This document shows positions 1 through 64,000 of a stretch of 64,000 bases of DNA, in pieces. Location of the stretch: assembly GCF_001194135.2 (NCBI RefSeq), contig NC_068988.1, positions 25,488,920-25,552,919 on the forward strand, in the 5' to 3' direction. A program made the translations under genes and the position numbers. Positions within the stretch are counted from its first letter, which is position 1. Every line of letters starts with the position of its first letter. The stretch is from Octopus bimaculoides. Its lineage: Eukaryota. A model generated the notes under the pieces. That model was not told where the DNA came from and ran no database searches. It was given only the letters and a program-made list of their open reading frames with translations.

Positions 1-419
1 ACACGCACATATGTGTTTACATATATATACTTATGTGTATGTGTGTGTATGAGTGTGTGCATGTGCTTGTGCGTGCTTGTGTATTTTGTTATTGATATTG
101 GTACAAAAGAAAACGTGAATTCTTTAGGAATGATGTAGATTATGACGAAAAGAAGTATATCTGATAGATCTGAGAAACAATTAGAAACGAAATATGTTTA
201 GAAAGCAGCAGAAGAATAGGGCGAGTATAATTAAGTGTATTTCTGAGATAACACTATTGGTTAAGTGTTCAAATATATTTGCAGTTGGCTATGTAAAGGA
301 AAAGTAAATGCTGAATAGTTTTGGGATTAGAAAGGATAGTCTATTTATCTAGAGTAATATGTAACCGGAGTGTGAATAGAAGTGTAAGACTGAATTGGTT
401 TATTAGATGAGTGGTACTG

Positions 420-772
420 ATCAAGGACATATATGGCCTCTGAAGATCCATATAAATCGTTTGGGGTCTACGCAACAGAATAGTAAATTGTGGATCCACA
501 ATAGTATTTAGAGGGTCCCTGAAAAATTTTACTTTAGATGTACATATTGGTATGTATTACCAAAAACCACTGGGTTTCTTTCGCTAACATTTCACATCGT
601 TCAACATGTACAAGTTAATGCGTGAAAACAAGATCGGTATTTTGAAAGATATATCTATAAAGCTTTTAAACTTCGAATGAATAAGTGAAGTTGACCAGAA
701 CAAAATGGTAATTAAAGGAGTTCAGAAAAAAAAAATTCAGAACCCTTAACTTAGTTGAAGTAGAATTGCAGA
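420..772. mobile_element. Degenerate non-autonomous DNA transposon (hAT/MITE-like) remnant
   Basis: Contains ggggtctac and gagggtcc blocks and ends in ttcagaacccttaac, resembling a decayed 'aagaacccctg' type terminus. No intact TIR pair is seen. Confidence 0.3.
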
Positions 773-3700
773 TAAATGAACAGTATGAAATCCAGGGATC
801 TATATTCTATCTGGTAGTGATAATCAGATTTCTTGGGTGCGGTGTATCTTTTCAACTGGAACGAGATAAATGGCAATTTAAATGGTTTGCCTCAGGAAGG
901 ACTATTGTTCGTCCTACAATATGTGGAGTCTAGCTTCCACATGGACTTGGTGAACAATATTGTAGCTACGTGATGGAAGTGGAAGGGATAACTTTAATTT
1001 ATGACCTATTTTAGGCGGAATGTATTTTTGATCAATCTTAGTAGTGCTGTGGAGAATAAATTATAAATAGATATCAATCTAAGTGTTATTTCCAAAAGTG
1101 TAATTTTCAACATAATTCTTTGTTTCTCATTATATATGGTCTATTAACTCTATAATTAAACTTCAATGTGACGATCTTTACTGAGAATGTGTACCCAGAC
1201 ATTCATTTCAGCTATCACATTATTCAGAGTTTATTACCAGGAGCCGTTTAGATATATTCTAGAATATGAAATAAGGGTTAATATCAATTAATTAATATGG
1301 ATAACACTGACTCTCGAATATATTCTATACTGTCAGAATCAGATATTTAAGTAATAAACTTTTTCTCTCATAAACGTGTGAAATTTTTTTTTTTTTTTTC
1401 AGAATTATATCAGGAATATCAGCAAAAACAAGAAATTAGTTATCGTTTTTATGTCAAGTAATTTTGGTTTTATTGTAAAAATTACTACAACATAAATTCT
1501 AGGTCAAGAAGCAATTCCAACATGAGTGTCTTAATTAGGGAATCAGCATTTCATGTTGAAAAGCACATTTCAAATGGTGTTCGACGTATGTAACCGTCAC
1601 GATGTTCTGTGTAAAGTTATACAGGTATGTATGAGATTGTATGCATACATACATACACACGCGCACGCATACACACACACACATATACATATATATATAT
1701 GATAAGAAAGGAAGAATAGTGATGCGAAAGAATGGTGATAGTGAGAATCACAGAAAGATAGAGTGAGACTGAAATGATTATAAACGCAACTGTATATCTT
1801 CAGTGAGATACGAGTAAGAAAGAAACAATAGTTTAGTTGTAACTTACCTGAGAGTCTGGAAGCTTAGGTATGCACGTATTGAGAATAAAATATGTCATCT
1901 GGCATGACTCAACTCATCCTTATGATTTTAGAACAAATTATCAGCACTTCATAGAATCATTAGAATCATATATATATATATNNNNNNNNNNNNNNNNNNN
2001 NNNNNNNNNNNNNNNNNNNNNNNNNNNNNNNNNNNNNNNNNNNNNNNNNNNNNNNNNNNNNNNNNNNNNNNNNNNNNNNNNNNNNNNNNNNNNNNNNNNN
2101 NNNNNNNNNNNNNNNNNNNNNNNNNNNNNNNNNNNNNNNNNNNNNNNNNNNNNNNNNNNNNNNNNNNNNNNNNNNNNNNNNNNNNNNNNNNNNNNNNNNN
2201 NNNNNNNNNNNNNNNNNNNNNNNNNNNNNNNNNNNNNNNNNNNNNTATATATATATATATATGCATATATATATAAGTAATACCATACATACATACGCAT
2301 ATGTCATGTATATATATATATATATATATATATTTATACATATTATATTAAATATGCATATATTATTTATTTGTATACATATATATGCAAATGTATGTGC
2401 ATATATATATATATCCGTATATATATATGTACACTCACACACAAACACTCTCACACATATATATAGATGAACATATGTACACAATACAGTACGTTAGTAT
2501 AGTGGAATTAAGCGTGGAAAAGCAGCAGCAACGAAAGAGGTGATGAAAAACTGATAATAGATATTAAAATTGTCCATTCGTTCAAAAAGCAGTGCTTGTA
2601 ATAATCAAGTAGATTTTTTTTTTCAAATATCAAAAATGAATGCGTTGCTTTTAAAATAAATCTTATATTGAAAAATGTATAGTCACATGCAAGTAAATAT
2701 TTAGCGTGGTTTCTTCCAGCTGTTTACCGTGTTCGACATTCGGACTTGCAGTGTCTGTAAAATAGTGTGCAATTAATACTGGACACGATTGAAATGACTG
2801 CTGTTTTGTGCCGACATGCAATGACCTAGAATGTTACAATAAAAGCAAAGTCTCCGTACAAACGTAAGTCTAATTATTATGGAATTACAATCCACGACCA
2901 TCACAATGGCATTCACTCACACGTACATACTATTATCTCCCCATAGAAGAATACAAGAATAACGCATTAGAATCAGACGTATGCATGGTGAAGAGTACAA
3001 CACTCCAGTTTTAGAAGTTGTCAGTTTTCTCGCTAAAGCACTTTCAGCTTTATATATATATATATATATACAGAAAATGCATACATACATGCATACACGT
3101 ACACACACATGCTATGGAAAATCTTTTTCTCAATATAATTTACGATTATTTCAATTGTAATATATTTATAAGTAAATAAAAAAAAAATAGAAGGAAAACA
3201 GTTTATCATTTCATTATTAAATTCATTCATAATCCTTCGATCAGATTGAACATCGCATATGCCTAACTATCATCATATAACTAATGAACATTAATGCCCT
3301 TGAAAAATAAATGAACTTCAAAATGATTTATATAAAGATTGCTCCAGAATACGCCTCGTTTTGCCTATTCATAAAATTGCTACTTCATTCAGAAATTAAA
3401 ATTCCCTCTCTATCAAAATATCACACACAGCAAAAGTTCATTACAACTGTGTACGTGGTGAATGATATTCTTTCTCCTCTTGCGTCGGTCTATTCATTGA
3501 ATTCTATTTCCAAAATAAATCCATATTTCAACTATTGAAATCTAACACGGCAGTTGAATGAACCAATATGTTATTATAAAAACAGCCATTTTTAGCAACA
3601 CAGAATTTGAATGGTTTTGAGATTATCAAGTGCATCTCTTTCTTATTAAAATGTTAGCACCCACCAATGTTTCTATCAACGCCAGATGCTGTATTTTGTT

Positions 3701-4784
3701 TCTGAACAAACAAAAAATATACATTCATATTTGTATATATTAATATTTGTATGTTTGTATGCAACATGACTACCTATGTATGTACATATGTTTCTATCTA
3801 ACGATTTCTCTAACTTCTGACTGTCTGCCTTTCTCAGTCTCTACATATATGAGAAAATATATGTATATAAATGCACACACTCGTTTATGTGTGTACGTAC
3901 ATATACACATTCGCATATACATGCGTTCGCACGTGAGTGGGAGAGTAAGAGACAGTATAGAAAGAGTAACAGAAAGAAAGAGTAACAGAAAGATAGAGGA
4001 AGAGTAAGAGCGAGAGAAAGAGAGAGAGAAAGAGAGAGAGAAAATGCGTGTATTTGTCTGCGTATCTGAGGAGGACAACGTGTGATGCCTATAATTACGT
4101 ATTCAGAGGATGAGTATTTGTGTAATTGTTTAGTACACAGAAATTTAGATATTTTTGTCCATCCAGATGTTTCAAATATAAATAAGTCGCACTGTTTTGA
4201 CAATTTGCCAACCATTTAGTTTGGGCGGAGTATTACAAATCATGGAAGCTTTAAGTAATTTTATTTCTAACGTGGCTTACATCACAGAGCTTATGCTTTC
4301 GATCAAATCATACCTTAGTAAATCGAATCGCTCAATAAGTATTCTAGGTTTATTACGCATGTATAATCGCAGGTAACACATTCAACAAACTTGGTTTAGC
4401 TGTACTCAGTTCACAAGAATATGTCGCTATGAAATACTTCTCTTAACATAACACTTAAGAACATGTTGCAATGCAAAGATAAGTGAGATTTTTTTTGCAT
4501 CGCTAAAGCATTTAATTTCAAATTCCGTGAGGGTGAAGTTAGCTTTGTATTATTCCGATGTACTTAAAATATGTGTGCGCATGCACTTTGCGCGTATTTC
4601 TCTCCCCCTCTCTTTATCTCTCTCTTTCTATCTTTATCTGTCTATCTATCTATCTATCTACCTATCTATTCGTGTATATATATTCATTTACCTATGTACA
4701 CACACACTCACACAGACACACAAAATACACATGTGTGTATATATATATATATATAAAGGTATGAATATATACACATATTACATA

Positions 4785-4842
<58 letters not shown>

Positions 4843-6340
4843 CATACGCACAGACATACATACATTCTTACATACATTCATTCATACATACATACACAAA
4901 CACACATTCACCAACGCGCCCACCCACACAGTCAGACTCTCACACACATTTCTACAAATATTTTCGATTAAATACGCTATAAAAATTTCCATTCTGCACT
5001 TGACTTTATTAGTTACACATGAATGAACACTGAAAAAGTAGAGTTCAAACATCAACGATAATTTCACAGATATAAGTTCTCTATTTAACAGGTTACTTGA
5101 ATTTTTGAATATAATCTTTCGTCTATTATTTATTAAACCCAAATAAACCTATACGCTTTGAGAACTCTAGATAGAAATGTTGATATGTAACTAATGACTG
5201 CTAGAGAAAAGTTTGAAATAAATATAGTTTACCACTTTCCGTTTTAACTATCTAATTTATCTTAACGCGATGAATAGTTATAGACTGCATGCTTAGAATA
5301 TGCATACCGAATAAATTACTGCAAGAATGTTTCATATAAATAATATTATTGGAACGGCACAAATTATATCTTATATTACATCTAAATATGTTATTCCCCA
5401 TAAATGCTATTTAACTGTCAATTTATCGAAATGACACCATTGAAAACATTGATTTAATTTCTTTTTTTTTTCCGTTATGTGACACGACAAGCTAATACAT
5501 ATATGGAATGGTCAACATTTTTGCGTACATTCAATGAAAATCGAGTATTAAATATAACATAAAATATGTTCAAGTTAATAGATGCCGAAGCTTTTTGAAT
5601 CTTGTATACGACTTTTCACGTTTCCGATCAACACCGAAATTCATCTCATACTGTATAGTTTAAACAGAGACTATGGTACATGACACATCCACAAGAATAG
5701 GATTGAAATGGAGCCATACATAGTTTGACAGGTAGACAGATATGGAGAGAGATACATATATATGTGTTAGCAGAGTGCATAGATAGATATGTAGGGAGAG
5801 GCTTGTATATAACTTATTTTATTGATTCTGTTCACAGGCTTACACAAATTAACAAATTGATGAAATTACTGTATCATCGGAAAGAATGCGCTGCATTATT
5901 TGTTATTTGATCTGGCCGAACTTTTCCTTTCATTTTCTTGGTGGGGGTGGATGGGAAATAGAGGAGTATTGATAATAAATTGCCATTTAATTACTGCAAT
6001 CGATTCTTCTCTATCTTTTAATTCCCTCTCTTCTTTCTTCCCCACGCTCCCTCTCTCTCTCTCTCTCTCTCTCTCTGTTTCTCTCTTGGTGTTTCTCCCC
6101 CTATCAACGAATTAGATACGTTGTTCTGTGTCAAGTGTCATGGAGTACAGTAATAATTTAATTCACTCGTCAAATAGAAAAAAAAAAGAAGGACGGGGCT
6201 AGCAAGTATATATCATAGAAAATAATATGATATGATTAGTAACCGTGGTATAAGTTTAGGTAAGGGCCTGTCGACGCAAATTTGGTACACCGATGTACGC
6301 TACCTATTACAAAACACTAACACTGTAAGGAATAACCAAA

Positions 6341-6738
6341 ATCAATTATTAGGCTGTGGTCATGCTGGGGCACTACCTTGAAGAATTTTAGTCGAATGAA
6401 TCGAACCCAGCACTTATTTTTTTTTCTTTTAATCCTGGTATTCTATCGGATTTATGTGGCCGAACCACTAAGTTGCAGGAACGTAAACATACCAACACCG
6501 GTTCTCAAGAGTTGGGGGTGGAGAGGGGCAAATACAGTGACAAAGACACACACACATATGTGTGTGTGTGTATGAGTGTGTGTGTCTGACAGGCTTCTTT
6601 CAATTTCCGCCTACCAAATTCACTCAGGCTTTAGTTCATCCAAGGCTGTGTTAGAAAACGCCTAAGTTGCCACGCCAGTGAGACCAAACACTGAACCACG
6701 GGGTTGGGAAGTAAGCTTCTTATCACATCATACGCCTA
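6341..6738 (-). mobile_element. tRNA-derived SINE, long family A (CORE-like, octopus OK/OR-type) with internal CA/TG repeat
   Basis: Shares ggtcatgctgg..., gccgaaccactaagtt, ggcttctttcaatttccg.ctaccaaat and aagcttcttatcaca blocks with copies at 25975, 38515 and 54237. Confidence 0.8.
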
Positions 6739-6867
6739 TTAACTCTTGTAAAGTGGTTTGATACAAGGAAATATTTATGAATTACATCGCATTTCGATCT
6801 ATCTATTTGCTCTTGTTTACTTTTCTACGAAAAAAACGTGAAAGCACAGTTACGCTCTTTGAACGCC

Positions 6868-6917
<50 letters not shown>

Positions 6918-7077
6918 AAAATATTAGTAGTAAAGCAGCAACAACAACAACAGTATTAGTAGTATTAGTAGTAGTCGTAGTAGTAGCAGCAACAGCAGCA
7001 GCAGTAGCAGTCACAGCAGTATCAACCGCAGCAGTAGAAGCTGCAGCAGTCGCAATAGCAGCAGCAGCAGCAGCGGC

Positions 7078-7145
<68 letters not shown>

Positions 7146-7146
7146 C
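6868..7146. repeat. Compound trinucleotide microsatellite (AGT)n/(AGC)n/(AAC)n
   Basis: Directly visible; the source of the poly-T/V/L ORFs. Confidence 0.95.
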
Positions 7147-7978
7147 TGATCTTCCCATTTATTTATTTCCACTCGTAATTCATTGCTCAGTCCAGTGCAG
7201 CATATTGACGACATCAAACTGGAATATACACGCTTGCAAAGAGAAATCTTAAAAACACAGCCACGCCTTCGCCCTTTTAAAGTTAGAATTATCAAAACTG
7301 TTCAATATTCGGTTAAAATCTCGATAATATTGATTGTTTCTGAACTCAGTGCGTCATTGATTTTAAATTCTTGTTAAATTCTGGTATTAAAACCAATTTA
7401 CTATCTGGAAATGTATTGGGTATTACGTCCTTCCTAAGATAATTGCGGTTAAGGGCTAATACATCAAAGTGTTATAGTTTATGTATCATTTTAGAACGTT
7501 TAAGATATAAGACTACTGTTTCTCCATCAGATTTGATGCAGATTAACAACATTTTCTCTACATTACAAATAGCCCCTTTCTCAGTTCATCCCTATAATTG
7601 ATGTTGCAATGATGTCAGAAAAATAGATGAGCATAAATTATGGTTTGAAATCGAATTACAACATGTAACTATGGACTAAGCTCTAATTGCTGATTCACAG
7701 CTAAAATCGTCCCCTAAAGTATATAATTCTTCATTATGTTATACAATATTAAGCCGTATTAAACTGAGGAAATTTGCAACGTTAAGCCGAAAAGTAAATT
7801 ACAGGGAAGATTTGGTTTAACCAAATGCACAAACTTTTCTATTAAAATCTAAAGAGCATTCTTAACATGAAAGGGTTTCTAGTCGGAGATTTCATCCGTT
7901 AATTACCTACATGCATGTTTCAATTAAATCCTTCTAACTCAGGTCAATATATATACTCCTACATTATTTGTAACTACG

Positions 7979-8200
7979 AGGCGGCAGCTGGCAGAATCGC
8001 TATCACGCCGGGCGAAATGCTTAGCGGTATTTCGTCTGTCTTAACGTTCTGAGTTCAAATTCCACCGAGGTTGACTTTACCATTCATCCTTTCGCGGTCG
8101 ATAAATTAAGTACCAGTTGCGTATTGGGGTTGATCTAATCAAATGGCCCCCTTCCCCCACCAAATTTCAGGCCTTGTGCCTATAGTGGAAAGGATTATTT
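7979..8200 (+). mobile_element. tRNA-derived SINE, short family B, full-length
   Basis: A-box-like TGGCAGAATCG, B-box-like GAGTTCAAATTCC, central catcctttcgcggtcgataaattaagtaccagt, and 3' ggccttgtgcctatagtggaaaggattatt. There are multiple copies in the window. Confidence 0.9.
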
Positions 8201-8767
8201 GTAGCCACACATTTTGGAGAATAAAGCAGTATGCACCGGTTAAATAATTAAAATGAAAGTATTTACTTAATTAATAGCCACATGATAAGTTTACTTTTCA
8301 GAAAGGATAGCATTCAATTAAAATGGTAATATGTTCGCTGACGGAATGCTTAATTTAATAGTATAAAATTGATAACTATATCAAATAAAACAACAAATCT
8401 AGTTAAATATAAATAAATAATTTAGCCTATCTAAATTTTAAATGAGACTGTAATTATTATGCAGTGCACTTTGAACTTTTGTGTGTATGTGTATATATAA
8501 TTATATTGATAAAATAACCGAATTGCAATGTTTCCGATGCTTAAGACAAACATTTGTATATGCTAACCACACATAAAAATGCACGCATACACGTACACAC
8601 ATACACATAAGAATTTACATGCATATACGTGTGCTTGTGTAAATACGTGCGTATGTCTTACTCTTCCTTTTTCCTTCTCCCTCTAACTCTCTCTGTATAT
8701 ATGCATACATACTCATAGACATACATAGAAACACAAAAACACACTCTCATATATATAAATCTGAAAC

Positions 8768-8945
8768 TATGTTTGTATGCATGCATGTATATGTATATCG
8801 ACCAATGTACACGCACATGCCTACGCACATGCCTACGCACATGGCTTCCGGACACGACCTTCTGGATGATTGGCTTCATTGATAGTGACCTTGGTTGTTC
8901 ATTGCTTTGAATGAGCCACAAAATAGATTTATACCTTTGTTTCCA
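8768..8945 (-). repeat. Copy 1 of an interspersed ~180-200 bp repeat carrying a 12-bp tandem unit
   Basis: Near-identical reverse complement of 14545-14744. It has 2 full units plus 1 partial of acgcacatgcct. Confidence 0.95.
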
Positions 8946-10263
8946 TGAGAGATACAAATCACCACGTAAGAATATTATAAAAGATTGCTATGAAAAATAC
9001 TTTAAGATCCAATATGGCGATTTCACACTAGTAGAAAACTAGAGAAAACTAGAATAATAAACAGAAAGATTTTAAAATGTTATTCTTTATATTTCTAATA
9101 TTCTGGCATTCTGAAGTTCAGCAGAAGTGATTTCAGCGAATATGAATGCATAATATTGAACTTTATAATTTTCACAAATAGATATATTACCATATCTAGA
9201 ACATATAATTCCTTCCAAATTCTCGCCGGAGAGACACATTGACTAATGCAAGCAATTATCATATACGTTTTGGAAGAAGAATGAAATCCGTGTAACCAGA
9301 AACAAAGAAACATGAAACTGTTCATAGAGAACCTAATATTTTCCCCTATATGGTATTCATGTTTTGCATATTTCACTTTTATACATCGAGTTAATTAAAT
9401 ATAAGTCTTGTTTTAACATTTGGGTTAAACGATAAAAGCGTATGGTAATACATACATAAAAATACATATGCATGACCTGCTTTGCTAATGTTATATTAGT
9501 CATTACAGAGATATAATAGATAGCGTATTCTCAATGTGCGGAGTAGTGATGAATTATAAACCTATGTGTATGCACATCTATTTTATACAGTTTATATATG
9601 TATGTATATATCTACATGTATTTATATATAAATATATATATGTGTGTGCGTGTGTGTGTGCATGTGTGTGTGTGTGTGTGTGTATGTGTGTGTGTGTGTG
9701 TATGTCTATAGACGTACTCGCAATACACATACAAATACAGATATATACGTATATATTTATACGTACAGTATAAAATTGCACACATACGCCACATGCATAT
9801 ATTATATATGTATAAATTTATCCCTGACTTGCTGCATACAGATTTGTCTTATGTGGTACATTGTAGTTTTTCCTTAAATAATACCACGTATTTATCAATT
9901 AATCCTAATATTTATCATAACAATAAAAATAATAAAATTAATAAAGCTTGATAGAAGACCCAAGTGAATGAAAACATTTTCTAGGAACTCACTTCAAATA
10001 CGGGAATAGTTTGGCGCCAAGCAAAGAAAAATCGATGTCCTTTGGATTCAGTTGCTGTATTGAGGAATTATTGAAGGTCACTTATAGTGCAATAAACCAA
10101 TCGCTTGACCTGTTATTGAACGTCTGTGTATTGGATACTCTAATTGAGATTCTAGACATGAACCGAATTTGAATTTACTCGCTAATATCCTACATTCACA
10201 AACAGACAACACACTTAAACAATTTCTAATCCTTTATGCAAACGCATAGGCGTAAAAAACGTA

Positions 10264-10319
<56 letters not shown>

Positions 10320-11365
10320 NNNNNNNNNNNNNNNNNNNNNNNNNNNNNNNNNNNNNNNNNNNNNNNNNNNNNNNNNNNNNNNNNNNNNNNNNNNNNNNNN
10401 NNNNNNNNNNNNNNNNNNNNNNNNNNNNNNNNNNNNNNNNNNNNNNNNNNNNNNNNNNNNNNNNNNNNNNNNNNNNNNNNNNNNNNNNNNNNNNNNNNNN
10501 NNNNNNNNNNNNNNNNNNNNNNNNNNNNNNNNNNNNNNNNNNNNNNNNNNNNNNNNNNNNNNNNNNNNNNNNNNNNNNNNNNNNNNNNNNNNNNNNNNNN
10601 NNNNNNNNNNNNNNNNNNNNNNNNNNNNNNNNNNNNNNNNNNNNNNNNNNNNNNNNNNNNNNNNNNNNNNNNNNNNNNNNNNNNNNNNNNNNNNNNNNNN
10701 NNNNNNNNNNNNNNNNNNNNNNNNNNNNNNNNNNNNNNNNNNNNNNNNNNNNNNNNNNNNNNNNNNNNNNNNNNNNNNNNNNNNNNNNNNNNNNNNNNNN
10801 NNNNNNNNNNNNNNNNNNNNNNNNNNNNNNNNNNNNNNNNNNNNNNNNNNNNNNNNNNNNNNNNNNNNNNNNNNNNNNNNNNNNNNNNNNNNNNNNNNNN
10901 NNNNNNNNNNNNNNNNNNNNNNNNNNNNNNNNNNNNNNNNNNNNNNNNNNNNNNNNNNNNNNNNNNNNNNNNNNNNNNNNNNNNNNNNNNNNNNNNNNNN
11001 NNNNNNNNNNNNNNNNNNNNNNNNNNNNNNNNNNNNNNNNNNNNNNNNNNNNNNNNNNNNNNNNNNNATATATATATATATATATATATACACGCATTTC
11101 TAAGTTTTCACATATTTGCATTTACATTATTATTGTTGTATTTAACGTTGCTTTTTTAATAGTTTAATTACTGCTTCTATATCTCAAATAATTGATATTG
11201 CTAAATTTGGCAAATTTGATTACATGTTACAACATACATTTTGTATGTATACATGCGTGTATGGGTATATGCACTACATACATACACATGTATATATGTA
11301 TATGTATACACGCACACGCACACGCACATATGTAAGTGTGTGTTTGTGCGTGCGCGCGTGTGTGC

Positions 11366-11413
<48 letters not shown>

Positions 11414-13152
11414 GGATTTGGAAACAGCTCGCCTCAGACGCCAGTAAGTTTCTAGAGCCATTAAGTGAGAATATACACTGTTTCTGGACGTTCTCATATA
11501 CGGGTGCATACGACGTTCATGTTGTCTCTGTACATGAGTGATTGTGGCTATCTTTAACTTGAGCCCCTTTATTATCGTTCCTGTCTTCATTCTCTCTATT
11601 TTATGTTACTTCGGGCGTGTGCTTTTTTATTAGCTTTTTGTTTGTCTTAAAAATCCGCGTATTTTCATTCCATAAGTCTGTCCTCTTGTTGTTGACTAAC
11701 GCATTTACTTACGTCGTTTAAGTTCTGGTTTCCCACCTTGTGATTATAACCTATAAAACTAATACAGTGTTTATGCTTGTCTGTTTCAATCGACATCAAC
11801 TATCTATATTTGCGTAGGAGTGTGTCACAACTCTGTCAGCGCTGTTGCGTTTCAATTTACATTTCAATAACTCTATTTACGGTACTTTCTAATAATCAAT
11901 ATCGTTGAACTTGTTATAATTTCAAATTTATTCAGTGTACATTTACGAAGCAAAATTCTGATAAATGTATTAATAAAGAGAACGTTAAATTCCACTTTGG
12001 AGGCATAAAAATGCAACGAAAAGAAATGTCTGTGCAAAAATATTTGCAAACAAGATTCGAAAATATTTTATAGAAATGGAATGATTTTAAGCTGAATTTT
12101 AAAGCTATATGGAAATATTTTCTGAACGTTAATAATTGACTGATGGAATATTTTTCAGCTCCTTCGATTTTAAATTTATTATTGTTTTTAATCCATTTTC
12201 TGTGGCGAATACATAATGCGAAATATGTTAAACGAAATATGACAATTCATGACCAGTTTCATTTTTCTATGACAGCATTTTAATTTGCTACACCTTGTGA
12301 GTCTTCGTTTTCTTTAGCGATTGAGAAATAATTTATTTGTCAAGACATGTTTAAAACATTAAAATAATCCAAGCTTAGTGAGTCATACATGATTTGAATT
12401 ACATATCTCAATCAACTCGTATATTCATTCCATTAAATCATTCTTGTCACAAATAGTTGAAAGAAAAAAATACATGATGGAGGAAAGACAGATTAAGTAC
12501 AATGCAAAATAAAATGCCTATCAAATTGCGTTTTCTTCTCTCGCTTTTTTATGTAACATGACGGTGGGGCAATAAACCAATTAAATTTTGTGTAATGTAG
12601 TGGATTCAATTTACTATAAAAATTCTAGTGACTGAACTAAATAGTAATGATGCATATAGATAAATTCATTGATTTCGTTTTGAAATTTGTGCAGCATAAA
12701 CAATAATTCGCAGTATCTATTTTAATATTTCTACTTTCAGCGTTGAAATAGTCTCGGCATTGTCTTATTAATCCATAATTCCAGCAATTAATAAGTTAAG
12801 TAGGAGTCCCTACGCAAACATTAAATACGTATAAAAGTTATTCTTATGAATGAATTCAGTAATTATAAAAAATATGCAATAGAAACTTTTTTCCTATACT
12901 CTGAGATATAACATGAGTTTTATGCTATTGAAGATTTCGTACACGGTCACCGTATACAAAGTTGTGATTTGTTCGATTCCTAGATACAAACTTTGAATTC
13001 GGACACCGGCAATATTTCAGACGTACTTATGAATGGATAGACTTAATAAATTTGTGTCATGGATGATAAATCTTGTAACATATTGAAACGTATATATAAA
13101 TAAATATATTCTCAGACAAGAGCGACAGAGCGATTAATATTTAACTGTTTAC

Positions 13153-13199
13153 CTGGCCGCAGGTCTTGTATTGAATATTTTGGGACCCGTAATATAAAT
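13153..13199 (-). CDS. Candidate 47-nt linker exon following CCP1 (DLYYGSQNIQYKTCGQ)
   Basis: Acceptor gagtatttcag| and donor CAG|gtaaac. The phase-1 entry matches the CCP exon donor and the exon ends in TCGQ, a plausible start of the next CCP. All three frames are open, so support is splice sites plus plausibility only. Confidence 0.4.
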
Positions 13200-13289
13200 C
13201 TGAAATACTCTGTTGAAACAAATTGAAATTATTTCCTATTTCATTGAAAAACTACGTACTGAATATTCTAATATATGTGGAATTCCGTG

Positions 13290-13330
<41 letters not shown>

Positions 13331-14544
13331 NNNNNNNNNNNNNNNNNNNNNNNNNNNNNNNNNNNNNNNNNNNNNNNNNNNNNNNNNNNNNNNNNNNNNN
13401 NNNNNNNNNNNNNNNNNNNNNNNNNNNNNNNNNNNNNNNNNNNNNNNNNNNNNNNNNNNNNNNNNNNNNNNNNNNNNNNNNNNNNNNNNNNNNNNNNNNN
13501 NNNNNNNNNNNNNNNNNNNNNNNNNNNNNNNNNNNNNNNNNNNNNNNNNNNNNNNNNNNNNNNNNNNNNNNNNNNNNNNNNNNNNNNNNNNNNNNNNNNN
13601 NNNNNNNNNNNNNNNNNNNNNNNNNNNNNNNNNNNNNNNNNNNNNNNNNNNNNNNNNNNNNNNNNNNNNNNNNNNNNNNNNNNNNNNNNNNNNNNNNNNN
13701 NNNNNNNNNNNNNNNNNNNNNNNNNNNNNNNNNNNNNNNNNNNNNNNNNNNNNNNNNNNNNNNNNNNNNNNNNNNNNNNNNNNNNNNNNNNNNNNNNNNN
13801 NNNNNNNNNNNNNNNNNNNNNNNNNNNNNNNNNNNNNNNNNNNNNNNNNNNNNNNNNNNNNNNNNNNNNNNNNNNNNNNNNNNNNNNNNNNNNNNNNNNN
13901 NNNNNNNNNNNNNNNNNNNNNNNNNNNNNNNNNNNNNNNNNNNNNNNTATATATATATAAATTTTGTTCTGAGAATATTTATTTAAGCTTCGATAACGAT
14001 TTTTCCTATACAAGATTTAAGTGTTAATATAGAAGAAATGCAATATAATTTGTAATAACCATATATCAAATATAATGTAACATAACATATATGAAGTGAT
14101 ATTTTCAGTAAATAATAATAAATCCTAAATATAAAATTCAACAAAAACAATTTTCGGTGACTGGTTTGTCAAAATGGTTATTTCGCTCGCCAGTCGTACA
14201 GAAAATGATATGCCATGTATATTTCAATAAACATATCATCGTCTCAAAATTTGCAATTAGCCTCTTTATGACTAGTAGCGTTTCTCAATATATGAATGTT
14301 ACACGAATATACATCTATATTTTCTATAGTTCTCAAACGACTTGGAGACAATCATTACAATATAACAGCAGTTACTTAAACAGGTTTCAGAAAAAATTAG
14401 TGGAAGATGTGAATATATGAGTGTATGTGTAAGTTTGATTGTGTGTAGATGCGTCTGTATCTGTGTGTACATGTGTGTGTGTATATGTGTGTGTGTGGGC
14501 GTGTGATAATATGCCAGTGTAACTGTAGCTATTTAGGCAAGCTT

Positions 14545-14744
14545 GAAACGCAGGTATAAATCTATTCTGTGGCTCATTCAAAGCAATGAACAACCAAGGT
14601 CACTATCAATGAAGCCAATCATCCAGAAGGTCGTGTCCGGAAGCCATGTGCGTAGGCATGTGTGTAGGCATGTGCGTAGGCATGTGCGTAGGCATGTGCG
14701 TGTACATTGGTCGATATACATATACATGCATGCATACAAACATA
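14545..14744 (+). repeat. Copy 2 of the same repeat, in inverted orientation
   Basis: aggtataaatctattctgtggctcattcaaagcaatgaacaaccaaggtcactatcaatgaagccaatcatccagaaggtcgtgtccggaagcc followed by 4 full units plus 1 partial of catgtgcgtagg. Confidence 0.95.
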
Positions 14745-14802
14745 CTTAAATGTGTGCGTATATGTATGCATATATACATATAGAAATATACATACATATA
14801 CA

Positions 14803-14844
<42 letters not shown>

Positions 14845-14951
14845 TACATATATATACATATAAATGTATATATATATATGTGTGTATGTATGTATAAATA
14901 AATATATATACATATATATGTATATATAAATATCTATATACATACACATAC

Positions 14952-14988
<37 letters not shown>

Positions 14989-15045
14989 TNNNNNNNNNNN
15001 NNNNNNNNNNNNNNNNATACACACACATATATACATATATAGTTT

Positions 15046-15077
<32 letters not shown>

Positions 15078-17747
15078 TGTATACACACGCACATGCATAC
15101 GCACACACACATATCTATGTATATAAACCATTTCATATATGCGTATTGAACACTATTTACATATATGCAATATATTTTCCCTTCCTGTGAATTATATTAA
15201 CGGATTGTATTTGCTTCCATATGGAATATGACCCATCATAACATCTTCCTATTTGTAGATATATGATTTCGCAGTCACTTTTTCTACGCTTCGTATTCTT
15301 GATGCATTTGACGTTGTTCATATTATTTGGCTTTTTGCCGTTCTCTTATTTTTTTTTCCAAATGTTATATTTGTCCTTCTATAAAGAACATCAATAAATT
15401 ACCAATGGAGGATTGTTACTTTTAATCAAAATGTGTTGTTCATGTAAACATAGGGAATGAAATATTAGCAACGAGTAGTTCAGAAGATAATTCCGTTCCA
15501 ATATTTAATTATGTAGAAATGAGAAATATAAACGGGAATAAAGAAAGAAAGTGTAACAAGAGATGCCAAAATTAATGATTTCACTGCAATTTTGGTGTAA
15601 AAATGCCTCTACGTTTGCGTATATTTATTTTGCATTTGTGTTGTTATATGTTTTACTGAGCATATATGTGTTAGTTTAAGTGTTTACGTAGTTACTCAGT
15701 GAAAATGGTGTGATGAAATATCATCAAGAATGTAACTTTTCTTGTCTTTTGATTCTTGTTTTCTTTATATTTATGAGATTTCTTAGACATCAAATTGTAT
15801 GAAAAATTACACAACGCTTTTTTTGGCACAAGTGAAAAAATTCTGGCACAATCGATACAGTTATAAATGGTCTTGTTCTTCTTATCCACAATGGCTTATT
15901 CAATATATGATCAATGGTCCTTCAGCTAATTCACAAATATTATTATCTTTTCGTTTTTGTTGCATCTGCTGTTGTTTATCATGTGACAAGAATCTAGTTT
16001 TATGTTATCCAGGGAATATCATTTTATACAAAAGCAACTAGTTTGTTGAGGGAGATTTGACTGCTATTGCTAGCAGATCAAGTGGTTCTGTAAGGAACCT
16101 CTATATCGGCTCACAATGAAAATGTATTTTTAGGAGATATTTACAAATATAGCTATCGCATAAATAGCAGTATTTGTTTGTGGCAATCAGTGTTTGGTAT
16201 GAATATTACGCATGTTTGTTTTTACATGGCTTACTAATAACGAACGGATTGCACTGAAATCAAACAAAAAGAAAACAATAATCCACTTAAATACAATATA
16301 ATCTAACTCTACGTGGTACATTTGAATAAAATGAAAGTTTATTATGAAATATGATGTTATAGATGATACTCTACAAATCATAAATTTGGCTCTATAACTG
16401 TCTGCATTTTCTAACACATAAAATCTCCAAGTTGAAAGTTAGTACCAAAGAGATGATCCTTTCATGAAACTACTTGTTGAGTAGAAATTTGAAACGGAAA
16501 TTAAGGAATAAGGAAGATACATAGAATACCCATATTAAATTTTTGCTTCATTATTACAAAGTTCTTAAAATATCTAGTCAGTAGTAATCACCTATAACAC
16601 AATCTTATCCTTTCATGAATCGTCAGCATTGAGATATTTTACTGTAAATGTTCGTTAACATTGTTCTCGCAATACCTTAAAATGAACACGCATGTAAGCG
16701 CGTGTGTGTATCTGTGCATGCTTATGTGAATATCACCGTGTGTTTGTGTGTGTGGGTCTGCACGCTTCAGTATGTATGCAGTTTTTTGTGCTTCACTTGA
16801 ATGAGTCCATTTTGAATATACACAGGAATTGTTCCCTAAATTACTTGAGTATTGTTCTTTTTATTGGTTGTAAAATATTTCCCTAGATTTTATTTCTGTG
16901 TAATACCTAAATGTAGATTAATATTCTTGCAAGAAATATTGTTCATATGTCACTAATATACAAGAGTTTCTGGTGGGATGCAGTATTATCTTATAGTACA
17001 TGGTGGAATAAATTCTCGGATATACATTTTCAGCTGGCAGGGTTAAATATAAGGGAAATTAGTTTGCTATCTCTAGCAGGTCAGCAAATCGCATAGAAAC
17101 AGCGCTGTTTTTTAGCAGATTCTGTAGAATTGATAAAAAGGTTACTACAACCTTTCTTTGAAAAAAAGCTCCAGATCATAAGATAGAGCAACCCCCATTG
17201 AAAGCTTTCGTCGATAAATTAAGTTACCGATACACTTATGAGAATGTCATTTGAGAATTGTACATATTTCTGAGTTTTCTCTTACTTATACATTAAGAAC
17301 GAAATGCCATTTTAAATACAAAGGTTCTATTTACTTTACAAATATTCTTGTTAACTATACTCTTATTTGATTAAGGTGACATATGTAATATCAGTCTAAA
17401 TAATAATTAAAATCTCTTTGCAGTTATGTAACTACAAACAAAGACCTAAATTTGAGGATACTGTGAGAAACAATGAATATAGAAGGGTAGGAAAATATAT
17501 TTATATATAATAGTTTACATTCATTGCATAAAATGCTACAGTGAATGCTGAAATACTTTGGTACTAATATAAAATATCGCAAGGACTAGATTACATGTGT
17601 TAACAAATTTAATATATAAGGATAAATTATGCACTATAGCCTGATGTCATGCAAACCATATTTGTTCCATTGCCGTGAAGGGAAAACGCATTCTACATGC
17701 ACGTGTATATAAGCACATCAACCTATTCCCATAACCGATATAGGTTG

Positions 17748-17781
<34 letters not shown>

Positions 17782-18445
17782 NNNNNNNNNNNNNNNNNNN
17801 NNNNNNNNNNNNNNNNNNNNNNNNNNNNNNNNNNNNNNNNNNNNNNNNNNNNNNNNNNNNNNNNNNNNNNNNNNNNNNNNNNNNNNNNNNNNNNNNNNNN
17901 NNNNNNNNNNNNNNNNNNNNNNNNNNNNNNNNNNNNNNNNNNNNNNNNNNNNNNNNNNNNNNNNNNNNNNNNNNNNNNNNNNNNNNNNNNNNNNNNNNNN
18001 NNNNNNNNNNNNNNNNNNNNNNNNNNNNNNNNNNNNNNNNNNNNNNNNNNNNNNNNNNNNNNNNNNNNNNNNNNNNNNNNNNNNNNNNNNNNNNNNNNNN
18101 NNNNNNNNNNNNNNNNNNNNNNNNNNNNNNNNNNNNNNNNNNNNNNNNNNNNNNNNNNNNNNNNNNNNNNNNNNNNNNNNNNNNNNNNNNNNNNNNNNNN
18201 NNNNNNNNNNNNNNNNNNNNNNNNNNNNNNNNNNNNNNNNNNNNNNNNNNNNNNNNNNNNNNNNNNNNNNNNNNNNNNNNNNNNNNNNNNNNNNNNNNNN
18301 NNNNNNNNNNNNNNNNNNNNNNNNNNNNNNNNNNNNNNNNNTGTATACAAACACATACATACATTCATATATGAGTGTGTGTATGTGCAAATGTATATAG
18401 TAAAATACTTATGTATACATGTATGTAGAATCTGTACAATTTATG

Positions 18446-18446
18446 A

Positions 18447-18509
<63 letters not shown>

Positions 18510-18522
18510 CAGCAGCAGCAGT
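18446..18522. repeat. (AGT)n/(AGC)n microsatellite
   Basis: Directly visible. Confidence 0.95.
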
Positions 18523-18827
18523 TAAAACAGTAGTAACATTAAGCATAATCAATGTAGTGAAACAGTTATACATATTATCGTTCAATAAGCGATAGATGAA
18601 AAATAATTTCATAAGAATTATTATAGACTTTACAAGTTAACCATTGAACTGAACCAGTTTTCTTTCAATAAGTTAAGCTCCTAAAAAAAGACAACAATTC
18701 CAGAACATTTCATAATATTACATCAAATACATACATAATAATTACGATGTCAGAACGGTAGGGTGTAATCACAACATATGAGGTCGCAATTAAGTGGATA
18801 GATCTGCTTTTAATAATAATCAAAATT

Positions 18828-18833
18828 ATAATA

Positions 18834-18900
<67 letters not shown>

Positions 18901-18911
18901 TAATAATAATG
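18828..18911. repeat. (AAT)n microsatellite
   Basis: Directly visible. Confidence 0.95.
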
Positions 18912-21335
18912 CCTTTAAAATTACATAAAATATAAATAATAATCGTTAATTATTTTAATTTCAGCTTCATATTTGCACACTGCTTGCGCACGTATATTTT
19001 CTACTTTTATTGTTAATTTTTGTACTAGAATTACAAACATGGCAACTACTTTTGTTTGTCGCAAGTTGTTTATTTATCTGCACTGGAACGTATAAATATG
19101 GAACTATTTTATGGAAGTCTTAAAACAGATGTTAATGATTTACATTTCAAAATATTTTCTTGTTTTCTTGATAACGTTTTGACTAAGAAAGAAATAGCAA
19201 AATGTTTTATATTTATTATTGTTTTAATTAATGCACTATTTTCAGAGTCAACGCCCCTATAGGGAGTAGAAATAAGAGAGACAATTTTTACATCATGACA
19301 AACTCATTTTCAAATCGTTCAAGTCTCTGTTGAATTACATATAGCAAGTATGTTCGTTTTGCACAGTTCCTATTACCAATTCTAGCTCAGATTGTTACCT
19401 AATTGACACTGCCAAGACTTAGAGCTGCTGTGTGAACATTCAGTACATCGATTATACTACTCATGGTATGGTGTGACGTCATCTGAAGCAATTGTTAGTT
19501 TAATCATTCTAAAAGGCATAATTTAAGAAGCAATATATTATGACATTAAATTCAGCTAATTAACTTCAAATATCATTAATGCATGTTTTTCGTGGATCAT
19601 AATGTTTGTAATTCACTCCCTATTTATTTATCCAGTTTCTATTCGTGAGCGCCACGAGGAATTGCTATTAATGTAAAGTAACTGTATAGTTGGCCAATAT
19701 AATAAATGTCATTCAATCATTAATGCTTTTCGTGTTTAGCCTTGAGCCAGAAGTTCGCAGCTCAATTAGGCCGAGTTTTCAAAGATATAAAAAACATCGA
19801 CTAAAAACCAGCTCATTATTTCAGATGACGTGCGACTTGGTTGCTTTCTATTCTAAATTGATTTTTTAGAATAGGTGTATAATATGCTTTGAAATGTCAT
19901 TATGCATTCTTTAAAAATTATTTAAGGTTATTTCCTGAGCAGTGGTGATGAACTCCATACATGCAGGCAGCATAGTCGGACATTATTCAATCGCCATAGA
20001 TTTTATGCAATTATGCACTATAGTATTTATATCGTTATCATAATTTTTTCTACTATGTCTTCAGTTATTATTCCCCTTTTTACTATTATACTGTTATATT
20101 AATGTTCCATGTTGTGGGAATTCGTCGATGCATCGAATTGCCTGTGTTCCTTCACCGTACATGATCATATTGATATATGCATTTGTTTGTATTACATCTG
20201 AGACGGCAAGGTTTGCGTTTTTATGTTGCTATTTTAACGTTGAGATTCACAATCGGGAAATACCTTTATTTTGACATAAACCTATTTGTTTTTAATATTT
20301 AATTATTTCCTTAATTGTTAAAAGTAAAACTCACAACCTCAAAATACCCAAAATTATAAAACTTACTATTTTTTACCTTTAAAATTTCTTATTCCAACGT
20401 AGACATATTTATTATGTTTATATTTTTGACTGTGTTTATTGGTCAACATCCTATTGACCAGTATTCTATACCGGTTTTAGTATTGTTGTTTTTTTTTACT
20501 CCTCTTTATCCTAATTTACACGTGGAAGGTCTATCTTCGTGATTTATGTTCTAAATTGTATAATTTGAGGTCCTTTTTTGTTTCGTTACATATTCTGTCG
20601 TTACATATTTTCATATGGCCTCTATCCATTTCTGCCTCTTTTTTTTTCTATATGTAACTCTAAAAATGTATTTTCCTTATTTAGATGATGCCTTAAGGTC
20701 CAAAGTTTTGCTTAGACACGGGCTGTTAATTTTCTAAATTACATCGCAGTTTATTATCGAAATTGCTCTATTTGGAGTAGAATGTACAGAAATACACTCT
20801 TCTAAGCTGGAAACATGTTCTTTACATATCTAATTTCAACTCTTCTCTTTTGTTTATGTCCTCTTTTTTTTTACAATTCTATCATTTTCGGAAGTTACCG
20901 TTTTATTTGATTCTACTGACATAGATGTTACGCACGCTCCACTTCCTGCACTTCTTAAATCTACTCCCCAAATAAGCATTCGCGAGTTAACCTCGACTTA
21001 ATAAAACGATGTTTGTATACTTAACTTTTTTTATAATGTCTTCATTAAACAGAGCACGATTGTTTACTTCACTGACATTACATGAATGACCACTATTAAA
21101 GTTTATAGTAGACTAAGTATAGGAGGTAATTTTCAATAAATTTTACAAGATTTTTGTATGTAATTATCATTTAACATTTTCATTATTTTCTGATTTGTGG
21201 TTTCTAAATATTTTTATTGGATACTTTTAGGAGCAGACATGCTCAGTTCTCTATTGTTAATCATAGTTGGTGTATTCATTATTATTTTAATCATTCCAAT
21301 AGTAATGATAATAACAAGTATTATTATTATTATTG

Positions 21336-21373
<38 letters not shown>

Positions 21374-21419
21374 TTCATATGCACTCAACAAAATAGACTT
21401 TTAAGAAATAAAAAATCCT

Positions 21420-21652
21420 AACATCGGGCCACAAGTAACCTTAGATTCCAAGAATCCTCCTAAGTATCCTAGCTGTCCCTAATAACACTGTTTTCTGGAG
21501 CTGTACTAAATTGGCTTTTATGCCCATTTACTCTATCCAATTGTTCAGATCTTTAGAGATAGTTCCCAATGCACCTATAACTAGTGGGATACATTGTACC
21601 CGAACTTTCCATAGTCTCTGTAACTCAATAACTGGGTCCTGATACTTCGCTA
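21420..21652 (-). mobile_element. 5'-truncated R4/Dong-type (RLE) non-LTR retrotransposon 3' end
   Basis: The minus strand translates IAKYQDPVIELQRLWKVRVQCIPLVIGALGTISKDLNNWIE*MGIKANLVQLQKTVLLGTARILRRILGI*. This matches the KY..L..E..RLW / VIGALG / LQK..LLGTA.ILR C-terminus of R4/Dong ORFs, with one in-frame stop. Confidence 0.85.
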
Positions 21653-21668
21653 TTTATTATTATTATTA

Positions 21669-21732
<64 letters not shown>

Positions 21733-21772
21733 CATTATTATTATCATTTTCATTATCGTTATTACTATTATT
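21653..21772. repeat. (ATT)n microsatellite abutting the Dong fragment; a second (ATT)n tract lies at ~21318-21375
   Basis: Directly visible on both sides of the element. Confidence 0.95.
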
Positions 21773-22041
21773 AATCGCAGAATAGTGATGGGGTGGGCTT
21801 GGTTATGCACTAATCACCATATGAAAGCAAACAGCACTAAGATCAACAATATTGAATAAGAATAAATGAACAATAGGAACAATAAAACGTGTAAATAGCA
21901 ATGATAGGAAGGGGGCAAACAATACCAATTGCATAATAATATAAAACATTGCAGGGTTGGATAGGATTTTAATCGACAAAGCCAGCAGTGCTTGTGTTTA
22001 GTGCAAATTGCAGAGTCAATTGAATGAAAAAATATCCTCAC

Positions 22042-22242
22042 CGGTGCGATCTACCGTGTTGAGAACGCATTTTGGTTCTTCTCCACTCCAGGAAAGATCT
22101 CCTTGGCATACTCTCATGAAGACGCCAACTAGATTGTATGAGTCCACACAGGAATACTTGGCTACTGCACCGAATTGGTTGAAAGGAAAGATAACTACTT
22201 TGCCATTGGAAATTTTGGTGTTTATAGCTTTGCATCTGATAT
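22042..22242 (-). CDS. lev-9: Coding exon, Sushi/CCP domain (first CCP of the lev-9/Hasp-like protein)
   Basis: Acceptor ctttttcttttccatttcag| and donor ACC G|gtgagg. It is 201 nt, phase 1-1, and encodes xIRCKAINTKISNGKVVIFPFNQFGAVAKYSCVDSYNLVGVFMRVCQGDLSWSGEEPKCVLNTVDRT, with four CCP cysteines, NG, FG-x-x-A-x-Y-x-C and RVCQGD-x-x-WSG-x-x-P-x-C. It splices in frame to the WAP exon (...CVNK-N-IRC...). Confidence 0.9.
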
Positions 22243-23244
22243 CTGAAATGGAAAAGAAAAAGTAGTTTAAATTTATACTAATAATCTATATAAATGAAAT
22301 ATTAACAGCACAATATAATGGAAAGAACTCTATAGTTTATCATAATAAAGACTATATTGCTTTTAGAGAGCTACGTTCCTTTTGATATGCTAGGTTGTAT
22401 ATCTTTACAGTGATACTGCAGGGAATATCTCTTCAATTTTATATGAAATGGAATCTAAAACTGTAGTTTCGTATATATTTGCTCTTCTGGCGTAGAATCA
22501 ACCTGTTAATAGATCTTGTTCGATTCTGGAGTTGTGTACTATCTCAAGAAAGAAAGTATTTTTACGGCCTATAAGCAGTTATACAAAATAAATAACAAAA
22601 TTCTAACTTTTCATCTCTGAGTAACCATTAAGAATCATACAGAGATATGTGCGTTGTAATGACTGCATCTAAAGAATATTACTGCGTGTTTTTCTGTATG
22701 TATATTAGTAATAGATTTATCAAAGAAGAAAATTGATGTTTTTTTGTACATATATATTTACAAACAAATAACTAACACACATAAAAAGCAACAAAATGGA
22801 AAAAATCAAGTAACTAACATATTTACTCCAAGAATATATTTGATGTGAGCTCCAATCACTGTATAATCGGATTTTTAGAGGATGCTTCATTAAGTTACCC
22901 ACAGGCGAATAGATTATTAAATGTTGATATGAGATACAACTTTTATGTAATACAGTATTTCATATGTATATACAATGTCACTCTCACCAAAACTTCATCT
23001 CTCCTTCTAAAACAGTGTCTATTACGAATATGTAGGGTTTTTGTTTTTTGTTACATTGAAATACTATAATCTCGATTGGATAAGACACTTGGCCGCTTCA
23101 GTTAAATATGATGAGTTGTTACCAAAATATATTAAAAATAATATACTGTTGTCATTTCATATAATTCTCAAATTATTCTGAGATATATGTTTAAGTTAGT
23201 TTTTTAAATATATCCGACAGACATAAGGGCAGAAATTTGGAAGA

Positions 23245-23385
23245 ATCCGTATCACAGCGGCCAAAAGGTTTAGCGTCATTTTGTCTGTCATTGCGTTCAG
23301 AGTTCAACCTCTGCCCAGGTTGGCTTAACAATTTATTCTTTCGGAGACTGTGAAAAAAGTATCACTTGAGCACTTGGAATGACCT
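23245..23385 (+). mobile_element. Degraded SINE family B copy
   Basis: ggtttagcgtcattttgtctgtcattgcgttcagagttcaacctctgcccaggttggc aligns by eye to the 7979 copy. Confidence 0.6.
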
Positions 23386-24134
23386 AAGCGACCTAACATC
23401 TTCCTCGAAATAGGTGGCCTCGCGCCAGAATTTCAAATTTGAAACCAATATATTTCACACACATATAAATAAACACAAGCACACGCATATATATAGATCG
23501 NNNNNNNNNNNNNNNNNNNNNNNNNNNNNNNNNNNNNNNNNNNNNNNNNNNNNNNNNNNNNNNNNNNNNNNNNNNNNNNNNNNNNNNNNNNNNNNNNNNN
23601 NNNNNNNNNNNNNNNNNNNNNNNNNNNNNNNNNNNNNNNNNNNNNNNNNNNNNNNNNNNNNNNNNNNNNNNNNNNNNNNNNNNNNNNNNNNNNNNNNNNN
23701 NNNNNNNNNNNNNNNNNNNNNNNNNNNNNNNNNNNNNNNNNNNNNNNNNNNNNNNNNNNNNNNNNNNNNNNNNNNNNNNNNNNNNNNNNNNNNNNNNNNN
23801 NNNNNNNNNNNNNNNNNNNNNNNNNNNNNNNNNNNNNNNNNNNNNNNNNNNNNNNNNNNNNNNNNNNNNNNNNNNNNNNNNNNNNNNNNNNNNNNNNNNN
23901 NNNNNNNNNNNNNNNNNNNNNNNNNNNNNNNNNNNNNNNNNNNNNNNNNNNNNNNNNNNNNNNNNNNNNNNNNNNNNNNNNNNNNNNNNNNNNNNNNNNN
24001 NNNNNNNNNNNNNNNNNNNNNNNNNNNNNNNNNNNNNNNNNNNNNNNNNNNNNNNNNNNNNNNNNNNNNNNNNNNNNNNNNNNNNNNNNNNNNNNNNNNN
24101 NNNNNNNNNNNNNNNNNNNNNNNNNNNNNNNNNN

Positions 24135-24189
<55 letters not shown>

Positions 24190-24538
24190 CTTATGTATAC
24201 ATTCGTCACTAAAGTCAACAAGGGCTCTAGTCAGCACTAGTATTACTAGAAATAAGAATGAAAACTAGTCAATAGGCACGAAAATACTGACTTTAACCTT
24301 AGACGTCGTCAAAGCTACTGATAAGCGTTGGGATGCGTTGAGCATGAAAAGATGAAACCATGGGTGATCCGGCTCTACCTGCGACCGTAGCTCATTAACA
24401 TAATTACTTTCTAGCTATTGAGTTGTTTTGACGCTTATTTCTTAGAACGCTGGTGCTTGCTGATTAATGCTCTTGTTCACTTCAGTGACGTATATAGTTC
24501 TGTCTTTAGGTTGAAAAATTGGGAATTAGCCTACCATA

Positions 24539-24593
<55 letters not shown>

Positions 24594-25974
24594 TGTATGC
24601 ATGTATGTATATATGTGTGCATGTATATATGTATGTATGTATACATATATAAATAATATATCACAATGTAGCTTGTAAACGTCGATATTTTCACTATAGT
24701 GATGTTTTTGGGGGAGGGTGGGGCTGGTATTATATAAATTTTTTTTAATAGTAATTCTATTTAATACATCAAATTTTAGTTTGTGCGATGAAGTGTTTTC
24801 CTTTATTTTATATAATTTAATGCATTGATGCTTCGTCACTTGTCAGTAGTAGGGGAGATTTTTCTGTGCAGAAAATTTAATAAAAGCCATTAAAACTCCA
24901 CGTCCACACTATTCTAAATGCAAATTATATTTTCTGCAAATTAGTTTTCGCTTTTGATGATGCGCACTTCCAACAAACGTCATTTTGCTTTTATTATATT
25001 AGCAAATTAATGAATAATATCTGTTATTGAAATGTACTAATTTGTAGTTTAAAGCATTTGTATCAACAATATTGACTTATGTTTTCACGGTATGGAGGCA
25101 TCTAGTATTGAGAGATTAGTAGTAATTGAATATTGATATTTATGGAAGGTAAACAAGAATGAAAACTACCGGGTATTCCCGCGCGCAAGTAGTTTGTGAG
25201 TACGCTGAAGCAAAATTTTGAAATGTTAATGTTTAATTTGTGAATACAGTGAAGTGCTAATGGTTCAGCGACTTGAAACACATGCATAGAGGTGTGTGAG
25301 AGAATACACGACAATATATGCGCGTCTACGCCCACACACACACATAGATGCATGAAAAATAATAAGTAGTTCATGAGGCATACACCAGCATGCAAAATAC
25401 AATCGTACTTACAATTAAATGATAATAAAAATATGGATATACATGTGTAGAATTTATTGATTAAAGATGCCAGCAGTTCTGAAGCATTTCGTTCGTGAGG
25501 AATTTCCTTGACTGTAATAACTAATTTCCCGTCAGAGCTTCTCATGCAAAAATCCCCTAAAGTACTCTAAATTTAAAACATCCTGTTCTCTTCCAATCAA
25601 ATCAGCAGTTTGCCTGTGCATTATTGTAAGTTGTCAGCAATTTCTATGCGATAATCAGGCGGTAATGTTCTCATATTTACTAACTTCTTTATTATTATTT
25701 TGTAGGCTAAGAACTTATGTTCTAGGGAAAAGATGCTCAAAGGAATTCAAGGTTAACAAAACATCTGAAGATGGTTAAGCGTAAGTATATTGTATGGAAG
25801 ACTTGTATGGATCTGCTCACTTTTAAATAAACACTTCAAAGTGAAGAAAGCGTTTCGGTCGCAAGAAATTTCTAACAATATTCACAGCACTTAAGTTTGC
25901 TTTCGTTATTTTCTCTTCTGGCATGTGTCTCTGCCGAAATATGTATGTTAATGTCAATATTATTGTTTAATTCT

Positions 25975-26372
25975 TTTTTCTTTTACTTCTTTCAGTCATT
26001 CGACTGTGGCCATGCTAGAATAGCATCTTAAAGAGATTGTAGTCGAAGAAATCGTCCCCGGTACCTATTCTTTGTAAGCGTATTCCTTACTCTATAGGTC
26101 TCTTTTTGCCTAACCACCATGTTACGTATGGGTACTATACACACTAACATTCTTGTCGAGCGATGGCGAACACGGACACAGAGAAATATACACACGCATA
26201 CACACATATACGGTTTTCTTTGGGTTTCCGTCTACGAAATCCACTCATAAGGCTTTGGTCGACCCGAGGCTATAGTTGAAGACAATTGCCCAAGGTTCCA
26301 TGCAGGGGAACTGAACGCAGATCCATGTGACTGAGAAGCAAGCTTCTTCCTACACAGCCATACGTGCATTTA
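25975..26372 (-). mobile_element. SINE family A, near full-length
   Basis: cagtcattcgactgtggccatgct...gtttccgtctacgaaatccactcataaggctttggtcgacccgaggctatagttgaagacaattgcccaaggttccatgcaggggaactgaac...aagcttcttcctacacagcca. The reverse complement includes a CCTTGGGCAA CORE-like motif. Confidence 0.9.
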
Positions 26373-26393
26373 TAATGTAATGGAAAGAGCTCA

Positions 26394-26615
26394 GGGGCCG
26401 AGATGGCAGGATTGTAAGCACGCCGGGCGAAATGTTTATCGTGATTTCGTCCGTCTTCACGTTCTGAGTTCAAACTTCACCGGGGTCGACTTTGCTTTTA
26501 TCCTTTCGGGTGTCGATAAAAAAAAGTACAAGTTGAGTACTGGGGTCCATGTAATGGACAAGCTCCCTCCCCAGAATTCAATGGCCTTCTGCCAAAATTT
26601 GAAATAATATAATAT
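26394..26615 (+). mobile_element. SINE family B, full-length
   Basis: atggcaggattgtaagcacgccgggcgaaatg...gagttcaaacttcaccggggtcgactttgc...ggccttctgccaaaatttgaaat. Confidence 0.9.
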
Positions 26616-29065
26616 CGCAAACTGTCGTACATCGCCTCCGTTTTTCCATTTACTAAAGGATTAATAGAAGCAACACATTAACTAGCCTGTTCTCAACATT
26701 AGAATCCTTTGGCATAGTTAAGTTTCTTGATTTGTAATTGTCATTTTTCCTGATTCTATATTATTTTTCTTTTCCTAACAATGTTGCAGGTTCATATGAG
26801 TGTAGTAGAGATTTGATACTACAGCGTATATGAATCAGCTTAGCTACATTGTCATATCTCCAGGTGCATTATATGCACTACAGAAGTTACATTTGACATA
26901 TATGCTTTAATAATCCAAGATACAATCATCAGGATTTGCACAATTCTGGATCATATGCTACATTTTCTTCGCATTAATTTAACATGTTTGCGACTTACAG
27001 CACTCAGAAAATGAGTTAATCATCTCTATTCTAGTGGGCTATCAGATGACTGGTGCACTATTCTCGCGACTATCTGAGATTATACACAATATGCCGTTGC
27101 ACGATGTGGGGAAGTCGGGAGAACGCAGTTGTTTTTGTGCGTTAGGTAATTCAGTTTGTGTGAAGGTTTCCTTGAAACACCCTCGGCAAATGGTGTTATT
27201 GTAATCAAGAGGATCTAGGTTTTGTGACATGTAACAGGCAGTGTTGATTGGAGGTCCGTTCTAGTTTTATGCCAGCAATATATTTCTGGATTTGGATGGG
27301 AAAATAATTCTCTCGATATTTTTTACTAGAAATTCTCACCAGTCATTCGTGGTTAGTAAATGTATACTACATGGAAATAAATCTACGCCAACATTTTAAA
27401 CAATTACTTCGAACCTATCACATGTTGGATTTTGATGCTGGAGTGATTCCATCATTTGCACATATTTAATTTCGAGGATAGTTATTTTAAATAGGACAGT
27501 GGTGTAAAGAACTACACATCTTGGAAATTCAAATTCAGAGGTTAGTAGTAAATAAACAACTGAATGTTTAAATTAGTAGTGAAAACTTGTCTGTGCCAAT
27601 ATTTTGTTATCAAAATCCGAACGGAAAAGGATTTTCCCGAAAACACACAATACAATCTAAACACATAATGATTTATGATCTGATATGTTTGTATGTGAAA
27701 AGTCATAGCAGGGTTAATGAGACGCCTAGAATCATTTTATAGAAAACTAGCTCCTGAATCAATTCACACAATCATTGTCCTACAAACAATTAGAAAGCAA
27801 TCAGAAAACAATACACTTATTGAGCAGCTGCCATTCAAACACTGAGAAACAATATTATCCATGCAGATATTGTGCAAAACTAAAGCTCGTTAAAATATGA
27901 AGCCGACAATTCTATTGTTGATTAAATGAGAGAAAATTCAGAAGGTTAATATTAAAGGAGGAATTCTTTCACAATTTCTTCTGCTACTAACCACCCCCTC
28001 TCCTCTCTCTCTGCCTAACGAGCTATCAGTCTTTATTGAATATATATGCCCATTGAGATGAACAAAGAATAATGTTGTATTCGTATTTCATGTATGATAT
28101 AAATTGCTCTTAAATTTCCGTAAGTGCTCCCACTCAGTCACGGATATAAAAGTTAGTAGGGAGAGCCTCTCTTAGACGATGGGAATCATCCAAATGAATA
28201 TGGAACTAATCAACAACAACAAGAAACACAACATCTCAGTTGCAGTTTGAATAGCGATCCAATACTATTTACGAAATAGCTTAAGTGACCTTTAAAACAG
28301 TTTTGGTTAAAATTACATTTTATTCGAAACTTATCACTAGTATATAATTTACCTTTAAACGAGATATATCTCATATTCTACATGAATAGAATAAATTAAA
28401 TGAAATATAATGAATTGGTTCATTATTCTCAGACAAAACTAGATAAGGAACATTCTCCTCTCTGACAGCAACATATTGTGTGAAGAAAAAACAATGAGGC
28501 CAAATATTAGAGACAAACCGATGACGCTAATCAAATTCGTAATTTCACATCTGCGGCGTTAGCAATGCTATGAATCAAAGAAAAGAACGAGTAATGAATA
28601 AGAAAGTACAGAACTAGATAAGTACTGTAAAATAACAGCTGTTTATTTATTTATCGAACGGCATCAGCTTCTCTAATCCCTTTTCTTGTACTTTAACATT
28701 GCCTTCTGTTTTAGGAAGTTATTAAATCTTGCAATATATTATTACCCTCTTTTTGATTAAATAACATTTAAAGTGATTTAATTCATTTGTGCAATAAACA
28801 ATTCAGCGAAATATTCACTTATGATTTATTTCTTCAAAATGGTATTCTTCTACAGAGGACGCTGTCAACACAGCTTATCAGCACATGCGTACTGATTATT
28901 CTCAGCAAATTTCAATTGCATCCGTTTTACATTTATGCATGTATGTATGTATATGTGTATGTGTTTATGTGTGTATGTATGTATGTGGATGTTTATGCGA
29001 GTGTGTATGTATTTCTTTGTGCGCGCGTGTAGGGTGTGTGTATGTGTGTGTGTGTGTGTGTGTGG

Positions 29066-29124
<59 letters not shown>

Positions 29125-29242
29125 GATACATATGTCGGTTCTTATTGTATTCAACGATATTTAAAAGGAAATACTTCATTTGAATTCTAATATTGTGTTT
29201 AAAATTTTCCGAAATCGATACCATAATTTCATGGTGCAAAAA

Positions 29243-29298
29243 GTCACTCACTTTGTTTCATGAATAAACGTCACTCACTTTGTTTCATGAATAAACGT
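29243..29298. repeat. Perfect 27-bp tandem duplication
   Basis: gtcactcactttgtttcatgaataaac x2. Confidence 0.95.
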
Positions 29299-29872
29299 TT
29301 AAAAATTTCTCTTTTCCTAAAATTTATTTGATAGGAAAGGATAAATCATGTATAGTCTTATGTCTCCTGGTGGGAGCCATTTTAATTATATTTGATTTTA
29401 TATGAAATATGCATATATCAAACAAAATATTTTCTCAATCGAAGGTGAGGAAAAGCAATATGTGTTCAATATTAATCGATAACATATCCATGATATTTCT
29501 CGCAATATCATGCAGTCAATATCCAGACTAACTGGTCGATCCGACTTTTTCTCTTCTCTGAAATTTATTGTACTGCCTGAGGAAGAGCCAAGCCTGAAAC
29601 GTCCTATTTTCACTAATAATTTTCCATATAAAACTTTCATCGAGCGTCAAACTAATACATTCCTTAAATATGAAGGGTTATAATCTTTTTGTTATAATGG
29701 TAAAATAGTCAGATGTGCTTCTATAGCGTATACTATCGTCAGGCTTCGACAATATCGTTGGATATAAGATATGTAAATCTACTGATTCTGAACAGATTAG
29801 TTCATGATCAACACAAAGGAGAAGCAGAGTTGCAGAGCAAATAATCTTAATAGCAATATTAATATGAATACG

Positions 29873-30095
29873 AAGGCAGCGAGCTGGCAGGATCGTTAGC
29901 ACGCCTGGCGAAATGCTTAGCGGCATTTTGTCCGTCTGAAGGATCATAGTTGGAATTCCGCCGAGGTTGATTTTGTTATTCATCTTTTCAGAGGTTGATA
30001 ATATAAGTACCAGTCGAGCACTGAAATCGATGTAATCGATTTAACCTCAACCACGAAATTGCTGACGCTATGCCAGAAATTGAAATCAATATTAA
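29873..30095 (+). mobile_element. SINE family B, full-length
   Basis: ggcagcgagctggcaggatcgttagcacgcctggcgaaatgcttagcggcattttgtccgtc...aagtaccagtcgagcactg. Confidence 0.9.
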
Positions 30096-31904
30096 CATTA
30101 CGAGGAAAGAACATTAACTCGTTGCTTAGTAGTATATTTATCATTTCGGCAAAAGGCAACAGAGGACATCTTTCGATTTTACTAATATTCTACAGCAATG
30201 AGTATACATTACCGTGCTACGCTAGATAGTGTGAGGTTATTACCGAATAGTTTACATTAGATATGAATGCCAGTAACAAAGTAACGATCCACTAGGATGA
30301 CAGCATACCAAGCTTGTTATGTGAAAATTCAAAGAAGAAATATACCAAAGTAGAAATAGATAATAAAAAGATTTTTCTGCGTATAATATTTCACCTGCCT
30401 CATTCTAATTCCATAACCGAATACTATAAATCAAATTAATTATAGATGCATATGTTATGGACGTATTCTAAGCACGCTGCGATATAAAGATAATTTAAAT
30501 CTATAGAGAACACTGTCATCTAGTAAAAAATATTAATAACAACGAAAATATAAATATAAGTAAAAAGATTAAACATATGGCAATGCCTAACGAAAACAAA
30601 CAAACACTTGAAGCATAAATCATTAATTAAGTGTTACAGTAATTATTCACCTAGGGTTTGTTTGAAGACTGTGTACTTAATATACACTAATAATACTCAT
30701 TGGAATGGCTTATGCATAATATTTATTTTTTACCGCTCCATGCTAATGTAAAGACAATACAGTTATTTAATTAACCAAAGTTGGAATGCAGCTAGAAGCC
30801 TCATGTTATGTCCTGATATATTACTTCAAATTAATATAAAGAGGAATGCGTATGTTTTTGTTTTCTTTATTATTTCATGCAATCAGACTCTTGCATACAT
30901 TACTGTTATCAGGTATAAAATAACTAGTTAGTATTTTCACGTTCTCTTTTCAACATGTCGGCATAAACAGAACGGTTGAAAAAAAAACAAAAAAACATTA
31001 TTGCTCTACTGGTTACATTATTGTATTAAATTAATTTTGTCTCTTAAATATAACAAATCAATAATTTATTCTTTTGACCAAACAACTGATCAATATTATA
31101 TTACCTGTCAAATTGTTAATATATTACTCCACTTTATACAATTTTCTGACAAGCTAAAAATACAGCTGCTTTATTACTGCATCATCTATAGCTTTCAGGT
31201 GAATAGCACATGATTGAGTGTATAAACCAAAATAGACTAAAATCATTGAAAACAATTAAAGTCACAAATTAGGGAAGTTAGAAACCGCAGATTCAACAAA
31301 TATAACTGAAATAGTAGCTTCAACCATCATGATATAATCCTTCTTCCATCGTTTTTCAGCTGGAAGTGAGTGTCAGTTTCCACTGTTCCTAATGTTAAAA
31401 AGAGAATAACTGGGATGATTGAACCACAAGTGTTAGCGGTTAGGTTCATGAAATGGTTTAACCCAGAAATCAGGCCATCGGCTTAGAAGAAAAGAGAAAG
31501 GAATTAATCACTACTAATCAAATTAATATAATTCGATTTGTTTTTCATCGTAATATCTAGATTTTAATGTAATAATATCATTCCTTGTACCAAAGGCACA
31601 ATAACTGTGCATAAATTGCCTACAAAGATTTTTTATGGCTTTCGATCATCATGCATTTGATTTGAACTTAATTTTCAGACATCTATAGCTGTTCTAAAAG
31701 CAGGGCTTACAAACTTTTTGTGCCCTTACCCCACATGCTCTCTTACACTTGGAAAGGAAAAATTACGTTATAGAATTTTTAATGTAATAAAATGTGATGT
31801 TACTTTGGTATCAGCTGTAAAAGATAAAGTGACAGGGGTATGTATGTATGTATGTATGTATGTCTACACATAGACACATATTCACATGTGTGCATACATC
31901 CTTA

Positions 31905-31956
<52 letters not shown>

Positions 31957-32591
31957 TGAATGATCAAACAATAGAAAGTAACGCTAAATAGGTTTAGTTG
32001 GCGCTGTATTTAGACTCAGCTCCATATTACGTAAAGTTTCGTGGGCAAATGTTCCACATGATCAGATGCAACATAAAATGTCATCTACATGAAAATGTTG
32101 AAGTCTCATTTGGGTAACTTAAGTAACGGGGTTCAGTGGTTTAACTATCTTAATCGCACTAGTCCTTTTAATGTTTGCGTTGCGTGTGAGAGCAGATAGG
32201 ATGTTGGCATCAGTTAGAGGGCATTTTGTACAATTTCGCATATCACTGATATTATTTCTATCACCGACTAATCGAATGGATGGCCCACGCATAATGATAG
32301 AGGAGAGAATCGCTGCTGCTCATGAAAAGATTATACATTTTATCACCGGACTCTTTAGGATTGTGAGGCGAATCAATATGTAGCTTCACACCGTCAAAAC
32401 TATTAACTCGCTGAAAATTCTCATCCGCTAGAATGCTCACTAACTGACGTAAACACATTTTCTTTTTTTCTATGAGGTATCCTGTACCCACAAATCTTCA
32501 AAGAATGTGAAGATGTGCAAATCGATTACACACAAACACATACAAATGAATGCGCACTTACTTATTGGCAGACATTTGAGAGACAGATATA

Positions 32592-32631
<40 letters not shown>

Positions 32632-32639
32632 ACAATTAT

Positions 32640-32865
32640 TACAAATTAAAAGCGTAAAGGTTTATCAATTTATTAATTTATTAATAAATCAACAATTAAT
32701 AATTTTTACCAAGCCCTTCGGTATGTAAGCACCATTATAGGTGGAGAACTTATTTAAAAGTTCATTTAAAACTGTATTCCATATTCCCGAGCGTCATACT
32801 AATACATCCTTTTGTTATTTACACCACCTGTCCGCGTCTGTTGTTGTTTTTTCGTATATTCTCCC
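32640..32865 (-). mobile_element. PLE-like terminal (pLTR-like) sequence in reverse orientation upstream of the RT remnant
   Basis: 32783-32865 is the reverse complement of a copy at 50247-50330. The minus strand also has ccac-ctataat-ggt-gcttacat-acc-gaag-ggctt-gg (decayed hammerhead-like) followed by AATAAA-rich sequence. Confidence 0.5.
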
Positions 32866-32889
32866 GTGTAGATATATATATATATATAT

Positions 32890-34200
32890 AAGCAGTGCAG
32901 AGCACTGAAGTGGCTGGACCATAACTACCCAGAACCCTGAGGACAACATTCAAGTGAAAAGAATGATTGCACATGTAATAAGATCTAGCATAAGAACCAC
33001 CTTGAAGAACCACATAGTAAAGTTCCACAAAAGATCTATATATGCAGGTTCAAGATGCAGTAATTTGTGTTGATGTGACTGGAGATGTGTCTGGGCTCTT
33101 CATGACCTGGTGGGACAGAAACGTAAACAATCCTTAGCTGAAAATTTACAACTGTTTTGCCTTACTGTAGGTATGTAGATGACAGTAATATTCTAGTTAG
33201 GACACATTCTGTTAACTGTAGTGTAGAAACCGTGAGGAGTATAATGGAGAGCATCCAGCACATAACTAACTCCATCCACCAAAGTATCGAGGAAACTATA
33301 GATTACCCCGCGAGGCACACTAATAATAAACTCCCTGTCCTTGATATTGAACATTGGTTAGAGACTGAGAAAAACAGAGTGCAGCTCCTCCACTCCTATT
33401 ACATAAAACCTATGGCTTCTAAATATGTTGTTCAGAAGAACTCATCTTTGTCACACAACATAAAAATCAACATATTGATAGCAGATCATAAACAACGTGT
33501 CCCCACTATGCGAACCCTGTGAAACTGAGAAATATGTACAGAACTTCATGCACTGCATGTAATTCCCTGGATATGACCAGATAGATACGCTTCGGGTATA
33601 GAGGGGAGCTAGAAAGAAGTCAGATAGCATTATATGTAATGAAACCACTGGTACCTGCCCTAGACAGAGAAGTAAAGACTATAATAGGATACAGAGAGAT
33701 TGTGAGAAAACAAACAGAGTGAACACATGTACAAGGGTGACAAATATCAAGGAGTGATGTTTGTAGAGAACTAGGACGAAGATTTAGGAATGTGCTTGCG
33801 GCGGCCAAACTCAAAATTAATATCGTTGAAAAGTTAGGCAAATCTATCAGATCACAGTTGTGTAGGACGTACCCCTATGAAAATACCACATGCACCAATG
33901 AGGACTGCATGGTATGTAAGATTAACCCTAGCATTAATTTTAGAAATAAAAATGTAGTCTACTGCGTAAGGGGCATAGAGGGTGCTTGTAAAGGCAAGAA
34001 GATGGCATACATTGGTGAGACATCTAGAAGCATTGCAGAGAGACTCAATGTACATTTGAGACAATATAACGACAACAAACAGTCATCCGTACTAACATAC
34101 CAAAGCCCAACATGGAGGCACACTGTGCCGACTTGACATCCGTATTTTATCCAAGCACCCGAAGGACATGACACAGATAAATACAGGAGTACATCTTCAT
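32890..34200 (+). mobile_element. Penelope-like element (PLE), decayed RT plus GIY-YIG endonuclease
   Basis: Frameshifted RT motifs (LKNHIVKF; YMQVQDAVICVDVTGDVSGLFMTWWDR; YCRYVDD), thumb region (LPVLDI...LLHSYYIKPMASKYVVQKNSSL), and a C-terminal CxxxxCxxC followed by NVVYCV...AYIGETSRSIAERLNVHL (GIY-YIG). RT plus GIY-YIG is diagnostic of PLEs. Confidence 0.9.
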
Positions 34201-36249
34201 AGATGAAACCTATATATATGTGTATGTGTGTGCATGTATGTGTTTGTCTGTGTGTATGTGTATATTTATATTTATATATATTTTGTGCATAATTTATGCA
34301 CGTTGACCGAGAGGTAATTACCTAGTAGGTGACGTAAATCGGAGTTCTCTTCACTTTTACGTTACTTTCTAGAGCCTTAAAAGGTTTCTTACGAAATTGA
34401 GATCCATCGGGTACTTTTTGCATTTCATAATAAACATTAACACTTATCACTGTCGTCAACAGACATTCAGAAAGTTTTACATGGCCAATTTTCAGAAGGT
34501 ATTGAAGACCCGGTAATTTTCCTAACTTTTAACACTGTCAATCAATATATTCACCCTGGCTCATATATTTTACTGAAGATGACTTGAAGCAACGTTAGGC
34601 TTATTATACAGAAATAAATGAAAAAAGACTGCGAAATAATTGTGACTCACCAAATTTGACCATCGGCGAAAGTCTATGTCAGAAATATGGATTTGCAGCA
34701 AAAATAAAATTTAATGCATTTGTATCAATAGTAACTTTGAGATGAGCATTACATACCACAAGCAGCGAATATCATAATGAAGTGGTTGAAAGTGATAATC
34801 TCCCCAGATGCTAATATTATCAGACATTGATAGTTGGAGCTAAATTATGGTGAATAATAGACATAAATATTATTGTATTCTTCGTCAATCTTATCACCGA
34901 TAATAAAAATGTGTTCAATAAAGAGAATGTCTTTATGGTAGTAAGTTACATCTGCCGCGATGAACACGATCCAATGCACATATGACATTAATATGTCTAA
35001 AATTATGTGGAGCTGCTGTTCACAAACTGTTATTAACAAAATTACAACTATTATGGTGTGATATTACTAGAGCCAGTTGAATTAAAAATGAAGAAAAGGC
35101 CGTGTTATGCGTTCTATAACACTGACACTAAGTGGGAAGAAAGTGTGATAACTACCGCTGATATACAATTTAACAATATGGCAATCATAATTTCTTACCA
35201 CATAGTAATTTCGTCAGCTGTATAATAATCTACAAAAAAAAAGTAATATTCCATATCTAGAAAATAGAATTCTCAAGCACCTCCTTTATAATTACAGAGA
35301 CTTGTGTTGAAATAGCCAAACGCAAGACAAGCAGAAACTTATTTTGTGAAGCTACTATATCTAACCAAACTGCATGTATATGCACGTTCCACCTGGGTAT
35401 TCATAACAAGTGACATGCATCAATATTGTATTAGCTATATTGATGGTTGATGGATAAATTTTCTGTGTTATGCAGAGAAATCGGCGTTAAATAGTTGACA
35501 TTGAGAGTCGAAATTGCATTACTGAAGATATTCCATCAAATTTTCCACTACAGCAGGAATCAGTTCTTCATATATTGTCTTTAACATCGAAAGTTTCCAA
35601 ATGTAATTATATATTGCATTGACTATGATAACCATCTTCCGGAAGAAATGACCAAGAGTAACGAAACTAACGGGAAAACTGAACAAAATAACGACCAATA
35701 TACGTATATTACACGTGCAGACGGAAGTGCGAAAGTGATTGCACGGTCTCTCGATCGACCTGCTAGAAATAGTAGCAAAAATTTCTTAATAAAAATCAAC
35801 TTAGCATTTCAAATAATAAATGTTAGATTAGATTTTAGTCTAAAATATGCGAAGATAACCAAAGAAATGGTTTTGTTTTAAAATATCCTCGGTCAGAATA
35901 TATCAGCGTTTTAACAGCAAAAGTAACAAGAACAATGACAACAGCAACAACGAATGACAATATGTTACAGCCTTGAGCTTAGTGGTCTCTATGGGAAGAG
36001 TTTGACACATTTCAGCCAAACGGAGTTCAATATTATGTATTACACAAATGTCTGTTTAAAAGTTTGCGTGGCACACTAGTGTGTCATGCAATGTTATTTG
36101 GTATTCCAGGCAAGTAATAAAATTCTATATCAAAATGTGTGAAAATACATGCTGAAATCTGAAATTCAATTATTAAAATATATCGTTGTAAATTTCTACA
36201 AACTAAATTCTAAATGGAAATTCAGTATAGTATGAAAAACAAAATGAGA

Positions 36250-36454
36250 ACTATCGTGGTTCACCTATCGCCGGTTATTATTTAAGCTTACTTTCATTCC
36301 TCCATGGTGGTTTGCATTTATAATAAAATAAATATCTATAAATTATAAAAATAATTAAAAAGATGTACAGTACGATGCTTTTTCTACTTCGTGGGTGTTC
36401 ACCTATCATGGGGGTTTTTGGAACGTAACATCTGCGGTAGTCGAGGGGTCACTG
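36250..36454. mobile_element. Tc1/mariner (Tigger-like) MITE remnant
   Basis: The right end gcggtagtcgaggggtcactg|ta resembles a CAGT-type TIR with a TA target site. An internal ttcacctatc motif occurs twice. The left TIR is not intact. Confidence 0.4.
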
Positions 36455-38514
36455 TATATTAACAGACTTCGATTTATTTTGTGCGTAAAATACGCCAAAA
36501 TACCATTTATTCATTGTAAAATGAACCACAAGTTATACAAATTTGCCACCCGATACAATCAATTACTGCTAGAAATTACTCGCCAGAATATAGTCTCACG
36601 CTACGGAAAAGAAACATTTCAGAACAGCTTCACGCTTGGAAAATCTTGTTAACTAACAATAATGAATTTAATATCAAGAGAGAGATCTACGAGACATCTT
36701 TAATAAGTGTAAACAGAGTGTTGAGACAATCAAGAATTTCTTTTTACAAAGAAATACTTGATCGTCTGTCTCGCTCCTCTCTGACCAAACCTCAAACTTG
36801 TCACCTTCCTCATAGAAAGCTAATTTATTCCAATTTTAGATGTTTACTTAATTAACGACTCTAATAAACAAAAATGGAGATGTCGGTAGATTTTCAACCA
36901 CGTCAGTGCATCGTGCTGCTAGTAGTGAATCTCACGGTGTAAATGTTATTATTTGAAATAACGCACTATTTAGGCAAAGACGTGGCAAAAAAAAAGAGGA
37001 CACGAATTGTAATCATTAATGCATAATTAATGCTATCATTGATATTGGACATTCCGAATGTTATTAAACGCGACAATAATTGAATAATTTTCTTTTGATA
37101 TTTCAGTTAAGCTTCACGCAATAATATATCGTGTGCAATACATTGCACAACCAATAAATGGATGCGCACATGCTAACGAAGACATACATCTTCATCCTAC
37201 GTAGATACATACACACACATGCATACACATGTGTATATATGTATATATACATATATATATANNNNNNNNNNNNNNNNNNNNNNNNNNNNNNNNNNNNNNN
37301 NNNNNNNNNNNNNNNNNNNNNNNNNNNNNNNNNNNNNNNNNNNNNNNNNNNNNNNNNNNNNNNNNNNNNNNNNNNNNNNNNNNNNNNNNNNNNNNNNNNN
37401 NNNNNNNNNNNNNNNNNNNNNNNNNNNNNNNNNNNNNNNNNNNNNNNNNNNNNNNNNNNNNNNNNNNNNNNNNNNNNNNNNNNNNNNNNNNNNNNNNNNN
37501 NNNNNNNNNNNNNNNNNNNNNNNNNNNNNNNNNNNNNNNNNNNNNNNNNNNNNNNNNNNNNNNNNNNNNNNNNNNNNNNNNNNNNNNNNNNNNNNNNNNN
37601 NNNNNNNNNNNNNNNNNNNNNNNNNNNNNNNNNNNNNNNNNNNNNNNNNNNNNNNNNNNNNNNNNNNNTCAGGAGCCAAGTGTCTATGCATGCACCGCTG
37701 CACTTCATGCCTTACTTATTTCCCACGATAAATAATTCTTGTTTAATATGTAATTGATTATTAATAATCTTCACTAGATTCATTTAGTCATATTTACATT
37801 TATTTCGCATCCTTTCATTTCTTCGTCTAAATTGTAAACAATCGATATTATTTAACAAGTGTAAGTAGTGAGAAATGACGGAAAGGCTATGAATTGTATT
37901 CCTGTCCTTTTGAGGAGGGAGCGTCAACAAGAAAGACAAAACAAACGAATGAGTGATCAACAGAAAGAAAGGCGAATTTTTCTGCTTAGTCTTCAGTCAT
38001 AATCGGCAAGAGCAATGGTATTAGTCTCTTCATATTCTATTTTTCTCTTCGGAAAGAAAAACGAAATTAACGAGTGAGTGGTCAATAGAAAGAAAAGCAA
38101 ATGAAAGCAAATGTGTTACTGCTTGTTTTCAGTCAGAGTAAGAGCATTGGTGCTATTTTCTTTCCATTCTATTATTTTCGAGAAGGATCGTCGAAAAGAG
38201 AGACAGAACAAAAAATTATTGCGTTGTCAAGAATGAGAAAGACAGAGAAAACAGATATTTTACTGCTTGCCTTCCAGCCGTGTAAAGCCAGCAGACATGT
38301 TGACAACTTATTTCTTTTTTCTCATGAAGTGCTGATGTTTTTACTGTCATGTGCAGCAGAGCTTAAAAACTAGCCTATTGAGAGGACTTTCCTGAGGCTT
38401 TCCTCATAGTCGGACAGTTTCGACGAGAAACGCATATTTTGTCAATTTACAAATTTGATTTATTGCTTTCTGATATATTTCGTACGATTATTCGGTACCG
38501 AAGTGTACGGATTT

Positions 38515-38757
38515 TATCTTTTATCTTCTACTCGTTTTAATCAGTAGATTGTGGTCATGACGGAGCACCATCTTAGGTAATTTTTAGACAAATAAATCCA
38601 CCCCAGTACGTTTTTAAAGTCTGATGCTTATTATTTCGTTCTCTTGTGTCGAACTGCTATGTTACGGGAACGTAAAGACACCAGCGCCGGTTGTCAAGCG
38701 TTGGTGAAAGACACACACAGACAGAAAGACATACACTCACATACACACATACTCAAG

Positions 38758-38815
<58 letters not shown>
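38515..38815 (-). mobile_element. SINE family A, 3' half plus (CA)n
   Basis: gtggtcatgacggagcacc...gtcgaactgctatgttacgggaacgtaaagacaccagcgccggttgtcaagcg matches other family A copies. Confidence 0.8.
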
Positions 38816-38816
<1 letters not shown>

Positions 38817-40282
38817 CACAGTGTGATCCAGGGTGTTTCCATTTCTTATACCTGCATGATGTATACTGAACGAAGTCTTACTACGCTGTCGCCAACACAT
38901 CAAGCGAATGAGAAGCGATTTACTCGTTTATGAATCATATTATTTAGATTAAAATAATTTCAACGAAATAACAATTATATGAAAATATTTATTATGCTCA
39001 AACACTTAGATGAGCGGTAATATGTATTTTCGTATTTGTGTGTATGAGAGAGTGTAACTATGTGTGTATGTGTGTGTGTGTGAGTGTTTTTTTTTGCGCG
39101 CATTTTGTTCGATTTGTCTGCATTTAGTGATGTTGTGTATATCTCCAGCAAATTAAAGTAAACACAATCCAACGACCACGAAACTTCAATAAGAAGTGTA
39201 GGTAATAATGTTGCAGCTATAAAGTATGCTTCCACATGAAAGGACTACGATTTATATTTGTTGAGTCTGTCTACTCACTAATGTGATCAATCCAAGCTGT
39301 TTGTGAGATGTACATCAATACACAAAACCAATTTCATTGCATCCTATTCCATTAATAATCACACAGTAATAAAACCCTTTCAAATATGAACCACAATGGA
39401 TTCCTGCTCTCATTAATAGAAAGGTGATGATATCACACAAGCTATCAGCGTTGACCTCATCGAGAAAAATTGTGCCACAAAAACTGGAGAAAGTTCACTC
39501 ACAAACAATCTAATATCATTGGCTTAGTGTGACGTCGTTTATATCGTTATTTGTTCTTTTGAAATTGCAACAACCCCTACAAGCATACTCTGCACGCTGT
39601 GAAGACCCAACTATGCGTCTCCCCACCTCTCATTAACTCTAGGGAGCCTCATTTCCCAAACGGCATCCACTAGATAATTCCCATGATTGTAAGCCACGCA
39701 ATACCTATTTCGACCTCACTTTTTCTGCACACACCAATACTGATATGTACACACTGAATATAGCTTGCATTATTCCCAGCATTTTGCCTGAACCTGGCTT
39801 CTGTACAAAAATTTCTCAAGAGTGTACAATCTGAGATCTGATTATGAGTTTCACTCCACTTCTCATGACACTGCCTGTGGAAACTTCATCGGTCACTTTT
39901 GTGTAACCAGTTGAGTAGAGATGACGGTATAGGGTGTATCTGAAATAGTGTTCGGAGAAAGCCTCATTATTTAAAACGCCCGCTTCTAATATTAGAATAT
40001 GCTACGCTTTCACTATCAGGCAATCATTTATTTCCATCATATGGCAAGCAACAAAAATGAACAGAAGCGTCAAGCTCATTTCATGACGTCACTTACGTTG
40101 TTTTCAGATATCAGTATTATAGTTTTATGATTTTATTTTCCAGGAAACCACCGAAATTATGTGTTTCATAAATTCTTTAAATCCAAATGATAGCTCATTA
40201 CATCTGTGTGGCTGTAGACACACACATACGTACACACATGCATATATAATATAAATATATTTATATACATATATACAAAAGT

Positions 40283-40329
<47 letters not shown>

Positions 40330-43300
40330 NNNNNNNNNNNNNNNNNNNNNNNNNNNNNNNNNNNNNNNNNNNNNNNNNNNNNNNNNNNNNNNNNNNNNNN
40401 NNNNNNNNNNNNNNNNNNNNNNNNNNNNNNNNNNNNNNNNNNNNNNNNNNNNNNNNNNNNNNNNNNNNNNNNNNNNNNNNNNNNNNNNNNNNNNNNNNNN
40501 NNNNNNNNNNNNNNNNNNNNNNNNNNNNNNNNNNNNNNNNNNNNNNNNNNNNNNNNNNNNNNNNNNNNNNNNNNNNNNNNNNNNNNNNNNNNNNNNNNNN
40601 NNNNNNNNNNNNNNNNNNNNNNNNNNNNNNNNNNNNNNNNNNNNNNNNNNNNNNNNNNNNNNNNNNNNNNNNNNNNNNNNNNNCCATACCTTGCGACGAT
40701 TCAGTGTGTAATGTTAAGTTGGTGGTTAAGAACAATACAATACCATAAAAAGACATACACAGATATTCATGTAAAAAAAGTAAGAATAAACTTAAAATAA
40801 AATAAAATAAAAAATAAAAAATAAAAAAATAAAAAAATAAAATAAAAAAATTAAAAAAATAAAAAATAAAGGGAGTCATATCGGTGGGGCGGGTAATCTA
40901 GGAAGTAATAAGAGAAAGACTGGATAGTCAAGTAAGCTACATCTAAGCTATTTCGATGGGTTGGTGAAGGGTGGTGAGGAACAAACTAAATGTAGAAGAA
41001 GATAAAGTGATAAATAGAATAGATACAGAGATCTTAAAGGTCGTAAGGGATAGATATGTATGAGCTGTGTCTGTCTATCTCAGTGGTGGGTCGTAAATAA
41101 GAAGTGTCATGCCAGAATAGACTGGGAACATGAAACATGAAACATGAAACATTTGCATTATATTTACCATTATATCCAAATTCACATTCGATATACCCTC
41201 AGACTATACAAATGTATATGTAAATAAGTACACTGCACAGAAAAGCTTATATATACATATATGTATATATGTATATATATATNNNNNNNNNNNNNNNNNN
41301 NNNNNNNNNNNNNNNNNNNNNNNNNNNNNNNNNNNNNNNNNNNNNNNNNNNNNNNNNNNNNNNNNNNNNNNNNNNNNNNNNNNNNNNNNNNNNNNNNNNN
41401 NNNNNNNNNNNNNNNNNNNNNNNNNNNNNNNNNNNNNNNNNNNNNNNNNNNNNNNNNNNNNNNNNNNNNNNNNNNNNNNNNNNNNNNNNNNNNNNNNNNN
41501 NNNNNNNNNNNNNNNNNNNNNNNNNNNNNNNNNNNNNNNNNNNNNNNNNNNNNNNNNNNNNNNNNNNNNNNNNNNNNNNNNNNNNNNNNNNNNNNNNNNN
41601 NNNNNNNNNNNNNNNNNNNNNNNNNNNNNNNNNNNNNNNNNNNNNNNNNNNNNNNNNNNNNNNNNNNNNNNNNNNNNNNNNNNNNNNNNNNNNNNNNNNN
41701 NNNNNNNNNNNNNNNNNNNNNNNNNNNNNNNNNNNNNNNNNNNNNNNNNNNNNNNNNNNNNNNNNNNNNNNNNNNNNNNNNNNNNNNNNNNNNNNNNNNN
41801 NNNNNNNNNTATATATATATATATATATATGTTTGTATGTGTATAGACATACATATAAGCAAACATATATATATGAAAATGTGGCGTGTGTGTGAGTTGT
41901 CTGTGTGTAAACAAGATTTGACAGAGAAAAACTGGATAAAACGAACAATAACTTTAGATTTGCGCAAAAATTTGAAAGTTAAAAGACAGATACAAACCCA
42001 AAAAATTGTTTTCACAAAAGAACGCACTGTGTTATTGAAATCACTGTATGTGCGTGAAATGAGGCTTTGATCTGCAGCTTTATCTATTATATCAGTCATA
42101 TTGTAATTCCTAGTTGACAGTTCTTTTGTGTTTTGAACATGAGACATGTTTTAGTCTGATCACTTAAGAGCTTTTCTCCTGATGGATTAAATACGTTTAG
42201 GCAGTGGCCTACATTATATCTAACATGTCACAAACATATGACTTACATATCTGTTAACAGTTATTGAAGGTTGACGTTTTCTTGATCGTATTAAATCTTC
42301 AGATGGTTTGTACAGTTTGTCATATTTCATGATTCTTGTGTTACTAAAAGCTTTAGCTAAAAAGCAAAATATAAATAAAAATCTATTTAATGCTCATTGT
42401 CACGCTCTAGACCATAACAGTATCGAATGTTATTGTACAATCAACGCCTGCTACATTAGTCAGTTTCCTCTTAACACTGAACTTGCAATTCGTGTGAGTA
42501 TATAGACACTATGCCCAACGATAGTAGGTGACAGGAAAGTTTTCAGAATGGTTGGAATGAGGAAAACATTGTTCTCAAACAAATAACATCATCTGAATGC
42601 TTGTAGCTGAATAGCAGAATGGCCACTTTTAAAGGTTCTCAAGAAGTGAACTGGCGATATTAGAAAGCTTGACTAGTTCAGTCCACTACTCGAACAAGCC
42701 ATTGTAGTATATGAACTCAGTACGCAAAATGGAAAATTTGACGTTAAGGTGATAAAGAGGACAATTATGAAAATGAAGGCGAAGATGGAGAATTATATCT
42801 ACAAGAGATTTCTAAAGTTTCGCTAAATTAACATTACATGGAAACGAAATTTGTCAATGCACGAATGTTTGGCAAATACAAAACGGCCCATCATCCACAA
42901 GCTGCTAAGTACACTCTAGACATAACTACTCATTCGTATACGCATACGTACACCAAAATGCACACGCATGCTTCATAATCATCAACGAGCAATTCAACAA
43001 CAAGAGAACGCAAGCACGAAATCACACATACCCTCGTGCTCATGTATACATGCTCTAACACAATAAAGCCACGTGATTTACAGCGTCAATTGAACTTGGC
43101 AGTGTAAAAAAAATATATGCCAGAAGAAATTCTTTTTCCGACAAGGAAGTCTAATAGAGTTATATATGTGTTTCGCAAAAATATATTTTTGAAAATCCAA
43201 ACTAATTTCTGAATTACTTCTTCACAATATACAAGTGAACTGAAACAGTGCAAGACATTTTTTTTCTTTTTTTTTTGGCAACTTGACTCTTCTAATTGCA

Positions 43301-44120
43301 ACGAAATATATATATTTAGAAAAAGTGCCATTCGTTTGTAAACAAAACAATTACCATCTCCCTGTAGACAAAGATAACACATTTATTCGTGCAGCAGGAA
43401 AATTATGTTCAGTAATGCAATTGCTTTACTGAAGAGAAGTTACAGTCTACGTGGAAATGTCTTGGAATGTATAATGCCAAACACTACCTCAGTCAAATGT
43501 GCAAAATACGCATGACTCAATGTTTAAAGTCAAAAACAAAAATCAAGTGATAACTGCATTTTCTTTTAACCTTTCCATTATCAAATGGCAATATTTTGTT
43601 GCGGAAATATTTAATGATTAATAATTTACTTGATTAAAGCACAGCGGACGTTGTAATTCAATGCTTATGAGAATCGATTCTAAACAATAATTACATTACG
43701 TTATCATAAAAAAGCGTTATATAATCCTTATGAATACTATTTTTCATGGCAATTTTCAATAGGGTCAGCACTTATTTTAGAAGTCTTACAAAATTGGTAT
43801 TGAAGAAATTCAGTAAGTTATAGATATTTGAATGTTAGATTCTTCTTCAGAAAAATAGATTCAATAAACTATAGTGTAGCGTTTCTTTAAATTTCCCGGA
43901 TCAATAATTCGATCACATTACTATTCTATAAAAGACCGGATGTATGCACCTGATGAGATCGCTAATAGCAAGGAAAGGACTTTGACAAACCTAACTTAGA
44001 CTGAACAATTACTCAAGCAATCGAATAGTTGATGATGATGATCATCATGATCATCATGATGATCATCATGATCATCATGATGATCATCATGATGATGGGA
44101 ATAATATTAATAATAATGAT

Positions 44121-44253
44121 AATGCTTTCTACTATAGGCACAGGGCCAGAAATTTTCGAGAGAGTGCTAATCAATTATATCGGCCCCAGTGTTTTACAGG
44201 TACTTAATTTCTTGACCCCGAAACAAAGAAAGGCAAAGTCGACTTCGGTGAAA
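44121..44253 (-). mobile_element. SINE family B, 3' half
   Basis: tttctactataggcacagggccagaaattt...ggtacttaatttcttgaccccgaaacaaagaaaggcaaagtcgacttcgg is the reverse complement of the family B 3' half. Confidence 0.85.
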
Positions 44254-44391
44254 TAATAATAAAGGAATTGAAGCAGAACCAGTACGTGTGTTCATTTATG
44301 GCATAATGACTCTCCTAAGACACAACAAAAACTTTATCAACAGACTAGTTCACGTGAAAAATATTTTAAGTTGTATACAAAAACGAAATAT

Positions 44392-44560
44392 TGCTAGCGA
44401 AGTTAGCAAGATGCTGAAGAATCCTGATTTTTGATTTCTTAAGGTCATCCTTTCGGGCTCGCTGAAATAAGTACCTGTTACAGGATGGGATTGATGTAAT
44501 CGTCTAGCCCCCTCCCTCCAAAATTTTCAAGGCCTTCTGCCTATAATAGAAATAATTATT
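44392..44560 (+). mobile_element. SINE family B, internally deleted copy
   Basis: catcctttcgggctcgctgaaataagtacc...gatgtaatcgtctagcccctccctccaaaattttcaaggccttctgcctataataagaaataattatt. Confidence 0.8.
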
Positions 44561-45415
44561 ATCTATTTCAATCTAGCAAAAATCCAGCAAAGATTCATGA
44601 GACGAATACATTTCTGTTTTATGTATAAAGGTTTGAAATATGTGTATTTTCTTGTGCATGTATAATATATGCAATCTCCTTTTATTTTTTGTTCACTTCT
44701 ATCTGCAATTTTGATAAATCCTTAAGGGTGCAATTGGTACGCGCTTTTCTTTAATTTTTCTCCCAAGAAAAATAACATACAAATATTAAATAAAAAAGAG
44801 GATGTTCAATGTTTTAACTATACAGAAATACAGTTCCTCTCTGCATCCAAAGTTATTTCGAGGAGGTTTGCACAATTTTTCCTTCTACATTTTATATCAT
44901 TCGAGTTTTAAGATAATTCATTATTTCAAGATTGTTTTGTCTACTTCATGTAGGGTTTTAACTTCAAAATATAATTCCTTTCATCTGACACTATCTACAC
45001 AAATGGAGACTTTTGTGTCTATTTATGAGGGGTTTTTTTACGATATGACAACAATGGCAAAAAGATTAGACGCGGAATGCAATCAGAGATATTCTTTGAA
45101 CTGAAAATTCCAAGTTCATTTCAATACATTTTTCTTTTAAATGGTAGTAACGATTATGTTGTCGTCATATCCACCAAACAAAATCATATCCATTCTTGAG
45201 TTAATTGCCAGCACACAAATGCAGGAACAGAGGATGATATGAATGGAGAATTTTTTTCTTCTTTTCTTTCATAAAGGACCATTTGCCTAATCGGAATAAT
45301 TAAAGCACGATTCTTTCAAAGACAGCTGATTATCATCATCATCATATCGACATGATGAATATCATAAATCACCATATCATCATCGTTGTTAGTAGAATCG
45401 TAAAGACCCACCAAC

Positions 45416-45475
<60 letters not shown>

Positions 45476-46582
45476 GGAAGAAGAAGAGCAACAACAAAAC
45501 AATAACAACATCAGTAACAACAACAACAACAGCAGTAACAACAACAACAGCAACAATAATAACTACAACAACCACATCAACCAAAAGATTTGCAAAACAT
45601 TTCCGTAAAATATTTATTCAATGCATTTTGATTACAAATGGAGATGGGGAAAAAAATCGGAGATGAAGTTTATATCTGAAAAGAAGTCACGATGAAAGAC
45701 CATCACGGCCATTCAGGAAATGGGTGTATGTGAGTGTTTATATGTTTATATGATTGTGTGCCTACCACAGACTTTTTAATGTACGAGTGTTTTATGTGAG
45801 CGTATCCTTTAGAACTGATGTTTGAAGTTGTATGTTACGGTAATTTAAAACTATATTACTTCAATATGCATTTCGGTGACATATATGCCAACAAATCGAA
45901 CGGAAGCATACATGTATACACAGAATATTTGAGGATATTATATTTGCATTCCGATATATGAGTTATGCTGGAATGAGATGGCAAAAAACGAGAAGCGTCT
46001 GTTATTTAACCACATTATGAATAAATTTCTATATACTTCCTTATAAATAGCTATATGATACAGGAACAGAAAAAAAGCGAATGTGCGTAGATACAACGTA
46101 AGACTATGTGCGTATGTCCATGTGTTTTTTCGTGCCTGTATGTGCGCCTGTAACTGAATCCCTGAAATAGTCGTAAAGGTCTAACATGAATTTTATTCTT
46201 CGTATTTTTTTCACGTATGGTATCTCTGGATATCTTCGTATCTATGAAAGACTAACATAGAATAACTTCACGATTTCTGTTTAATTACGCTTTTATGTAC
46301 ACTTGCGAAAATGCTTTATAAATGACGCAGTAAGATGAATATCGACCTGTCCAACTTCTATTTTCGCTTTGCATCTTCACACACAAACACACACACACAC
46401 ACATGCACAACTCACTCTCACACACAAATACATACTTAATCAAACACAAACACAAACACACGCATACACACACATTAATTATCAGCAACGAGGATTTGTA
46501 CTAAAAGGCAAACATGATATCCAAGTCAAAGTGGATTTCTTGTTAGATCAACGAATAGGTATGCGATAAAAATGAATTATCT

Positions 46583-47085
46583 TCAGTCCTGATAGAGTAT
46601 CTGTTTTTCAAGTGACTTCCAGTCAGCCTTATAGAAATTTAGGCTGGATAGGGTTTGAGCGCCATCTGTGCAGAGTTTATCTTTAGTTAATTCCAGGCCA
46701 TACATTGTCAGTTCTATCATGCTATGGTTTAAGAATATTGTCGGTGATATCTTTAAGTTATGGATAATTTTCACATTGTTTGTAAAACAGAGGTCCAGGT
46801 TATTTTTGTACCTGGTTGGAGAGAGTATGATCTGCTCCATGAATAGCATTTTCAAAAGATCAAGTAGAGATTCTGCTTGATTTGGCTCTTTGTACTTCAT
46901 TCCTGGGGATATGTTCTCCTCAGGCTGTCTGATGTTGGGAAAGTTCAAGTCGCCCATCACCTTTATTGCACCGAGGCTTTTCTCGAATTTCCCATCATGG
47001 TTTGATGCATCAGGTGGGTGATATAATGTGCATCGCACTATATCAAGTTGCTTTACATGTACTATGAGTGTGTCACACACCGACT
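46583..47085 (-). mobile_element. CR1/L2-type LINE APE endonuclease fragment
   Basis: The ORF has LYHPP, VMGDLNFPNI, SPTR..NNLDLCFTNN and LNFYKADW, which are standard CR1-group endonuclease motifs. Confidence 0.85.
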
Positions 47086-47096
47086 TCAATTACAAT

Positions 47097-47207
47097 AGAA
47101 AGGTAAAGTCGACCTCGGAAGAATTTGAAATCAGAAAATAACGGTAGACGAAATACCGTTAAGCATTTCGCCCAGTGTGCTAATGTTTCTGCCAGCTCGC
47201 CGCCTTC
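47097..47207 (-). mobile_element. SINE family B, 5' half
   Basis: The reverse complement begins gaaggcggcgagctggcagaaacattagcacactgggcgaaatgcttaacggtatttcgtc. Confidence 0.9.
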
Positions 47208-48122
47208 AAGCTTGCTATAAGAATTTTCTACGAACTATATACACATACACGAGTACATGAACTAAAGATAAACACATATAAACATACATACATACATACA
47301 TACATGCATGCGTACATACATATACATACGTAATAATTATTTACGTAAATATATATACATACATGATACATGTATATATATATGTATGAATATGTGATAT
47401 ATATATANNNNNNNNNNNNNNNNNNNNNNNNNNNNNNNNNNNNNNNNNNNNNNNNNNNNNNNNNNNNNNNNNNNNNNNNNNNNNNNNNNNNNNNNNNNNN
47501 NNNNNNNNNNNNNNNNNNNNNNNNNNNNNNNNNNNNNNNNNNNNNNNNNNNNNNNNNNNNNNNNNNNNNNNNNNNNNNNNNNNNNNNNNNNNNNNNNNNN
47601 NNNNNNNNNNNNNNNNNNNNNNNNNNNNNNNNNNNNNNNNNNNNNNNNNNNNNNNNNNNNNNNNNNNNNNNNNNNNNNNNNNNNNNNNNNNNNNNNNNNN
47701 NNNNNNNNNNNNNNNNNNNNNNNNNNNNNNNNNNNNNNNNNNNNNNNNNNNNNNNNNNNNNNNNNNNNNNNNNATATATATATATATATATATGGTATTT
47801 ATATAACGATCGCATTTGTAGAAATATAAATCACGTGAAGTGTTTACATAGGTAAATAAATTGCGTATGCACACTTAGATATATGTGTGGGTGGGTGTGA
47901 GATTGTATATTCATACATTCATATGCATGTATATATATGGTAAATATATATATTTGTATGCATGTATGTATGTATGTGTGTCTGTATGTATGTGTGTAAT
48001 ATGTGTAATCATACACAGAGACACGCATACACTCGTGTACAATCGGATAATACATACGTAGAGAGGGATATATCTATCTGGAAAATACATATGGAAGTTA
48101 ATGGCTTTCTTCATGGGTGGTC

Positions 48123-48156
<34 letters not shown>

Positions 48157-50246
48157 NNNNNNNNNNNNNNNNNNNNNNNNNNNNNNNNNNNNNNNNNNNN
48201 NNNNNNNNNNNNNNNNNNNNNNNNNNNNNNNNNNNNNNNNNNNNNNNNNNNNNNNNNNNNNNNNNNNNNNNNNNNNNNNNNNNNNNNNNNNNNNNNNNNN
48301 NNNNNNNTCATTAATATTCATGCAAGTCCATGACATCGAATTGAATTTTGGAGACATGCTAATCTTAAATACATATATCTAAATATTTTATTTTAAAACT
48401 GTATATCTTTCTGGGTATGTTATTAAAATACGAAAACCAATTTCTAACAACTAGTAGAAATAAATATGTTGGAGATATTCAATAACTGTTTTATCATATA
48501 TGTTTTTAATAAAAAAACGATTCAGAATAGAATGGACACATGCCTAAAAGATTCCATAGGGTGTATTTTTAGTGCTTTCTTGATATGTCTTTAATTCTCT
48601 GAAAATTTTTGATCATTCAAGAACTTCTTGCTGAAGCGCTGCTTTCAAATGTTCAATACTTGTTTCAGTTGTTTGGTTTCTAATTTTCAAATCACTAAGT
48701 TATAATCATTAAGCATGTGCAACATGAACAGCTGTGGTTTTTGACAAATGTAAATATGTTCAGAAGTGTAGACGCTACACGTATCAATTTACATTTGTGC
48801 AAACTCACACATACATATATGCATATGTATAACACATATACAGTTCTGTAGCCAGACTCTAGAGGCCCCCTGCAAATTTTAGTTTCGTAGCCCCATCCCT
48901 TCAATCAAAATTCATAATCTACACATCTTTTATTCATAGCTATATTTTACTTTATTCTATTTGAAGTTCAATATTTCACACGTTATCCCAAAGAACATCT
49001 TTAAAAGTAGAAGTCAAATTTATTTAGGTCTATTACAAATTTCAATAAGTAAAACTTCCAGATATGAATAAAATAGCACTTCCAAAGACAAACACGGTGC
49101 AGTTTTCGCTTCGCGAAATCATCGATCGAAGCTAAGTTTGTGTTCAATTGATACGATAGACAATCCACAAAGTCTAGTACATGTTCGTGGTACAATGTAA
49201 TATTTTTTACAAGACTTTTGAAAGTACAATGCATTACCATTTTATATCTTGAAATTTTCAGTTAACATAGTTTAATTCTTTTTCAATATCTTAACCAAGG
49301 TAAATAGATGACTCATCTACGTACTTGGATCTCAACATGGGGGCCCTCAACTGTGGAGGACCCTGCGTCTGCAGGGGTTTCGGGGGCTCAGCGAAACATA
49401 TATATTTATATATATGCACATATATATTTATATATTACCCTGGAAGGACCAGAGTGTGAAATATATTTCGTGATCAATTCGGCTCCTCAGTGCTACAGAC
49501 TCATCCACCACCGAAACGACCCGCGTCGGCCGTTAGAGCTATGTATACAAATAAAGTAAAACCTATTTGTTAGTGAACAGCCGTGAAACTCCGGTAGCCA
49601 CGCATATATATTTTGTATGTCATATTTAAAATGTATACATTATTGAAGCTATTTTAAATAAAAATTCTAATCTTGATTTCCTTATGCGCCGCATACGCCC
49701 ATCATCGAAGAGCTTTATATTATTTGTAAACATACATCTACCATAATTCTTACCATTTGAAAGAAAAACGTTTTGAAATGAACTCGAATTTTCAGTTCAA
49801 AGAATATTTCTAATTGCATTCTACGTCTAATCTCTTTTGCTATTTTTGGCATATCGTAAAAAAAAAAGACATCTATGAATAAGCACAAAAGCGATATCGA
49901 TTGTCTCAGTGGTGGATGAATGTGCAGGACTGAGGCGCGAGAAAGGCCGTGAAATGTCGATATTTGTCACTTCGGGATTGACATTGTTTCTTCCAGCCTC
50001 GTGATGTGCTGTGCTTTTAAATACATTTTGTCTTTAAAGAGGCTTCTCTTGGACAAAGTACTGCAGCTTCACAACGTTTAATTACGCACATACATTGAAT
50101 ATGTAATATGACTAATGTGTGCACGATTTAAGCTGCTTGAAGTAAACATTTTATATTTATATTAATTTCGCGTTGTTTACCTTTACCACATCTACATACA
50201 CACTTTTTCTCAACCGAAGAATTTAAATGCATATATGTATATATAT

Positions 50247-50370
50247 GGGAGAATTTACGAAAAAAAAACAACAGACGAAGACAGATGGTGTAAACAACAA
50301 ATGGATGTATTAATTTGACGCTCAGAAATAGAGAAGGTCTTTGACGTTTCGAGCCTATGCTCTGTGGAAA
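50247..50370. mobile_element. Short PLE-terminal-like repeat with a partial hammerhead-like motif on the minus strand
   Basis: Homologous to 32783-32865. The minus strand reads GAGC-ATAG-GCTC-GAAAC-GTC. Confidence 0.55.
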
Positions 50371-53300
50371 ATTATGTTTATCATACATATATCCATACAT
50401 ACATAAACACACATGTACACACACATTAGGGTCAGTTTATCTATTATACATATAAATGTTTGCACGCGTTTGTATGTATCTGTGAAAACAGCCAATCTTA
50501 TTTCTTATGTCGATTGAGTTTCCTTTTAAGTTTGTCTTGTACTTAATTTGTTGTAGACTACTTGATTCTTCTTGAAATGATGGATGTAAGCAAAAGCAGT
50601 ATCTTATTTTGCTTGCCATGGGATGGCGTTTTATGTTATACTAGGGTAAATATTAGAAGAATTTCTCTAGTAAAAATATATGATTTCATGTTTGAAATGC
50701 GAAGGTTTTGTTTATATCATTAACACGTTTGAAATGATGAATACGATGTTCGATCAGATACAGTGAAGTTAAATGGTGGTTGAAATACTGCATTATTTAT
50801 TACAATAGATATGCAGATGTAACCTTGCTAAACATACTTTCGAAACAGTACAGAGAAAATTATCCTCAACAGTCTTTATTTCCACTTAACAATTTATTTT
50901 CTATAAACCTGCAAATATTTGTGGAACAAATACTGTTTTAGATTCAACTTCAGGCAATCTTCCCGAAGAACTGAATGCTTTCTAGCAAGAAACGTAAGAA
51001 CCACTTGTAGCAAGGAAAGAATGTAAAAAAAAAACAGACAGAAAATACCAGAAGCTTAAGGTAAAGTATAGGAATAAAAAGTAGCGTGATTAAAGTTAGA
51101 TATGCAAAGTTCCTCTGATACAAATATTTCATAATGGATTCAAATTCTTTCATGCAAATCATGAGGTGGTTAACTATTTCAAAAGAATATTGAAATTCTA
51201 ATTGTACATTCTGCATTGTTTCATTTTAAGGGAAAAGTGATACATTTAAAGGAAAGGGCCACTGCAGGTTTAGAAATCAATATATGATATCCCATTCTTC
51301 TACAATGTATTCACAATAGTCTACCATACTGCTAAATAAATGTTATTGCTTTAAAATAATGATAATAAGCTCCTTTCTAAATATATTAGAGTAGATGATA
51401 GCTACCATATTATTAATATGCCGTATAATATGTCTCCTGAAAACGTTTCATGGCGCATTAATCTTCATATATACTAGACTGTGAAAAACTCATAATACAT
51501 TTTTTAAATATATGTAGATTCCTTTACAAAGAATATAACCTTTCTCTTTGAGAGATTACCTGCAATACAGTTAAGCTTCCATCAATAAAATGACCAAGAG
51601 TTATTGACATTGCGAGAGAAATTTATCAGCAGCTTCAGTAAGAGAATTTCTTGATTTAGCTGCTGACACATGATAACCAAATTGAGTCATTTGAAAAATA
51701 TTACAAGATACATTGCGCGTTCCCAACAGTTGACAGACAAATCATCCACATCCTAGATCAGCAAAGACGGTAATTTCGAAGAATTTAAGCTCAGCAAACC
51801 AAGGGCATTTTTATTTCATTGTTTAATCTTGATGTGAATGCTCAGCATCTATTGTTCTGTGAAACATCCACGTAACATGTCTTCGTTGTAGACGAAACAA
51901 ATTGTGCATTAATAAAGTAATAACAATTTCGTTAGCTGCATATATACAATTCAGATTTGGGAGCGAGAAAAATTTACCCTTGAATTATATTGAAGGAGAA
52001 AGTATGTCTACTTTCAAAGACAAAAATATTCATCTGAGACTATTAGAAGATATTGATAAATTTGAAAATGTTATTGCAAAAGAGTCCACTTTTAGAAAGC
52101 CGATTTCGATTGAGAAAATGTATGCAGAAATCGGGGAATATTGATTAAATCCCAACAACGATTAAATCCTGGTTAGAACAATTTCACTTTTGCTGTTCTC
52201 GCAAAGAAAAAAGTACGATTGTTTATATTTTCGAATGTATTCAATTACATTTCTCGAAGATGGTTAAAGTTTTGTACTACATATCAAAAAAGTTATACTA
52301 GCGACGGCATAAAAACACATCTAGTCAAAATATCGAAAACAAGCTCTTTCATGAATTATAAATTAATAACTGAACAGAATGTTTCTATAGTATCATCCAC
52401 TGAGTTTTTGTTAAGATCTCAATAATACTAATTTCCATCTTTTCTCTTGGTGATGTAGCTCCGAGCTCACAATACTGTTGTGTCTTTATTTAGATCGACA
52501 GGATTCTATCGATTTTCTGCCTCAAATAGATATCTCATGAAATTTTTAATTCCAGAAAACCTGTATTATGAAATTTCGTGTTGCTATAAATGTAAATTTA
52601 CACTGCTATTTCATTTTTACAATGTATATGTTTTAGTTAAACAATGATAAAAGACATAAGCAACATTGTTTTAAAATCATAAAGAAAATACAATTGCGGC
52701 AGATTGTGTATTTCAATAAAACAGCATAATAAAAAGAAATTTTATGTTCTACATATTACAATGCGTGATGTTAAATCTAAAAAAGGTAATTAAAATAAAT
52801 GGAAACATACACATACTTCTAGTAATGAATTAAACATCACTTCTATATGTAAAATTTTACAAATCACTTTTTTAATGTTATCATTCAGGTTTTTTTTTTA
52901 TATATATAATTTATAACCTTATACCATAATTATCATTGTTGATAAAACGAAAATAATTAGAAAACTTAAATTATAAATGTTCTTATATCCATAATAACGC
53001 ACTCCTTAACCACACGAGACATGATTTGTTAATGTAATTGTTAATTGCCATTAATTACAATAAAACAATTACTGCATGGTTATAATATATTTTTATATTT
53101 CATGTGAACACCTTTCTTTTAAACACTTTAAATCTAGGAGTGGTAAACAATATTGTTTATTGGAATTTGTTAAATATGCTGTCTATTGATTAATATATTA
53201 AATGATATAATATGTCAATTGTGTGTTTCAAATTAAACTGGGTTTCGTCGTTTTAGAGATTCCTATTTACTTAATAGTCAGTTGTGAACCTCTTCATTAA

Positions 53301-54236
53301 TTAATGATTACAACCATGGGAATATTTATACATTTATCTCTACAGTTTTTAATATATAGAGAGTTATAAACAGTCTGAGACGTAATCTACATCGCCCTAA
53401 GCATAAACACTGCTATTATTCTAAATATCGTTTTACACAAAACAATTTCGAAAACGAATTTAATAATATATTCAATGTTAGAAAATCCCGAAAACAATAT
53501 AAAACAATACAGAGTTACAGCAGGAAAAGGTATTTTTTATACTTGAATTCTTTCTAGCCAATGGGCTCTATCCCTACAGCAAAATAAACAAATTATAGTA
53601 AATTTCTCTTAGAATACTGGAAGCTGTACTTTACTATAGTGAATATTATAAAAGAACACACGCACTTGACCTTTGAATTCGATGATAACTGTCTCTTTCT
53701 CCAATTATGGATCCTTTGAAGATTGTATATTCCTAAACATATTCCCTTTTCATTTGATGGCTGCACGGTATAGAAGGACGTAGTTGTATCTACAATCGCA
53801 GTATTAGCACTGTTACTGCATATGCCACACCAAGTATGTGCTCACGAGAACATTATAATGTCTATAATTGAAATTGCTGAAGATGATACCAGCGCGTTGT
53901 GCCATATCATGGTGTTGCTGTGAGCATTCCTCGGTGCAACTATCTTCACTGTGAAGTAAAAGAAAAATCCAATAGTAAAGGTGATCCCCAATGGCCGTAA
54001 TTTTAAAAATCCTCTTGTAATTATAAGAGAGTTTTTGAAATCATTTTTATGGGGAACTGCCAAACTCAGAGTGCACTTCCCAGGCTTTTAGCTTCCTACA
54101 TTCACGCATAAAGGAGCAGATCAGTTCAGTTAAGCAGAACCCTGCACTATAAGCGAAAACAATTTACGTATTTCCTAGAAAAGTTTAGACAATGAGTAAG
54201 TACCAATCACACCATATATATATATATACATTTCCC

Positions 54237-54410
54237 TAGGCGCAGGCATGCATATATAGTCAAGTGTTTCGCATTGCAGCAATGTCGTTTCTGGTTCACT
54301 CTCACTTGAGCTGCTGTATTCTATTATTACTCCGTGTTGATCAAAGACTTGTGAGGCAGTTTGGGAAACGGAAACTGTGCTGAAGCCCACTGTATGTCAA
54401 CATGATGTAT
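54237..54410 (+). mobile_element. Degraded SINE family A 5' part
   Basis: taggcgcaggcatg...gatcaaagacttgtgaggcagtttgggaaacggaaactgtgctgaagcccactgtat, followed by a TA/CA microsatellite as in other copies. Confidence 0.7.
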
Positions 54411-55609
54411 ATATATATATGCGTACACATATATATGTATTCATACATACATATATAAACACACATACGTACACACACACACACATATATGCATATGTAT
54501 ATATGTATATGTGTATTTGTGTACATAGATATCTGCCATTATCTGCAACACTCCACTACTACCTTCATTATTACATGCCAGATTTGCTTGCGACATGCTT
54601 GAAAGATATATGGGGCAATTGCCAGTAATAGTAATTTGGCGCATTTCTAGTGGTGTGAGCTGTTGCGTTGTCATGTCACAGTGCAGAGAAAATCATACAT
54701 GATGATCAATTTCAACTGGAATGACAAGACCGCTATGATTATGTGCCCATAACAAGATTGTAAAACGTTGGAAAGGGCTCAATTACCTTTGATAAGTTTC
54801 TTAGTCAAAGGTTTCTGGGATTTGTGCAAATAACCGAATTGCGCTAATTAGACTCCCCCCTGCTTTCAAGTTCTCTATTTACCGATATTTTATAATTAGA
54901 TGTTGTTTTTGCTCTCTTTGATTTCATTTTCCTCTACCAACACGCCTGGTCGTCTTTACTTCATTTTTATACTGTCCCTAATGCCGTAGGTGCTTGTGGT
55001 GGATCAGAAAATTTCTAATAATTACATATATTATGACGATTTATGATTAGGAATATTTCTTATTGATTTTTTTTATACCTGCTATTTTGATCACTGTTCC
55101 TGCATTTTGAATTTCTATTTTTTGCAGAAAATATTTCGCCTCTTTAATAGAAAAATCGTTCATTATTTTCATCTATTGTTCTCTCATATCACAAGAGATT
55201 TATTGAATCTGTTCTCATTTTCTGCGCAGCCTTTTCCAAACATAATTGTCTTATTTTATAATACATTTTGACTCTAAAATCCTAGTCTCCTTTCGTCACT
55301 TTGCAAGATAGTTTCTATAAATGACAATTAAAGTATTATATTTTAAATGCTATTTTAAATTAACCATTCTTTCTAGCAATATTAGAGAATCTTCTCTCAT
55401 TGTTGAATCCATAATTAGGGTGATTTGTAAAATAAACACTTAACAACCAATTCACGTTCCATTAATTGATTGTGGCTTTGTTGAGTTGAACATATTTGTA
55501 CACAAGCATGACTCTATATTCAAGTGGAATTGTAGTCTTAAATTTCAAAGGGCAGTAAAAAAAAAAGAGATGAAAGAACCTTCCCGATTTCCCCAGATTC
55601 TGTGGCATA

Positions 55610-55750
55610 TACTCTCAGCCCCGTCCGCCCGAGACGAGACGCCGATCCGTTGTAAGATTACTCATTTTTGCTATTGAGTAGACTGGATCAGCATAAAATT
55701 ATGTGTTTTGCTCAAGAACAAAACGCGGCGCTGGGTCGAGGATCCGAAAC
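55610..55750 (-). mobile_element. Third SINE family (C) fragment
   Basis: gacgagacgccgatccgttgtaagattactcatttttgctattgagtagactggatcagc...gtgttttgctcaagaacaaaacgc. The reverse complement has a CORE-like gttcttgagcaaaacac. Confidence 0.6.
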
Positions 55751-55929
55751 GATAATGTTATTATGATTGTTGTTACTATTGGAGTTACTATTGTTATTCG
55801 AAAGCTAATCGACAATGTGTGTAACACCATAAACACTTAGCCACGCGTCTCCTTATATTTCAATAGAATTGAAGAATTACTGTTATTATTATGAGGCACA
55901 AACTAATTGATAATATTACTATTGTTAGG

Positions 55930-56150
55930 AAAGCGGTGAGATGGCAAAACTATTAGCACGCCGGGGAGAATGCTTAGCGGCATTTCGTCCGTCTTTACGT
56001 TCCAATGTTAAATGCTGCTGCGCTCCACTTTACCTTTCATTCCTTTGGCTTGGATAAAATAAGTACCAGTTGAGAACTGAGTTCGATTTAATCGACTTAG
56101 CTCCACCCCGAAATTGCTGGTCTTGTACTAAAAATGTTAACCAATATTAC
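55930..56150 (+). mobile_element. SINE family B, full-length
   Basis: gcggtgagatggcaaaactattagcacgccggggagaatgcttagcggcatttcgtccgtctttacgttcc...aataagtaccagttgag. Confidence 0.9.
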
Positions 56151-56167
56151 TGTTTTTAGGTTGTGTT

Positions 56168-56271
56168 CTTATTAGTGTTGAAGTTTCTACGTACCTTATT
56201 AGTGTTGAAGTTTCTACGTACCTTATTAGTGTTGAAGTTTCTACGTACCTTATTAGTGTTGAAGTTTCTAC
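56168..56271. repeat. 27-bp minisatellite, 3 perfect units plus a 23-bp partial unit
   Basis: cttattagtgttgaagtttctacgtac repeated. Confidence 0.97.
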
Positions 56272-56914
56272 ACAAGCAAGACTCGACGCAAATCAACAAA
56301 ATATTTTGTACATGGTCGTTTGGTTTCTCAAAACACAAGTCAAATTTGGGTAATTTTGAAATGGAAAAAGGTACGATATTGAGGTGATTATATACTCTAG
56401 GAACTATGTAGATATTCATAAATGAACCCAATATTCTAGTGATATAATTCTGGTAGCAAATTTCGAGATGAGTGAGAATGTCCACAGCGCATGTAACTAC
56501 GTTCGAGTCTTATTTATTGGAGCTCCAAACCGAAGCAGAAACCAAACGACTCAACCATGCGCTTCCAGTTATATAGTAGCTCTAGCGCTGAACTCTCTAT
56601 TTAAGTACTGGTTAGCAACGATAGCTATCTGTTTATTAAGGAAATTGTGAAATATCAGGAAGATAAAAAGTTTGTGCAACACAAATATATCACTTGCTCC
56701 CGAAGTAATTGTTACCGCTCTCAAAGTGTTACCAAAGACGATGGAGGATATTAAAATTTCGTAACTTATTGTAAACCAGCAGAGAAGTGCCCATCTGTAT
56801 TCTGCAATAATCTTAAGAAAGAATCTTGAATTTTGCAAACGCTTACTGCTACAAAACCTAGGGATAGCAATAGCATCCCATCACAGTAAATTAGTATATA
56901 ATTGCTTTTGAGCA

Positions 56915-57066
56915 ATAATAGCAAAAACAATAGAAACAACGACGTCAATGATAATAATAACAATAATGATAATAGCAAGAAGAAGACGAAGAAGAAAAAG
57001 AAGAAGAAGAAGAACAACAACAACAACAACAACAACAACGACGACGACGACGACGACGATGACGAC
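56915..57066. repeat. Compound trinucleotide array (AAT)(AAG)(AAC)(GAC)
   Basis: Directly visible; the source of the N/K/D-run ORF at 56902. Confidence 0.95.
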
Positions 57067-57099
57067 ATACTAGCTGAACTAATGAATAAGCTTTCTAAA

Positions 57100-60060
57100 C
57101 GAAAAATTAATAGCAGAAGATGAAAGAGAATATCTAAAAGAAGTAACGGTAGCCTAAACACAGGAATAATTAAAATATTGATAATGTAATTTTCAACTGT
57201 AGAAATAACACGTGCAATAGAAATGATAAACAACGAAATACTATAAATTCAAACCCTGGAATTCTAAAATATTGAACGCAAAACGACAAACAAAAACTGC
57301 AGAAAATGTAAATAAAGTTACGTAAGAGAAAGATCTTAATATGAAAAAATTCTAAAGGTGAACATCATGACTTTAACACTCCAAAACTGTATTATATCGC
57401 AATTGAGAGCATTCGATCCTCCTATTGGCCAATGGAAGTATCCTACATGGTTAAATAGCAACAGTATTACATCGAACCATGAAACAGCAACAATAATAAA
57501 AGAAACGTGAACTTGGTTGTCGCAAATTTAATTAAAAAAAGTTCATCCATTGTCGTGAAATAATATATCTATCAGTCACTGTTGTTACAAAGTAAAATTA
57601 GTACTCTCTCAAATCCATTCACAGAATAAAATTAAAACCCATGAAAAATGAAATATCCAGAAATATATAGAAAAGGAGATACATTTGTCAATTTTTAAAA
57701 TCAATAATGAAACGAGAAGACTAAAAAGGTACACAAAGTGATAAATGTTAAAATAATATGTACCTGAGATCAAAGATCTCACTAGGTCGATAAAATTCAG
57801 TTATTATGAAAAGCACAAAAGATTATTTGAATAAAAGCTGTTCGACTCAAAATCTAAACGATTCAATGAAGAAGTTTGTAAAAAAAAAAAATCAATATAC
57901 AGTACTAAAAGCACCAGAAATAGAAGTCTGAGGGAGAAGTATAGGCAGAAAAAGAATTCTAACAGAAAAGATTTAAAAAACAAAATGAATGAATGAATGA
58001 ATATTGCTTTGGGACAATCTTAGGTGTCCATAACAACGGAAAGATTAACCCCAGTACTGCAAACAACTGGATTTAATCGAACCATGAAAGTATCAAAAGT
58101 TTCTGGACAAAATATTTAAAAGAAACACAGAAGTTGCTAGTAGATAAGTACAATGTGATACTGGTGGTACCAGAGAAAACAATGCTAGGATATAAAATAC
58201 AAACAAAAATACCCAACTATATACAAATTTCATCCCCAAATCTACATAAAATCTCATAACATGTCTTTTTAAAACTTACAAAAACCTTAACTGCAATAAT
58301 ATCGCAGAAGATAAGATATCTGGTAAAAAAAACAAAATGGATGCTGCAAAAGTTCATGGTGTAATGATAAATTACTGATTCAGAAAGCTATGACCGAAGG
58401 CAATAGAAGCACTTGGTATGGTATAGACTGACTACAAGAAGGTTTTGATAGTATTACTCCCACATGGATCCCGGAGGTAAAGTCATGAAAAATGCAGCTC
58501 CAGTAAAATGAAAGTACATGGAACATGACTGGGATTTACAGTTAAAGGAAGGAGTTTTAAAAGCTAAACGCATTCCTATTAGAAGAGTAATATCCCAGAA
58601 GGAATCTATCTCACTGTTTCTTATTCGTCTGGCGCTGGTACCTTTTGGTCGTTATGCTAAACAGAACTGCATGTGGATACAACAATTATGATAAGGCGAT
58701 TAACAAGCTTTCGTATGTGAATGATCCCAAGTTGAATGTTGCAAATGATAAGCAAGTCAACGCATTCTTGCAGACAACAAACAGTTTTCTCACAGAAAAA
58801 AACATGAGAATAGCTCAGAAAAAATGTGCCAAAGAATTATCTGACAAGAAGAAAAGTAATTAAAACACTAATATCATATGAGATAAAGGGAATGAAATAA
58901 GAGAATTAGACCGAACTTATGAATCAATGAACAAGACAGTATAACACCACACGCAATTTGGGAGAAAAGATTACAAAGGAATATTATAGAAGCACCAGAT
59001 TATTTCCTAAAAGTGGGTTAAATGAAGAAGAATAAGGCAACAGACATCAATACTCTAGGTGTGCCTGAAATAAGTTACTTATTTAATATTCTCAATTGTA
59101 CGCTTATCGAACTGTCTAGACTAGACAGGAAAATAGGGGAAATAATGATAGCATTTAGAATAGGCCATGCAAAATGGAAAGACTATATTTACCACGAATA
59201 TAAAGAATTTGGTGACTTGTGTAACTAGAAAACTAATACAAAATATCCACAATAAAAATAACTATTCTGAATCATGGACATTTATATAAACAGCTATGAA
59301 ACATGAACAAAGCATAAAATTACTTTTCATCTTCAAAGAAGACGTCAACTACAAAACATGTTGCAATAGCAAATAACTATAAAGAAAATAGTGAAAGCGT
59401 AACTGAAAGCATGGAGTGCTAAAAATCTAAACTAAAGTCCTGGTTAGAAAATGATAGATAGATAATAAGAAATCCCATACAAGACTAATACCAGAAGATG
59501 CTGCAAACAGAAGCAATGAAAATAGAATAGCTATCACTAACTTGGAAGTGCCGGATTCAAAGCAGATGCATAATATTTATGTACTGTGGAGGAAATACTC
59601 CCACAATAGAAACTATGAAAACTACGTAATGTAGCAGAATATAGTAAAAGCAGAATACTTAGAGAGTGGAAGAAACAATTGATCACATTATTTCTGATTA
59701 CTCAGAGTACAACCAAACGTACACCCGAATTGAGAGTTACATACACTAGAAGATATGCCAGCTGTATGAAAAACCAATAGGGCAAAGATGGTATAATTAT
59801 GCATAACAAGAGATCGGTGAAAATGGCAAAGCAACTCTATACGGAAATATACCAATATTCAAAGACAGCGAGATCAAGGTAGTCAGACCGGAGACTGTTC
59901 CTGAGCACCACAAAATAACGAAATGCCTCCTAATCAACAAATTAATTCCAAAAGGTGATAATATATCTTTTGGAGAAATGGAAGAAATATCTAAATATAA
60001 AAAATAACCCGAATGATGAGCTTGAAAACAGAAACTATCCCTATAATGATAGGGATCTGA
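57100..60060 (+). mobile_element. Heavily decayed R4/Dong-type RLE non-LTR retrotransposon
   Basis: Frameshifted RT motifs TYKxLTAIISQKI, GCCKSSWCNDKLLIQK (~58339), TDYKK..FDSI..TWI, IPIRRVISQKESISL (decayed RGIFQGDSLSP) and INKLSYVNDPKL (decayed YMDDLKL). The RLE region reads EETIDHIIS...WYN...RPETV...SKYK (~59670-60000). The 5' boundary is approximate. Confidence 0.8.
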
Positions 60061-60231
60061 GAATTGCCAAAACTATGCTTACAAATACACACCTAATAGC
60101 CCAGTACTCGTACATCAATACATTCATATTTACATACATACATATATATATACACACGTACACACACACGCATACACGCACTCACACACACACGCACGCA
60201 CGAACACACACACACACACACACACACACAT

Positions 60232-60361
60232 AGCTTCCTCCCATGAAATGTCAATGGTTTTGAGGTCGTCGATGAAGGTGCGGCGCCAAGTCGCTTTTGG
60301 TCGCCCTTGTTTTCTCTTGCCATGCGGTGGCTTCCACAGAATGGTGGTTTTCGCATGCCAC
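60232..60361 (-). mobile_element. RTE-clade LINE 3' ORF fragment
   Basis: WHAKTTILWKPPHGKRKQGRPKATWRRTFIDDLKTIDISWEEA matches the W.P.GKR..GRPK.TW...DL C-terminal motif typical of RTE elements. Confidence 0.75.
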
Positions 60362-60915
60362 GACGCTGTGGAAAGAGTGCGGAAAATGTGACCCAATTGC
60401 TAAGTCGATGTGAGAGCCTTGCACAAAAAGAGTACAAGCGCCGTCACGATGCAATGTGTGTGTATCTTCATTGGATCTTATGCTGTAAATACCAATATGA
60501 AGTAAGAGAGAACTGGTATGAGCATGTATCAAGTAAAGTTATGCAGTAGGACGGGAAAGTAACGACACTCTGGGACTATGATATTCAGACGGATTGTGTA
60601 ATCGAACACCGTGGACCAGATATTATCATATTGAATAAGAGACATACTGTAATATCATTGATGTTGCCATAGAAAATGACATGAATGGTGTGAGTAAAGT
60701 GAGTGGATAAATCACCATTTACTCCGAATGGAAAGTGGAAATGGCAAGACTGTATGGAATGTAAAAGAGTAATGTAAAAGTGATACAGTGGTGATCGGAG
60801 CGTTGGGCTCAATCGCATTGAAACTTCAATAAGTCTTTAGGCAACTGGAAATCCTATGCAAGATTAATGTCTTGCAAAAAACGACGCACGTCTTAAGGAA
60901 AGAAGTATCTGTCTG
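60362..60915 (+). mobile_element. Second R4/Dong-type fragment (CCHC-like zinc knuckle plus RLE endonuclease)
   Basis: RRCGKSAENVTQLLSRCESLAQKEYKRRHD...WYEHV...LWDYDIQTDCVIEHRGPDIII...IIDVAI...VVIGALG...LQKT, with stops and frameshifts. Confidence 0.85.
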
Positions 60916-60919
60916 AGAT

Positions 60920-61082
60920 CCTTGTTCCGCCATCTTAACTGATTGGAACTGTAATTATGTACATTGTTATGTAAGGGTATAAAAGATGGGCTGCAGCAAA
61001 TATACTGCTCAATACACAGATTTGTCAGTTACTTGACCTTCACTAGTTGAGCATGTCCCTTAATGGCTGGCGATATGTGCAT
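60920..61082. repeat. Fragment of another interspersed repeat
   Basis: catcttaactgattggaac...aaagatgggctgcagcaaatat...gagcatgtcccttaatggctggcgatatgtgcatc resembles a common Octopus repeat as I recall it. There is only one copy in the window, so this is unverified. Confidence 0.4.
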
Positions 61083-61097
61083 CATAATAATAATAAT

Positions 61098-61155
<58 letters not shown>
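61083..61155. repeat. (ATA)n microsatellite
   Basis: Directly visible. Confidence 0.95.
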
Positions 61156-62010
61156 GTGATTCTTAAAATTCGACACGCTTACAAAAGTTTGAGGAGTGAA
61201 CTTAGTCGAAAACATTGTTTGGTACTATATTTTAAGAATGAGAGTGATTAGAGGGCGAAATACAATTATAAAGATTCCTAAGAAACGTATAAAAGCATTT
61301 CCTACGACGCTGTAACGAGTGTGCCAGCTTACTACCCTTAATTGTTTATGAATTAAACAGAGGGCCAGCAAAAGTTAAGTGAAGTTTATTGGTCGACTTA
61401 ATCACAGGTTTCAGAGCGCTGAAATACAAAGTTGAATTCAATTTAACTTAAAGTCAGAGCATAAAAAATTAGATCATATACCAGAGGATATCCCTTCCGG
61501 CTCTTTAATGTTTCTGCCATAACTCGGTCTCTTCTATTCATTATAATTATAATAATAATGAAGATAGCTATATTTAGTAAAGTTCTTCACACAATATATA
61601 GCGGTTTGTTATGTATAGCTCATGACCTCATTGTACTCATCATAACATAAAAGCGAAAATATATTGTTTTTTAATGACAATCGAAAATAGATCCCAGAGT
61701 CGTCTCACTGAAATAGTTTGTCTGAGTCTCAAGAAACTACCAGATGATATTAGAATCTTCAAAGCAAACAGCGATGTGCCCTGTTCTTATCTATAATAAA
61801 GAATGCTTCTTAGACGAAAATGAAATTAATTCTAGGCATACATAAACAATTTCTCCTTTTTCTCATAAAATCCTAACGATAAATGGCGCAACAAAGGAGT
61901 TGCAACATGGTTTGAAAGGAAATAAAATTGTGCTGGAATCACGAACACAGAGGGAACATGTGTCTTTTGAAGATATTCCATAAATATGTACACATACACA
62001 CACGCATATA

Positions 62011-62084
<74 letters not shown>

Positions 62085-62599
62085 CGTTTATGATGATGTA
62101 TGCAAATCGTCCATGAATTATATGATTAGCTCGTACGTAATAATATAACAGATATGATAAAAAAATTATCGACGCATTTGTTCAAAATGTCAGCTATAAA
62201 AGTATGTTATTTTGCAATAGTGTTTAGAAAACTCCAGCATTCGTGTGTGTGAGACAGAGTGTGTCTATAAGTATGTATGTTTATAGCTACGTATATTGTA
62301 CTATAAATATTCGCAAGGAGAGTTCCCTTAAAATTTATTTTATGCACTCGTTGCTTAATTCTTAAGAAGTTTGGGAAAGTAACCACACTAATGTATTATT
62401 GGTAGTGAACTCCCCAAAGAATAAATAATACTAGACGCTCAAAAAAAAATTCCTGTAAAAGTGCTAATAACATAAAACATAAATGTACATGCATTTTTTT
62501 TTTTTTTTTTGCATAATATAAAATCAAATTGAAATAAATACTATTTCTGTGTTAATATCACATAGAAATAGATTGAATCAAAATTGCATTTCTACTTAC

Positions 62600-62740
62600 T
62601 TTTATTTACACAGCTCATACCACACTGGCCGTCACATAAACATTTTTTCTTCCTGCTTACGCAATCTTCGTGAGTTTCACATCTCTTCAGGCAAGTTCGG
62701 TTTATAACATTCTCCTCTCTTGGACACGAATCTTCACTGG
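62600..62740 (-). CDS. lev-9: Coding exon, WAP-type (8-Cys, LEV-9-like CxC variant) domain of a lev-9/Hasp-like secreted protein
   Basis: Reverse complement has acceptor ctttttcttttcatctttatag| and donor AAA A|gtaagt. It is 141 nt, phase 1-1, and encodes xSEDSCPREENVINRTCLKRCETHEDCVSRKKKCLCDGQCGMSCVNK (8 Cys). The CLCDGxCGMSC motif is typical of LEV-9-family WAP domains (recalled family knowledge; orthology not tested). Confidence 0.85.
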
Positions 62741-63041
62741 CTATAAAGATGAAAAGAAAAAGAAATAACAAAATGAAGAATCAAACAGTTTATTTGTCAT
62801 TTTGCGAAATACTTTCATATTTCAGTAGTTAAAGAGAGTAATGTTTTCGTCATTCATATATTAGCCTAAGGTAGTCAAGATAAAAATATTTATTTTAAAT
62901 TCATNNNNNNNNNNNNNNNNNNNNNNNNNNNNNNNNNNNNNNNNNNNNNNNNNNNNNNNNNNNNNNNNNNNNNNNNNNATCACGAGTGTTTCAGTGAAAA
63001 ACAGCAAACACCATGTTAAATTAATCAGTGATGAATGAATA

Positions 63042-63085
<44 letters not shown>

Positions 63086-64000
63086 GAAATAGGAGACTAC
63101 AAGTTTTGCTGAGTTTTGTGACCTGACTATTCTGGATAGTTACTGGATACACTTTAGTGGTGCAAGTATTCTTTGAGTGACCGCTGACCCCTGTTATCAC
63201 AGATCATAATAAGCGTAACACGTAAGGTTAGGGGCAGACCATGTCATGCAGGATCAAGTGTAAATGAATCTGTTGTGAATGAGGATAAATATGTCATATT
63301 TTGTAATGTCATGAATATAAAACTGAAGGGATACTGAATGCTTGCATGTATATCTTGAATATATCATTTATAGCACAGTCTAGAGTATAAGAACTACACC
63401 CTTCTAATGTTATTTATTTCTGCTTTTATACGCTTATTTATTTTGCAATCTGCAAGTCATAGTTATATAAGAGAGGGCATTAGCGATAATCTGTACATAA
63501 CGATGATAACCTCCCAGAGGATACATTAGAACGTATTCAAGAGTATAATTTTAAACGTCTTCACCCATTGCTTTTGCTGTTGTCACAATTTACTTCTTTA
63601 GAATTTCACTGCAACCAAACGGAAAATGTATCAGTCTACATATACGTAAACAGATTTAACGTGGTTGGGAAATATATCCCTTTAACATTTTATCATGCAT
63701 TCGTAACATATTGTGAACGCCTTGGTAGATTTTAAACGTCTAAGTTTTAGTTTTTATAATTCCTTAGGAAATGTTCTCTCGCTCAAGTATATAAACTGAG
63801 GCAAGTGTGAAGTATAAGCTGGAAATTACTTTGGTAGTTGTGAAATAATTGTATATCAACTATACGCATTATATTGACAGGATTCAAATAGTACTTATCA
63901 AGATTGTACGATAATATTAATCTTTGATTACTTTTTCATATGGCTAAGTCTTCATTTATTTTTCTTTCAGATATAACCTTTCTGTGATAAAGATAAGAGA

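What the first reader, a model, noticed from the sequence alone, without database searches (positions are those of the whole stretch)
22042..62740. Hidden LEV-9/Hasp-like WAP+CCP gene on the minus strand
Seen: two phase-1 exons with strong splice sites join in frame into WAP(CxC variant)-CCP; neither is in the ORF track. Established: C. elegans LEV-9 (WAP plus multiple CCP) clusters acetylcholine receptors at the neuromuscular junction, and Drosophila Hasp (WAP plus CCP) organizes cholinergic synaptic-cleft matrix. Inference: this may be a cephalopod cholinergic-synapse organizer, a role I am not aware of having been tested in molluscs.
Basis: partly seen in the sequence, partly recalled or inferred. 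Interest (0 to 1): 0.7.

Follow-up and report, generated by a model that had tools for sequence, protein, structure and literature searches.

The report
Octopus lev-9 gene, first coding exons
The two exons are real and belong to the 5' end of the Octopus bimaculoides lev-9 gene, a secreted WAP-plus-CCP protein related to insect Hasp; public annotation already names this gene, so the only new point is that the public protein models cut off its signal peptide and most of its WAP domain.

Summary
Observation confirmed. On the minus strand, exon A (62740-62600, WAP with a CxC spacing) and exon B (22242-22042, one CCP/Sushi domain) have AG/GT splice sites, are both phase 1, and join in frame. All six assembly gaps lie in the 40,357-nt intron and none touches an exon or splice site. 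The joined peptide is 100% identical to the N-termini of six RefSeq 'protein lev-9' isoforms of Octopus bimaculoides (XP_052825947-953). The older 81-aa 'SRPX-like' model also uses this junction, and so does an uninterrupted 3.1-kb transcript contig from a related species.

Family assignment supported. Full-length relatives have a signal peptide, WAP and about 9 CCPs. They align colinearly with insect Hasp (32% identity, E 4e-98), and the tree follows the species tree. The 'CxCDGxCG' WAP is invariant from cnidarians to arthropods.

It is not hidden or new, because RefSeq already calls it lev-9 in O. bimaculoides, O. sinensis, O. vulgaris, Argonauta and many other molluscs. The window holds only 2 exons of a gene spanning at least 351 kb.

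One refinement: the O. bimaculoides models start at an internal Met (62618-62616) and omit the signal peptide and 40 residues of WAP, which this window shows are intact and under coding constraint.

The role at cholinergic synapses is inference only. I found no cephalopod literature on it.

The parts
62600..62740 (-). WAP exon of lev-9 (141 nt, phase 1 to phase 1). It encodes (A)SEDSCPREENVINRTCLKRCETHEDCVSRKKKCLCDGQCGMSCVNK(N), with eight Cys and the C5-x-C6 'CLCDG' variant.
   Evidence: Sequence read. Pfam WAP scores 23.5 bits against a cut-off of 20.8. It is 45/46 identical to the O. sinensis lev-9 WAP. Against a related transcript, 23 codons are identical, 14 synonymous and 9 non-synonymous. 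All 8 Cys plus D36 and G40 are invariant in 31 family members.
62741..62742 (-). Splice acceptor AG of the WAP exon, preceded by a long polypyrimidine tract.
   Evidence: Read upstream in the exon's frame, there is no ATG before an in-frame TGA 42 nt upstream. The exon therefore needs an upstream signal-peptide exon, which is not found in 62741-64000.
62616..62618 (-). Internal ATG (Met41 of the WAP exon peptide). It is used as the start codon by all six O. bimaculoides RefSeq lev-9 models and by the old 81-aa model.
   Evidence: The proteins begin MSCVNKNIRCK.... Coordinates were read.
62598..62599 (-). Splice donor GT (context A|GTAAGT) of the WAP exon.
22243..62599 (-). Intron of 40,357 nt between the WAP and CCP1 exons. 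It contains six assembly gaps (2,439 N), microsatellites and decayed retroelement fragments. No further lev-9 coding exon was detected in it.
   Evidence: Gap list. Motif scans and tblastn with P0053 and O. sinensis lev-9 find nothing else.
22243..22244 (-). Splice acceptor AG of the CCP1 exon.
22042..22242 (-). CCP1 (Sushi) exon of lev-9 (201 nt, phase 1 to phase 1). It encodes (N)IRCKAINTKISNGKVVIFPFNQFGAVAKYSCVDSYNLVGVFMRVCQGDLSWSGEEPKCVLNTVDRT(E/V).
   Evidence: Pfam Sushi at E 9.2e-10. It is 100% identical to XP_052825947-953 and XP_014782940.1, and 62/67 identical to O. sinensis. It is the only stretch conserved with a second cephalopod contig, at 75% nucleotide identity.
22040..22041 (-). 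Splice donor GT (context G|GTGAGG) of the CCP1 exon. It is joined to alternative downstream acceptors outside the window. The old 81-aa model read through it, giving the tail ...GEDIFSFN*.
   Evidence: The isoforms continue ...VDRT|EKNQCGDPP or ...VDRT|VVCNQPP in O. bimaculoides, and ...VDGT|DAKFNM in O. sinensis.

Best explanation
The finding is the 5' coding end of the Octopus bimaculoides lev-9 gene. The WAP exon (62740-62600) is spliced across a 40.4-kb intron to the first CCP exon (22242-22042).

The complete product is seen in the O. sinensis orthologue and in a related transcript. It is a secreted protein of about 650-770 aa with a signal peptide, one N-terminal WAP domain carrying the family-specific CxCDGxCG spacing, and about nine CCP/Sushi repeats. 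It has many CCP-cassette splice isoforms.

It belongs to an ancient metazoan WAP-CCP orthogroup. Its insect member is Hasp (Hig-anchoring scaffold protein), and annotation pipelines name its mollusc members after C. elegans LEV-9.

- Shown here: exon structure, junction, identity with the annotated gene, domain content, and family placement.
- Inferred only: by analogy with LEV-9 and Hasp, the protein is deposited in the synaptic cleft, where its CCP array scaffolds nicotinic acetylcholine receptors. I put about 0.4 on that function. The 0.9 below refers to the identity and architecture claim.
For: - **Sequence and splice sites:**
- **Domains:** Pfam WAP and Sushi both score above their cut-offs.
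- **Identity with the annotated gene:** the peptide is 100% identical to O. bimaculoides RefSeq 'protein lev-9' X1-X6 across the junction and to the older XP_014782940.1.
- **O. sinensis orthologue:** it has a full N-terminus, MLALLTRRRIMTSKFTLVLLLYITLRNIQHTLA|SEDSCPRE..., with the WAP 45/46 and CCP1 62/67 identical.
- **Transcript support:** contig SRR8281679_47972 (3,125 nt, one uninterrupted 689-aa ORF) carries signal peptide, WAP and 9 Sushi with the same 'SCVNK|NIRCK' junction.
- **Coding constraint on the WAP exon:** 14 synonymous versus 9 non-synonymous codon changes, and third-position differences of 18 versus 9 and 6 at positions one and two.
- **Named homologues:** lev-9 or lev-9-like in more than 15 molluscs, and Hasp or hig-anchoring scaffold protein in Hymenoptera at E 1e-98 to 1e-108.
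- **Colinearity with Hasp:** a 553-aa alignment at 32% identity with bee Hasp, plus a separate alignment that includes the WAP.
- **WAP signature:** the eight WAP Cys plus D and G are invariant in 31 sequences from cnidarians, amphioxus, nematodes, arthropods, annelids and molluscs.
- **Tree:** the neighbour-joining tree mirrors the species tree.
- **Gene size:** the coding range is 351,471 bp on the chromosome assembly, so a 40-kb intron is unremarkable.
Against: - The window itself contains neither a signal-peptide exon nor CCP2 onwards, so architecture beyond WAP-CCP1 rests on orthologues and RefSeq models.
- C. elegans LEV-9 and D. melanogaster Hasp were not retrieved, so the link to the two functionally studied proteins goes through automated names and hymenopteran proxies.
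- The nematode members recovered are about 1,350 aa, not the eight-CCP size the review gives for LEV-9. One-to-one orthology with LEV-9 proper is therefore untested.
- Foldseek did not significantly confirm a WAP fold for the predicted model.
- There is no expression or localisation data for cephalopods. The only mollusc mention found is ovary-biased expression of a gene named lev-9 in abalone.
Confidence: 0.9

Rival explanations
1. The RefSeq reading is correct. In O. bimaculoides the WAP exon is mostly 5' UTR, translation starts at the internal Met (62618-62616), and the protein lacks both the signal peptide and the WAP domain.
For: All six current RefSeq isoforms, the old model and Argonauta lev-9 X5 start at MSCVNK. 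No signal-peptide exon is visible in the 1.26 kb of window upstream of the WAP exon.
Against: - The 40 codons upstream of that Met are open back to the acceptor and 39/40 identical to O. sinensis, where they are preceded by a signal-peptide exon.
- Across the whole 46-codon exon, changes against a related transcript are mostly synonymous.
- All eight WAP Cys are invariant family-wide.
- A disulfide-rich CCP protein without a signal peptide could not fold in the cytosol (established knowledge).
- The same truncated start in several models fits a pipeline that fails to find a small first exon across a huge intron.
Confidence: 0.05
2. The exons belong to an unrelated WAP or CCP protein and the LEV-9/Hasp resemblance is only domain-level. 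Candidates are SRPX-like as first annotated, SVEP1/CSMD-like as some isoforms are named, a complement regulator, or a WAP protease inhibitor.
For: The old model is named 'SRPX-like'. Some O. sinensis isoforms of the same gene are auto-named SVEP1 or CSMD1. A profile search against PDB hits only complement CCP proteins. CCP repeats match thousands of proteins.
Against: - Pfam finds Sushi as the only domain with matched stretches in full-length proteins of the family, plus WAP where the full N-terminus is modelled. It finds no HYR, CUB, VWA, EGF or pentraxin domains.
- Homology to Hasp-named proteins is colinear and extends through family-specific motifs up to the C-terminal '...GQHP'.
- The WAP signature CxCDGxCGxSC followed directly by a CCP is shared across the family.
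- The tree follows the species tree.
Confidence: 0.03
3. It is a true family member, but in cephalopods it acts mainly outside cholinergic synapses. Possible roles are a general extracellular-matrix, reproductive or immune CCP protein, or a WAP-type protease inhibitor.
For: A gene named lev-9 is among the top ovary-upregulated genes in abalone. The review reports that the WAP domain is dispensable for LEV-9's receptor-clustering role, which leaves its conserved function unexplained. Cephalopods carry two paralogues that could have diverged in function.
Against: In the two studied animals (worm LEV-9, fly Hasp), the WAP-CCP proteins localise to cholinergic synapses (review PMC9083331). Strong conservation of the whole CCP array from insects to molluscs suggests a conserved binding role. 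No octopus expression data were available either way.
Confidence: 0.35

Closest known systems
Octopus bimaculoides 'protein lev-9' isoforms X1-X6 (RefSeq XP_052825947.1-XP_052825953.1, assembly GCA_001194135.2)
   Same: It is the same gene. The CCP1 exon and the last six residues of the WAP exon are 100% identical, and the models use the same 62600->22242 junction.
   Different: The RefSeq proteins start at the internal Met 'MSCVNK'. They lack the signal peptide and the first 40 residues of the WAP domain, which the window encodes intact.
Octopus sinensis 'protein lev-9' (e.g. XP_029640261.1, XP_036361162.1; isoforms numbered up to X15)
   Same: It is the orthologue. The WAP is 45/46 and CCP1 62/67 identical, with the same junction and the same phase-1 continuation after CCP1.
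   Different: It has the complete N-terminus with a signal peptide. It is a different species. Some isoforms are auto-named SVEP1 or CSMD1.
Insect Hasp (Hig-anchoring scaffold protein). Drosophila Hasp organises the cholinergic synaptic cleft; it is represented here by Chelonus insularis and Halictus rubicundus proteins so named.
   Same: Both have an N-terminal WAP with CxCDGxCGMSC followed directly by CCPs. The alignment is colinear at 32-35% identity over about 550 aa (E 4e-98; E 1e-98 to 1e-108). In the family tree Hasp is the arthropod counterpart.
   Different: Hasp proteins are longer, about 1,100-1,600 aa, with a long C-terminal extension beyond the part that aligns with octopus. The review gives Drosophila Hasp up to 17 CCPs. 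The D. melanogaster protein itself was not compared.
C. elegans LEV-9 (WAP plus 8 CCP; clusters levamisole-sensitive AChRs at the neuromuscular junction)
   Same: Both have a signal peptide, a single WAP and a tandem CCP array of similar size (8 versus about 9 CCPs). Automated pipelines name the mollusc proteins after it.
   Different: It was not retrieved in any search, so no direct alignment was made. The nematode family members that were recovered are about 1,350 aa. One-to-one orthology and any shared partners (LEV-10, OIG-4) are untested.
Octopod 'lev-9-like' paralogue (XP_052827228.1 in O. bimaculoides; XP_029641001.1 in O. sinensis)
   Same: It has the same architecture and about 60% identity. 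It is sister to the lev-9 clade within cephalopods.
   Different: It lies on a different chromosome-scale contig, and its CCP1 sequence is clearly different (…RCRGDDLKILNGNVDIVPYNRFGAMAKYTC…). It is not the gene in this window.
Vertebrate SRPX/SRPX2 (the name first attached to this locus)
   Same: It contains Sushi repeats. The review describes SRPX2 as having a synaptic role.
   Different: No WAP domain is part of the SRPX architecture (my knowledge), and the HYR domain of SRPX (my knowledge) does not appear in the octopus protein. The name came from a single-CCP fragment.

Membership tests
LEV-9/Hasp family (secreted WAP + tandem CCP synaptic-cleft scaffolds) | Single N-terminal WAP (four-disulfide core) domain | tested here: met
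   The window peptide scores 23.5 bits on Pfam WAP against a cut-off of 20.8. The same domain passes in relatives P0053, P0206 and P0295. All eight Cys are invariant in 31 family members.
LEV-9/Hasp family (secreted WAP + tandem CCP synaptic-cleft scaffolds) | WAP followed directly by a tandem array of CCP/Sushi repeats and no other domain type | tested here: met
   The WAP-CCP1 junction lies in the window. Full-length O. bimaculoides, O. sinensis and related transcript proteins show 9 Sushi stretches, and no other family has a matched stretch of its own. CCP2 onwards lies outside the window.
LEV-9/Hasp family (secreted WAP + tandem CCP synaptic-cleft scaffolds) | N-terminal signal peptide (secreted protein) | tested here: inconclusive
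   It is not in the window. A hydrophobic leader is present in the O. sinensis orthologue (MLALLTRRRIMTSKFTLVLLLYITL...) and in transcript P0053 (MTAKLSLAIILYIAL...). The O. bimaculoides exon is presumably upstream of position 64000 or in the gap at 62905-62978.
LEV-9/Hasp family (secreted WAP + tandem CCP synaptic-cleft scaffolds) | Sequence orthology to insect Hasp | tested here: met
   The alignment with Halictus 'hig-anchoring scaffold protein' is colinear at 32% identity over 553 aa, E 4e-98. Hasp-named proteins score E 1e-98 to 1e-108. The tree is congruent with the species tree. This was done with hymenopteran proxies, not D. melanogaster Hasp itself.
LEV-9/Hasp family (secreted WAP + tandem CCP synaptic-cleft scaffolds) | Sequence orthology to C. 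elegans LEV-9 (reciprocal best hit) | not testable with these tools
The only Caenorhabditis hit, P0234, shows no WAP match, carries long non-CCP regions and aligns over only 27% of the query, so it is not a LEV-9-type protein. Support is indirect: RefSeq and UniProt automated names read 'protein lev-9'.
LEV-9/Hasp family (secreted WAP + tandem CCP synaptic-cleft scaffolds) | Localisation to cholinergic synapses and a requirement for nAChR clustering or Hig anchoring | not testable with these tools
   This needs expression, imaging and loss-of-function experiments. No cephalopod literature was found.
Canonical WAP four-disulfide core (elafin/SLPI type) | Eight Cys with an adjacent C5-C6 doublet (…C-x5-C-C-x3-C-x3-C) | tested here: not met
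   Eight Cys are present, but C5 and C6 are separated by one residue (KKKC-L-CDGQCGMSC) and the C4-C5 spacing is six residues. This CxC form is invariant across the whole WAP-CCP family, so it is a family variant and not damage. The AF2 model has mean pLDDT 84, but the Foldseek match to omwaprin is not significant at E 3.1.
SRPX/SRPX2 (name of the old model) | Sushi repeats combined with a HYR domain and a C-terminal DUF4174; no WAP | tested here: not met
   Pfam on the full-length O. bimaculoides and O. sinensis proteins finds Sushi as the only family with matched stretches, and no HYR. A WAP is present in the window. The defining architecture is taken from my knowledge of SRPX.
SVEP1 / CSMD (names given to some isoforms) | VWA, EGF and pentraxin domains (SVEP1), or alternating CUB-Sushi units (CSMD) | tested here: not met
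   Neither P0165 nor P0340 has a VWA, pentraxin or CUB hit. There is only a short cEGF match barely above threshold, with no matched stretch of its own, lying inside a CCP.

The most novel reading that the evidence does not exclude
The octopus LEV-9/Hasp orthologue, together with its cephalopod-specific paralogue, is the extracellular scaffold that clusters nicotinic receptors at cephalopod cholinergic synapses, including arm neuromuscular junctions. Its many CCP-cassette splice isoforms (numbered up to X15 in O. sinensis, with alternative acceptors used right after the CCP1 exon in this window) would tailor that scaffold to different synapse types. That would extend the LEV-9/Hasp mechanism from Ecdysozoa to Lophotrochozoa and suggest it was present in the bilaterian ancestor.
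Probability: 0.35. Interest if true: 0.55.

Novelty: already known. Interest (0 to 1): 0.2.

Why it matters
As a discovery it matters little, because the gene is already in RefSeq as 'protein lev-9' for this species and its relatives. Two modest points remain.

1. **Annotation fix.** The O. bimaculoides lev-9 models, and also one Argonauta lev-9 model and one O. sinensis 'lev-9-like' model, start at an internal Met. They omit the signal peptide and most of the WAP domain. Anyone using them would wrongly score the protein as non-secreted and WAP-less.

2. **Conservation.** The WAP-CCP family, with its invariant CxCDGxCG WAP variant, runs from cnidarians to arthropods and molluscs, yet it has been studied functionally only in a nematode and a fly. 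Cephalopods have large cholinergic systems, so they would be a reasonable place to test whether the receptor-clustering role is ancestral. That is a research suggestion and not a result.

Tried and rejected
- **Spliced peptide as a query.** As a workaround I built a two-row pseudo-alignment, but only the 81 CCP-side columns became profile positions. It was rescued by a local phmmer run with the WAP exon against those 150 hits, which picked out P0053.
- **First word-indexed search.** The 113-aa peptide found only 3 fragments.
- **More lev-9 exons in the window.** Cys-motif scans and sensitive tblastn with P0053 and O. sinensis lev-9 found none besides the two.
- **Signal-peptide exon in 62741-64000.** None was found. 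The apparent 'FFILLFLFLFIFIA' match is the polypyrimidine tract read in frame, closed by a TGA with no ATG.
- **Comparison with a second cephalopod genomic contig (L001).** Only the CCP1 exon is conserved. P0159 turned out to be a downstream CCP exon and not the WAP exon.
- **C. elegans LEV-9 and D. melanogaster Hasp.** Neither was recovered by the single-sequence search or the 28-sequence profile search. The one Caenorhabditis hit (P0234) is not a LEV-9-type protein.
- **Nakayama 2016.** The paper is not held in the library.
- **WAP fold check.** The AF2 model is reasonable (pLDDT 84), but the Foldseek PDB matches are all non-significant. The PDB profile search returns only complement CCP proteins.
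- **tRNA and Rfam scans of the window.** Both were empty.
- **Pfam on long intronic ORFs.** Only sub-threshold transposon-like hits appeared.
- **P0001 look-up.** The protein is not on record by exact sequence.

Full report
**1. What is in the sequence**

The minus strand carries two short exons.

- Exon A runs from 62740 to 62600 (141 nt). A long polypyrimidine tract and AG precede it, and GTAAGT follows it.
- Exon B runs from 22242 to 22042 (201 nt). '...ttttcttttccatttcAG' precedes it, and GTGAGG follows it.
- Both are phase 1 at each end, so they join in frame. The peptide is SEDSCPREENVINRTCLKRCETHEDCVSRKKKCLCDGQCGMSCVNK-N-IRCKAIN...EEPKCVLNTVDRT.

Pfam recognises both domains above their curated cut-offs. 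The WAP domain scores 23.5 bits (cut-off 20.8) and the Sushi/CCP domain scores 39.2 bits (cut-off 20.7).

**2. The assembly gaps**

The six N runs named by the scan program (2,439 N in total) all lie inside the 40,357-nt intron (22243-62599).

- No exon or splice site contains or abuts an N. The gap nearest exon B is 1,259 nt away.
- Continuity of frame across the gaps is therefore not at issue.
- The real questions are whether the two exons belong together and whether a hidden exon lies between them. Both are answered by independent sequences (section 3).
- A further 74-N gap at 62905-62978 sits 165 nt upstream of exon A. I cannot exclude that it hides the upstream exon.

**3. The junction is real and already annotated**

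- The first homology search returned XP_014782940.1, an 81-aa Octopus bimaculoides model named 'SRPX-like'. It reads MSCVNK|NIRCKAIN...VDRTGEDIFSFN. It starts at the Met inside exon A, uses the 62600->22242 junction, and reads through the donor at 22042.
- Cluster look-ups then showed that the current RefSeq annotation of the chromosome-level O. bimaculoides assembly calls this gene 'protein lev-9', isoforms X1-X6 (XP_052825947-953). Every isoform begins MSCVNKNIRCKAIN... and is 100% identical to the window across the junction.
- The coding range of isoform X1 spans 351,471 bp. The window therefore holds only the 5' ~40 kb of the gene.
- A Logan contig from sequencing run SRR8281679 is 3,125 nt long and has one uninterrupted 689-aa ORF, so it is a spliced transcript. 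It encodes signal peptide, WAP and nine Sushi repeats with the same 'SCVNK|NIRCK' junction.
- In an ENA contig from a closely related source (a 49-aa exon product there clusters at ≥90% identity with that transcript's protein), the CCP1 exon and a later CCP exon of this gene lie 369 kb apart. Giant introns are normal for this gene.

**4. What the window does not contain**

Sensitive tblastn with the related transcript protein and with O. sinensis lev-9, plus Cys-motif scans, find no other lev-9 exon anywhere in the 64 kb.

- Upstream of exon A's acceptor the frame closes at a TGA 42 nt away with no ATG. An upstream signal-peptide exon is therefore required, and it lies beyond position 64000 or in the 74-N gap.
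- After CCP1 the isoforms continue with different exons. O. bimaculoides has ...VDRT|EKNQCGDPP or ...VDRT|VVCNQPP, and O. sinensis also has ...|DAKFNM. All are compatible with the phase-1 'G' left at 22042.

**5. A refinement of the public models**

O. sinensis orthologues carry MLALLTRRRIMTSKFTLVLLLYITLRNIQHTLA|SEDSCPREENVINRTCLKRCETHEDCVSRKKKCLCDGKCGMSCVNK. That is a signal peptide followed by a WAP that is 45/46 identical to the window.

The six O. bimaculoides models lack those residues because they start at Met 62618-62616. One Argonauta lev-9 model (isoform X5) and one O. sinensis lev-9-like model also start at the equivalent internal Met. Three lines of evidence show the unannotated part is coding:

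- The frame is open back to the acceptor.
- Against the related transcript, the 46 codons split into 23 identical, 14 synonymous and 9 non-synonymous. Third-position differences number 18, against 9 and 6 at the first and second positions.
- All eight Cys, D36 and G40 are invariant in 31 family members.

A CCP protein without a leader peptide is also implausible. The truncated start is most likely an annotation artefact caused by a small first exon beyond a huge intron.

**6. Which family**

A search with the full-length relative P0053 gave the following:

- Top named hits are 'protein lev-9' or 'lev-9-like' from octopods, Patella, Haliotis, Pomacea, Biomphalaria, Mytilus and other molluscs.
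- They are followed by annelid proteins and by hymenopteran 'Hasp' / 'hig-anchoring scaffold protein' at 33-35% identity (E 1e-98 to 1e-108).

Further evidence supports the placement:

- A 28-sequence profile added arthropod, nematode (~1,350 aa), amphioxus and cnidarian members.
- Local scans show that nearly all of them begin with the same WAP signature, K/R-K-K-C-x-C-D-G-x-C-G-x-S-C, followed directly by a CCP.
- O. sinensis lev-9 aligns colinearly with a bee Hasp over 553 residues (32% identity, E 4e-98), up to the octopus C-terminal '...GQHP'. A second alignment includes the WAP.
- A neighbour-joining tree on 542 well-occupied columns reproduces the species tree: cnidarians, amphioxus, molluscs plus annelids, arthropods plus nematodes. 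It shows a cephalopod-specific duplication into lev-9 (this gene) and lev-9-like, which lies on another chromosome.
- Pfam finds no HYR, CUB, VWA or pentraxin domains in the full-length proteins. The alternative automated names (SRPX-like, SVEP1, CSMD1) are artefacts of best-hit naming.

**7. Limits of the family test**

- The link to the two functionally studied proteins therefore rests on automated names and on hymenopteran Hasp orthologues.
- The nematode members I recovered are about twice as long as would fit the eight-CCP architecture the review gives for LEV-9. One-to-one orthology with LEV-9 proper is open.
- A structural check of the WAP variant was inconclusive. The AF2 model has pLDDT 84, but the best WAP match (omwaprin) has Foldseek E 3.1.

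**8. How it most likely works**

*Shown:* the window holds two exons of a secreted-type WAP-plus-multi-CCP gene.

*Inferred from the review PMC9083331:*

- LEV-9 is secreted by muscle and localises to cholinergic neuromuscular junctions. It is needed to cluster levamisole-sensitive AChRs through its CCP domains, and its WAP domain is dispensable for that role.
- Hasp sits in cholinergic synaptic clefts in the fly brain and anchors Hig, whose localisation is interdependent with AChRs.

By homology the octopus protein is most plausibly a synaptic-cleft scaffold of this kind. I put that at roughly 0.4, because nothing here tests it. I found no paper mentioning lev-9 together with octopus or cephalopods. 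The only mollusc mention is ovary-biased expression of a gene named lev-9 in abalone.

**9. Verdict**

- The gene is already known to public annotation in this very species, so novelty is 'already known' and interest is low.
- The useful residue is the N-terminal correction of the O. bimaculoides models, and the note that the WAP-CCP family and its CxC WAP variant are conserved across Metazoa but untested outside Ecdysozoa.

Noticed in passing
window 62616-62738 (-): All six current RefSeq O. bimaculoides lev-9 proteins start at the internal Met 62618-62616. One Argonauta hians lev-9 model (isoform X5) and one O. sinensis lev-9-like model (XP_029641001.1) likewise begin at the equivalent internal Met. 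These models therefore lack the signal peptide and 40 residues of WAP that are intact and conserved here.
   Followed up: yes
window 22040-22042 (-), donor of the CCP1 exon: This one donor is joined to at least three different downstream exons in octopod isoforms: ...T|EKNQCGDPP, ...T|VVCNQPP and ...T|DAKFNMVVC. O. sinensis isoforms of this gene are numbered up to X15, which indicates extensive CCP-cassette alternative splicing.
   Followed up: partly
outside the window: O. bimaculoides XP_052827228.1 and O. sinensis XP_029641001.1: Octopods carry a second 'lev-9-like' paralogue on a different chromosome-scale contig. In the neighbour-joining tree the duplication is cephalopod-specific. Several other lophotrochozoans (Liolophura, Solemya, Paralvinella, Physella) also show two copies.
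   Followed up: partly
window 33142-34133 (+): Two adjacent open frames look like a decayed Penelope-like retroelement inside the intron. One has a YVDD reverse-transcriptase-like motif. The other has a weak GIY-YIG hit (E 0.005, below the Pfam cut-off).
   Followed up: partly
window 46586-47089 (-): A 168-aa open frame has a weak endonuclease/reverse-transcriptase (Exo_endo_phos_2) match at E 0.009, below the cut-off. It is probably a LINE fragment in the intron.
   Followed up: partly
window 21424-21647 (both strands): A stretch just downstream of the CCP1 exon matches several places in the other cephalopod contig L001 by tblastx (41-46% identity). It looks like an interspersed repeat shared between cephalopods and not an exon.
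   Followed up: no
window-wide, e.g. 6853-7301, 9489-9874, 14581-15196, 28825-29257, 38697-38927, 60044-60443: The window is AT-rich (32.5% GC), with 12 assembly gaps and many microsatellites of TG/CA, TA and trinucleotide type. These produce spurious Cys-rich or low-complexity open frames. No tRNA or Rfam family was found in the whole window.
   Followed up: yes
L001 and L002 (ENA ERZ21867824 contig ctg123284l): In a second cephalopod-like assembly, the CCP1 exon and a mid-gene CCP exon of the orthologous gene lie about 369 kb apart on one contig. Prokaryote-style gene calling had turned each exon into a small stand-alone 'protein' (P0002, P0159).
   Followed up: partly
family alignment A3 (not in the window): The nematode members of the WAP-CCP family recovered here (Mesorhabditis, Halicephalobus, Setaria) are about 1,325-1,360 aa, roughly twice what the eight-CCP architecture the review gives for C. 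elegans LEV-9 would suggest. How LEV-9 relates to them is unclear.
   Followed up: no
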